In this document: piece after piece, positions 1-64,000 of the stretch | How positions within the stretch are numbered: position 1 is the first letter of the stretch | Layout of the letters: each line of letters begins with the position of its first letter | DNA from: Hemiscyllium ocellatum | Taxonomy: Eukaryota | Length of the DNA stretch: 64,000 nucleotides | Reading direction: 5' to 3' | Assembly: GCF_020745735.1 (NCBI RefSeq) | Contig: NC_083407.1 | Span: 70,671,857-70,735,856 of the forward strand | The notes under the pieces: generated by a model | The model's database searches: none | What the model was told of the DNA's origin: nothing | Seen by the model: only the letters and a program-made list of their open reading frames with translations | Translations under genes and position numbers: made by a program

Positions 1-281
1 TAACTTTAATTGGGGAAGAGCCTGTGACATGGCATTCAAGTTCTACACTTTGTCCAGTGATAACTTTCATGGGTTTTAGTTTTTTGTCAAACATGGGGGC
101 ATTTCTTGCCTCTAAAAATATAAGAAGAAATAATTATTTTCTGTCATCATATTACTAAATGTGAAGTAATTGTGTCTAGCAATGTTAGTTAAAAGAAGTA
201 GACATTAACATTAAAATACTACAAAATTAGGATATAAGGACAAAAAGTAGAAGATAATTAGTAATATTTTACTTAACAAAC

Positions 282-569
282 CTTTCAGAGTTAGTGTTGC
301 ACTACATGAAGCATCTCCAACTATGTTGGAGGCTTTGCAAGTGTATTCACCAGCGTGATGCATCTCAGCATTAAGAATTTTAAGAGTTGCTACATTCCCT
401 ATGAAGGACATAATTAGATTTTCTTCGCTGGTTAGTTTTACACCATCCTTAAACCAAGAAGTTTCAATAGGTGCTGAACCAGATATGTGACATTCAAATG
501 TCACTGGAAGGTGAAGAGTTCCTTTCATTCCCTGAATTTTCTTTATGAAAGAAGGTGCAATTTTACGTT
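282..569 (-). CDS. ttn: titin I-band Ig exon C' (9th domain of 10-Ig super-repeat)
   Basis: 288 bp; ERKIAPSFIKKIQGMKGTLHLPVTFECHISGSAPI; donor GTTTGT. Confidence 0.9.
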
Positions 570-737
570 CTGTAAAACAGACAATTACAGGCTGCATTAA
601 TCACACAGCGATCATACAGGATCTTTTATTTTAACAACATAATATATTTAAGATATTCAAACAGAAAATTTATAAGATGCAAATATATGTCAATCTGCCA
701 AGAACAGATATCAAATGAATCCATTAAGTAACATCAC

Positions 738-1016
738 CTTGGATGGTAAGCATGGCCTTTGATGAGCAAGCCCCTATTTTATTTTCAGCTTTGCATATAA
801 ATTCCCCACAGTCACTCAAAGTTGTTTTCTTCAGTTCCAGTCTTGCAACATTGTTCACAAAGTCCATTTTACAATTAGGGGTGGCTCTCAGTTTTGTATC
901 TCCTTTATACCAAGACACTTTAATTTCTGGTGTTCCAACTAGTCTGCACTGAAAAAATCCTGGATCTCCTAATGTTATTTCCAAAGGTTCTAAATGTTGG
1001 ACAAATGTTGGTGGTT
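738..1016 (-). CDS. ttn: titin I-band Ig exon H (8th domain of 10-Ig super-repeat)
   Basis: 279 bp; [28 protein letters not shown]; donor GTGATG. Confidence 0.9.
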
Positions 1017-1135
1017 CTAAGATAAAAGCAAGATGTCAGCAATGAAAGATTATGCATATTATATATATAGGAAAGAAAGTAACAAAATACTGATGTAAAG
1101 TCGGTGACTAATAGAAATTGGTGAGTTTAACAAAC

Positions 1136-1414
1136 CTAATACTTTCACTTCAGCATGACAAATGTCCATTCCAGCATCATTTTCTACCTCACAAGAGTAT
1201 TTTGCATCATCGTCTCTAGTACAGTTGAGAATCTCCAAAATACAAGATGTTTCAGTAGTAGTTAAAATGTGCTTGTCTGACTGGAATATAACTAATCCGT
1301 TTTTCTTCCAGCTGACTTTGATTTCTGGGGTACCAATGTACGTGCAATCTAGACAAACTGACTTCCCCAGTACAACACTACAATCTTTCAACTTCTTCTG
1401 GAATACTGCTGGTT
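1136..1414 (-). CDS. ttn: titin I-band Ig exon G (7th domain of 10-Ig super-repeat)
   Basis: 279 bp; EPAVFQKKLKDCSVVLG..TTTETSCILEILN; donor GTTTGT. Confidence 0.9.
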
Positions 1415-1503
1415 CTGGTAAAGACAAAGAAGAAAACAGTTCTCAAAAAGGCATACAGAAGCAAAATGTTGAATTTGTTTCTTTAAATTTGCGTTTCACA
1501 AAC

Positions 1504-1782
1504 CTTTTACAAGCAATTTTGTTGTACAAGAAACTTTGCCAGCTTCATTACTGACTTGGCAGATATAGTCTCCACTCTGGGAAGATTTCACATTTAGTAG
1601 CTCCAATATTGCTGTTGAGTCACTTAAAGAAATGTAACATTGCCTTCCTGCAACTAGTTCAGTGGTACCTTTAAACCAGGATACTTTTAATGGAGCTGTT
1701 CCTGTAACAACGCTTGTAAATTTCACATTTGAACCAGGTAAAACTTCCTGAGGATCAGGTTTGTGAATGAATGAGGGTGGTT
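1504..1782 (-). CDS. ttn: titin I-band Ig exon B9
   Basis: 279 bp; EPPSFIHKPDPQEVLPG; donor GTTTGT. Confidence 0.9.
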
Positions 1783-2219
1783 CTAAAGAGTTCAAAGAAA
1801 AATAGTAAAATATGACATTAAGCAATAAATTTATCAAAAATGTAAATGTAAAGACAATAATATTTTTGTTACAAAACAAAATTGTTTTTCTCTTTGCTCA
1901 CATTTTTTATCCCTCTGCTATCTTCTTTCCTGATAGCAATAGTCCGTGCTAATCTCTACATAATGGCAACTATCTAGTCCCTCAATCAAGAGATCATTCT
2001 TCACACAGCATCCAGAAAGGTAGTCACCAGCAATTTGATCATTTGTTCAAGGCAATAATCAAGACTTGACCTTTTTCTGGCCTAACATCTAAACTGATGC
2101 CTCTCAGAAGTGACAGCAAGTGTTCTGGTTAATTTCTTTCCATTTTCTGTCTAAGATCAAGACATCAATATCAGTGTCTCTGCCCCTCTAGAAGAAGCCT
2201 GGAAAATTCATAGATCAAG

Positions 2220-2968
2220 TTATAGGAATATTGAAATAAGAGCCTGATCTGTCATTCAACTAGAACTTAGCCGTTCTTTCACCCCACTGTAATTTTCCTG
2301 CACTATTCACATATCCCTTGATACCTTCCCCTTTCCACACATCTATTGATTATGGTTTTGACTATATCTAATGATTGAACTTTCACAGACATCAGGGTAG
2401 AAAATTTTGAATATTTGTCATCCTCTGAGTGATGAAATTCTTTCGCAGTTAATTCTAAATGGCCGATCTTTAATTCTAAACTTTATGTGCACTAGTTCTA
2501 GATCCCTGTCCCCTCACTCTGTTTGTTCTGTAAGAATTTTGCGTGCTTTAACCAGATCACCTTTCATTCTTCTCAACATTGGTGAATATAGGCCCTGTAT
2601 CCTCAAACAAATATCCCACTCTTCCAATGATCAACCTGATGAATCATATCAATTACTTTCACCATTGCAGAAGTTAGCTTTCAGTGGCTTATGAACTAAG
2701 ACTCCAAGGTTTCTTTGAATATTGACACTTTTCATAAATTGTGTTTGTTCTACCAAAATGTGAAAGTATAAAGTTTTTGACATTTTACTCCATTGGTGAT
2801 GCTTAGACCCAGGCCATTAACTATCCAAATACTCTTCATGTCTCTTTCATCCTCCTCACAACTCTCATTCCCACCTAAGCTTTGTGTTATCAGCAAACTT
2901 GGAGATATTATATTTGGTCTCCACATCTAAATCATTGACATAGATTGTGAATAACTGGCCACCCAGCC
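2220..2968 (-). mobile_element. degraded CR1/L2-type LINE 3' fragment
   Basis: Reverse-strand LINE RT C-terminal/3'UTR-like phrases (e.g. ccacatctaaatcattgacatagattgtgaa, caaacttggagat); no intact ORF. Confidence 0.55.
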
Positions 2969-3360
2969 TGTAACGTTGTGGTTCCTTAGCAGTTACAATC
3001 TGAGAATGGCCAATTTATTTCCTTTTTGTTTGCTAAACGGTTCTCAATCAGTGCAAGTGTGTAATGCTGAATACAAATCCACAAACACAGAAAAAAATTA
3101 GAGATGAAACTAGAAGAAAGCGTAGGGTCAGAAACAAAGTTCAGAACACGAGTGATAAAAATTACATTGGAAGTACCACAGTAGCCGAGAGCACTGTTGT
3201 AAAGGACAAAAGGCAAACCAAATCACATGTGCATACATTCATTTTGGTATTTGAATCCTCTGAAAGTTTGGGGAGTTGCTGAATTAAATATTAATTCAAG
3301 AGTATAAAGGCAGTAAGAGTAGTATACTTAAGAGAGAAATCAGGAAGGCAAAAAGGGGAC

Positions 3361-3826
3361 ATGAGACAGTCAGTGCTGGAGGATTTGAGCTATAGGGAGA
3401 GTTTAAATGGGCTAGGGCTGTTTTCCCTGGACCGTCAGAGGCTGAGGGGTGACCTTAGAGAGGTTTATAAAATCATGAGGGGCATGGATAGGATAAATAG
3501 ACAAAGTCTTTTCCCGGCGTTCGGGGAATCCAGAACTACACGGCATAGGATTAGGGTGAGAGGGGAACGATATAAAAGAGACTTGAGGGGCAGCTTTTTC
3601 ACTCAGAGGGTGGTACATGTATGGAATGAGCTGCCAGAGGAAGTGGTGGAGACTAGTACAATTGCAACATTTAAAATGTATCTGGATGGGTATATGAATA
3701 GGTAGGGTTTGAAGGGATTTGGGCAGATGCTGGCAGGTGCAACTAGACTGGGTTAGGATATCTGGTCGGCATGGACGAGTTAAACCAAAAAGTTTGTTTC
3801 CATACTGTACATCTCTATGACTCTAA
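3361..3826 (+). mobile_element. CR1-type LINE 3' end (HER1-like)
   Basis: ORF 3361..3705 LEDLSYRESLNGLGLFSLDRQRLRGDLREVYKIMRG..FFTQRVVHVWNELP is the CR1 ORF2 C-terminus, followed by 3'UTR and tail. Confidence 0.85.
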
Positions 3827-6623
3827 TAATGTGTATGAAGCATACTGAGCAAAACTACATTAAATGGATGTAGATTAAAGAACAGGAAACTAAACTAAAA
3901 AGGAGAATTTGAGGGATTACACGGATTGTAGGCTGCTGCAGAATGTCTTCAGGTTTGCCTGGCTTCATGAGAATTTATCACTCCTCAGATTTTAATTAAA
4001 GTTGAAAGACATTTGAAGAAAAATGAAGTGGGATAAGTGACATAATCGATTTCTTTTGTTTTCCTTCTTTTAAAAAATGTGCTACTCTTTCCTGTGTGCA
4101 TACTGGATTACTTTTGGTGCATGAAATTTGTGTTAAATTGTAACTATATAATTTGGTTTAAAGGGGAAATGTGCTGTATTTTAAATGTTTCGCAAAATTA
4201 TAGTGAACACAGTGTTGGAATTGATAGATCCTGGCATTAGAAATGTGCTGCAAAGTTGTCTGGATTTGAGGAATCTGGTTCCTGGCACAGTTCTTAAAAG
4301 ACTAGAGGGGGGTTTGGATGTTACTAATTATGATGTGGAGACAAACATTTATAGATGATTTAAGCTAAAAAATAAGGCAACTGAAAAGTTTGGAGATGCT
4401 GTATGATTAATCTAAAATCCTGTAAAAGAAGGTACAGGGCTACATAAAATAACATAGATTTAAAGATTCACGTTACGAGATAAGAATGACAATGCGACTT
4501 CAAAATCACTTCCAAGCTGGTCAGAACCAGACATAGAGCAAATGTACAACTGATTGCAGTGACAGTGAATAACAACTTGCATCAAATGTTCCTGCAGATA
4601 CCAGTTCCCGGCTTTGGAAGGTGGTGCAGCTCTGTAACAGAGATGGCACCGGAATCAGGTCAGGATTGGACATTCTGAGTATGAAATTGTAACTATGTGC
4701 ACCTGACAGGTGGACTGCAAGGAGGATGGTGAGGAGAGGGTGACTGTTGAATTCATTGGGTTCAAATGGCAGGGTGAGGATGGGAATGAGAAGGGAGAGC
4801 TTCTAGTCACCCAACCACAAATGGAACATCAAACCAGACCACCTGCCACTACCCCAGGAAAGGTAGTACAGACATTTGCTCTGTACAAAGAGTCCTCAGA
4901 AGGGATTTCTGCTGATGAAGGCAGCTATGACTCTGTATAATAATGTACACCATGAGTACACCATTTGTGATTGTGTTGAACATTACAGACATAGCAATAC
5001 CACTCAGGTGCTCATAAAAGACACCTCCTTCCCACCCAGAGCACTATTTTAGTGAAATAAATGGAACACTCTGACGGGAGTAGGGTACACTGGTAGCTCC
5101 ACAAAAATGTCCTCCCACCCTCCAACTGAGGAGGGAAATTGTGGATTTAATATCACAAGCAACTGCAGTATGGAGGCAAAACCAGTCACATGAAATCAAA
5201 TCAGAAGTCTATGTGGTTAAAGGCTGGTACGAGCCACCACATCCCACAAGTTTTGAAAGACATTTGGAAAATCGCAGGGGAAGATTGCGTTGGTGGATAT
5301 ACACTGATCAGAAACAATCAATCTTTATGCTACAAAAAAAATTTGAGATGAGCTTGAGCAGTACATTAACCAATCTGCATATCCAACATGCCCACTACCC
5401 ATTTCAATAACATCAATGCAGGGCTAGATAACCCACAGGGCCTGTTACACTCTCCATCAGGAAATGGGGCGCATCAAGGATCAGGTCAAGGAAATCCAAG
5501 ACACAACTTGATGGGAGGAATCTAGAACTGGGACTGAAATCTACAAAGCTACCTCAGATCATACTATTGTCCATGATTTGGTGGTGCAGTCAAAAGTGGC
5601 GATGAACATGATTTGCCTTCCGTGCAAAATTTGAAGGTAAAAGAGGAGTAAGGACTTGGCTGAAATTGTAAAGAAAGCTGAAACAGCATCCCTAAGGAAT
5701 GTTCCAACTAATTGGGAGAAACTAGTGTGAGACCTCAAAATAATGCAGGAATAGTTTGGTTTATTTTGCATCAGTTGCTAACAGTTCCAGTCCTACCAGA
5801 AGCAAATAGTTCCAATTTATGGTCATCAGAGGCAGAAGGCTTTAGTAGAATCTGAATCTTAGGGACCTTGGAGGCTCCTGTGTCAACCACAGACAGCAGT
5901 TTGGAAGGTATGGATTTCTTGAGCCAAACATTAGCCAAGGACCACACAGGGAGGATTGTCTGGGGAGACTGATGAATGGGCATAAAAGGGTAATGGTGTA
6001 AAGAGCTAAGCTGACAGAAGTTTGTCTGTGAGAGACAGAGAATCACATGAAATAGTTTATCAAGGGAAGACATGGTCGACAGGGTGGAGTCAAGAAAAGC
6101 AAAGATTTTAAAGGCAATGTGATTAAAGAAAGGTGGGAGAGACTGAAAGAGAGAAAGCATGTTTTAGATGTAAAGTTCTAGAGTTAACTAATATTAGAAG
6201 CAAGAGTGTTCTGACCTGAATTGGCCAGCCTTAAGATATGGAGATGTCTATGTTTATTGGGGAGTCCTCAAAGGCTAGACAGGTTTAAAATATTTGAAGA
6301 CATAACCTTGTTGCAACTGAACAGAAAGCTGAGGATATCTCGGCCTGAGTACATCCATGGAGCACAGAAAAGAATATGATTTAAGATACTGGCTTAGATT
6401 AAAAGTTCTTTATCCTTTTAGTACCTTTTAAATAACTGACTGTTTAAAATGGAGAGCATTAATTAGTATTCACGTCATTTGATTTCAAATTTACTCTCGT
6501 GGCTACATGCTTAATACCTAGGTTTTCAGACTCTTAAAAATAAATATTGCTCTGTACTGAGATAATAACAATACAAAGAGTGAGGAAAATACCAAAAGCT
6601 TCATTGAGAAAACAAAAACTGAC

Positions 6624-6911
6624 CTTTCACAGTCAAGACACCACTGCATTCATCAGTTCCTGCAGCATTTGTTGCTTTACATGTATAATTACCAGCATCT
6701 GACAGTTCCAAAGTACTTATTTTCAAACCACATGTATTATCTCCGAATGTGAGTTGATATTTTGCACCATGTGTGATCTCCTGTTTGTCTTTGAACCAGG
6801 CCAAAGTAATAGGAGGTGATCCAGACACTTTGCAATCCATCTGGATGGGAGAGGCCAAGATTCCATCCACTTTCTTTAATTTTCTTGTAAATTTTGGAGG
6901 AATAATTCGAT
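6624..6911 (-). CDS. ttn: titin I-band Ig exon C9
   Basis: 288 bp; DRIIPPKFTRKLKKVDG; donor GTCAGT. Confidence 0.9.
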
Positions 6912-7011
6912 CTGTTTGAGTTACACAAAAACCATAATTAGAAAAAGATTTATTCACAAGCAGTTAAGAAATCCTGAAAAAATATGAAATAGAAAAAGGA
7001 CTAAACCAGAC

Positions 7012-7290
7012 CTAGTACGCTGACTGATGCTTTGCAGCTGCTACTACCAACATTATTCTGGACTTCAAACGTGTATTGGCCACTGTCAGCCTTCTCTGCA
7101 GACAGAATCTTTAGGTTGGAAATTCCATTTATAAAACTGATCTGATACTTTCTACCAGATGCTAACTCATGACCATCTTTCAGCCATTTCACTCTTAGTT
7201 CAGGTGTGCCTCTAACAATGCATTCCAAAGTTGCTGGATCTCCAGCACTCACACTGACAGATTCCGCTTTTTCCACTATTGTGGCAGGTT
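7012..7290 (-). CDS. ttn: titin I-band Ig exon D9
   Basis: 279 bp; EPATIVEKAESVSVSAG; donor GTCTGG. Confidence 0.9.
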
Positions 7291-7420
7291 CTAAATTGAA
7301 AGAAAGTCTTTTTACAAAAAAGCACTCGACATACAGAAAAAAATAAAATTATATCGAGCAATGCTCTTAAGTATGAACCAAATTCTAGAAATAACAAAAA
7401 AACTGACATCAGGCACTAAC

Positions 7421-7699
7421 CCAGAAGTGACACTAGAGCAGTGCATTCTTGCGTTCCAGCATCATTTTTAATTTGACAAACATACTTTCCAGCATGAACT
7501 GCTTCCATTTTTGCAATATGCAAAGTTACAGTATTTTGTTCATAGCTAGTTGTCATATACTCATCGACTTTCACTTCTTCCTTCTCCTTGATCCATGTTA
7601 CATGAATTGGTTCTGAGCCTTTAATAGTAGCTTGTAAAGTTATAGATTCTCCAAGCACAGAAGAAATGTTTGAAAGTCTCTTCACAAATACTGGTGGTT
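7421..7699 (-). CDS. ttn: titin I-band Ig exon E9
   Basis: 279 bp; EPPVFVKRLSNISSVLG; donor GTTAGT. Confidence 0.9.
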
Positions 7700-7803
7700 C
7701 TGGAGAATTAAATAGATGTTCTTTACTTGTGAGGCACAAACTGAAAAATTCTTTTCCAAAAATTGTCACAGTAGGAATAGTCAAGTTTGGAAAATTTACA
7801 AAC

Positions 7804-8082
7804 CTTTTAGATTTAATGTGCCAATGCAAGTGTCACCTCCCACATCGTTCTTGACGACGCACATGTATTCGCCTATATCTGGTGTTTCAACTTTCAGAAT
7901 ATGAATACTTGCTACATGGTTTTCATATGTAACTTTGTACTTATTACTTGCTCGGATTTGCCTTTTGTCTTTGTACCAGGTAATTTCAAAAGGAGGCGTA
8001 CCGCTGATTTCGCACTGCTGTATGACATCAGAGCCTTTTACGACATTAACTGTCTCAAGTGTTTTAATGAAAACTGGAGGCT
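7804..8082 (-). CDS. ttn: titin I-band Ig exon F9 (not in ORF track)
   Basis: 279 bp, read by hand: EPPVFIKTLETVNVVKGSDVIQQCEISGTPPFEITWYKDKRQIR..DIGEYMCVVKNDVG; donor GTTTGT. Confidence 0.88.
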
Positions 8083-8175
8083 CTGTAGGAAGATTATAAT
8101 TTGTCTCACTTATGCATTCATGATGAAAAGATACTCTTCGGAATAATTTTTAAGCACTACATGAAAGCTACCTAC

Positions 8176-8457
8176 CTTTGACAGTAAAAGCGACATTGCA
8201 ACTTGCACTGCCAGCTGCATTTTGAGCTTCACAAATGTAATCACCACTATCTTCCAGATCAGCATGTATGATTTCAAGGACTGCAACAGACTTATCGAAA
8301 CGCATTTTGTATTTGTTATCAGCACTAATTTCAAGGTCATTCTTGAACCATGAAACCTTGATTTCAGGTGTGCCTGTCACTTTGCACTCAAAGTGTGCTG
8401 ATTCACCCTTCTTCAGTACTTTGGATGGTTCTGGCTTCTGAATGAAGGATGGGGGCT
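8176..8457 (-). CDS. ttn: titin I-band Ig exon A9 (start of first 10-Ig super-repeat)
   Basis: 282 bp; EPPSFIQKPEPSKVLKKG; donor GTAGGT. Confidence 0.9.
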
Positions 8458-8905
8458 CTAGGGTACCAAAACAGAGGACATTTAGTGGTAAGCCTACAAG
8501 AATAATACCACTTGGAATATTTGGAAATGTGAAACATTTGAAAAGAAATAGAACATTGAACAAAGATCAGCAAGAGCATGTTTACAAAAGCAAATATGAA
8601 TCAAAGATAATTTTAGTGTAACATGTAATGAAAACATTCAATAGGATTGGTTCAATGAAGAGAATAAGACAAAACATTCTTGAAATCATGAAGAGTATAA
8701 GAAGTTAATGTAAAATGGATGTGATAAAGAGTGCAAGATTATCGCATATGTTTGATATCTGAAGAACACAAGATGCTTACAGTGCAAAGTACAAGAAAGA
8801 AGACCTGCATATGCTGAAAATATTCAGCAACTTAAAGACATTAACAAGTGAAATTCAAATAAGATACTGCTATTATATACCGACACCACAAAAAAAATTG
8901 CACAC

Positions 8906-9184
8906 CTGTAACGAATAACTTTGCTGTGCAAGTATTTGTGCCAACATCATTCATGACATGGCAAGTATAATATCCTGTACTGGAATGTTTTACTGAATAC
9001 AGTTGTAGAGAACTGGATGAACCTTCTGCTGTAATACAACACGTAGCATCAGAGATTAACTCCTTGTCATCCTTAAACCATTTGAAAGACAGAGGTGGTG
9101 TTCCTTTCACATCACTCTTGAAATGCACTGCAGAATTGGGGGGAACCTCCAGTGACTTTGGTTTTACTATAAATCTTGGTGGCT
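8906..9184 (-). CDS. ttn: titin I-band Ig exon B8
   Basis: 279 bp; EPPRFIVKPKSLEVPPN; donor GTGTGC. Confidence 0.9.
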
Positions 9185-9374
9185 CTAAAATTCATTGAAG
9201 AAGAAAAAAATATTTGTTGCAAGGAAGAGCACATAAAGATTCATCAACTTTTGCATTATAAAATATGCAACTAGAAAGCTTTCTCAGCAAAAGTCTGTTA
9301 AGATTAAAGTATAATACAAGTGATGTTCTTCATATTAAGAAATGAAGAGAAAACACAAAGACTTTATTTCAAAC

Positions 9375-9662
9375 CTTTCACAACAAGTGTGGCACTGCAC
9401 TCATCACTTCCTGCTACATTTGTTACTCTGCAAGTATAAATTCCACCATCTGCGATTTCTAGTTGATTCATCTCCAAAGCTGAGGAATTATCTTGCTGTG
9501 ATATCTTATATTTGTTGCTATCTGATATCTCCTTTCCATCTTTATACCAATGAATGCTCATCGGAAGAGAGCCAGATACTTTGCACTCCATGGACATGGA
9601 AGACCCTAATGCCATGCCCATATCCTTTAACTTTTTCGTAAATGTTGGAGCAATTTGTTGAT
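9375..9662 (-). CDS. ttn: titin I-band Ig exon C8
   Basis: 288 bp; DQQIAPTFTKKLKDMGM; donor GTTTGA. Confidence 0.9.
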
Positions 9663-9788
9663 CTGTACAATATAGAGCACAACCTGTAAGCACAACTGTG
9701 AAAGTAGCCTAGAATTCCAAGACTAATTTCATGCTTTAACTGCATTTCTACTCACATCCATATCTGTTAACACAGTATAAATACTGAC

Positions 9789-10067
9789 CTAATACAGTCA
9801 AGAAAGCTTTGCAGCTATCGACTCCATATTCATTCTGGACCTCAAAGGTATATTCACCACTGCTCGACTTCTCTACTGACAGAATCGTCATACAGGCTAC
9901 ATTTTTCTCAAAACTCAATTTGCAATTTCTGCTGGATATAACCTCCTTTCCGCCTTTGAACCATTTAACTTTTAGATTTGGTGTACCAGCTACAGTACAT
10001 TCCAAATTTGCTGGATCTTTCACAGTCACACTGTGTGACTTTGCTCGCTCGACAATTTTTGCAGGTT
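9789..10067 (-). CDS. ttn: titin I-band Ig exon D8
   Basis: 279 bp; EPAKIVERAKSHSVTVK; donor GTCAGT. Confidence 0.9.
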
Positions 10068-10208
10068 CTGTTAAGAAAAAATAGTGGCCTGAGTAACATT
10101 CAATTGTTTTATGCATTTTTGAATTGCACAAAAAGTAATAAATTTAAACTTAGCAGCAACTGACTTCAATATGTTAGTTAATCATATTTACAAATGCTTC
10201 CTACCAAC

Positions 10209-10487
10209 CTGTGACTGCCAAGGTAGCAAAACATTTCTCAATTCCTGCATCATTTTTAGCCTGACACTTGTATTTCCCACCATGCTTTGCTTCACCAGCT
10301 TTAATTTGCAGAGTGGCAATATTGTTTTCAAAAGAAATTGCTAGATTATCATCTTCTTTGATATCTTCATTATCTTTCATCCAGCTTATAGATAAAGGAT
10401 GTGATCCTTTTACATGACATTGAAATGTAGCAGGATTTCCAGCCACTACTATAATATTTTCAATCTTCTTTATAAATGAAGGGGGCT
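10209..10487 (-). CDS. ttn: titin I-band Ig exon E8
   Basis: 279 bp; EPPSFIKKIENIIVVAG; donor GTTGGT. Confidence 0.9.
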
Positions 10488-10649
10488 CTGGTTTAAAATA
10501 AATACAGGCAGAAAAATATGAATTACTTCCTGTTTTCTCCCATGAAGGTAAAAAAGCAATGTGTAATAGCAAATGTTTTTTGAAATGTTTTGGAACTAAC
10601 TATGTCAACATTACAATTAAAAGTACTTTTCAATCGCAATGTAACTAAC

Positions 10650-10928
10650 CTTTCAAGCTGACATCACAACTGCAGGAGCAGCTTCCCACATCATTAGTTA
10701 CAGTGCATTTATATTCACCAACAAATGAAGGACCAATCTTCAACATATGAAGACTAATTAGATAGTTCTCAGTGACCATCTTATATTTTTCACTAGATCG
10801 AATCTGTTTATTGTCCTTGTACCACATAACTTTAAAGGGAGCAGAACCGGCCACTTCACATTCAAGGGTGACACCACTGTTTCTTACTACCTCAGCAGAT
10901 TGAAGTTTCCGCCTAAAACTGGGAGGCT
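10650..10928 (-). CDS. ttn: titin I-band Ig exon F8
   Basis: 279 bp; EPPSFRRKLQSAEVVRN; donor GTTAGT. Confidence 0.9.
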
Positions 10929-11044
10929 CTATAAAGTAATCACAATAAAGTCCAAATCAACCAAAGCATAGAAATAATAGAAGCTTTAATCAAGAAAATT
11001 AAAGTATGTATTATGCTGCCAAATTACAAAGACAATTTACAGAC

Positions 11045-11326
11045 CTTTAACTTCAACCTCAGTGCTGCTGCTGTCACTACCAGCTTCATTCCTCGCTTCA
11101 CAGATGTAGCATGTACTGTCCTCCAAACTAACATTAATAATTTCAAGAACTGCCACAGAGCCATCAAATGACATTGTACATTTATCACTGGCTATAAGTT
11201 CATGACCACCTTTGTACCAAGTAACTTTGATTTTTGGTGTGCCAGTTATAATGCACTCAAAGCGTGCTGTGTCTCCTTTCTTTATTATTGTTGATGGATT
11301 TAGCTTTTTAATGAAGCTTGGAGGTT
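11045..11326 (-). CDS. ttn: titin I-band Ig exon A8 (not in ORF track)
   Basis: 282 bp; near-copy of A6, EPPSFIKKLNPSTIIKKG..DSTCYICEARNEAG; donor GTCTGT. Confidence 0.88.
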
Positions 11327-11994
11327 CTAGAAATCAAAATGTTATAAGTGTCAGCATAAATCTAAAAGGATAACTAAAAGCAATTCAAACTAACAGTCAA
11401 ATATAAATAATGATCAATAATGCATTTACAATCAAAATTTGCCAACTTAATGAAACTGGTTCATACTCAATTGCAGCTCTGTTAATGGTAAAGAAAACAA
11501 TTTCCTTTTTCATATGCTATCAGCATTTTTTTAATTGTCTCTGTTATAATGGCTATTTTTCATTCTTTGGAATTGGATATCACTAGACTATGCAAGTTCT
11601 CAAAATCGTCACTTTTATCATTTTATCACATAAATCAATTTGAATTGAGTTTATTTTTTTGCCGGTCTTCAAGCTGAGAATACATTCTCCACCACTCCAC
11701 ATACATCACCTAACAGTGACTATCAGAACATAGTCTACTCCAAACTATAGAGTTTCAAAAGAGGGAATACTAAGTCTGACTCGCAGTCCAGATTTACTAT
11801 GCTGTAAAACTAATGCTGGATAATTGGTATTGCTCCCTGTCCATGACTGGCAATGTAAATCCTACCACCACAGCTGATCAATTTCTAAAAAAATAAGTCA
11901 AAAGTGCTGAACTTTTCAACTAGCTAGGATCGCAAAGCAATCTTACGTGAAGTAGAGTTGTAAAAACTGTAAAACAATATACAAAAATGCACAC

Positions 11995-12273
11995 CTTTCA
12001 CAAACAATTCTGCAGAACAGGCAACTGTCCCGACATCGTTGCTGACTTGGCAGGTGTAACTGCCTGCATCAGATATTTTAGCTGAGACCAACTCTAGCAA
12101 GTATGTTGAGCCTTCATTCCAAATAGAATATGCCACACCATGCATCAATTCCCTGTCCCCTTTGAGCCATTTTGTAGATAACGGTGTGGTTCCTTTCACA
12201 ACACTCCTAAACTGTACAGTAGAACCAAGTACAACATCCCGCGATGTTACTTTTTCGACAAAGCTTGGAGGCT
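11995..12273 (-). CDS. ttn: titin I-band Ig exon B7
   Basis: 279 bp; EPPSFVEKVTSRDVVLG; donor GTGTGC. Confidence 0.9.
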
Positions 12274-12529
12274 CTAAAATTCACACAGGAAAAAAACACA
12301 TTTAATTAACTCATGTACAGAGAAACTATAAGACATGATGAGGTTGAAGAGAATGTTGTAGAGGAATGCTAATATGATCTTCAAAATCAATGAATTAACA
12401 AATCAAAGATAATGGTGTTTGATGAGTACGTTTAGTTACTTCACTAGTGTCGTGAAGAGAAAGAAACTGCTTGGGTAAAGAAATTAATATTCACACTGAG
12501 AAGAAAATATAACAAGATAATGTTCAAAC

Positions 12530-12817
12530 CTTTTACACTTAAGAAAGCACTGCATTCGTCCATTCCTGCTGAATTTGCAGCTCTACAAGAGTAAATTCCA
12601 CCATCTGAAACGTCTAACTCAAAGACCTCCAAAGACAGCATGTTGTCTTGAGATAACATCTTGTATTTGATACTGGCTGATATTTCATTGCCATCTTTAT
12701 ACCAAGAAATGTCCATTGGAATTGAACCAGAAACTTTACAATCCATTCGCACAAAAGCTCCTAAAGTACTGCTCATTTCCTTTAATTTTCTCGTAAACAA
12801 TGGAGCAATTATTTGTT
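12530..12817 (-). CDS. ttn: titin I-band Ig exon C7
   Basis: 288 bp; EQIIAPLFTRKLKEMSS; donor GTTTGA. Confidence 0.9.
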
Positions 12818-12937
12818 CTGTCCAGTGCAAGAGTAAAACAAAAGTCAATAAAAATATGCCCACTATTTTCAAGTTTCTGACAATTTTAATGTTTTTTTCA
12901 AGAAAATTAAAGCCATCAACACAAATTAATCACTGAC

Positions 12938-13216
12938 CTAACACTGTCAAAGAAATACTGCAGCTGTCAGCTCCAAACTCATTCTGGACTTCGAAAGTAT
13001 AGTCAGCACTGTCATCCATTTCCACAGACTGAATTTTTAGACTTGCCACTTGATGTGCAAAACTTGTTTTAAATTTTCTATCTGATTCCAGTTTCTTTCC
13101 ATTTTTGAACCATGCAACACTTAGTTCTGGTGTACCGGCTACAGTACACTCCAAAATTGCTGGTTCTCCTGCAGTCACCGTGAGTGGCTCAGACTTATCT
13201 TTGATATTCGCAGGTT
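12938..13216 (-). CDS. ttn: titin I-band Ig exon D7
   Basis: 279 bp; EPANIKDKSEPLTVTAG; donor GTCAGT. Confidence 0.9.
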
Positions 13217-13309
13217 CTGTGGGAATAAGTAGATATCTGCATGAGGAGAACTATGCAATAAATTTGCTACTTGCCGTCATTTCATATGGATAGAGCTGGC
13301 TGTAGATCT

Positions 13310-13420
13310 TTTTTGTATCAACACATTCAGATGTATTATGACAAATTTCTGGAGCAGGTGGTTTTGGGTTTGGGTTGGGGTCTTCTGGCTCAGAGGTAGG
13401 TGTACTACCACTGTGTCACA
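13310..13420 (-). mobile_element. short SINE-like repeat (tRNA-like head), minus copy
   Basis: Reverse complement gtgacacagtggtagtacacctacctctgagccagaagacc..cacctgctccagaa aligns with the plus copy at 13577-13685. Confidence 0.5.
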
Positions 13421-13576
13421 ATAGCGCTGCCAGCATTAGGTCTGATTACTCATTAGCTTGGTGTCAAATTTAATGAATACTGCTGCAGTAAAAATGTCAG
13501 TCTGCTTGATTGCTGTATGAGTTCCATTTGAAGGTAGTTCGGAGTGCCCTAAATCAACTCAGAGTAGGAGACTCTT

Positions 13577-13685
13577 GTGGTGCAATGGTAGTGTCCCTAC
13601 TGTGGACCAGGAGACCCGGATGCAAGGCCAGCCTGCTGCAGCGGTGTATAATAATATCTCTGAACAGCTTGATTAGGAAAAACTA
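13577..13685 (+). mobile_element. short SINE-like repeat (tRNA-like head), plus copy
   Basis: gtggtgcaatggtagtgtccctac (A-box-like)..gcctgctgcag..atctctgaacagcttgattag. Confidence 0.5.
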
Positions 13686-14019
13686 GATTAAAAAATCTTC
13701 ATGTTTGCTTTCATGTCTCAAATTATGTTAAAAATCATGCTTCAAGAGCTCATAAAACACGAGGTACTGGCAGTGAGCAGAAATCAAATGAAAAGAGTGC
13801 TTCTACAAATTTGTTAGAGGAATTTATTTGATCTTGAGTAGAGAAACTATTGTGTTGCAGACAAGGCTGTTGGATATGGAAAATGTCCCCATTGCCAATT
13901 ATAACAGTCCTCATTTTGGTGATCACAAAACATTAAAGTTATTCTACTTGGGAAGGTAAATACTATGAAACTGAAATCAATGACTTTCAGACAATATGCA
14001 TTTATTACTTGCTACTAAC

Positions 14020-14298
14020 CCAATATGGCCAATGTAGCAAAGCATTTTGCAGTTCCTGCGTCATTCTTTGCCTGACAAATGTACTGTCCACTGTGACTTT
14101 CTTCAACCTTAATAATCTGTAATGTGGCAACATTGTTTTCAAAGGACATTTTTATATTTTCATCTTCTTTGATATGTTTGCCATCTTTTTTCCAGCTTGT
14201 CGTTATTGGAACTGAGCCCTTTACAAGACATTGAAATTCAGCAGAATTTCCAGAAAATACTGTTGCATTTTCTATTGTTTGTACGAAGGTTGGTCTCT
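14020..14298 (-). CDS. ttn: titin I-band Ig exon E7 (not in ORF track)
   Basis: 279 bp, read by hand: ERPTFVQTIENATVFSGNSAEFQC..HSGQYICQAKNDAGTAKCFATLAIL; donor GTTAGT. Confidence 0.88.
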
Positions 14299-14579
14299 CT
14301 AGTTTAAAGCAAAGAGAATATATAACCTGTTATAGTTTATAATGACACAACCCAACACTTCATTTAACAAGCACTGTGATTCACGAGCTGCGCCAGCACA
14401 CGCCGCGGCCGGCTGAACGGACCAGGAATTGGCTCGGCAGCGTCACAGACGCGTGCACGTGGTGGAGAGTTCGCGAGGAGCCGGGGTGACAGGGACTACC
14501 AAACAGGAACATGACAACAAAGCACAGAGCACACAACATCCAGGGTAAAAGCACTAAGGAGAACTGGATTGTGACTGAC

Positions 14580-14858
14580 CTTTCAAACTGACTGTAGAAC
14601 TGCAGGAGCAACTCCCAACATCATTTTTGACTGTACACTTGTATTCACCAACATCAGAACTATCAGATTTTAGAATGCAAAGACTGGCTAAAGAAATGTC
14701 AGTGATTATTTTGTACTTTTTACTGTGTCGAATTTGTTTATTGTCTTTATACCACATAACTTCAAAAGGACTTGAACCGGCCACCTCACATTCAAGAGTG
14801 ACATCAGTAGATTTTACTACCTCAACTGGTTCAAGCTTCTTCGTAAATGTGGGAGGTT
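14580..14858 (-). CDS. ttn: titin I-band Ig exon F7
   Basis: 279 bp; EPPTFTKKLEPVEVVKS; donor GTCAGT. Confidence 0.9.
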
Positions 14859-15389
14859 CTAAAGAGCAAAGATGACAGCATAGTTTATAAATCTCGCATT
14901 TAGCAAGTTGAGTCCCAATATTACCAACCATATTAAAAAACTATAATGGTTAATGACGTGAGACAAATTAATAGCCAGACACGTTTAACTTCAGTTATTA
15001 TTGAAGGCAAATAGTTCGAATATTTTAAGAAACACACTTTATGCTTATTTTGTACATATACTCAAATTTCAATGCCATTAGTGATCCTCGCATTTTATAA
15101 TTTTGCCCAGATGTACATAATTAGCAAATAAAATTCTCTGATCAACAAAGAAGAAAAAATATAAAGAGAAGTTAAAATAGTGCATTTTATTTCCCGCTGT
15201 CACTTTATTATCATTTGATTTGAGACGGAGAAGTGTCCTTTCGACCACAATAGGACCTACACTGATAATTGAAGATTAGGTCCTACTATATGTATGTTAT
15301 CCAAAGGAGTTCTGATTTTCAATTTGAGCATAATACTGAATGCTCATGTAAAATGGATAGAAAGGTAGCAAAGTCTTTGAAATAAACTA

Positions 15390-15727
15390 AACTAGGAATG
15401 ATACAGAGGTTTTGGAGAGGGTGCAAAGAAGGTTTACCAAGATGCTGGCTGGACTGGAGGGCTTGCCTTATGAAGAAAGGTTGAATAAGCTCGGACGATT
15501 CTCTCTGGAGAGAAGGAGGAAGAGAGGAGACCTGATCGAGGTGTATAAAATAATGAGAGGAATAGATAGAATCAATCACCAGAGACTTTTCCCCAGGGCA
15601 GGATTGACTGGCACGAGAAGTCATAGTTTGAAGTTATTAGGAGGAAAGTATAAAGGAGACGTTAGAGGTAGGTTCTTTACGCAGAGAGTTGTGAATGCAT
15701 GGAATGCGTTGCCAGCTGTGGTGGTGG
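15390..15727 (+). mobile_element. CR1-type LINE ORF2 C-terminal fragment
   Basis: ORF 15412..15744 ERVQRRFTKMLAGLEGLPYEERLNKLGRFSLERRRKRGDLIEVYKIMRG..FFTQRVVNAWNALP. Confidence 0.85.
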
Positions 15728-15899
15728 TTGCTTCCAGCATGTGAGTAGTTTCCAATCCACAATCAAAAAGAAGCCATAAAATGAGACCACTTAAGCCAAG
15801 GTGCCCAAATATTCCACAATTATGCAAGAAGGATTTGCAACACTTTCAGAAAGACCAAGTTACTTCCGATGGAAAATGTAACTAGGAATTTTTACAGAC

Positions 15900-16181
15900 C
15901 TTTAACTGTAACTTTAATCTCGCAAGATTCACCGCCAGCTTCATTTTGTGCTTTGCAAGAGTAATTCCCACTGTCATCCAGGCTTACATCGACAATTGCC
16001 AAGATTGCCATAGAATCAACGAATGACATTCTGTATTTTTGACTGGCACTAATCTCCCGATAATCCCTGAACCAAGAGACTTTTATTTCAGGTGTGCCAG
16101 TTACTTTGCACTCAAAAACTGCTGTCTCTCCTTTCTTAAAAATTGCTGCAGGCTCTAACTTCTTAATAAAATATGGAGGTT
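15900..16181 (-). CDS. ttn: titin I-band Ig exon A7
   Basis: 282 bp; EPPYFIKKLEPAAIFKKG; donor GTCTGT. Confidence 0.9.
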
Positions 16182-16460
16182 CTAGAGAAGAAAATGTAGT
16201 AAACTTCATTACAAATGTTAAATGCAGGAACAAACAAATACAACATAAAATGGAACAATGAAACACCTATGACTATAAGAAGGAATAAAAGAAGACAACA
16301 CATAACACACTAGTAACATTAAAAACAACAAACTAGAGAAAAAAATGGTAACACATCAGAAAAAAGTAACTTTGCAAAGTAGTATGATTTGCAAACTGGG
16401 AAAAGACAGAAGATTTCAATACTTTTGCACAATAGTTCATAATGAACTGAAAATACACAC

Positions 16461-16739
16461 CTTTGACAAATAGTCTTGCTGTACAAGTGGCAGTGCCAAC
16501 CTTGTTGCTGACTTCACATGTGTAGTCACCCAAATCAGAGACTTTAGCTGAAAGCAGCTCAAGTAAACTTGTTGAACCTTCACTTAAAATGAAACAGTCT
16601 GCGCCAGACATCAGCTCCCTGCCGTCCTTCAGCCATTTTATAGACAGTGGACCAGTTCCTTTCACAACACTTCTAAACTGCACTGTGGATCCAGGCAGAG
16701 CTTCCTGAGCTACAGGCTTTTCCACAAAACTTGGTGGCT
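16461..16739 (-). CDS. ttn: titin I-band Ig exon B6
   Basis: 279 bp; EPPSFVEKPVAQEALPG; donor GTGTGT. Confidence 0.9.
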
Positions 16740-16869
16740 CTGTAATTCATGTGAGGAAAAAGAATCCCTTTAGTACTCCTATTGCTGGGAAAACAAGTGA
16801 ACATCAGAAAAAGCTATAAATGCAAAAGCTGTGAAACAAACTGAAATAAAGGAAGTTCATATTTCAAAC

Positions 16870-17157
16870 CTGTTACTTTTAAGATACCACTGCATTCATC
16901 ACTTCCTGCTGAATTGGTTGCTTTACAAATGTAGGTTCCATGATCAGAAAAATCTAGTTCATTAACTTCAAGCGTCGTTGCATTATCTTGACATAATATT
17001 TTGTGTTTTTCATCAGATGTTATTACTGTGAAATCTTTATACCATGTAAAACTCATTGGAAGAGAACCAGAAGCTTTGCACTCCATATGGACGAAAGATC
17101 CCAAAACAGCATCCAATTCCCGTAATTTTCTTGTAAATATTGGGGGTATAATTTGAT
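16870..17157 (-). CDS. ttn: titin I-band Ig exon C6
   Basis: 288 bp; DQIIPPIFTRKLRELDA; donor GTTTGA. Confidence 0.9.
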
Positions 17158-17493
17158 CTGTCCAAGACAAAGGCAGCCACTCAATAACAAATATTTGGAA
17201 GTGGTTGAAATGAATAGGAACAACTCTGATTGTTTACATTAAGAGAGAATGACTTAAATGATGGAATTTTCAGATTGATTGGGAATACGTCCTCCATGAT
17301 CACTCAAATCAAATCTAACTTTCAAGCTGTCAACATGGCTATTCTACTTAGTTCCATGATGACTGGATCTCAACAAGTAAAAGTATCACAATAAAACACT
17401 TTAAATATGTCTAAGATCAACAGTTTTGCATGCTATGTTTTTCAATGCCACTGGATATTTAAACTAATATTTTAAATGCAAGGAAAAACTAAC

Positions 17494-17772
17494 CTAATAC
17501 AGTCAATGTTACTTTGCAGATGCTGGTTCCAAATTCATTCTTAACCTCAAATGTATACTCAGCCGTATCCTCATTAGAAACAGAGGGAATCTTTAGGCTG
17601 ATCACGTTATTCTCAAAGCTGAGTTTGTGTGTCCTGCTTGGTACCATTTCATTGCCATCCTTAAAACATTTAACTCTTAATTCTGGGGTACCAGTTACAG
17701 TACATTCCAAGTTTGCTGGATTTCCTGCGGTCACACTGAGCGGCTGTGCCGGTTCTATGATTTTTGCTGGTT
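17494..17772 (-). CDS. ttn: titin I-band Ig exon D6 (core Trp replaced by Cys)
   Basis: 279 bp; EPAKIIEPAQPLSVTAG..LRVKCFKDG; donor GTTAGT. Confidence 0.88.
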
Positions 17773-17902
17773 CTATGGAGGAAAAAAAATCCATTCAATA
17801 TCTTACAGCTATGAATCTCATTTCAGTTGGTGCACAACAAAGAATCTGAATCAGCTTGCAAAAATTTGAAGTGGAGGGTTGTGAAGTTAATGTCCCACCA
17901 AC

Positions 17903-18181
17903 CTGCTACCAGCAATGTGGCATAACACTTGTCAGTTCCTGCATCATTCTTGATATGACATGTATATTTCCCAGCATGATTTTCTCCAACAGTATTTATT
18001 TGAAGAGTAGCGACATTATTCTCAAAAGACAGTGAGATATTACCATCTTCTTTGATATAATCTTTGTCTTTCATCCAAGTTACATAAATGGGCTTTGAGC
18101 CTTTGACTAGACATTGGAATGCAACAGAATTTCCTGACAATGTTGTTACATTTTCAATCTTCTTCACAAATCCTGGGGGTT
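17903..18181 (-). CDS. ttn: titin I-band Ig exon E6
   Basis: 279 bp; EPPGFVKKIENVTTLSG; donor GTTGGT. Confidence 0.9.
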
Positions 18182-18359
18182 CTAGTGTAAAGTAAATGGT
18201 AATGTAAATAATTATTAGTTGTCCTAATTATGTTTTAATGCAATTTGGAAAGCTTCTTCAGGTATCTAAGCAATTAATTTTGCAGTGGAGAATAAAACAA
18301 TAAAGTTGGCACTATTAACAATGGAAGACAAATATTTTTGACAATGTATTTCAACTGAC

Positions 18360-18638
18360 CTTTCAAACTGACTGTGGAACTGCAGGAACAACCCCCCACA
18401 TCATTTTTGACTGTGCATGTGTATTCGCCAACGTCAGGGGTATCAAATGTTAGAATGCAGAGACTGGCTAAATAATTGTCAGAGATCATTTTGTATTTTT
18501 TGCTGCTCCGAATTTGTTTATTGTCCTTATACCACACAACTTCAAATGGAGCAGTACCGGTCACCTCACATTCCAGTGTGATATCATTGGTTTTAACTGT
18601 TTCAGCAGATTGAAGTTTCCGCTTAAAACTGGGAGGTT
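18360..18638 (-). CDS. ttn: titin I-band Ig exon F6 (probable chimeric junction exon)
   Basis: 279 bp; EPPSFKRKLQSAETVKT; donor GTCAGT. Confidence 0.9.
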
Positions 18639-18756
18639 CTATAAAGTAATCACAATAAAGTCCAAACTCAACAAAAGCACTGAAAATAAGAGTAGCTTTG
18701 CTCAAGAAAATTAAAATATGTATTATGCTACCAAATTACAAAGACAATTTACAGAC

Positions 18757-19038
18757 CTTTAACTTCAACCTCAGTGCTGCTGCTGTCACTACCAGCTTCA
18801 TTCCTCGCTTCACAGATGTAGTTTGTACTGTCCTCCAAACTAACACTAATAATCTCAAGAACTGCCACAGAACCATCAAACGACATCATACATTTGTCAC
18901 TGGCTATAAGTTCATGACCACCTTTGTACCAAGTAACTTTGATTTTTGGTGTGCCAGTTATAATGCATTCAAAACGTGCTGTATCTCCTTTCTTTATTAT
19001 CGTTGATGGATTCAGCTTTTTAATGAAGCTAGGAGGTT
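18757..19038 (-). CDS. ttn: titin I-band Ig exon A6 (not in ORF track)
   Basis: 282 bp, translated by hand, no stop: EPPSFIKKLNPSTIIKKG..DSTNYICEARNEAGSDSSSTEVEVK; donor GTCTGT. Confidence 0.88.
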
Positions 19039-19689
19039 CTAGAAGTCAAAATGTTAGAAATGTCAGTATAAATTTAAAGGATAGCCAACAGCTATTCAAA
19101 CTCACAATAAAATATAAGTAATTATCAATAATGCATTTACAGTCAAAATTTGCCACCTTAATAAATCTGATCCATACTCAACTGTGGCTTTATTAATAGT
19201 AAAGAAAACATAATCTCTTTTTCACATGATCTCAGTATTTCTTATTGCTACCTCTGTTATAATAACTATTATTTAGGGTTGGGGCAGACTAAACTATGAA
19301 AGTTCTTAAAGTTGTCCCCTTTACTATTTATCACACAAATCAATTTGAATTGAGAGGTTTTATTTCAGGACTTTGAACTGAGAACAAATTCTCCACCACT
19401 CCACAACACTTCACCTAACAGTGACTATCTGAATACAGTCCACTTTTGAGTAAAATGTAGAGTTTCAAAATAGGGACTATTAAGTCTGATTCTCAGCCCA
19501 GATTTACTGTGCTGTATAATTGGTATTGCTCCTTGTCCATGACGGGCAATGTAAATCCTACCACTACAGCTGATCAATTGCTAAGAAAATAAATCAGTTG
19601 TGCTGAACCTTTCATCTAGCTAGACTTGCAAAGCAATCTTATGTGAAATAGAGTTGTAAAACTGTAAAATAATATACAAAAATGCACAC

Positions 19690-19968
19690 CTTTCACAAAC
19701 AATTCTGCAGAACAGGCAACTGTCCCAACATCGTTGCTGACTTGGCAGGTGTAACTGCCTGCATCAGATATTTTAGCTGAGACCAACTCTAGCAAATATG
19801 TTGAGCCTTCATTCCAAATAGAATATGCCACACCATGCATCAATTCCCTGTCCTCTTTGAGCCATTTTGTAGATAACGGTGTGGTTCCTTTCACAACAGT
19901 CCTAAACTGTACAGTAGAACCAAGTACAACATCCCGTGATGTTACTTTTTCGACAAAGCTTGGAGGCT
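19690..19968 (-). CDS. ttn: titin I-band Ig exon B5
   Basis: 279 bp; EPPSFVEKVTSRDVVLG; donor GTGTGC. Confidence 0.9.
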
Positions 19969-20206
19969 CTAAAATTCACACAGGAAAAGAAACACATTTA
20001 ATTAACTCATGTACAGAGAAACTGTAAGACATGATCAGGTTGAAGAGAATGTTGTTGAGAAATGCTAACATGTTCTTCAAAAATCTATGAAGTAACAAAA
20101 TTAAGATAGTGATATTTGAAAACTATATTTAGTCTAGTGTAGGAAGAATTTAAAAATTACTTGGCTAAGCAAATACATGGGAAAGAAATACAATAAACGC
20201 TCACAC

Positions 20207-20494
20207 CTTTTACACTTAAGAAAGCACTGCATTCGTCCTTTCCTGCTGAATTTGTTGCTCTACAAGAGTAAATTCCACCATCTGAAACGTCTAACTCATT
20301 GACCTCCAAAGACAGCATGTTGTCTTGAAATAACATATTGTATTTGTTACTGGCTGATATTTCATTGCCATCTTTATACCAAGAGATGTCCATCGGAATA
20401 GAACCAGAAATTTTGCATTCCATTTGTACAAAAGATCCTAAAGTACTGCTTGATTCCTTTAATTTTCTCGTAAAAAATGGAGCAATTATTTGTT
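20207..20494 (-). CDS. ttn: titin I-band Ig exon C5
   Basis: 288 bp; EQIIAPFFTRKLKESSS; donor GTGTGA. Confidence 0.9.
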
Positions 20495-20622
20495 CTGTCC
20501 AGGGCAAGGGAGAAAAGATATCAATTCAAAAATTAATTATTTTAAAATTTGTGACAATATTTGTTATGTTTTAAATATTGCTTTAAGCAAATTAAAGCCA
20601 TCAACACAAATTAATCACTGAC

Positions 20623-20901
20623 CTAACACTGTCAAAGAAATACTGCAGCTGTCAGCTCCAAATTCATTCTGGACGTTGAAAGTATAGTCAGCACTGTCAT
20701 CCTTTTCAACAGACCGAATTTTTAGACTTGCCACTTTATTTGCAAAACTCATTTTATATTTTCCAACTGACTCCAGTTTCTCTCCATTTTTGAACCACGC
20801 AACACTTAATTCTGGTGTACCAGCTACAGTACACTCCAAAATTGCTGGATTTCCTGAAGTCACTGTGAATTGCTCAGTTTTTTCTATGATTTTTGCAGGT
20901 T
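20623..20901 (-). CDS. ttn: titin I-band Ig exon D5
   Basis: 279 bp; EPAKIIEKTEQFTVTSG; donor GTCAGT. Confidence 0.9.
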
Positions 20902-21390
20902 CTGTGGGAATAATGAGATCAGTTACATCAGGAGAACTGTATAATTTTGATTATTATTTTATCATTTATTTTGTAGTGCAAGCTTGATGCCTCAGAATTT
21001 GGTTCAATTCTAGTCACAACTTCTATAACAAACATTTCTACCATCAACTTTCCATAATGCTCCATGTGCAATAACTTGTGACAGTCTCAATTCAGCTCAC
21101 AAAGAGTTGGTGTTCATATTGTAAAACCTGAGCATTATGTAAGCAATCTCATTCAGAAATGCCATAAAATGGATGGTGATAGAAAGTGAAAGACCTCACG
21201 TGGATAGAGTGGAAACCTCATCTGACAATTTATCAGAGATGTATTTTAAAACACAATTGAGAAATTGTATCCTGCAGTAAACAGAGTCATTCTTGCAATT
21301 ACTAACAATGACTGCTCCACATGGAAAATGATCTATCACTGGAGCTTAAAAGAATGTGGGCAGACTTTCATAGAAAACCATAAAATTCAA

Positions 21391-22033
21391 ACTGGACCAG
21401 ACAGGGTAAATGCAGGAAATATGTTCCCAATGACCAGGCAGTCCAGAACCATGGGCTCACAGTCTGACAATATAAGAATGGACATTTAGTACTGAGACAG
21501 GGAGAAATGTCCTCACTGAGAGTGGTGAGCCCATTGAATTATTTGCAACAGAAAGTAGTTGAGGCCAAAGCATTCAATGTTTTCAAGAAGGAGTTAGAAT
21601 AGAATAGAATCCTTACAGTGTGGAAGCAGTCCATTTGGCCCATCGAGTCCACACCGACCATCTGAAGATCCAGCCCCATCCTATGGTTAATCCACCTAGC
21701 CTGCACACGATGGGCTATTTAGCATTGCCAATCCACCTAATCTGCACATCTTTGGACTGTGAGAGGAAATCCACACAGACACAGGAAGAATGTGCAGACT
21801 GCACACTGACAGTTGCTTGAGATTGGAATTGAACCCAGGTCTCTGGGGCTGTGAGGCAGTAGTGCTAACTGTTGAGTCACTGTTGTTCTTATGACTGAAG
21901 GGGTCAAAGGGTGTGGGGTAAAGTAGGAACATCGTAGTAAATTGGATGATCAGCCATGATTACACTGAATGGCAGAACAGGCTTGAAGGGCTGAATGGCT
22001 GACTTCTGCTCCTATTTTCTATGTTTCTATGTT
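21391..22033 (+). mobile_element. CR1/L2 LINE 3' end interrupted by a SINE
   Basis: gaaagtagttgaggccaaag..ttcaagaaggagttag, resumes after the SINE with ggatgatcagccatgat..cctattttctatgtttctatg tail. Confidence 0.7.
21601..21885 (-). mobile_element. HE1-type elasmobranch SINE
   Basis: Reverse complement has a tRNA-like head (cagttagcactactgcctcacagc..gggttcaattcc), central gtccaaagatgtgcag..ggcaatgctaaat, 3' ccacactgtaagg and (ATTCT)n tail. Confidence 0.8.
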
Positions 22034-22177
22034 TATATCCCCTTAACAGTTTTAAATTTCCTAATTTTGATGATCATAGAATTAATTTTTTAAAAATGAA
22101 AACTACATTATGTGAAAACGTAAATGTCATGGAATTCTGACTTTTGGACAATGTTGTGCTTATTATTTGGTACTAAC

Positions 22178-22456
22178 CCATTACAACCAATGCAGCCGCG
22201 CATTTTGCAGTTCCTGCATCATTCTTTGCCTGACAAACGTAATTTCCACTGTGATTTTCTTCAACGTTAATAATCTGTAATGTGACAACATTATCTTCAA
22301 AGGACATTTTTACGTTATCATCTTCTTTGATATTTTTGCCATCTTTTTTCCAGCTTGTCGTTATTGGAACTGAGCCTTTTACAAGACATTGAAACACAGC
22401 AGAATTTCCAGAAAATACTGTTGCATTTTCTATCGTTTGTATGAAGGTTGGTCTCT
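22178..22456 (-). CDS. ttn: titin I-band Ig exon E5
   Basis: 279 bp; ERPTFIQTIENATVFSG; donor GTTAGT. Confidence 0.9.
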
Positions 22457-22632
22457 CTAGTTTAAAGCAAAGAGAATATATAACCTGTTATAGTTTATAT
22501 TACATAGTCACTGTTTAAATTTTTAAAATATTGTGATTTGAGATGTTGATTAATAACATACAGGAATATAATAATGAAGAGATACTACACAACATCCAGG
22601 TAAGTACTTGGGAGAACTGGATTATAACTGAC

Positions 22633-22911
22633 CTTTCAAACTGACTGTAGAACTGCAGGAGCAACTCCCAACATCATTTTTGACCGTACATGTGTATTCG
22701 CCAATGTCTGAGCTATCGGATGTTAGAATGCAAAGACTGACTAAAGAAATATCTGAGATCATTTTGTACTTCTTACTGCGTCGTATTTGTTTATTGTCTT
22801 TATACCACATAACTTCAAAGGGACCTGAACCGGCCACCTCACATTCAAGAGTGACATCAGTAGATTTTACGACCTCAACTGGCTCAAGCTTCTTTGTAAA
22901 TGTGGGAGGTT
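22633..22911 (-). CDS. ttn: titin I-band Ig exon F5
   Basis: 279 bp; EPPTFTKKLEPVEVVKS; donor GTCAGT. Confidence 0.9.
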
Positions 22912-23056
22912 CTAAAGAATAAACACATAACTTGGTTAATAGGTCATTGCCTCAAACGTTTGTGACGCTGAACAATACTCACTGATATTAGAAATGTTCA
23001 AGTGATCTTCATTTCAATTTTTGATTATAACTTCAGAGAGACAAACCAACACAGAA

Positions 23057-24375
23057 ATAGTCATAGACTTGTACAGCACTGAAAAAAAACCCTTCATTCC
23101 AACTCATCCATGCTGACCAGATATCCAAATTAATCTAGTCCCATTTGCCAGCATTTTGCCCACGTCCCTCTAAATCCTTCCAATCATGTACTCATCCAGA
23201 TGCTTTTTAAATGTTGTGATTGTACCTGCCTCAAATGCTTCCTCTGGTAGCTCATTCCATACAAACGCCACCCTCTGCCTGAAAAGGTTGCCCCTTAGAT
23301 CCCTTTCAAATCTTTCCCATCTCACCTTAAACCTATGACCTCTAGTTTTTGGACTCCCTTACACTGGGAAAAAGACCTTGTCTTTTTACCCTATCATGCC
23401 CCTCATGATTTCATAAACCTCTATGAGGTTATCCCTCAGCCTTCAACGCTCCAGAGAAAACAGCCACAGCCTATTCAGCCTCTCCCTAGCGATTAAACCC
23501 TCCAACCACAGCAACATCCTTGGAAATCTTTCTGAACCCTTTCAAGTTTAACATCTTTCCTCGAGCAGTATGCCGAAAGTGGCCTAACCAATGTCCTGTA
23601 CAGCCACAACATGACCTCCCAACTCCTGTACTCAACGCACTGACCAACAAAGGATAAGGTCGACTCCATGCGAGCTCCTGCGTGCAAATCTAAGTTCCCT
23701 ATTTCTTACAATCATGACCTATTATTTACTTACCTTTGCTATTTAACTATGTGATCTGCTTGTATTGCTCGCAAAACAAAGCTTTTCACTGTACCTTGGT
23801 ATATGTGATAATAAATTAATTCAATTCAGTTCAATTCAAAGGCAACTGTACCAAACGCCTTCTTCACTACCCTGTCTACTGCGATTCCACTTTCAAGGAA
23901 ATATGAATCTGTGCCACAAGGTAACACTCTCCAGGACACGACCATTACGTGTATTTGTCCTGCTCTGATTTGGCTTACCAAAATGCAATACTACACATTT
24001 ATATAAATTAACCTCCATCTGCCACGCCTTGGTCCATCGCCCCATTTGATCAAGGTCCTGTTGCACTCTGAGATAACCTTATTCACTGTCCACTACATCT
24101 CCAATTTTGGTGTCACCTGCGAACTTACTAACCATCTCTCCTATATTCACATCCAAATCAATTATATAAATGACAAAAAGCAGTGGATGCCAGCACCGAT
24201 CCATACAGCACGCCACTGATCACAGGCCTCTAATTTGAAAATTAACCTCCAACACTACCCTCTGTCTCCTATCTTCAAGCCAATTTTGTATCCAAATGGC
24301 GAGCTCGCCCTGGATTCCATGTGATCTGTCCTTGTTATTCAATTTGCTATGCTGAACCTTGTTGAACGACTTGCT
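23057..24375 (-). mobile_element. CR1-type LINE 3' ~1.1 kb (HER1-like), degraded, with nested insertion
   Basis: Tail ctatgactat at 23057; RT C-terminal remnants (EYRSWEVMLWLYRTLVRP, IQNWLEDRRQRVV) in ORFs 23493..23687 and 24220..24402. Confidence 0.8.
23654..23837 (+). mobile_element. 5'-truncated retroposon 3' end nested in the CR1, (ATTCA)n-like tail, candidate TSD aaagg
   Basis: caaaacaaagcttttcactgtaccttggtatatgtgataataaatt plus tail; aaagg at 23649-23653 and 23838-23842. Confidence 0.55.
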
Positions 24376-24950
24376 ATTATGTGGATACGACAGAAAACTC
24401 AATAAATTTACGCCATATGTATTTTTACTTTATTACAACCTTTTAGGGTACCATCAGTCCTCAACCACTATCCAGATATACATGAGGCTAATATATCAAA
24501 AAAAAACTTGGAAGGGATAATTTAACAATTCCCCATCACGTTGCAGGGAGGACTTTCATTAAATGCTTTATTCCTGATGTTTGCCCATCTCAATACCATT
24601 GAACCCAGCAATGGGTCAGCCATCCATTGAATCTCAGCAAGAACTGTATATCAATAAATGTATATCAATGTATTGCCTGAGGTATAGTGCAACTGAGGAG
24701 CTGCATTTAAATCACATCCAACAGCTACATTTCCTGAAGTTTCCAGTGAAAATGTCTGCAAGGTTTGCATCTGCCAGCTTTCCAAGTGGAATTAATTTTT
24801 ATTCCACAAACAAAAGCAAGCCACAAGCTAGACCTTGTAAGTGATGGTTTGCAGAAGGATTTTATAATTACACAAAAAGATCTTGCAACAAAAGATCTCA
24901 GAAAGGTCAATCAACAACTAATAGAGAAGTAACTAGAAATATTCACAGAC

Positions 24951-25232
24951 CTTTAACTGTAACCTTCATCTCGCACGATTCACTGCCAGCTTCATTCTGT
25001 GCTTTACAAGAATAATTGCCACTGTCTTCGAGGCTTATATTAGCAATTTCAAGGTTTGCCACGGAATCAACAAATGACATTCTGTATTTCTGGTTGGCAC
25101 TAATCTCCCGATAATTCTTGAACCAAGAAATTTTGATTTCAGGTGTTCCAGTTACTTTGCACTCAAAATTTGCTGTCTCTCCCTTTTTAAATACTGTGGC
25201 AGGAGCTAACTTCTTAATAAAGTATGGAGGTT
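24951..25232 (-). CDS. ttn: titin I-band Ig exon A5
   Basis: 282 bp; EPPYFIKKLAPATVFKKG; donor GTCTGT. Confidence 0.9.
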
Positions 25233-26463
25233 CTGGAGAATAAAACAAAGTAAACTTCATTACAAATAGGAGAAAAAAATACACCACCATAGTGGGCCCG
25301 GCTGCTACTGAAAAGGCAGTGGAGACCTCACTGCACACTCTTCTCACTCTTCCCCCTGATCTGCTTTGGTGCTGCTCAGATACTCGGATGCTTGTAGTTG
25401 GAGTCCTGATCATCCTTAGAAGGAATTTCTGACCCGCAAGAGCTGTCAACCAATCAGCGGATGGCTGTTCATCAGTACTGGCCAATCCACTGGGAGCAGT
25501 GGCCTCTGCTCGTGCTGTGGGAGGCCAAGGCAGAGGATGATGGATAGAGTTCCAGGGACAAGGTAGAATTAGAATTAGGTTTACTGTCATGTGTATTCAA
25601 GCACAGAGGTACAGGAGTACCATGAAAATTGCCATCATTCCTGGCACCATCTTAGGTACAAAGATACCTGAGTATAAAATCTTAGGTACAAAATAGAAAA
25701 GTAAAGAAATAAGTTAAAAGTTTGATGTTATGTGCAGAAGGTTCACTGTGGCCTCTCTGTCTCAATTAAGCTGAGACAGTTGTTATTATCTAGCCTAGAC
25801 ATGAGTCTTATTTTTGGCGAGACCTTTGAAGGATAGTATCTTTCTTGGGACACCCTCACCCTGACCCCAGACTCTCAACAAACCAAAGGATACCTTTCGG
25901 GATTTACAGTCTAAGATTATTACATTTTATGGTATCTGCCTGTTGCTGGTTGTACACCATTGGTGGCAGATTGGGGCCCTTTGGTCAATTAAGGGCCTCA
26001 ATTGGTTTGCAAGCAGAAATGTTGTTCTCTGGCCTTTTCACCCAAGGTAATTATGATAAGAAGCACAGCCAACTGCATCTCCAGCACTTTCCTGATCAGT
26101 CAAACAGGCATTTCAACCTCCCAGACAGCTGCTGAGCTGTTTGTGGGGGGATCAAATTCTTTCCAAGGTTACACAATCAAGATATAAAAAGGCAAAGACA
26201 GACAAGCCAAAGCAAAATAGTTCTAGAGAAGAAAATGGGGTAAATGTTGTTATATGTATGAAATGCTGGAACAAACACATAGAACACAGAAAGGAGCAAT
26301 GAAACACCCAGTAATATGAAGGAATGAAAGAAAACAACACATTACTGACATGAAAAATAACCAGAGAAAAATAGCTTTGCAAACTTGTAAAGTTTTCAAA
26401 CTTAAGACAGAATCTTGCAAGAGTGCTTAATAATGATTTAACAAATGAACTAAAAATACACAC

Positions 26464-26742
26464 CTTTGACAAATAGTCTTGCTGTACAAGTGGCAGTGCC
26501 AACCTTGTTGCTGACTTCACATGTGTAGTCACCCAAATCAGAATTTTTAGTTGAAAACAGCTCAAGTAAACTTGTTGAACCTTCACTTAAAATGGAACAG
26601 TCAGCACCAGACATCAGCTCCCTGCCGTCCTTCAGCCATTTTATAGACAGTGGAGCAGTTCCTTTCACAACACTTCTAAACTGCACTGTGGATCCAGGCA
26701 AAGCTTCCTGAGCTATAGGCTTTTCCACAAAACTTGGTGGCT
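26464..26742 (-). CDS. ttn: titin I-band Ig exon B4
   Basis: 279 bp; EPPSFVEKPIAQEALPG; donor GTGTGT. Confidence 0.9.
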
Positions 26743-27514
26743 CTATAATTCACGTGAGGAAAGAGAACAATACAATTGGAACGCTAATAAAAATAAAATG
26801 GCAGATTCTAATTTTCCATGAACTGCAAAACAAATTTTAACTACTTGTTTTGGGCTGGATCTTCTCCCTTGGGCAGAAAAAAAAGTCATGACTGTTTCCA
26901 GGTTCCAAACCCTCCCCCTTTCTAAGGACACAATCACTCACTGGGATATTCACTGGGACTTCACCATAACTGGCCTAGAGAAAGTCAGGACAGTGGGCAG
27001 GCTCTGGAGGTGGACAGGCCATTCACGGGTGTTCCAGCTTCAACAGAGGTAGCCAACTCCATCAGATAGCAAGTAATTGAAGTACACTGCAGCCTGAGGG
27101 CACATTATTACCAGTTGTGCTTAAATGTTTCAATGAAAGGCAATACAGCTGCCAGATGACCATAATAGGAGAGGTGGGGCAGACATTTCTCTGCCGAGGA
27201 ACTTTTGGTTGTGTCATTGGAACATTGGGAGGGCCTCCAGATTTGCCTAGAACCTCTGGCTTGCTGCTGGATGCCAGTTTCTAAGTAGTTAAGCCCAATT
27301 AAAATCAAAAGCCCAGCTATTCCCCTTTGAGTATGCTTAGCAAGGTTATTAACAACTCTTACGGAGTACCGTCTTCACAGGGCCTGTCTCAAATTTGTCA
27401 AAATGGCCAGCATCATAAACAGGACCAGGAAACTGGCCTTCCACATAGGCACTCAGATCCCATTCATTTTCAACCAAAGAAAAGCCCAAGAATTCCGTCC
27501 TTTTATTTTGTTTA

Positions 27515-27850
27515 TTCTTTTGAGGGATATGGACACCTCTTATTCTGCCAGTATTGGTTTCCCATCCCTAAATGGCATTGAACTAGGTAGCCCATTTCTG
27601 AAGGAAGTTAGGAATCTACCACATTGCTGTGGGTCTGGAATCTCATGTAGACCAGACCAGGTAACAATGGCAAATTTCCTGCTCTAAAGGCCTTAGTCAA
27701 CCAAATGGATTTTTGTAACAATAAATGAGAGTTATCATGTTCGTCACAAAGGCTAGTTTTATGATTCCAGATTGCATTAATTGAACTTGAATGAATTCCC
27801 AGAGCATTAGCCTAGACCACTGGATTATTAATACAATAACAGTACCACCC
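27515..27850 (-). mobile_element. degraded shark SINE (possibly Deu-domain/SacSINE-like)
   Basis: cacattgctgtgggtctggaatctcatgtagaccagaccaggtaa..taaaggccttagtcaaccaaatgg resembles recalled shark SINE consensus. Confidence 0.5.
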
Positions 27851-27943
27851 TTATAGGGCATCATGCAAACCTTTGAAATTTAATTAATGGTGATGCAGAA
27901 GCTATAAAAGAAACTTTAAATAAAATAAGTTTATCTTTCACAC

Positions 27944-28231
27944 CTGTTATTTTTAGAATACCACTGCATTCAGTACTTCCTGCTGAATTGGTTGCTTTGC
28001 AAATGTAGTTTCCGTGATCAGAAAACTCTAGTTTATTAACTTCCAAAGTTGCTGCATTATCTTGAGATAATATGTTGTATTTTGCATCAGATGTTATTAC
28101 TTTGAAATCTTTATACCAAGTAAAACTCATTGGAAGTGAACCAGAAGCTTTGCATTCCATTTGTGCAAAAGATCCCAAAACAGCATCAATTTTCCGTAAC
28201 TTTTTAGTAAATGTTGGAGGTATTTGTTGAT
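27944..28231 (-). CDS. ttn: titin I-band Ig exon C4
   Basis: 288 bp; DQQIPPTFTKKLRKIDA; donor GTGTGA. Confidence 0.9.
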
Positions 28232-28725
28232 CTGTTCAAGATAAAGTGATGAATAAACAACTAGTCAACTTACAAAAACTATTTCTAAATGAATAAAATC
28301 CATTGTTCATAAGATGCGTTGGCTTAAACAGAAAAGGTTCAGATTTAATGGGAAATACACTCCCTAAGACATTCAAGATAAAACTATTTTTAAACATTGC
28401 TGAAAAGGAATTAAAGTTTTCATTTTGCTCTCACTGGATAAGTGCAAAATGATGAGCTTTAATTGTATTTAGTTTTAGCAATGTTTATATCTTCTGTGCA
28501 ACTAGGTCAACTATTCTCATGTTTCAGAAAAAAAGGAGCTATAAAGCCTATTTTAAAAGTCTCAACATGGATTTGCCTACTCTCATTAAGACTGGAAAAG
28601 TTATAATAATAAGATCCTTCATATACATTTATGGTTGTGACCAGGATTCCTTACTTTGTGAGCAAAGTTTTCAAATGACACGGACGATTTATATAAGTGA
28701 ATTCTAAATGCAAATAAACACTAAC

Positions 28726-29004
28726 CTAATACAGTCAATGTTGCTTTGCAGATGCTGGTTCCAAATTCATTCTTAACCTCAAATGTATACTCAGCCGTAT
28801 CCTCATTAGAAACAGAGGGAATCTTTAGGCTGATCACGTTATTCTCAAAGCTGAGTTTGTGTCTCCTGCTTGGTACCATTTCATTGCCATCCTGAAAACA
28901 TTTAACTCTTAATTCTGGGGTACCAGTTACAGTACATTCCAGGTTTGCTGGATTTCCTGCGGTCACGCTGAGCGACTGTGCTTGTTCTATGATTTTTGCT
29001 GGTT
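28726..29004 (-). CDS. ttn: titin I-band Ig exon D4 (core Trp replaced by Cys)
   Basis: 279 bp; EPAKIIEQAQSLSVTAG..LRVKCFQDG; donor GTTAGT. Confidence 0.88.
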
Positions 29005-29144
29005 CTATGGAGGAAAAAGAAATCCATTCAATATCTACAGCTATGAATCTCATTTCAGTTGGTGCATCACAAAAAATTTGAATTGACGTGTAATTGGCAA
29101 TGATCTTGAAGCGGATGGTACTATTGAGTTAATGTCCCACTGAC

Positions 29145-29423
29145 CTGCTACCAACAATGTAGCAGAACACTTCTCAGTTCCTGCCTCATTCTTGATATGA
29201 CATGTATATTTCCCAGCATGATTTTCTCCAACAGTATTTATTTGAAGAGTAGCAATATTATTCTCAAAAGACAATGAGATATTACCATCTTCTTTGACAT
29301 CAACTTTGTCTTTCATCCAAGTTACATAAATAGGCTTTGAGCCTTTGACTAGACTTTGGAATACAACAGAATTCCCTGACAACGTTGTTACACTTTCAAT
29401 CTTCTTTACAAATCCTGGGGGTT
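29145..29423 (-). CDS. ttn: titin I-band Ig exon E4
   Basis: 279 bp; EPPGFVKKIESVTTLSG; donor GTCAGT. Confidence 0.9.
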
Positions 29424-29589
29424 CTAGTTTAAAACAAATGGTGACATGAATATATTTCACAGCTTTTAGTTGTCATCTTAAAAATGCTTCAATATAAAAG
29501 ATCTTTTCACTAAAGAGTTGAGCATTGCATTCTGCAATAAATAATTGATGTGCTGCTATAAAGAATTCTTACATTATGTCATAACTGAC

Positions 29590-29868
29590 CTTTCAAACTG
29601 ACTGTAGAACTGCAGGAGCTACTGCCAACATCATTTTTTATTGTACATGTATATTCACCAATGTCAGAGGTATCAGATTTTAGAATGGTAAGACTGGCTA
29701 AACCATTTTCAAAGATTATTTTGTATTTTTTGCCACGTCGAATTGGTTTATTATCCTTATACCATGTAACTTCAAAGGGAGCTGTACCAGTCACCTCACA
29801 TTCAAGAGTTACATCATCGTTTTTAACTACATCAACAGGTTCAAGTTTCTTTATAAATGTGGGAGGTT
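29590..29868 (-). CDS. ttn: titin I-band Ig exon F4
   Basis: 279 bp; EPPTFIKKLEPVDVVKN; donor GTCAGT. Confidence 0.9.
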
Positions 29869-29952
29869 CTGAGGAGGAAAGTGAACAATGTGGTTTAGGA
29901 AACAATCAAAAGCCAACAAGTTAAATCTCCTTTAGGGTATTACAATACACAC

Positions 29953-30234
29953 CTTTAACTTGAACCAAAAAGTTGCAGCTATTACCACCAACTTCATTCT
30001 GTGCTTCACAGGAATATTCCCCACTATCTTCCAAACTTGCATCAGCAATCTCAAGCACAGCCACGGTGTTTTGAAATGACATCCTGTATTTGTCACTGGT
30101 TGTAATCTCTGTGTTATTTTTGTACCACGTCACTGTAATTTCAGGTGTACCAGTTATTTTGCACTCAAAACGTGCAAATTCTCCTTGCTTCAGGGCTGCT
30201 GAAGGAGCTGGCTTCTTAACAAAACTTGGAGGCT
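29953..30234 (-). CDS. ttn: titin I-band Ig exon A4
   Basis: 282 bp; EPPSFVKKPAPSAALKQG; donor GTGTGT. Confidence 0.9.
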
Positions 30235-30442
30235 CTGAGAAATTTAAATAAAATGAAGCTGAATTTTGGAATTTCTAAGTAAATTTATGATTGTTATACC
30301 ATAGATTAACAGATAAGAGAAAATGATCTTCAGATAAAATTTACTCTGATTTGTTGAGGAAGAAAATTAGGCAAGGAAGATTATGCTGTTAATGATATTT
30401 TCTAATACTTAATTTCCAGCAAGATTGACAAGAATTGCAAAC

Positions 30443-30721
30443 CTTTGATGAAAACTTCTGCAGTGCTTGTGACTGAACCAGCTTCATTGCTGAGATGGCA
30501 GCTATAAACACCAGCATCGGAAATTTTAGCTGAGCTTAGCTCAAAGTAGTATGTTGTTTCTTCATTCCAAATGGAACATCTTGCACCAGGCCTCAGTTCC
30601 CTATTATCTTTGAACCACTTGACAAACAGTGGAAGAGTTCCTTTCACAGCACTGTTAAACTGCAGTGTGGAACCAAGTACAATTGCTTGGGATTTTGGTT
30701 CTCGGACAAAGCTTGGTGGCT
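30443..30721 (-). CDS. ttn: titin I-band Ig exon B3
   Basis: 279 bp; EPPSFVREPKSQAIVLG; donor GTTTGC. Confidence 0.9.
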
Positions 30722-30966
30722 CTAGAAGTTGTTAAAGAAAATGTCATTTAGTCAGACAAAACTAAAAGTTCTAAAATTAGATTACATCATCCTGCCATTA
30801 AGTACTGATCATCCTATGTTAAAATATTTTAAATAGTGGAAATACAGCTAATTTATTTAGATATTTTATCACTGCAGAAGAAAAGAAGGAGATGATGCTA
30901 CAGCTGGAAAACCAGCTTTTCATGCATCGTAACATAACGCTGTTTGGGATAACAGGATCTTCCAAC

Positions 30967-31254
30967 CTTTTACTGTTAAGAATCCACTGCATTCACTGAC
31001 TCCTGCAGTATTTGTTGCTTTGCACGAATAATTTCCACCATCTGAGAGTTCAAGTTCTTTGATCTCCAAAAGTGCTGTATTTTCTTCAAATGATATTTTA
31101 TATTTGTGGCCAGTAAATATCTCTTTGTAATCTTTATACCAAGCAATGTCGATTGGTAGAGAACCAGATACTTTGCACTCCATGTGCATTAATGTCCCCA
31201 AGATGCTATCCATTTTCTTTAAACTTCTTGTAAATGATGGAGCAATTATTCGAT
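30967..31254 (-). CDS. ttn: titin I-band Ig exon C3
   Basis: 288 bp; DRIIAPSFTRSLKKMDS; donor GTTGGA. Confidence 0.9.
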
Positions 31255-32037
31255 CTGTCCAACAGAGAATAATAAAAAAGATTGTCAGTCAAAATATCAA
31301 AGTGATATTTTAACTACTTCACCTGATAGAAATTACATGATAATGGAGTCCATGTTGAGGCAGTGGACCACATGCACTGTTCCATCTCCAGCACCAATCT
31401 TTGCATGGCCTTCTGCAGAGTGCACATCCGAATCAAGTATGCAAACCAAGAATGTATGCATTTTGTGATGTTATGATTTTTTAGAAATCTAATTCAATTT
31501 TATGGGCTATTGTACTGAATGTGCACTGTGCATACACTGCTCTATTTCAGCTCATGGTCCAGCAGATAACTCTTGAAAATTAGTGCAAAGCTTTTTTTGC
31601 ACAATCAGGAGTGCTCTTCTAGACTCTGCAAGAACAATATGTGACATTACAAACTTGGGTTCTCCACCACCCATCCTCATTACCTCCTTGCCTTACCAAG
31701 TGGATCTGTCAGTAGCCCTCTCAAAATTGTGCTGGCCTTCAGCCAGCAGGGTGGAGAAGGACAATGTTCAGGCATGCAGTCTGTCAATTCCGATGGACCA
31801 CTGACATGCCTGAGCAATCAGACAGACCACTGACACCATCATTAGATCTCCCATTAGTTAAAACTTACCTTTAAAATTTTGGCATATTTTGCTTAACAGA
31901 CAGTATTAGTCAACTAGTTGCTGAAGGCATGAAGAAAATTATTATAAAATCTGAAAATAATATGAAGATGTCACTAAGTTGCTGTCTTTTACCAAATGCA
32001 TACATTTAGAAGACAACAGGAAGACACAAAAGCATAT

Positions 32038-32373
32038 AGAAGAAGAAGAATCCCTACAGTGTGGAAACAGGCCCTTTGGCCCAAAAGTCCACACTGACCC
32101 TCCGAGGAGTCAAACCCAGACCCACTTCTTTACCCTATATGTTTCCCTGATTGATGCACCTAACCTACATATCCCTGAACACTATGGGCAATTTAGCGTG
32201 GCCAATTTACCAAACCTGCACTTGCTTGGACTGTGGGAAGAAACTGGAGGAAACCCAGGCAGACACTGGGTGAATGTGCAAACTCCACATAGACAGTTCC
32301 CCAAGGCTGGAATCGTATCCGGGTCCCTGGTTCTGTGAGGCAGCAGTACTAACCACTGAGTCACTGTACCACC
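32038..32373 (-). mobile_element. HE1-type elasmobranch SINE, full length
   Basis: Head cagtgactcagtggttagtactgctgcctcacagaaccagggacccgg; 3' gggccaaagggcctgtttccacactgtaggga plus (TTC)n tail. Confidence 0.85.
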
Positions 32374-32485
32374 TCAATGTTTTCAGTGCTTCTGAAATAT
32401 AATTTCCTCAGTTCAGTTCTTCCATCTCGGCTTCATTTTTGAGATATGCATCAAAACGTTTCAACACAAGAATAAAAACACCAAC

Positions 32486-32764
32486 CTAGTACAGACAATG
32501 TAGTTTTGCAGCTGCTTTGTCCAAATTCATTTTGAACTTCAAAAACATATTCGCCACTGTCTTCTTTAGTAACGGACAGAACCCTTAGGATTGCCACCTT
32601 GTTCACAAAAGTTATTTTGTATTTCCTGCTGGATGTCAATTCAGTTTCATTCTTGAACCATCTTACTCTCAGTTCTGGAGTACCAGCAACAACACATTCT
32701 AAGATGGCTGCAGTTCCTGAAGTGACATTTAATGGCTGTGGCTTCTCTATGATTTGTGCAGGTT
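32486..32764 (-). CDS. ttn: titin I-band Ig exon D3
   Basis: 279 bp; EPAQIIEKPQPLNVTSG; donor GTTGGT. Confidence 0.9.
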
Positions 32765-32865
32765 CTGCAAGAAAAACCATTCCTCCTCAATCAATGAAGT
32801 GAAAAATCTTGTTGGCATATTCGACACTTCATGGAAATTCACAAACATCATTGGCGTATACTAAC

Positions 32866-33144
32866 CTGTTACTGACAAAGTAGCAAAACACTTGTCTGTT
32901 CCTGCATCATTTATGGCCTGGCATGTATACTTCCCACTGTCACTTGCTCCAACAGAAGCAATTTGCAGTGTGGCAATATTGTTCTTGAAAGATATTTTAA
33001 TGTGGTCATCTTCTCTAATTTCATCTTTGTCCTTCATCCATGTAACAAGTATTGGAGAAGATCCTTGTATTTGGCAGGTAAAACTGGCTGCACTTTGCGA
33101 CAATATTGTAATGTTTTCAATCTTTTTCACAAAGGAAGGAGGTT
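32866..33144 (-). CDS. ttn: titin I-band Ig exon E3
   Basis: 279 bp; EPPSFVKKIENITILSQ; donor GTTAGT. Confidence 0.9.
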
Positions 33145-33291
33145 CTGATTTAAAGTTAAGAGTTTTATGAATTAGATATAAAATCAGACACTCAGTGTTT
33201 ATTCAAGCTAAAACAATCGTGCAAAGAATGAACTGCAAAATGGAATTATTGAAAATGTCTAAAGAATAAATAATTTCATTGGATAACTGAC

Positions 33292-33570
33292 CTTTTAATC
33301 TAACTCCAGTAACACAAGAACAACTTCCCACATCATTTGTTACTTCACATTTGTATTCACCAACATCTGAGTTATCAGCTTTTTGAACAGAAAGAGTAAA
33401 TAAAGATTTTCCAATGAACATCTTGAACTTTATACTTGGTCGAATCTGCTTATTGTCCTTATACCAAGTGACATCAAATGGGCCAGTACCATCCACCTCA
33501 CATTCAAGATTGATATCATTGCCTTTTACTATCTCAACAGGTTCAAGTTTCTTTCTAAATGAAGGAGGCT
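33292..33570 (-). CDS. ttn: titin I-band Ig exon F3
   Basis: 279 bp; EPPSFRKKLEPVEIVKG; donor GTCAGT. Confidence 0.9.
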
Positions 33571-33678
33571 CTAAAAGAAAAACAAATAAATCAAAACAAT
33601 TCAGAAATTCATCACACTTGAAAGATTTGTGAAAGCAAATTATCAAATTTGATTCAAATGTGCTTTATGGCTACACAC

Positions 33679-33960
33679 CTTTAATTGCAACTATAACACT
33701 GCAATCATCAAAACCAGCTTCATTCTCTGCTCTGCAAGTGTAATGTCCACTGTCTTCCACACTGGCATCAATCAATTCAAAGACTGACACTGAATCAACA
33801 AATGACATCTTGATTTTGTCACTTGGATGAACTTTACTCTCTTTCTTATACCAGGTAATTTTGATTTCAGGTGTGCCAGTTACTGTACACTCAAGACGTA
33901 CTGAACCTCCTTTTTCTAATGACATGGTCCGCTCTGGTTTCTTAATGAACTGTGGAGGCT
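33679..33960 (-). CDS. ttn: titin I-band Ig exon A3
   Basis: 282 bp; EPPQFIKKPERTMSLEKG; donor GTGTGT. Confidence 0.9.
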
Positions 33961-34419
33961 CTATAAAATGAAAACATACTGAACTGAATAAAAGGGAAAA
34001 CTAAAAGGTTTTAAGTGCACACAATGAAGATAATGGATGTGATAAATAAGAACTCATGATGACCAGCGTGATTTCCAATTAATCACAAATTTGCCATAAT
34101 AAAAATGATCTGCTTTTGATTTCTAACTGATATTTTAAAGAGCATAAGATGCAATTTTTAAAACGTCTATAACTTTCCTGAAAAGATCACATAATTTCAA
34201 CCCGTAACTAACAATAATATTATGCACTATTGACATCTTGGAGAAGCACCTGGAAATTCATGTTCATTCAAATATGTGGTCAGCTTTTTTTTTAAATATA
34301 GCAAAGACTAACCCAAATGCTCTAACTTAAATGAGTTCCATTTAAAAATAAAGTAAGCCTATTAAGTTACAATTTATATGTTCTTCATTTCATTTAAATT
34401 GAAGGTAGATGCTGGAGAT

Positions 34420-34570
34420 GTAGTCAAACTGGCACTTGTGTGTACCGCCTATTTGCAGAACAGTTCTGAAGAAGAGTCAAACTGGATTTGAAACATTAAC
34501 TGTTTTTCTCTTCACAGATGCTGCTGGACCTCCCGAGTGTCTCCAGCATTCTCTGTGTTTGTTTCTAACT
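34420..34570. mobile_element. short Penelope-derived palindromic-type repeat
   Basis: gatgctggagat..ttctgaagaagagtca..cagatgctgctggacct..ctccagcattctctgt; related to 37800-37985 and to the Penelope termini at 46030-46175. Confidence 0.45.
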
Positions 34571-34789
34571 GAAATTAGCTAAAATAGTCTAAATATTGCT
34601 CTGTAATCCTTACTTTTAATATATTGTCTCGTAACTACATTATATAGATCCCTTCAACATTCAGTATTGTTCAGCTATTGTTTAACCATGTAGCCCATTC
34701 ACCACTTGGAATTGTGGATCATGAAGTCTGATTCCACTTAAGAAATCCTATTTTAGTAAAGCAAGCCCTACTTTTCATTTTTGAAAAGG

Positions 34790-35680
34790 ATTTGTTTGGC
34801 ATGAGCAATGCTAACCAGGGCAACATTTATTATCTTTCCGCAATTGCCTTTGAAAAGGTGAGCTGTCTTCTTAAACTGCTGCAGTCCGAGTTGTTGGGAT
34901 ATCCTCAGTGCTGTTGGGGAGGGAGTTCCAGGATTTTGACCCAGTGACAATAGACTAACAGTAGATTCAAGTCAGCACTGTGTATGGCTTCAAGAGTAAC
35001 TTGCAAATGGCAGTGCCCCATGCATCTTCCATCTTTGTCCTTCTAGGAGGGACAGGTTGTGACTTCCTTGTTTGTGGAGCTTTGGTGAATTTCTGCAATG
35101 CACCTTGTAGATGTACCACACTGTAGCTACTGACCATTGGGAGTGAAGCAAGTGAATGCTGAAAATTGCAGATGGCATGCCAATCAAGGGAGCTGCTTTT
35201 CCTGTGGAACTTTTGAGTGTTGTTGACATGTGTTTTATAGATGATTAATAGGTACTGCAGAGCCAGAAATTGAGTTGCTTGCCACAAAATTTATAGCCTC
35301 TGATCTGCTCCTGAAGCCTCAGTATTCATATGGACGGTCCAGTTCAGTGTCTGGTCAATGATCAGATTCTCTACTGTTAGTGATGATCATTGCCTGGCAC
35401 TTGTATGAAATGAATGTTACTTGCTGCTCATCAGCCCAAGTCTGCATATTGTCCAGGTCATGTTGCAGATGAACATGTGCTGCGTCAGTATCTGAGAAGT
35501 TAAGAATGGTACTGAATATTATGCAATAAACAATGAACATCCCCAATTCTGAGGCTATGGCAGATGGCAGGTCATTAATGAAGCAGCTGAAGATGTTTGA
35601 CTCTAGGACAATACGCTGAGGAACTCCTGCAGAGATGTCCTGTAGCTGAGGTGACTGATGTCTGTCAACCACAAATGTTT
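34790..35680 (-). mobile_element. L2/CR1-clade LINE 3' portion with RT remnant
   Basis: ORF 35355..35672 ISAGVPQRIVLESNIFSCFINDLP..LQHDLDNMQTWAD (degenerate GVPQGSVLGP..FINDLP); 3'UTR gggagttccaggattttgacccag. Confidence 0.75.
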
Positions 35681-36314
35681 TCCTTTATGCTAGATATGAC
35701 ATCAACCAATGGAAAGCTTTCCCTTTAATTCTCTTTGAAATCTGTATTTGCAGCCACAATATTTTAATATTTAGGGGGAAAGTACATTGAAGATACATGT
35801 TAACTTTAATTAAAATTTGGATATGTTTTAAACTACTAACAAGCAAATCAAATTTATGATTCATCCACCAATAAGGGAATAGCAAAGATAATCTTTTTAA
35901 AACCTGATGACCTGTGGAATTGAAACAGGGGGAACCAGCTGGAAAAGGAGCTGCAAATGGAAATTGACTCCATGGATTTCACACATTCTGTATGGCTCAC
36001 TTGTCTTCAGGGGGCTGCAATAATCCTGAGATAATTCCCAATTAAAACAAAATATTGTAGCCAACTGTCACATCTTGACATAAAAGCATCTTTCGAAACA
36101 TTTCTAATTGCATTAAGAGAAATAAGATAAATGTAGTAGTAATAGTGTTGAAGGAAGATTCAGATTTTCAATGGGGAAAAGTAATGAAATAAAAGTGTAA
36201 AGATAAATTTACAAACATAAAGCTAAAAGAGTACAGAAGCCATCAAAGAAAGATAGTGTAAAATAAAGCTCAGCATGCAATGTTTCATGGAAGTGTTATC
36301 AAGAAAATCCCCAC

Positions 36315-36593
36315 CTTTGACAAAAAGGGTAGCAGAACATGATTCTGTGCCAACTTCATTTCTGACTTGACAAGTGTATTCACCAGTATCAGATACTTTT
36401 GCTGAATGTAGTTGTAGCAAACTTGATGAGCCTTCTTTTGAAATGTAACATGCATTACTAGATGTCAACTCCCTACTGTCCTTGAACCATTTTATTGTCA
36501 TTGGAGGTGTTCCACTCATAACACTTCTAAATTGCACTTTGGAACCAGGCACAACATCCTGGGACAATGGTTTCACAGTGAAAGATGGAGGCT
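36315..36593 (-). CDS. ttn: titin I-band Ig exon B2
   Basis: 279 bp; EPPSFTVKPLSQDVVPG; donor GTGGGG. Confidence 0.9.
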
Positions 36594-48106: not shown

Positions 48107-49171
48107 CTACAAAAGAAACACCTTGGTTAGGACTTTCACTTTTAAATGAATTAGGCTTTCAGCCAGCACTTAGTGGTATATTGTCACAATTTATTTGAAA
48201 TGAAGTAGGAAAGGCAACAAAAAAAAGAGACACTAATACTCATTGCAGAATTTGTTGTGAAATTCATATAGTTCATCATTTAACAAATTCAAGACAATCT
48301 TATTTGATTTGGGTATCTTCGCACCATATTGTGTTACTTTATGATAACGGAAGCAACACATGAATTCAGAGTGAAATATTTTTCATCCAAAGATGAAGCA
48401 ATATATATGGAAAGGCAGAATTTGTTTTCTAGCAGAATTTATGAGTTAAATACATATTGGGATAAATTCAGGGAAGCCAGGCCACTATTGTGATCTTCCA
48501 GACAACAGTCAGGGCATTCACTGAGGTCAAAGCCCACAATTAACTGGAAATGACCTTTCGGCTGTCAGCCATTCTGTTGAGGAGTATCACCCTGATGGCC
48601 TGATAAGTGTAGCCCTGAGAAATTTTTAACATTTTACAATTTTGCAGAGAGCACTTCAGTTTTAGGGAGAACCCTGATAGTCTGCTCATCTTACCATTGC
48701 CCAACACTCCAGTGGAACCACTGGTGAATAATGCTGCACATCTTCCCATGGGCTTGTCATTTCACTGGACCGTTTGCCACATGCAGGTGAATTGGCTGCT
48801 TCTGGGAAGATCATGAGTGATAGCCCATCTATTGGGCTATCTGGGTTCTCAACCTGGATTGTCAGAATCACAATCCAAATGGGAAGATTCAACCCATTCT
48901 CTCTCACAAATGAAGAGAGACTTTTTTTGGTATCACACAACACAGCAATGGTTTTCTAAAATCTAAAAGATGATGGCCAAAACACTTAAATACCTTTTAA
49001 AGAAGTTATCAAACTACATAAAAATCAAGGCGTGTTGTTACTGCTGGAAGCAAGTGATAATTTGTGACATACGTAAAGTAAATATCGATGCCAGACCACA
49101 CGAACTGTCAGAACAATCAAGCTGAAAATGAATTGCTAAAGTGAAAGACAGTTTTACCATAAATGACTTAC

Positions 49172-49450
49172 CAGTCACAATCAGTTTAGCTGTGCTGCTT
49201 ACACTGCCACACTGGTTTGATGCTCTGCACGTATAGTCACCACAGTCAATTAGCTGGGGTTTCAGAAGTTTCAAGATGGAAGTATATTTCTCAGTCACAA
49301 TGCTGTACTTTTCACTGTCACGAAGTTCAGCTCTTGCTCGGAACCACTGGAACCTGACATCAGGAATGGGGTCAACCTCACATTCAAACTGGGTAGCCTG
49401 TCCAACTATAACCTCCAGTGTTTCGATCTTCCTCTTGAAAGATGGAGGCA
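49172..49450 (-). CDS. ttn: titin Ig exon equivalent to human exon 50
   Basis: 279 bp; VPPSFKRKIETLEVIVG..VRFQWFR..CGDYTCRASNQCGSVSSTAKLIVT; donor GTAAGT. Confidence 0.93.
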
Positions 49451-50420
49451 CTAAGATTTAAAATGTAAGAAAAAAACTGTGATAAGAGAGCAATAGTGAA
49501 CCATATTTCTTTAGCATAGGGTCTAGATGTGGCCCTCAGAAACTCAAGGATGGTGCAGGGAGGGTAACAGAAACTAACAATCCAAAGAGTGACTGTGGAG
49601 AAGAAATGATTGTTAACAGATGTTAGCTGACCAGTAGTTGTGCTCAACATAATAAATGATAAGAACTCAATGAGTGAAATTCACAATATATTGGCATGTG
49701 TGGTGTCCAGAAGCATGCAAATAATTGGTACAACTATGAAATGTTTTTTTCCCTAGAAAAAAAGTAGATGGTAAAAAAGTGATATTAAGGTTTAGGAAGA
49801 AATGCAATGTTCAGTTGACTTTTCGTTATGACGAAAGTGGTGACAATGATAAAAATTCAGCAACTCTTCAAATGTGGATATGGGGATGAAAACAATATAC
49901 GCCAGTTAGTAGAAAGTTAAAATATCATGGCTGATGCAAATTAATAGCTAATGTTAAAGTGCAGACGGTAATAAAGAATAATATATTCACAGTAAGCTTT
50001 AAACATAGCACTAAGCTTCCAAAGTTACTCATTGTCAGCAGTGAAAGCATGAGAAGATTGCATCAAGTTGGAATGGAATTTTCACTTAAATTAATACAAA
50101 ATCAGCTGAATTTTTTTCTAAAGTAATGATGCTAATTTTTAACATTTTTTTGTTAAATATTCATGGAATAAACTGATATGATCTTTTCAGGCTTTGACTG
50201 CACAGTAGATAGAGGACGTTAATCAACCATTCTTTTACTTTGAAAGTAAGTAAGGAAGGAAAGAAGGAAGACAGAAAGGAAGGGAAGGGGCAAAAGGAAG
50301 TATTTAGTCATGTTAATTTATTAGAGTAAACTAATTTGGGTTTTGAGAAATTACTATGAAGTTAGTTTATATTAGCTTTTGAAGTTCGTATTAACAAAGA
50401 TTTTATCCCCATAATCCAAC

Positions 50421-53400
50421 CTCTGATCATAACTGTGAGTTTTGCAGAAGTAGTTGCTTTTCCAGCTTCATTCAGTGCCTCACAGACATATTCTCCTTGA
50501 TGTTCCTCTTTCTGTACTTTGTTGATTATAAGTGAGTAAGTGTCACGTTCTTGCAAACATTTGAACTCATTTTTTGATGTAATTCGTTTCCCATTGATAT
50601 ACCAATTGACATTGCTAACTTTAGTTATGACTGTGCTCAATTTAACTTCACTATCTTCATCTACAGTGATGTCTGTAAGACCTTCAACAATTATTGGTTT
50701 GTCTTTGGGGGGTATTATTGATGTTTCACCTGGCTTTCTTGGTTTAGAACTATGAATAATTCTAATTTCTTCCATTTCCTTCTCTTTTTTGAGAATTTCT
50801 GTTGGCTGTTCCACTAGAACAGATGCTGAAGGAGCATCTGTAGTAATTATTGTACCACCAACATCTCTTATGTGAGTCACTACTGTCACTTCTTCAACAG
50901 TTTCCACAGATTTAAAATCCTGAATAAAACCCTCTGATTCAGTGGTTGCCTTCTTTGAGGTGCTTTCAGAAATGGTGACAGCCTCAAGTGAGATAATCTC
51001 TTTGGCAGGAGTAATGCTGATGTGCAATTTTTCTAAATGGATTGTATCCAGTCGCTCAGCTAGAAAAGCATGCTGTTGTTCATGAGTAATAGCATGGAAA
51101 GCAGCTGCCAATTCTTTTCTTAAATCAGCTTTCTGAGGATATTCTCCTTCAAATGACAGAATTAGGTCGATTGGAGGATTGACATTAGTAATTTGGTATG
51201 TATATAAAATGCATTTGGGTTCTTTTTGAACTTTTAATTCCTTAATCTCCATCTCTTCGATGCTACCCCTTGAAAGAGATGAAAGAACACATTGCTCACT
51301 TGCCAAAGCAGATTGCAATGCTTTTCTAATCTGTATACCAACATCTAAGGTCACTGCTTGGGGAGCTTCAACATAAAGAGCTTTTTCTTTTTGGAGTACC
51401 TCACTTCCTTGTATTACATGAGTGAGTAGTTTCTCTTTTGGCTGTTTTTCTACCTTTAGAACTTCCTGCTCCGATCTTGTGATTGCTGAAGAATGTTCTT
51501 CTTCAATTAGGTGTTTTTCTTGAAGTAACAATGGAAATCTTACTGACTGTCCATGTTGGATTCTTGCTGCAAAATCCTTTTCTGCAGCCTCTAACATTCT
51601 GGTGCTTTCAATAGCTATTGCCTTTTCTTTAACCTGAACAGAAATTGAAGGGAGTTTTGATTCATATTTATCTTCACAGCTTGCTGTACGTGAGCCTTCA
51701 AACAGGGCAAGAGAACCATCTTGCACCACCTTGTTCTCGGTTATAGTGCTGAACTGTTTGACTGTGTCATCCAATTTATTTATGACTGCATGCTGTTCTT
51801 CATCTTCAATGGTAAGCATTTTCTCCTTTGCTATGTGCATTGGTACAGTTACAGATGGAAGAAACTCTTGTGGCAGAAGCTCAGTTTTGGCTTCAGCCTT
51901 TGAATTTTTAATTTCCATTTTAAGCGTTTTAGTTTGTTCAGCTGACAATTCTGGTATCTCTTCAAAAACAGCGGCATAGCTATATGCTTTCTCAAGTTTG
52001 TGTCCTGCAATATGAGTAGCTGGCTTCTCATAAGGTAGAATACCTTCCTTGTGAAGAATGCATTCAGTCATCACAGAATGAGGACATAAAATAGGCACAT
52101 ATTCTTTCGTAGGTTTAATTATTGTGGCATCTTTTGCCTCAGTTAATGGAGTTGTATGGTCTTGTGGAATAAGATGGTGCTCTTCCGATAGTAAGGAATG
52201 TAGCAATGTTGGGCTTCTTCTCGTGTCAGCTTTTTCTTCTGTAGGTACCTCAAAAGTAAAAGTTGTTTCTTTGGGCAGAGTGTCTTGACTTTGCACAATC
52301 TGTAAATGCAAAGGTTTCTTTTCTTCTTTTTTTGACGTTATTGAGATGGCACTATCTAAACCAATTATTATTTCAGCATGTTCACCCATGAGCTGTTGCT
52401 TTTCTTCGGCAGTTAAAGCAGTTCTAACAAGCTTATCTTTCATCAACGAAGCTTGCAATATATCACCTTTGTGCACTTCAAACAGAGATTCCTTTGGTAA
52501 TGATTTCTGGCTTTCAGTAACAGATGTCAAGAGTGCTTTTGGCAATTCTTTTGACAACTTTGCCTCTCTTGATGCATCTAATGTCTGTATGTCTTTTGTC
52601 ATTTCATGTCTTACTGCTTTCTTCTCTGTTGCTATGACTGCGTGAACCTCCATTTTTCTTTCTTTTAGTATTTCACATTTCTGTAACTCGGGAGTTTCAA
52701 AAGTGAACAAAGCTTCTTTGGGTGGTTCTCGCTGTCCCTCAATCTTGTAACTGTGTATAGAGTACGCCGGCTCTGTTTTTGTTATTCCTTTTTCTACAAT
52801 GTTAAGGGTTGAAGTCCTGAAGCTAGGAATTTGATGCTTTTCCTCAGATAAGATGCTTGTGTCTTTTGTTTTTGTTTTAGCTGTTACACTAGGTGAATCT
52901 CTGATACGTAAGTTACTTTCCTTTGGAATGACAGTTTGCTCCTCAACTGTGGGCAAGCGAAGGGTAGTGTCTAACTGTACTTCAGTGCTTGATAATTCAA
53001 GTATTGGTGGACTTTTAATAGGTTCATAATGCTGCTCCATATAGCCTAGACTCTCTTGAGTAGTTTGTGAATGCATTACTACCTGCCTCTTTCCAGCAAT
53101 TGTTGCTTCAGCAGCAGAGAATGTCACCTCACGCAACATGCCTGTCTGTTCACTGTGAACAGAATGTTTATCTTCAGAAGCTATCGTATAGACCAGTTGA
53201 TCTCTGTCTTGTAACTCAGCCCAAGCATCACCAGGCAATGTTACCGTGAACAAACGTGACTCTGTGGCATGGTCACTTACAGACTTTTTATATGTCTGAG
53301 TATTGTGCTTTTGAACAACTTCCTGTTTTGTATCTTCAACGGTAGCAAACGTACCATTGAACACAATTAACTCTGCAGTGCAAATTGCTTCACCAAATTG

Positions 53401-54179
53401 ATTAAATGCTTTGCAGGAATACAAACCACTGTCATCTTTCTGTGCTTTATTAATAGTCAATGAGCCAGAGCCATCAGGGTTAGAACTAAGGCAGCAATGC
53501 AAACTCTGATGAATTTGGTTGTTTTCTTTGTACCAAAGTATTTCTGGCATTGGTTCGCCAATCACTACATACTCAAATGTGGCAGGCAGGCCTTCTGAGC
53601 ACTGCAAAGATTTAAGTTCCTGGAAAAAATGTGGTGGTTGACCCCTAGGTGGATGTATGATTCCTGCTGGCATCATTGGCATTTTCTTATCTGCTAATTT
53701 TGCAATTGGGGGTTTTGCAGAGGATTTCCTGAACCCTTCCTTTGGTTTGATCTTCAGGTATGCACTACATGAAGTCTCTCCAAGTGCATTAGTAGCACAG
53801 CAGGTATATTGTCCCTCATCTGTAAATTTTGCATAAGGTATGATTAGACTATATTCATCCCTATCATAAACAAACTTGTAGTTTGATGAAGGAGTCAATT
53901 TTTTACTGTTATAAAACCACTGAATAGAGGGTTTTGGTAATCTGGTGACAGTAACTGAGAATTTAGCTACATCTTCCACAACTACCTCTATACTAGAAAT
54001 GCGCTTAACAAATACTGGCACTGTTTGTAGAGGCTTAGCATCAGTGGTAATGTCCAAACCGCTAGAAAGGGCTGCAGTTTCAGGCTTGAGTTCAAATGTT
54101 TTGTCTGACACATGAAGTTCACTGCTGTAGGAATCTTCCCTTTCATCTTCAGCAGCGATGGTAACAGAGCTAGAAAATT
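50421..54179 (-). CDS. ttn: titin N2B exon (two Ig, N2B unique sequence, one Ig), 1253 codons
   Basis: Acceptor tttatacag|AA at 54180, donor AG|GTTGGA at 50420; 3759 bp, phase 1/1; peptides match recalled human exon 49 (PPHFFQELKSLQCSEGLPATFEY, LHLQIVQSQ, RFPLLLQEK, IQIRKALQSALASEQ). Confidence 0.95.
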
Positions 54180-57100
54180 CTGTATAAAAAATAAGATGCT
54201 TAACTTTAGAAAGCATGTTGATTGTGAGTAATACTGGAAACTGGAAGAAAATTACAAATATTAATGGTAGATGTTTGCATAACAAACTCAAGTTGCTTCA
54301 AAATAATACAAATACAGTTTCTATAGTAGTCTGGGATGCTGTGTAGAAAGTCAGAAAAGGTGGATGAATGTTTTTCGACCACTTTGAATATCTCATTACA
54401 TGAAGAAAAACTTGCTGTCATGATTCAAATTAAAATTGAACTATTTAAGTTAAACTTTATTGAGATTTGTTGATCCTAAATGTGTGACTTCTGAAAAAAA
54501 ATCATTTATAGATAATTTTAATGTCAAATCTATATTCTCCATTTCCTAATCAAGGTGAGTAATAAGGAGCTCTGTAGTTTGTTGTATGCTGGTGGTGGAG
54601 ATACATCCTGCCATGACAACATTCCAGGATAGTCATTGACACTATTTATTACTGCACAAAAATGCATTGCATGTTACAAATTTTCTAAAGGCCCAAATAA
54701 TTTCTAATATAAACTTTATTCCATCACTGAAATACATACTTTTCAATCACAAAAATTGTCTTTGTATCATAACCAAGCTAAAAGAAAAATGTATTCCTAC
54801 CTTTACTTTATTAATAACTCTAACAAAATAATAAGTTTCGTAGTCTGCTAAGTTTTTAAGCTGAAAAATAACCCAGGTATCATTTGTAAACCTTGTTAAT
54901 CTTCTGGTAACCCAATGTTGTCAAACCAGGAGACAACCTTGTTTAAAAGCAAGCCAGGACTCGTCCAATGGTTTGGACGTTAGATGTAGCACCCATTCCA
55001 CTCAGAACCTGATTCCTGCAAATCTCCTCTTAGTAGCAATAAAATCCTGATATTGGCTTTAACATCTTCTGACCATCGCAAAAGAAAATCAGGAGTTCCT
55101 GTTCGTGATTGGTGTCCAGCAATCCATATGGAACATAAGGCTGAATTTTACAGTTGCCTTTGAGACCCCAAATTCAGGGTGAGACCCACTCGCAAAGGTG
55201 GGACTGGTTCAGTGATTTTTACTGATGGAAATCAATTAATTGACTGTACTTGAAAGTCCATTATCCAATTATGAATAATGGGTGAAAGTTTCCTGATGCT
55301 ACCAGACTGCTGGATTGGCAGTCCTGAGGTCCTAGCAATAACTGAGAGAGGCCACAGCTGCTGAGGGACAATGAGACCCTGCAAGGAAAATCTAAAATTC
55401 AGGATGGCCAAGGGAGATAGGCCACATCAACGAAAGAGAAAACTCCTCAATGGATCATTAGGGGTGTGGAAGTTGTCTTTCAAAGCTTTCTCGGACATTG
55501 ACCCTCTGGCTGTGATACATCAGCATCACCACAATGTTAATTTAGTACAGCTGGTGGACCAATAAAGGAGGCAAAATACATGCTGACAGATCCATAAATT
55601 GGGTCCATAAATTGGGTTCTTACTTGAACCCTCAAATTATGTCACTGACTATCTTCCTCCATGGAGTAGATAGTAACCCACACTGCAGCCCACCAAAGGA
55701 AAACTTTCCTATCTGCAAAACAATCAGAGAAAATCACACTAACACAGTTCCCTCCTAATTAACCAGTTAACCTCACCCACTTTCTCATCCCTTGTCATCA
55801 CTCAGGGTCTTGTAAATTCAGCCTAGCTTTTGTGGACATCACTTAAGTGCAGAATAACATTCATCATGTTGATTCTACATTCAAATGATTTACCAATGTT
55901 CACAGACCACTGTGAAATGGCCCACATCTCTGCATTAGCTCCAGTTTTTAAGGGACCAGAGATAAGTGGAAGAAAACATGCATTATGTATCAATTGCATT
56001 ATCACTTGAAAATAACACCAGAGGTACTATCATTCACTACTCTATGCAGCATCAGAACATGGTATATTCACAATATACAGCAACAGAAACCTGTACAAGG
56101 AATGAATGATGCCTGTGTTAAGCAACTTCTCAGAAAAAATGGAAGTCTTGCATTTTTTCAAACATCATGTCTTAAATCATGTCAAATGGGGCAGGTAAAT
56201 CATGGAAGACAACTTGTGCTTTCATACAACCAGATGGTTGTACTTATCAGAACATAACTGACAAACATAGTGACCAAAGTATTAATTTATGCTTATAGCA
56301 CAAACAATATAACTTTGAAAAAAGAATTGGCATTTATAGCATTCAACCCATTAAAGCCTATTATTCATTACCAAATAATTTACACATGTTGGACAAATAT
56401 TAAACATTGATTTCAATGGAAAATATACATTTTAAATGTATAATTAACAAATTAGAAAATAAATATCAAAATGATAGTGACAATCAAAGAAATGATCCAC
56501 ATATAATATGATTATTTGCAAACTCACCACAGAACTCAATTTCATTTGTAGCTTTACAATAACTCTGAAATCATCCATATTATGTCATTGAGGTAATTTT
56601 TGGACACAATGAATGTAAGTGTTTACTGCTTTATTGTCATAATTATGGAAACTGCTCAAAAGATTTAATTGACAGATTGGATAATCTTTCTCAGCACACA
56701 TTAAGATCTCTTGTGGCACACAGCTTACTTCATCCAAAAATAACTGTGGTAACACACATCAGTATGTTCTGCCTGGCTGTCAAATATACTCTTAATTCTG
56801 GAACTGATCAATCTCTCAAGCCCTTCTGGCCTCCAAGCAATGCCATTAAAATTAACAGTAGAATAACAAACAACACTAAACTGGCCAAATTTTGAATGCC
56901 TAGCTGTGTAGTGATGTAGCACATAGGTGCTCCAATGTCACAGCTGGTATGATGTGGTTTCTATATGGGAATTCCCAATACAGGTTTTTGTTTTTAAGCA
57001 CTGTCAAAAAGATAACACAAGGTGATTTAGGAATGCCAAGGACATTCTTACTTACAAGATAGGACATTTATGAAAAGAGTTTAATGAGATTTGTGTACTT

Positions 57101-58678
57101 TCTAGTTAAAAAGCTCTGGGGCCAGATATTTCTCCTCTACATTTGCTGGAAAATAGTAAATACAAGAGGGATCTAAAAATAAATAGGCAAAGAATGAATA
57201 AAACACGTATTATAAATGAAGTCAACTTACAAAAAAAAACTTCTGAATTACAATGATCAGAACTATCATGTCATGTCTACTGCAATAGTTTTTGTCCTGA
57301 TATATCCATTCAAGAACTATGACTCATAATCGTGAAAATATCCATCCTAGTCCTTCATATGACAATTGGCCTCACTTTCAACTCCCTTAATCACAATCCC
57401 TCAGCCTGGCCTTCCTTCCAAAGTATTAAGCAGTTTCCAAAGATGACAACTTCACAAAGCTCAAAATTATCAGGCACTATTTTGATAACAGTAAAATATT
57501 AGACAAGAAATTGATGTTTGCGATGTTAGCAAATAATTGTTTAAAGTATTTATCTGACTTTGCTCAGTGGATTTTAATTATGGTGTTGCAGCATTAAACA
57601 ATTGAGATTAGTGATCCTAATAAAAAAAGTGGTCAGGGGAATACCATATGAGCATGTTTAGTGAATTTACTCTAGGATCACTCACATGAATTTCTAGCCT
57701 AAATTAAAATACTTTCTAAATTACACTTTTGTCCAAATCTGTAATGATACCAAGAGGAAACAAACAGGCAAAAGACAACTCTAAGTATTGCAGCTATTTT
57801 GTTTTGTAACTCAACAACTTGAGTTATTTATGTAAGCTTGGCTTGAGTGTCAATTAGTCAAATGGACTTTGCGTCAAACAGGACTCTGGAATATGCTGGG
57901 AACTATTGTCAAACTATACATTTACTTCTGTAAATTAAAAAGTAAAATCTGGGAAACATTTTTTGACCCTGAATTTCCTCTTAGTTAAATTTTCCAGCCA
58001 ACATGCACTAAGAAATAATTGCACAGTGGAGAATTATAGTATTCATAGGGTTAACCATAAATCAATTTTTGTATATCAGTTCACATCTTCAATTAGGTTA
58101 AATGTTAACAAGATATATGTGTACCAAATATAATGAATATTCTCCTTAAAGCATTTCAACATCTTGATCTATCTTTCAAATGAAAAACCTGCATGCATTA
58201 TGAAGTAAATATCTCCAAAAAGCATATCGCCAGTACCTATCCGTGAAGAATCTATGTTTGAATGCAAACCTCTGATGAGATTAGTACCTGGGCCTCTGCA
58301 TGTAGTTAATTGTGGAACTCAATTGAGTTGTCAGACACAGCTTCATGCAGAAGCAAGGTATTGGGGTAAAATAAAGGAATTCAGAATGACAGAATTTTCC
58401 TGTATCACTACAGCAATTTTAGAAAGCAGATAATACAATTACCTGGAGAAAGTCATAATTAAAAGGTGACATACTTGAAAAAAAATGGCAAAATATTAAT
58501 TACAAGTAGTTCGAGGATCTTGATGAAGTTTACGTCAAAGTTACTGTGCTAATTCAACAGGACTGGTGTTTCGTGTAATCATATGCATACATAGGACATT
58601 ATGTTTTTCAGTATAAATATGCCTTTCAAATCAGTCATGGTTAACCTGCTTGATATAAAACCCCTCAAAATATCAATA

Positions 58679-58925
58679 TTTATTATTATCCTATGTTTGA
58701 CGTGGCCAGGCCATTTAAAATTCCTACTCCAAAACAATCACTATTTTTGCAATAGTTGCTTTTCAGCTAATATCTTAATCATTACAAAATCAAAGCTCCA
58801 CTGCTGAGAAACCACTGCAGGGTAAAATTGCTTTAAATCAACACACACTCACTATATACGAACCATCTTTTCAGCAACATCAAATAAGAAGATATAAATG
58901 TTCTGTGTGGTAAGACCAATTTAAT
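58679..58925 (-). terminator. candidate polyadenylation signals of the novex-3 isoform (ATTAAA 58920-58925; AATAAA 58679-58684)
   Basis: Hexamers 105 and ~345 nt downstream of the novex-3 stop; the region is AT-rich, so chance matches are possible. Confidence 0.3.
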
Positions 58926-59029
58926 TTTCATGTTTGAAATGAGCAAATTCATAAACGAACCATAAATCTAAAACAAAAATCAGTTCTTATTATTCAAACT
59001 ATGTCACAAGACATTTGATAAGTACTATT

Positions 59030-62000
59030 TTACAGATGAAGTACTTTTAAAACTGCTTCTGAAACTGCTTCCCCAGCTTTGTTAACAGCTTTGCACTTAT
59101 ATACTCCAGCATCACTTTCTGTAATATTTGCAATGTTCAAATAATGATGGCCACAGTCTTTTTCCTCAATGATGTGTTTGTCACCTTCAAGTATTTGGTC
59201 ATTCATATACCACATTATATTGGGTTTCGGAGTACCAGTCACAAAACACTGAAAAGATGCCATACTTCCAATACTGGTGATACAGTCAAGGAGGGATACT
59301 ACAAATCTTGGGGGAGTTTCTGTCACTTGAAATTCAAATGAACAGTTCTCAGATGCCTCTCCCTTAAACTGAATAGTCTCATCCTTGGCAGGCTCAGCAA
59401 ATACATCAAAACTAATGTTCACACATTTCTCTCCTTTTTCTTCTTTTCCATTCTCTGTCACTGCTATGAGCTTCACCGATTTCTGAGAATCATCTTTACT
59501 TTGTTCAATATCAAACTCAACTTCAATTTCAGAATCCTGGTTGCTCTGCAGTAAAGAATTACCAATATTAACATCTAATTCCTGGAGACTTTCCTGAGCA
59601 CTAGCTAATGACACAGCAGCAACAGCTCTACCACCTGCTTTTGTAAGTGCCATACATGAATTTGTTACTGTAAGATAGCCTCTACATGTTGTTTCTCCAA
59701 CACTATTCACTGCTTTGCAAGTGTATGTGCCACTATCAGAAGGACGAACATTGGTTATTTTAAGACTATGATGAGTGGTATCTGTTCTAATATATTTTTT
59801 GCCATCAAATATTATAAGTGAATCATTTTTGAACCACATTACCTCAGGCTTGGGGATACCTGTCACTGAGCATTCAAAGACTGCATCAGTGTTTTCTGGA
59901 ATCTCAAAATCAAATATATGGCTGACAAATCGTGGGGGCATTTCTGTGACTTCAAAGTCAATTTTCACGTCTTCATTATCTTTTGTTAAAAAGTCAACAT
60001 TATGTTCATCAGACATCATCAAAGGGAGGACATCCAGGGAGACAATCATATTTTTGTTGTCAGGAGTGAATTCAGGAATTGTAATAATTTTTATCTGTTT
60101 TTCAAATTCCTTCACTTCATGTTCATCAAGTTCGACTTCCAGAAGAATTTCTTGAGGTGAAGGAGACCTTGATGTCTGGCCTTGCTGCACATCAAACTCT
60201 ATAACGTGTTGATGAGTCACTGGGGGTGGCAATGCAATTGACCTTCCATCCTGTGGTAAAACATCTACCTGAGTAACACTTTTGGCTTCCCCTATGATGT
60301 TTACAGCACTGCAAATGTATTCTCCTTCATCCTCTCTCTGAATACTATTAATTACCAATATACACAAACCTCCCTCTCTTTCAAGTCTAGTTCTATGGTT
60401 TGGTTCTAATAATGACTTTTTTCTATACCACTTAACATTTGGAGTTGGGCAACCAATTACCTCAATGATAAATGTGAGTGTTCCTCCTTCATGAATACTC
60501 TTTCTGACAAGAGGTTTGATAAATGCAGGTGGCGTTTCATTTCCTTTTGCCTCAGTTTGTTGTGGAGGTGTGGAAAATAACTCGGATCTTTGCTCTTCAG
60601 TAGCAAGACTTACACATTCAAGAGGAGTTGTTTCAATACCCTCATCTATTGGAGTTCTGAAAAATTCTGGTGGTGTATAAAACCTCTCAAGGAAAGCACC
60701 AGAAGATCGACCCACATTAAGTGAAGGCAACATTTCTGGAGGAGTGGCATAGCCAGGAGACTGCGGTGGGGTGTGGAATGATTCTGCGGATACAGCAGAT
60801 CGATAGTTTTCAAATGCCAAGGGTGGTGTATAAAATCTTTCATTCTCTGAAATGTCATCACTAATTGTACTGCTAATTTCAATTGACATTTCAGATTCCG
60901 GAGAAAGGGACCGTGTCCACTCTTCATTTTGATTATAGTAGTCATAAACAGCAGCAAATGTTACTTCCTCAACCTCCATAGAAGTTATTCCAGATTCATC
61001 GTAGCCAAATGCCTCATTATTTGCCTCTTCGTGAGTCACTGCTTCTTCCTGTCTTGCAGAAATGAGATATTGTGCAACTGAAATCCCCTCATTTTCACCT
61101 CTCTCATCTTTCTTAGAGATTGTTTCCACTGAATCTATGTTAACATCATAGTCAATTTTAGGAGACGCTAAGTTATCACTTAACTCCATCTCTGACACAT
61201 TTTCTGTTGTTTCTACACTATTAGTTTTAATAACTTGCTTAATTACACTATCTGGAAATATGCTATCCTCATACATTTCACCTTCAGAGGCACATTTGTC
61301 CCGGTTTGGTACTATTTCCTCTCCCGTTTTCCAATCTTTAGATAACTTCTTGTTGGTATTGAGAGACCGTAAGTATTCACTGATAGAATATGTTTCTTCT
61401 CCTGTTTTATCTGGCATTTTTTGATCCATCAATTCTAAGTCTGTGGCAATGTTATTACTAGCCTTCACTGAAGATGAGCATTTGCTTGAACATTCACCAA
61501 AAGACATTGCTGAACCTATGACATTTTTATCGCTCTCCTCCCTTAAAGATGAAACTTCATCAGAAAGGGAAGTCCAAGAGCTCAGAACTGCTTTATTGTC
61601 CTTTTCCCTTAAAGTTGAAATTTCATTTGTAAATTCATCGCCAGTGGAAGTTACAGAACCTTCAGTTTCAGGAATAAAATTAAGTGGCTGTTCCTTAATA
61701 CTAAATAAAGGAGAAGTATCTCTATGCCCTTCCTGCACTGTTAATTGTTCTTGCTGTTCAATGTCTTCAATCTGTCCTATTTTACTTAGATTAAGCAGAA
61801 AACGGCTAACTGATGAGTCTGCTTCCTCATCAGATGACTCAGTATCCTTCAGATGGCAAATAAAACTATGCACTACAGGCTGAACAGTAAGACTCGATAT
61901 GCTCTGTACTTCTCCCGATTTATTTTTAGCAACACACTTATAACTCCCCATATCAGATGCTAAAACATTTTCAATATATAATCTATATATGCCACTATTC

Positions 62001-62541
62001 TCTTCAAATCGGTACTTGTTATTATCACCAGTTAAAACTCTGTCATTTTGGATCCATGTAACATCAGGAGTTGGCTCTCCAGAAATTAAACATTCAAACA
62101 TTACGGATTCTCCTTCCGCACAACAAATCCTATCCAGTTCTTTCACAACCTGTGGCGGTTCAGAAATTACGTCAAAAGAGAAAGTAAATTTATGCTTTGC
62201 AGTCTGTGAGAATGGTTCTTGAGATGAATCCTTGGAATCAAATTTATCTTCTTGCACTAACTGTTTATGCTCCTCATCTTGCTCTGGTGTTGGGGTTGGA
62301 GCAGTTATTTTAATTTCAACAGGAGAAGAAAGTAAAGAAAAACCTCTTGGACAAGGTTTGGGCACTGAAGCTTTTGGTAATTGTAAGGTAGATCCTGTTT
62401 TAGCAAATTCTGGAAAATATGATTCCATTTCATTTTCAATCAGCTGATCAACATTATCTTCTTCAGTCTTGTTCTCTGGTGCCTCAGTCACATGTATATC
62501 AAACCTTTGCAAAGATTCTTCGAACAACTTTGCTTCTGGTT
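59030..62541 (-). CDS. ttn: titin novex-3 terminal exon (4 Ig domains, ends in stop codon)
   Basis: Acceptor ttttccag|AA at 62542; ORF to TAA at 59030; matches recalled human novex-3 C-terminus (PPAFIKPL..GGTLTFIIEV, ALPPPVTHQHVIEFD, SPSPQEILLEVEL, EMPPRF..DFEIPENTDAVF). Confidence 0.93.
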
Positions 62542-62653
62542 CTGGAAAATAAATGTTATTTTACCTTAATTGAAAATCCTAATTCATAAATATCTAATTA
62601 CAACATATTTTAATTTTTTAAAAAGTTCATCAGTAAAGAATGGTGAATCTTAC

Positions 62654-64000
62654 CTTGTATTGTAAGGGTCGCAAATGTGGATGCAGTTCCATATTGGTTG
62701 AATATTACACATGCATATACTCCTTCATGTTCTTTGCAAGTGCACCCAATACTCATTGTAGATCTGTTTTCTGTGGAGTGAATATTATAGTCCCTATTTC
62801 GAGAAATTGGGCATTCACCCTTATACCAAACTACAGTAGGTTGTGGGTGCCCATAAAACTGGCATTCAAGCTCACATGATTCTCCTTGCTTAATTTCAGA
62901 AGATGCAATATGATGGAAAAATGCAGGTGGGCAATGGTTGACTGCAGAAGTCTCTTGTTTTAGAGGTCCTTCTGTCACTACAAATTCAGATTGGCTGCTT
63001 GGTACTTCTGTTGATGTCTCTTCCATGAATGAACTGATGAAACCTGATGTTTTGTTATCCTCTGTTGAGCAAGGCATTTTTCCTGTTTGGATTTTACTTT
63101 TGACTTTCCATTTTTGTTGTGATTCTTTCTGACTAATTTCAGATGTGCTAACCATTGCTGTTTCTCCATCTGTTGATTGATCAGTTGTTCCATGGCCATG
63201 TGCTTGGTTTTCTATCAGAAAGTCTTTGTGCATTCTGGTAACACTGTCAAAAGCTGTCTCATGGCCTTCCCTAAATTCTGTTTTGTCAGGTGATCCTATT
63301 TTGCCAATTGGAGATGGCTTTTTCAATGCACTAACATAGGTTAAAGTTTCCATTTCCTCTGATAAAGGAGAAGTTTTTATCATCCAGGGTGGACTCACAA
63401 TCTTTGCCTCATATTGTGGCTCTTTCTGTTTGATTTTAGCTACACCTATCATTTCAATGCGATTTTCTGCTGATTTGGATTGCTCATGTACATCATGACC
63501 TTCTTCAGGCTTCCCTGATTGCACATCCTCTTGTACATGGTCAAAACCTGCAATCTGTTGGTCAAAAGCTGTTTCATGGTCTTCCATAAGTTCAAATCCA
63601 TATCCAGGTTCTTTTGCATCAATCGCTGTTTTTTTTATCGATGAACTGAAAGAGGTTGGCTCAAGTTTGCTATCTGGCAAAGAAGGATGGAGTATTTGAA
63701 TAGTGTTTCTTGCCATACCTGCAGGTTGTAACTCTTTATGGGAGACTTTAGAAAAGATGGTTGTCTCTATTTGTTTTACCACTGGTTTTGACCTGTTGGA
63801 TGCAGGATGGGCATCTTTAGATATTTCTGCTACAAAATCTCTGTCAGGTACAGTAAAGACATCAGCAGATATTTCTGTTATAAAATCTGTGATAGGTATT
63901 CCATGGACATCGTCAGGTCTTTCTACGACAAAATCTCTGTCAGCTACAGGATGGGCATCTGCAGATATTTCTGTTACAAAATCTCTGTCAGGTATAGTAT
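62654..64000 (-). CDS. ttn: titin novex-3-like region, upstream exon (5' end outside window); acidic repeats plus one Ig domain
   Basis: Frame open from the window edge through ORF 62610..63782; Ig PPAFFHHIASSEIKQGESCELECQ...YACVIFNQYGTASTFATLTIQ; donor AG|GTAAGA at 62653. Confidence 0.85.
63800..64000 (-). repeat. 48-bp (16-aa) coding tandem repeat in novex-3
   Basis: TIPDRDFVTEISADAH / PVADRDFVVERPDDVH / GIPITDFITEISADVF / TVPDRDFVAEISKDAH; continues past the window edge. Confidence 0.85.

What the first reader, a model, noticed from the sequence alone, without database searches (positions are those of the whole stretch)
10900..29700. Lineage-recent tandem duplication of a 12-exon block
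Exons pair one-to-one at a 12-exon offset: E4/E6, D4/D6, C4/C6, B4/B6, A5/A7, F5/F7, E5/E7, D5/D7, C5/C7, B5/B7, A6/A8. They share private features (ERPTF start in E5/E7, VKCF in D4/D6, WYKDF in C4/C6, DSSSTEV in A6/A8) and alignable intron DNA (e.g. 11327-11994 versus 19039-19689). The copies span ~18.6-29.7 kb and ~10.9-18.6 kb, the size difference being due to different TE insertions. Because every exon is phase 1/1, the duplication preserves both frame and super-repeat register. Divergence and different TE content argue against a collapsed or duplicated assembly artefact.
Basis: seen in the sequence. Interest (0 to 1): 0.72.

Follow-up and report, generated by a model that had tools for sequence, protein, structure and literature searches.

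The report
Old twelve-exon titin repeat, kept alike
In the spring region of the giant muscle protein titin, this shark carries two side-by-side copies of a twelve-exon block; the doubling is real, but devil rays have it too, so it is probably ancient and the copies have been kept alike by later sequence exchange.

Summary
On the minus strand lie 58 one-domain Ig exons of titin's middle-Ig spring. They form eight 6-Ig super-repeats followed by the start of the 10-Ig super-repeat. Eleven exon pairs at a 12-exon offset (29145..18757 against 17903..11045) are 85-98% identical in DNA, against 57-75% for other same-type exons. About 2.1 kb of intron also aligns, at 81%. All 24 exons are intact and phase 1-1. 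Pooled dN/dS is 0.32. An assembly artefact is excluded.

"Lineage-recent" is not supported. Annotated titin-like fragments of two devil rays (Mobula) show the same exon order, with copies 12 exons apart. An elephant-shark fragment shows single copies, which fits published counts: six super-repeats in elephant shark, eight in whale shark. Ray copies of the A-type domains are as far apart (69-71%) as shark-ray orthologues (67-79%). Both shark A5/A7 copies resemble the ray's downstream copy.

Divergence between the shark copies is a mosaic: dS runs from 0.05 to 0.52, with heterogeneity p of about 1e-5 or lower. The twelfth exon (18360-18638) is itself mosaic, and about 400 bp between the copies has no partner.

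Best reading: a two-super-repeat duplication older than the shark-ray split, later homogenised in patches by gene conversion. This adds a member to a known kind of event.

The parts
18595..29450 (-). Upstream copy in the transcript: exons x22-x32 (E4 D4 C4 B4 A5 F5 E5 D5 C5 B5 A6), their introns, and the first ~40 nt of x33. About 10.9 kb.
   Evidence: Colinear homology to 10,885-18,210. Boundaries.
10885..18210 (-). Downstream copy: exons x34-x44 (E6 D6 C6 B6 A7 F7 E7 D7 C7 B7 A8), their introns, and the first ~40 nt of x45. About 7.3 kb.
   Evidence: Over 5,218 aligned columns identity is 87.8% (exons 92.3%, introns 80.9%).
18211..18594 (-). Spacer between the copies: the 3' ~235 nt of exon x33 plus most of intron 18182-18359. 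No close partner in the window.
   Evidence: Windowed identity falls to 0.42-0.58 in the intron. BLAST with word size 7 finds nothing else in the window.
18360..18638 (-). Exon x33 (F6), a mosaic. Its first 30 nt are 93% identical to x45. The rest is 83-85% identical to x21/x27/x39 and 72% to x45.
   Evidence: Best split lies between exon nt 34 and 46; Fisher p 1e-3 to 2e-5; permutation p 0.008.
10650..10928 (-). Exon x45 (F8). Only its 5' ~40 nt and the upstream intron belong to the high-identity block. It is the orthologue of Mobula F8 (76% aa).
29590..29868 (-). Exon x21 (F4), just outside the block. 81% identical to x33 and 84% to x27/x39.
29145..29423 (-). x22 (E4), pair of x34.
   Evidence: 93.5% nt, dS 0.14.
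28726..29004 (-). x23 (D4, 'VKCF'), pair of x35.
   Evidence: 97.1% nt, dS 0.05. Contains a 119-nt identical run.
27944..28231 (-). x24 (C4, 'WYKDF'), pair of x36.
   Evidence: 86.8% nt, dS 0.31.
26464..26742 (-). x25 (B4), pair of x37.
   Evidence: 96.1% nt, dS 0.06.
24951..25232 (-). x26 (A5), pair of x38.
   Evidence: 85.5% nt, dS 0.52. 80% aa to Mobula A7 and 67% to Mobula A5.
22633..22911 (-). x27 (F5), pair of x39.
   Evidence: 91.8% nt, dS 0.31.
22178..22456 (-). x28 (E5, 'ERPTF'), pair of x40.
   Evidence: 90.7% nt, dS 0.15.
20623..20901 (-). x29 (D5), pair of x41.
   Evidence: 89.2% nt, dS 0.18.
20207..20494 (-). x30 (C5), pair of x42.
   Evidence: 92.7% nt, dS 0.13.
19690..19968 (-). 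x31 (B5), pair of x43.
   Evidence: 98.2% nt, dS 0.05. The adjoining 100 nt of intron is 95% identical.
18757..19038 (-). x32 (A6, 'DSSSTEV'), pair of x44.
   Evidence: 94.7% nt, dS 0.21, dN/dS 0.10. Best PDB match is titin I65-I70, 3B43.
17903..18181 (-). x34 (E6).
17494..17772 (-). x35 (D6, 'VKCF').
16870..17157 (-). x36 (C6, 'WYKDF').
16461..16739 (-). x37 (B6).
15900..16181 (-). x38 (A7).
14580..14858 (-). x39 (F7).
14020..14298 (-). x40 (E7, 'ERPTF').
12938..13216 (-). x41 (D7).
12530..12817 (-). x42 (C7).
11995..12273 (-). x43 (B7).
11045..11326 (-). x44 (A8, 'DSSSTEV').
15454..15714 (+). LINE-like transposon ORF fragment in the downstream copy's A7-F7 intron.
   Evidence: 59% aa to the ORF at 3295-3702. 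tblastn map.
23185..23505 (-). Copy of the same transposon family in the matching A5-F5 intron of the upstream copy, in the opposite orientation. This indicates an independent insertion.
21373..21599 (+). Decayed fragment of the same transposon family, present only in the upstream copy's E5-D5 intron.

Best explanation
The region is the differentially spliced middle-Ig spring of titin. Each exon encodes one I-set Ig domain in phase 1-1. The domains follow a strict six-type order (A F E D C B).

A unit of two super-repeats (12 exons) was doubled in tandem on the elasmobranch stem. This happened after the split from chimaeras and before sharks and rays separated, and it took the count of 6-Ig super-repeats from six to eight.

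Since then the two copies have exchanged sequence repeatedly. The mechanism would be intragenic gene conversion, or unequal exchange between the pre-existing copies. In this shark one large exchange seems to have reset almost the whole block, from the acceptor of E4/E6 to about 40 nt into F6/F8, leaving neutral divergence of about 0.2-0.3. Smaller, later tracts reset patches of 300-400 bp to 95-100% identity. The same process ran independently in rays, so paralogues group by species.

Both copies stay under purifying selection. When spliced in, they would add 12 folded Ig domains to the I-band spring. In elephant shark and mammals such exons are included in skeletal muscle and skipped in heart.

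Shown here: the sequence relationships, the intact exons, the selection, the mosaic divergence, and the ray and chimaera comparisons.

Inferred: the order and mechanism of events, splicing, and the mechanical effect.
For: Identity of the gene:
- Every exon tested is an I-set domain.
- The best solved relative is titin I65-I70, 3B43, E 4.5e-89.
- The six types are monophyletic.

Doubling:
- 11 sister pairs at an offset of 12 exons.
- Alignable introns.
- Pooled dS 0.176 and dN/dS 0.32.

Same layout in rays:
- Mobula hypostoma P0127 reads D5 C5 B5 A6. P0217 lies 2.26 kb downstream in the same titin gene and reads B6(part) A7 F7 E7 D7 C7 B7 A8 F8 E8.
- In M. birostris, P0218 reads C2..A4. P0160 lies 630 bp further on and reads E4(part) D4 C4 B4 A5.
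- The elephant-shark fragment P0220 has single B and A domains that are sister to the shark+ray pairs, followed by F E8 D8 C8 B8.
- Hanashima 2025 (PMC12241362) counts six 6-Ig super-repeats in elephant shark and eight in whale shark. This window has eight.

Age:
- Mobula A5/A7 are 71% identical and A6/A8 69%. Single-copy shark-ray orthologues are 67-79%.
- Both shark A5 and A7 are 80% identical to Mobula A7 but 67-70% to Mobula A5.

Exchange between copies:
- Paralogues of D, C and B cluster by species in both lineages.
- dS per exon ranges from 0.05 to 0.52; heterogeneity p = 6e-6.
- Intron windows are heterogeneous, p = 8.5e-9.
- The longest identical run is 119 nt, permutation p <= 0.0005.
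- High-identity patches run into introns.
- Both ends of the block are sharp, and an unmatched spacer lies between the copies. This fits exchange between existing copies better than one new junction.
Against: - The AU test does not reject a tree in which the two Mobula A5/A7 copies are one clade (p = 0.09). A separate doubling in rays, with one fast-evolving copy, therefore stays possible.
- The ray evidence is protein only, pieced together from two congeneric species. Four exons are inferred in an unannotated 2.26-kb gap. No ray DNA could be fetched, so junctions and introns could not be compared.
- Conversion tracts of about 7 kb are unusually long.
- No shark other than this one was examined directly. 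The whale-shark count comes from a paper.
Confidence: 0.6

Rival explanations
1. A doubling of the 12-exon unit arose within the shark lineage after the split from rays. Rays doubled the same unit independently. Uneven divergence reflects uneven constraint plus a few later conversions.
For: - Shark copies are closer to each other than to any ray domain in all eight comparable domains.
- Paralogues cluster by species.
- Most introns still align at about 81%.
- The AU test does not reject a Mobula-only A5/A7 clade (p = 0.09).
Against: - It needs two independent doublings of the same unit, in the same register, with the same downstream flank (F8, E8).
- Mobula A-type copies are as divergent as shark-ray orthologues. 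The ray event would therefore have to sit right at the split.
- It does not explain why both shark A5 and A7 match the ray's A7 better than its A5 (80% against 67-70%).
- A single new tandem junction should leave no unmatched 400-bp spacer.
- Synonymous and intron heterogeneity cannot be put down to constraint.
Confidence: 0.25
2. There was no elasmobranch doubling. Eight 6-Ig super-repeats are older than the chimaera split, and the elephant shark lost two. What is seen here is only long-tract conversion between two old neighbouring pairs of super-repeats.
For: - The block is bounded on both sides, with an unmatched spacer. That is the footprint of conversion rather than of a new junction.
- The elephant-shark B and A domains are sister to the shark+ray pairs. 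This is equally compatible with loss.
Against: [quoted passage not shown] A gain on the elasmobranch stem is therefore simpler.
- Conversion between blocks only ~65-70% identical, the background level, is mechanistically unlikely.
- Mobula A5/A7 and A6/A8 (69-71%) are clearly closer than unrelated super-repeats (47-62% aa).
Confidence: 0.1
3. Assembly artefact: two haplotypes or a mis-joined repeat placed in tandem.
For: None beyond the general risk in repetitive genes. No read data were available.
Against: - The copies differ at 12% of aligned sites and in several kilobases of unalignable intron.
- They carry independent transposon insertions in opposite orientation.
- The synonymous-to-nonsynonymous pattern is that of long purifying selection.
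- Independent ray assemblies show the same layout, and the published whale-shark count is also eight.
Confidence: 0.02

Closest known systems
6-Ig super-repeat expansion of the titin/connectin middle-Ig segment in cartilaginous fishes (Hanashima et al. 2025, PMC12241362)
   Same: Same gene region and same kind of event. That paper counts six 6-Ig super-repeats in elephant shark and eight in whale shark, against three in human and zebrafish. It attributes the growth to block duplications of one-exon Ig domains. This window also has eight.
   Different: The paper speaks of six-domain blocks. It reports no unit of 12 exons, no DNA-level comparison of the copies, no ray data and no homogenisation. 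Here the last step is a two-super-repeat unit, is shared with Mobula rays, and shows mosaic divergence.
Human TTN segmental duplication in the PEVK region (exons 172-180, 181-189, 190-198; PMC9142044)
   Same: A multi-exon block repeated in tandem inside titin's spring, frame-preserving and alternatively spliced. It is prone to copy-number change.
   Different: The human block encodes PEVK exons, not Ig domains. It consists of nine exons present three times. PMC12241362 dates it to 1-3 My ago, so its copies are very young. The block here is Ig, 12 exons, two copies, with 85-98% identical exons and a probable age above 250 My.
Rabbit titin I65-I70, the solved 6-Ig super-repeat fragment (PDB 3B43)
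   Same: Best solved relative of the exons here: six matched stretches, E 4.5e-89. Same six-domain periodicity.
   Different: A mammalian protein fragment. It says nothing about the duplication itself.
Nebulin triplicate region (8 exons x 3; PMC9109913)
   Same: Another giant sarcomere gene with an in-frame multi-exon tandem segmental duplication.
   Different: A different gene and a different domain type. Compared from abstracts only, not analysed here.

Membership tests
Titin (connectin) middle-Ig 6-Ig super-repeat region | One I-set Ig domain per exon, with symmetric phase 1-1. | tested here: met
   58 exons of 279/282/288 bp with AG/GT at phase 1. Pfam I-set E 1e-19 to 1e-23 for the six exons tested.
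Titin (connectin) middle-Ig 6-Ig super-repeat region | Six-domain periodicity, with each position forming its own clade. | tested here: met
   The length pattern 282-279-279-279-288-279 repeats nine times. The six types are monophyletic, SH-aLRT 92-100.
Titin (connectin) middle-Ig 6-Ig super-repeat region | Closest relatives are titin middle-Ig domains of other vertebrates. | tested here: met
   PDB 3B43 titin I65-I70. One-to-one orthologues at 67-87% aa in 'titin-like' proteins of Mobula and Callorhinchus that lie inside 30,000-aa titin genes.
Titin (connectin) middle-Ig 6-Ig super-repeat region | Position downstream of the Novex-3 and N2B exons. | not tested
   Long minus-strand open frames at 50365-54297, 59033-62560 and 62613-63998 were seen. 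Earlier notes call them N2B and Novex-3. I did not test this.
Simple tandem segmental duplication (one event, one junction) | Two adjacent, same-strand, colinear copies including introns. | tested here: met
Simple tandem segmental duplication (one event, one junction) | The copies abut at a single junction, with no unrelated sequence between them. | tested here: not met
   About 400 bp (18,211-18,594) between the copies has no close partner. Exon x33 is mosaic.
Simple tandem segmental duplication (one event, one junction) | Uniform neutral divergence along the copies. | tested here: not met
   Synonymous-site heterogeneity p = 6e-6. Intron-window heterogeneity p = 8.5e-9.
Concerted evolution by gene conversion between paralogous blocks | Paralogues group by species although the arrangement is shared between species. 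| tested here: met
   D, C and B pairs of shark and of Mobula each form species-specific pairs. The exon order is shared.
Concerted evolution by gene conversion between paralogous blocks | Mosaic of tracts with sharply different divergence, extending into non-coding DNA. | tested here: met
   Patches 17473-17850 and 11975-12374 are 95-100% identical, next to stretches at 60-80%. The 119-nt identical run has p <= 0.0005.
Concerted evolution by gene conversion between paralogous blocks | At least one paralogue pair that predates the species split, which excludes independent duplication. | tested here: inconclusive
   Mobula A5 falls outside the group (Mobula A7, shark A5, shark A7) with support 92/84. 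The alternative tree is not rejected, AU p = 0.09. The identities point the same way.

The most novel reading that the evidence does not exclude
Two 12-Ig blocks of titin's spring have evolved in concert for more than 250 million years, independently in sharks and in rays. Long and short conversion tracts inside a single gene keep renewing 85-100% identity between domains that sit 12 positions apart. The literature searched describes nothing of this kind for titin's Ig super-repeats. It would imply either selection for matched distant domain pairs or a standing recombination hotspot in the spring region.
Probability: 0.45. Interest if true: 0.5.

Novelty: new member of a known kind. Interest (0 to 1): 0.38.

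Why it matters
Titin's middle-Ig segment sets the length and stiffness of the muscle spring, and its domain count differs between vertebrate lineages. This locus shows how the last growth step in elasmobranchs happened: as a two-super-repeat unit of 12 exons.

The locus also shows that high identity between intragenic repeats is a poor clock. A block that looks recent is probably older than the shark-ray split and has been partly homogenised since.

For annotation, it warns that such exons are left out of main gene models. In the ray assemblies they sit in separate 'titin-like' or even 'peroxidasin homolog' models. Read mapping and variant calling in this block will be ambiguous in its 95-100% identical patches.

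Tried and rejected
- **Simple crossover model.** I tested an unequal crossover between F8 (x45) and F4 (x21) inside the exon as the single origin. x33 is indeed a 5'-x45 / 3'-other mosaic. But its 3' part is no closer to x21 (83%) than to x27 or x39 (85%, 84%), and the following intron matches nothing. The model does not fit as it stands.
- **Third partial copy.** Self-BLAST suggested one at 28.7-30.2 kb. This is only background super-repeat similarity: x20/x32 are 69% identical.
- **Single-exon protein search.** It found no candidates. Short shark open frames are evidently not in that collection.
- **Supplement of PMC12241362.** It holds primers but no Ig sequences, so whale-shark domains could not be compared.
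- **Ray DNA.** It could not be fetched because the files are too large. No intron or synonymous-site comparison across species was possible.
- **AU test of the key A5/A7 topology.** Inconclusive, p = 0.09.
- **Pfam on the transposon ORFs.** No hits. The 'LINE-like' label rests on my recollection of the C-terminal motif.
- **Literature search for gene conversion in titin Ig repeats.** Nothing relevant. That is not proof of novelty.

Full report
**What is there**

The window carries a minus-strand gene made of one-domain Ig exons. I mapped 58 of them using open frames, AG/GT boundaries at phase 1 and Ig signatures. Lengths are 279, 282 or 288 bp. From x2 (43369-43650) to x55 (1504-1782) the length pattern 282-279-279-279-288-279 repeats nine times.

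Pfam calls each tested exon an I-set domain. The best solved relative is the titin I65-I70 six-Ig fragment, 3B43, with six matched stretches and E 4.5e-89.

The ninth repeat (x50-x55) is the most divergent. It is the one with the closest tetrapod and teleost matches, and three further Ig exons follow it directly. I read it as the start of the conserved 10-Ig super-repeat. That leaves eight 6-Ig super-repeats (x2-x49).

**The observation**

Eleven exon pairs at an offset of 12 exons stand out. These are x22..x32 (29145..18757) against x34..x44 (17903..11045). They are 85-98% identical in DNA, while all other same-type pairs are 57-75%. Each pair is a supported sister pair. A6/A8, and the private motifs named are present.

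Introns align as well. For example, 11327-11994 against 19039-19689 is 83.5% identical. Over 5,218 reliably aligned columns identity is 87.8%: exons 92.3%, introns 80.9%.

All 24 exons are open with canonical splice sites. Pooled dS is 0.176 and dN/dS is 0.32, so both copies have been kept as coding sequence.

The size difference (about 7.3 kb against 10.9 kb) lies in five introns:
- In one intron pair, both copies hold a fragment of the same LINE-like element but in opposite orientation (15454-15714 + against 23185-23505 -).
- In another, only the larger copy holds a fragment (21373-21599).
- The rest is unalignable DNA that I could not classify.

An assembly artefact is not credible with this divergence.

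**Anatomy of the ends**

Towards the 3' end of the transcript, high identity stops inside the F exon. The first 30 nt of x33 (18360-18638) are 93% identical to x45. The rest of x33 follows x21/x27/x39 (83-85%) and not x45 (72%). The best split lies between exon nt 34 and 46.

Towards the 5' end, identity stops about 30 nt upstream of the acceptor of x34/x22.

Between the two copies there remain about 400 bp: the 3' part of x33 plus intron 18182-18359. The intron matches nothing in the window, even at word size 7. A single new tandem junction leaves no such spacer. An unequal crossover between x45 and x21 would predict that x33's 3' part and its intron copy x21 and its intron, and they do not.

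**Mosaic divergence**

dS per exon pair runs from 0.05 (x23/x35, x31/x43, x25/x37) to 0.31-0.52 (x24/x36, x27/x39, x26/x38).
- Heterogeneity at synonymous sites has p = 6e-6.
- Heterogeneity among intron windows has p = 8.5e-9.
- The longest identical run (119 nt) beats 2,000 permutations.

Patches of 95-100% identity reach into introns, at 17473-17850 and 11975-12374. They sit next to stretches of 60-80% identity. Constraint cannot explain this at silent and intronic sites. Exchange between the copies can.

**Other species**

Hanashima et al. 2025 (PMC12241362) report six 6-Ig super-repeats in elephant shark, eight in whale shark and three in human and zebrafish. A full-library HMMER search and two word-indexed searches recovered annotated fragments from two devil rays and the elephant shark. 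I split these into domains and assigned them to my exons.

- **Mobula hypostoma.** P0127 reads D5 C5 B5 A6. P0217 lies 2.26 kb downstream on the same strand, inside the same 30,655-aa titin gene, and reads B6(part) A7 F7 E7 D7 C7 B7 A8 F8 E8. Given the strict domain order, the gap must hold F6 E6 D6 C6. The ray therefore has D-C-B-A twice, 12 exons apart.
- **M. birostris.** P0218 reads C2..A4. P0160 lies 630 bp on and reads E4(part) D4 C4 B4 A5. This is the upstream copy.
- **Elephant shark.** P0220 reads B A F E8 D8 C8 B8. Its B and A are sister to the shark+ray pairs.

Super-repeats outside the block show clean one-to-one shark-ray orthology at 67-79% aa.

Inside the block, paralogues group by species for D, C and B in both lineages. 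The ray's A-type copies are as far apart as orthologues: A5/A7 71% and A6/A8 69%. Both shark A5 and A7 are 80% identical to the ray's A7 but only 67-70% to its A5. In the tree the ray's A5 falls outside the other three (support 92/84). The AU test does not reject the alternative (p = 0.09).

**Reading**

The simplest account has three steps:
1. One doubling of a two-super-repeat unit before sharks and rays split. PMC12361510 dates that split to about 259 My. The doubling came after the chimaera split.
2. Exchange between the copies in each lineage. In this shark, one near-block-wide exchange left neutral divergence of about 0.2-0.3.
3. Later short tracts that reset patches to near identity.

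If dS of 0.5 corresponds to about the shark-ray split, the rate is about 1e-9 per site per year. The youngest patches would then be tens of millions of years old. This is a rough inference.

Independent doublings in sharks and rays remain possible (I give them 0.25), but they need two hits on the same unit and do not explain the A5/A7 asymmetry. The 66-87% identities to both ray and chimaera fit that.

**Function (inferred)**

Phase 1-1 exons let any subset be spliced in frame. In elephant shark and mammals the middle-Ig super-repeats are included in skeletal-muscle N2A titin and largely skipped in heart (PMC12241362). Twelve more Ig domains lengthen the folded-domain part of the spring.

The nearest near-identical domain is 12 positions away. 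This avoids the adjacency of similar domains that the same paper links to co-aggregation.

**Comparison and novelty**

Block duplication in titin's spring is well known. Examples are the 6- and 10-Ig super-repeats and the human 9-exon PEVK triplication (PMC9142044). The six-to-eight difference among cartilaginous fishes is already published as counts.

What is added here:
- the 12-exon unit;
- its presence in rays;
- the DNA-level mosaic;
- the case for long-term homogenisation.

I found no paper on gene conversion in titin Ig repeats. I rate this a new member of a known kind, of moderate interest.

Noticed in passing
window 29590-29868, 22633-22911, 18360-18638, 14580-14858: The F-type exons of super-repeats 4-7 share dS 0.3-0.6 in their 3' 222 nt. 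The background median is 1.16 for same-type exons of different super-repeats. No other domain type shows this closeness at a 6-exon offset, and it stops at the exon ends. It may be exon-limited conversion among F exons.
   Followed up: partly
window 28726-29004 and 17494-17772; P0160 residues 58-150: In D4/D6 the core tryptophan of the Ig fold is a cysteine ('VKCF'). The same change is present in the Mobula birostris orthologue. It is therefore an old, conserved oddity, not a private mark of the duplication.
   Followed up: partly
window 3295-3702(+), 15454-15714(+), 21373-21599(+), 23185-23505(-), 38267-38587(+): Five copies or fragments of one transposon family, recognised by a conserved ORF tail (..RGDLIEVYKI..FFTQRVV..WN.LP). 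There is no Pfam hit. From memory it resembles the C-terminal end of CR1/L2-type LINE ORF2.
   Followed up: partly
window 45132-45963(-): Proline-rich open frames with a weak GIY-YIG match (E 0.0012, below the Pfam cut-off). They sit beside a G-rich low-complexity run, inside the 5.5-kb intron between x1 and x2. Possibly the remains of a Penelope-like element.
   Followed up: no
window 47523-48158(-): One open frame holds two Ig domains without an intervening intron. It lies upstream of the super-repeats, where the three N-terminal middle-Ig domains are expected.
   Followed up: no
window 282-8457(-): Exons x50-x58 look like the start of the conserved 10-Ig super-repeat. They are the most divergent members of each type within the window. 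They are also the ones with the best matches (63-65% aa) to tetrapod and teleost titin fragments.
   Followed up: partly
Mobula assemblies GCA_963921235.1 and GCA_030028105.1 (no locus DNA held): In both ray annotations the middle-Ig super-repeat exons are left out of the 30,000-aa titin model. They are annotated as separate nested genes, one of them misnamed 'peroxidasin homolog' (P0160).
   Followed up: yes

Follow-up and report, generated by a model that had tools for sequence, protein, structure and literature searches.

The region analysed is a 64,000-nucleotide window of the Hemiscyllium ocellatum genome (contig NC_083407.1), which is without any N. On its minus strand, on which all features described here lie, a 1309-residue open reading frame (ORF) at 50362–54291 holds the titin N2B exon. 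The exon itself (50421–54179; 3759 nt, symmetric phase) is delimited by an acceptor AG at 54181–54180, preceded by a T-rich tract, and a donor GT at 50420–50419. It codes for Ig24 (53749–54018; ORF 92–181, the best stretch of the Pfam I-set match), Ig25 (53359–53637; ORF about 219–311, with Pfam Ig_3 at 219–297 and an end at the conserved AELIVF motif), a long unique sequence (N2B-us) and Ig26 (50425–50694; ORF about 1200–1289, from Pfam Ig-type matches at 1227–1293 and conserved Ig columns). The N2B-us, bounded by Ig25 and Ig26, spans 50701–53358 (ORF 312–1197) and measures 886 aa, against the approximately 885 aa estimated in the initial annotation of this DNA. Pfam and the splice sites thus agree on the layout of titin N2B, with three I-set domains flanking the unique sequence as Ig–Ig–us–Ig in a single exon. 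The best named match of the ORF is a titin-like protein of Mustelus asterias, and its closest named proteins are titin-like proteins of shark, skate, frog and beaver. The N2B-us is one of the main determinants of cardiac passive stiffness. It is also a hub on which FHL1/FHL2, kinases and chaperones dock, and it bears cardiomyopathy variants.

The human N2B-us has 572 aa, and reviews and a 2024 structural study call it non-repetitive and mostly disordered. By contrast, the shark segment had been read, from the letters alone, as an ancient and degenerate tandem repeat of about 74 aa. That proposal stood or fell with self-similarity at a lag near 74 exceeding that of shuffled sequence, and this was borne out: in a BLOSUM62 autocorrelation of the 886 residues, lag 74 reached z 5.8 with 100 identities, beating all 2000 shuffles scanned over 200 lags (largest z 4.56). 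The segment is Glu-rich (12.5%) and Lys-rich (9.5%) and the K-E motif used as an anchor is short and common, so the anchors and the peak could in principle arise from residue bias or helix periodicity rather than from duplication. We consider this very improbable. The peak is sharp, with negative z at lags 72, 76, 77 and 78, and lag 74 recurs with its harmonics in all orthologues. Profile–profile comparison (hhalign) is also at odds with a compositional origin: 120 column-shuffled and 90 reversed control profiles never scored above 14.2, whereas real unit pairs reached 59.5. Scores above 14.2 were obtained for 36 of the 45 unit pairs, 34 of these 36 being in register, the best spanning 74 of 74 columns; offsets were 0 or ±1 in 35 of all 45. 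Shuffles, orthologues and profile controls together lead us to reject chance or compositional periodicity.

The signal is unevenly spread along the segment. In the shark sequence alone, U2–U5 (ORF 525–821) carry the strongest lag-74 signal (z 6.8); it falls to z 3.9 over U5–U9 and to z 2.5 over U6–U9 (p 0.009 at the pre-specified lag), and is absent from U1 and everything upstream. Clear similarity in this one sequence is therefore limited to U2–U5, and units N1 and U1 need orthologue profiles to be seen. With such profiles, all units, N1 and U1 among them, are recovered in register, and a hidden Markov model (HMM) trained on U2–U5 detects N1, U1 and U6–U9 in many species, mostly at offset 0 or ±1. 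Identity between units is low (10–30%). At the DNA level, TRF found no array, just two trivial micro-repeats. The highest-scoring lag was still 222 nt (z 4.5 relative to codon shuffles), and identity in the core was 39.6%, compared with a background of 30.5%; this may merely follow from similarity of the protein. Two other periodicities were considered. Lags of 37, 111 and 185 gave z 2.6–5.3, as a 37-aa half-unit duplication might, but direct comparison of halves gave a P of just 0.015; a few off-register matches occur at ±36–39, and we keep half-unit duplication as a hint only. A two-unit super-repeat found no backing either, with no consistent score difference between adjacent and next-but-one units.

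Profile comparison defines an array of ten units and one half unit, homologous and in register, over ORF 344–1113. The nine unit starts proposed initially (52923, 52719, 52494, 52272, 52050, 51828, 51612, 51390 and 51168) proved exact and in frame in the minus-strand translation. The proposed periods (68, 75, 74, 74, 74, about 72, 74 and 74) were likewise reproduced, at 68, 75, 74, 74, 74, 72, 74, 74 and 72 aa. The K-E anchor is present at seven of the nine starts and missing from two, 51612 (IEST) and 51168 (DLIL). The tally of eight units and a partial ninth was too low: the array starts about 110 aa closer to the N-terminus, giving about 10.5 units from ORF 344, and U9 is a full unit of 72 aa.

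The most N-terminal unit, N1 (53041–53262; ORF 344–417, 74 aa), is visible only with profiles. It scored 18–22.5 against U3, U4, U6, U7, U8 and U9 at offset 0 or ±1, and its HMM matches were in register in six of seven species. N2 (52924–53040; ORF 418–456), of 39 aa here and 32 aa in most orthologues, is roughly half a unit, and its HMM match is weak and off-register. U1 (52720–52923; ORF 457–524), the first unit of the initial annotation, has 68 aa in the shark and 74 aa in bony fish; its alignments to U8 (21.0) and U4 (15.8) are both displaced by +3 to +4, which fits the six-residue shortfall of the shark unit. The profile scores of N1 and U1 (15–22) lie just modestly above the control maximum. 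The core is far stronger. U2 (52495–52719; ORF 525–599, 75 aa) scored 44.4 against U3 (E 6e-9) and 36.4 against U7. U3 (52273–52494; ORF 600–673, 74 aa) scored 59.5 against U4 (E 3e-12), 51.2 against U5 and 31.1 against U7. U4 (52051–52272; ORF 674–747, 74 aa) scored 37.1 against U5 (51829–52050; ORF 748–821, 74 aa), which is placed by hhalign and by a unit-profile search of the shark's own genome; that search also returned U3 (E 5.5e-19) and U4 (E 1.9e-17). L746 and E749, at the U4–U5 border, are conserved in at least 90% of 29 sequences. U6 (51613–51828; ORF 822–893, 72 aa) matched U5 (28.4) and U7 (28.9), and the U2–U5 HMM gave it an in-register score of 12.4 bits, where shuffled sequence reached 8.6 at most; U7 (51391–51612; ORF 894–967, 74 aa) obtained 9.9 bits, also in register. 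U8 (51169–51390; ORF 968–1041, 74 aa) scored 33.2 against U9, 28.0 against U2 and 23.4 against U6, and U9 (50953–51168; ORF 1042–1113, 72 aa) scored 26.7 against U4. The C-terminal tail, C1 (50701–50952; ORF 1114–1197), is not part of the repeat: it shows no lag-74 signal, and its profile matches to the units are weak and off-register, with a probability of at most 0.7%.

The recurring positions noted in the initial annotation coincide with the most conserved alignment columns (KE..[FL]....P, A..EEK..L..E, K58-E59 and L-Q-V). Units meet at a junction of the form L-P-K-E-x-x-[F/L]-x-x-x-x-P. Their centre is Ala/Glu/Leu-rich and helix-prone (A17, E32-E33-K, L37, E40 and L45), and their end consists of K58-E59, then a hydrophobic L-x-L-Q-V-[V/I] stretch and a closing L75-P76. 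Among 93 units, E2 is present in 90, E59 in 86 and L75 in 83. The unit is confined to this exon: its profile found no copies elsewhere in the 4.0-Gb genome at E < 1 and none outside the N2B exon, neither the N2B-us nor its unit corresponds to a Pfam family, and a profile search of the PDB returned just non-significant coiled-coil rows.

Turning to orthologues, lag 74 ranked first in 25 of 29 fragments from shark, skate, bony fish and frog (z 3.7–9.1) and no lower than fifth in the remaining four, with harmonics at 147/148 and 221/222; these orthologues are not independent samples. In a tree of units, sequences grouped by position and not by species (7 label changes, compared with 54 for shuffled labels), so the duplications are older than the split between sharks and bony fish. 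Shuffles, profile–profile comparison, orthologue conservation and the unit tree thus agree with the claim of an ancient, degenerate repeat of about 74 aa, and we regard it as highly probable that the N2B-us is an ancient tandem array of ten such units and a half unit. The array would have arisen by internal duplication before the cartilaginous and bony fish diverged, each unit since having its own orthologue. From the sequences compared, the array probably survives unit by unit in frogs and bony fish, and in part in mammals. Across 20 full-length sequences ranging from shark to frog, U3–U7 are mostly 72–75 aa long and nearly indel-free, whereas C1 varies threefold, from 43 to 125 aa. The initial suggestion that length changes by whole units holds only roughly: there is no such change in fishes, and the deletions in frog, in amniotes and in the P0030 lineage have end points that do not coincide neatly with unit borders.

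Amniotes were harder to reach. Word-indexed protein searches seeded with P0027 and with the frog protein returned none, and the beaver sequence was obtained via cluster membership of P0026. The beaver titin unique sequence is about 575 aa long and has lost most N-terminal units. It nevertheless follows the guess, made initially with regard to the human sequence, that mammals keep the same spacing: U5–U9 recur at 68–75 aa, with implied starts at 407, 481, 549, 623 and 698 (U6–U9 located by unit-specific HMMs, U5 by the generic HMM). Taken by itself, the beaver sequence gives a weak lag-74 signal (z 2.4, p 0.011), which may be why the repeat has gone unnoticed until now; we found no earlier description of a 74-residue repeat in the N2B-us in the searchable literature. 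The long form, common to sharks and bony fish, is probably ancestral, with units lost in amniotes rather than gained in sharks: the amniote spring would have been shortened to about 575 aa by loss of most N-terminal units, with U5–U9 kept. The mammalian segment would accordingly be an orthologous but truncated derivative retaining about six units. Human and mouse N2B-us resemble that of the shark in exon, in position between Ig25 and Ig26, and in possessing an alpha/beta domain (us 671–776 in shark, 354–468 in human).

That domain is the one part of the shark N2B-us predicted to fold with confidence. An AlphaFold2 model of the whole unique sequence, built from a 29-row alignment only, gave pLDDT 80–91 for much of a U8–U9 domain and < 50 for most of the rest, U3–U7 included. 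The domain (51031–51348; us 671–776, ORF 982–1087; pLDDT 64–91) lies in the C-terminal third and is predicted to run helix–helix–strand–strand–strand–helix, U8 carrying the first helices and two strands, and U9 the third strand and the closing helix. Foldseek found no match for it in the PDB at E ≤ 0.001. The human alpha/beta domain of Sun et al. (2024, PMC11530556) comprises 115 aa (us 354–468), and the shark model resembles it in having three strands between two helical regions, in size (about 106–115 aa) and in relative place. It was described as isolated within disorder; the two halves of the shark domain, on the other hand, share homology with one another as well as with the units upstream. 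U8 and U9 would fold jointly into a small alpha/beta domain, as shown experimentally in the human N2B-us, while N1–U7, predicted to be mostly disordered, would serve as an extensible entropic spring.

Could each unit junction fold as U8/U9 does? The array would then be a marginally stable alpha/beta chain, each module combining a hairpin from one unit with the first strand of its successor and with flanking helices, and unfolding at a few piconewtons. The domain-forming U8 and U9 are homologous to, and in register with, the other units, and the strands and helices of the domain coincide with the beta-prone (1–8 and 64–69) and helix-prone (about 11–49) segments of the unit. The predicted helices of U2 (us 229–262, unit positions 16–49, pLDDT 56–77) and U3 fall in the helix-prone segment, unit length is strictly conserved, and the hydrophobic content of 36% is more than a pure random coil would lead one to expect. 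Against this, U3–U7 remained below pLDDT 50 in the very alignment that gave 80–91 for U8–U9; a single unit, modelled with 85 rows, yielded one helix (pLDDT 66, pTM 0.16) and no compact fold; and in published experiments on human N2B-us, deletion of the single domain abolished the sole unfolding step. We therefore consider a chain of cryptic modules improbable. As modelled, a single unit does not behave as an independently folding repeat domain, and the initial idea of repeated folding modules fares poorly, AlphaFold2 predicting disorder apart from the U2 helix and the published domain. Its companion idea of repeated binding motifs is plausible.

Published human data place an FHL2-binding fragment at us 79–308 and predict 24 LIM-binding sites of about 5 aa, bound as a beta-strand; the literature on cardiac-specific inclusion of N2B, on its binding of FHL1/FHL2 and alphaB-crystallin and on its kinase sites is confined to human, mouse and elephant shark. 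Placed by position in the beaver sequence, the FHL2-binding fragment corresponds to U4–U7 and the human domain to U8–U9. Beta-prone and K-E motifs at a fixed 74-residue spacing might, we tentatively propose, offer evenly placed docking sites for multi-LIM partners of the FHL1/FHL2 type, an idea drawn from position and the published AlphaFold2 prediction. The Z-repeats of titin (about 45 residues, binding alpha-actinin) provide a functional analogy, as short tandem docking units in the same protein, though they differ in region, length and partner. Titin PEVK is likewise an I-band spring element that is disordered and repeated in tandem. It is built of PPAK repeats of 26–28 residues and poly-E segments, in many small exons with a highly variable number of units, whereas the N2B-us has a period of 74 and occupies one large exon with a unit number fixed across fishes. 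Some 70% of PEVK residues are P, E, V or K (PMC12241362), compared with 33% in the N2B-us, and with its different period the array is not a PEVK-type repeat.

The repeat could also be real and yet a mere relic, the trace of the spring's first lengthening, with no present function for its periodic spacing, so that total length, charge and a handful of scattered sites are all that matters today. Most units are predicted to be disordered, between-unit identity is low, and amniotes and the P0030 lineage have lost several units with the N2B exon still working, all of which would fit. Less easily reconciled with it are the parallel conservation of shared columns (E2, E59 and L75) in units separate since before the shark/bony fish split, and a unit length so nearly free of indels beside the threefold variation of C1, which is unexpected for an unconstrained coil. 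On balance we see the relic reading as possible but somewhat unlikely. More speculative, and rather unlikely in our view, is that the spring is a register-locked periodic device and not a featureless coil, either a series of about ten low-force fuses, its junctions folding, or being templated to fold, like U8/U9, or a ruler for LIM docking. In the docking version, strands would lie 74 residues apart and FHL occupancy would report stretch unit by unit; in either, the family would number ten, and the known structural domain would be its last well-preserved member.

For the ancient array itself, the shark-to-mammal unit register supplies coordinates in which binding sites, phosphosites and variants can be compared between units and between species, and may offer a reason for the many FHL2 sites predicted along the segment. 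It would give the recently found structural domain an evolutionary origin as two units of the array, and is evidence for the derivation of the short mammalian spring, by truncation, from a longer ancestral form. Because the repeat is far better preserved in fish and sharks than in mammals, fish and shark sequences are the natural material for dissecting the modules.

The minus strand of the window holds an open frame of 1309 codons (50362-54291), within which an exon of 3759 nt (50421-54179) is flanked by splice signals, AG at 54181-54180 (acceptor) and GT at 50420-50419 (donor). Pfam identified three I-set Ig domains in the exon and gave no match for the 886-residue stretch separating the second from the third. 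The closest named proteins are 'titin-like' entries, one from the shark Mustelus asterias (68% identity across the unique sequence) and one from the skate Rhinoraja longicauda. Given the splice sites, the three Ig domains and the titin-like best matches, we assign 50421-54179 as the titin N2B exon of this elasmobranch, with the N2B unique sequence (N2B-us) at window 50701-53358 on the minus strand (ORF residues 312-1197); its 886 residues agree with the approximately 885 of the initial annotation. At each end the open frame continues past the splice site into intron sequence, for approximately 37 codons upstream (54180-54291) and 19 downstream (50362-50420), so public ORF-based protein entries are longer than the exon.

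A degenerate tandem repeat of approximately 74 residues had been proposed for the N2B-us from the sequence, and BLOSUM62 autocorrelation bore this out. Lag 74 gave a lone sharp peak (z 5.8, 100 identities), above every value from 2000 shuffles over 200 lags (largest z 4.56), with negative z at lags 76-78; as a positive control, two Ig domains gave z 4.6 at lag 128. Naming the units N1, N2 and U1-U9 from the N-terminus, followed by a tail, C1, the lag-74 signal in the shark sequence alone was strongest for U2-U5 (ORF 525-821, z 6.8), lower for U5-U9 (z 3.9) and U6-U9 (z 2.5, p 0.009 at the pre-specified lag), and absent from U1 and upstream. The proposed unit starts are all in frame, and K-E opens seven of the nine. 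At the DNA level TRF detected no repeat; the top in-frame lag was 222 nt (z 4.5), with 39.6% identity in the core against 30.5% at neighbouring lags.

The extent of the array was defined by cutting a 29-sequence alignment at the proposed boundaries, adding upstream segments, and running hhalign between the resulting sub-alignments. Scores were highest for U3-U4 (59.5, E 3e-12), U3-U5 (51.2) and U2-U3 (44.4), followed by U4-U5 (37.1), U2-U7 (36.4) and U8-U9 (33.2), while N1 (ORF 344-417) scored 18-22.5 against six other units. Column-shuffled (n=120) and reversed (n=90) controls did not exceed 14.2, a value surpassed by 36 of the 45 real pairs, 34 of these in register (shifted by 0 or ±1 or, for U1, which in the shark is shorter by six residues, consistently by +3 to +5). 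With an HMM built only from U2-U5, N1, U1 and U6-U9 were recovered across many species, mostly within one residue of the expected start and with scores up to 17 bits; among 580 shuffled proteins the highest score was 8.6. These in-register matches place the array at ORF 344-1113 (window 50953-53262), comprising ten units plus the half unit N2, with C1 outside; the profile scores for N1 and U1 are modest. The register proposed initially therefore holds, but the array reaches further N-terminally, to N1. No further copy of the unit was found elsewhere in the 4.0-Gb genome. The different units conserve the same columns, namely E2 (90/93 units), E59 (86/93) and L75 (83/93), along with K1, F/L5, P10, A17, E33, L37, E40, L45 and L66, and these coincide with the recurring positions first noted. 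There is also a hint of an older half-period of approximately 37 residues: many orthologues show z 2.6-5.3 at lags 37/38, 110/111 and 185, the few off-register profile matches fall at ±36-39 and N2 is about half a unit long. Set directly against each other, the halves gave only P 0.015.

Two protein searches yielded 36 related proteins, the named ones coming from shark, skate, the teleosts Scleropages, Coregonus and Salmo, the frog Leptodactylus fuscus and, via a 90%-identity cluster, beaver (titin-like, P0061). Lag 74 was the top lag in 25 of 29 orthologue fragments (z 3.7-9.1) and among the top five in the remaining four, with harmonics at 147/148 and 221/222; as orthologues share ancestry, these fragments do not count as independent replicates. 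Bony fish preserve the repeat better than the shark does. The first approximately 80 residues of the N2B-us (ORF 312-390, window 53130-53358) carry conserved TESRLY and YTIGTED motifs, and several proteins match this start alone, such as an Astyanax 'Ig-like domain-containing protein' (P0033) and an 'RTX toxin-like' protein from a JGI metagenome (P0032), probably a mis-annotated eukaryotic titin.

In a maximum likelihood tree of 83 units, units clustered by position rather than by species, U2 for example with U2, with seven changes of position label compared with 54 for shuffled labels. The duplications are thus older than the split of cartilaginous and bony fishes, in keeping with the ancient origin initially suggested. 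In one orthologue, P0027 (L001:1001-3994, run SRR18112698), U3, U5 and U6 cluster together rather than with their positional counterparts, on long branches and with odd composition, which could reflect lineage-specific unit turnover or homogenisation, or a tree artefact. Among 20 full-length sequences unit lengths are almost invariant, U3-U7 being mostly 72-75 residues compared with 43-125 for C1. U1 (window 52720-52923) is 68 residues in this shark, 64-65 in Mustelus and the skate and 74 in bony fish, which looks like a small elasmobranch-specific deletion in an otherwise length-invariant array.

Unit-specific HMMs assigned U3-U9 and part of N1 to the frog, which has approximately 60 fewer residues between N1 and U3. 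The beaver N2B-us (approximately 575 residues) retains a fused U3/U4 remnant and then U5-U9 (implied starts 407, 481, 549, 623 and 698), with the spacing first suspected in the human sequence, U5 being detected with the generic unit HMM only. P0028, 62% identical to beaver (N2B-us 574 residues), has part of U3 followed by U5-U9, and P0030 only U7-U9. The long form, common to sharks and bony fish, is ancestral, amniotes having lost approximately four units. Deletion sizes come close to whole units, and their end points do not coincide with unit borders, so the length change by whole units first suggested is only a rough description. In beaver, lag 74 gave z 2.4-2.7, nominally significant at the pre-specified lag and far below the scan-wide threshold of approximately 4.1; the weakness of this signal could plausibly explain how the repeat escaped notice in human and mouse.

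Tandem repeats are known in the titin spring (PEVK, Z-repeats) and the N2B element itself is well known, so what is new here is the repeat family, inside an element already known, of interest mainly to specialists in titin and cardiac mechanics. Searches of the openly accessible full-text literature turned up no account of repeats in the N2B-us; an N2B/N2A review, a 2024 structural study (PMC11530556) and a 2025 cartilaginous-fish connectin paper all say 'unique sequence'.

AlphaFold2 modelling of the whole N2B-us with a shallow 29-row alignment gave pLDDT below 50 outside two places: a helix at us 229-262 (U2 positions 16-49) and an alpha/beta domain at us 671-776 (pLDDT 64-91; helix, helix, three strands, helix), lying in U8 and the first half of U9. 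The latter matches the 115-residue domain of human N2B-us residues 354-468, predicted and verified by magnetic tweezers (Sun et al. 2024, PMC11530556). Its host units, U8 and U9, are homologous to the remaining units; the K-E-x-x-F-x-F-E-x-P junction motif supplies the predicted third strand of the domain, and the helix-prone unit centre its predicted last helix.

The mammalian N2B-us is established in the literature as an entropic spring that also serves as a hub for FHL1/FHL2, kinases and chaperones. Sun et al. (PMC11530556) predicted 24 sites of approximately 5 residues pairing as antiparallel strands with LIM zinc fingers, fourteen within the human 79-308 fragment and eight within the domain; going by position in beaver, these segments correspond to U4-U7 and U8-U9, respectively. 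The analysis establishes a conserved array of 10.5 units, most of it predicted to be disordered, with the known domain formed by the last two. Its beta-prone motifs, recurring at fixed spacing, may act as LIM-docking strands, a reading that we rate as less likely than not. Slightly less likely still is that the array is purely a relic, a periodic repeat with no present function in its spacing. Cryptic folding of all unit junctions is improbable: single U3 (85 rows) was modelled with one helix (positions 11-27) but without a compact fold (pTM 0.16), which, with the low pLDDT across most of the N2B-us, speaks against the repeated folding modules first envisaged. Foldseek gave no significant match in the PDB for the predicted domain (window 51031-51348); weak rows (E 0.06-0.4) included several dsRBD-type alpha-beta-beta-beta-alpha folds, such as Staufen, NF90 and RNase III, a likeness that may merely reflect a common simple topology.
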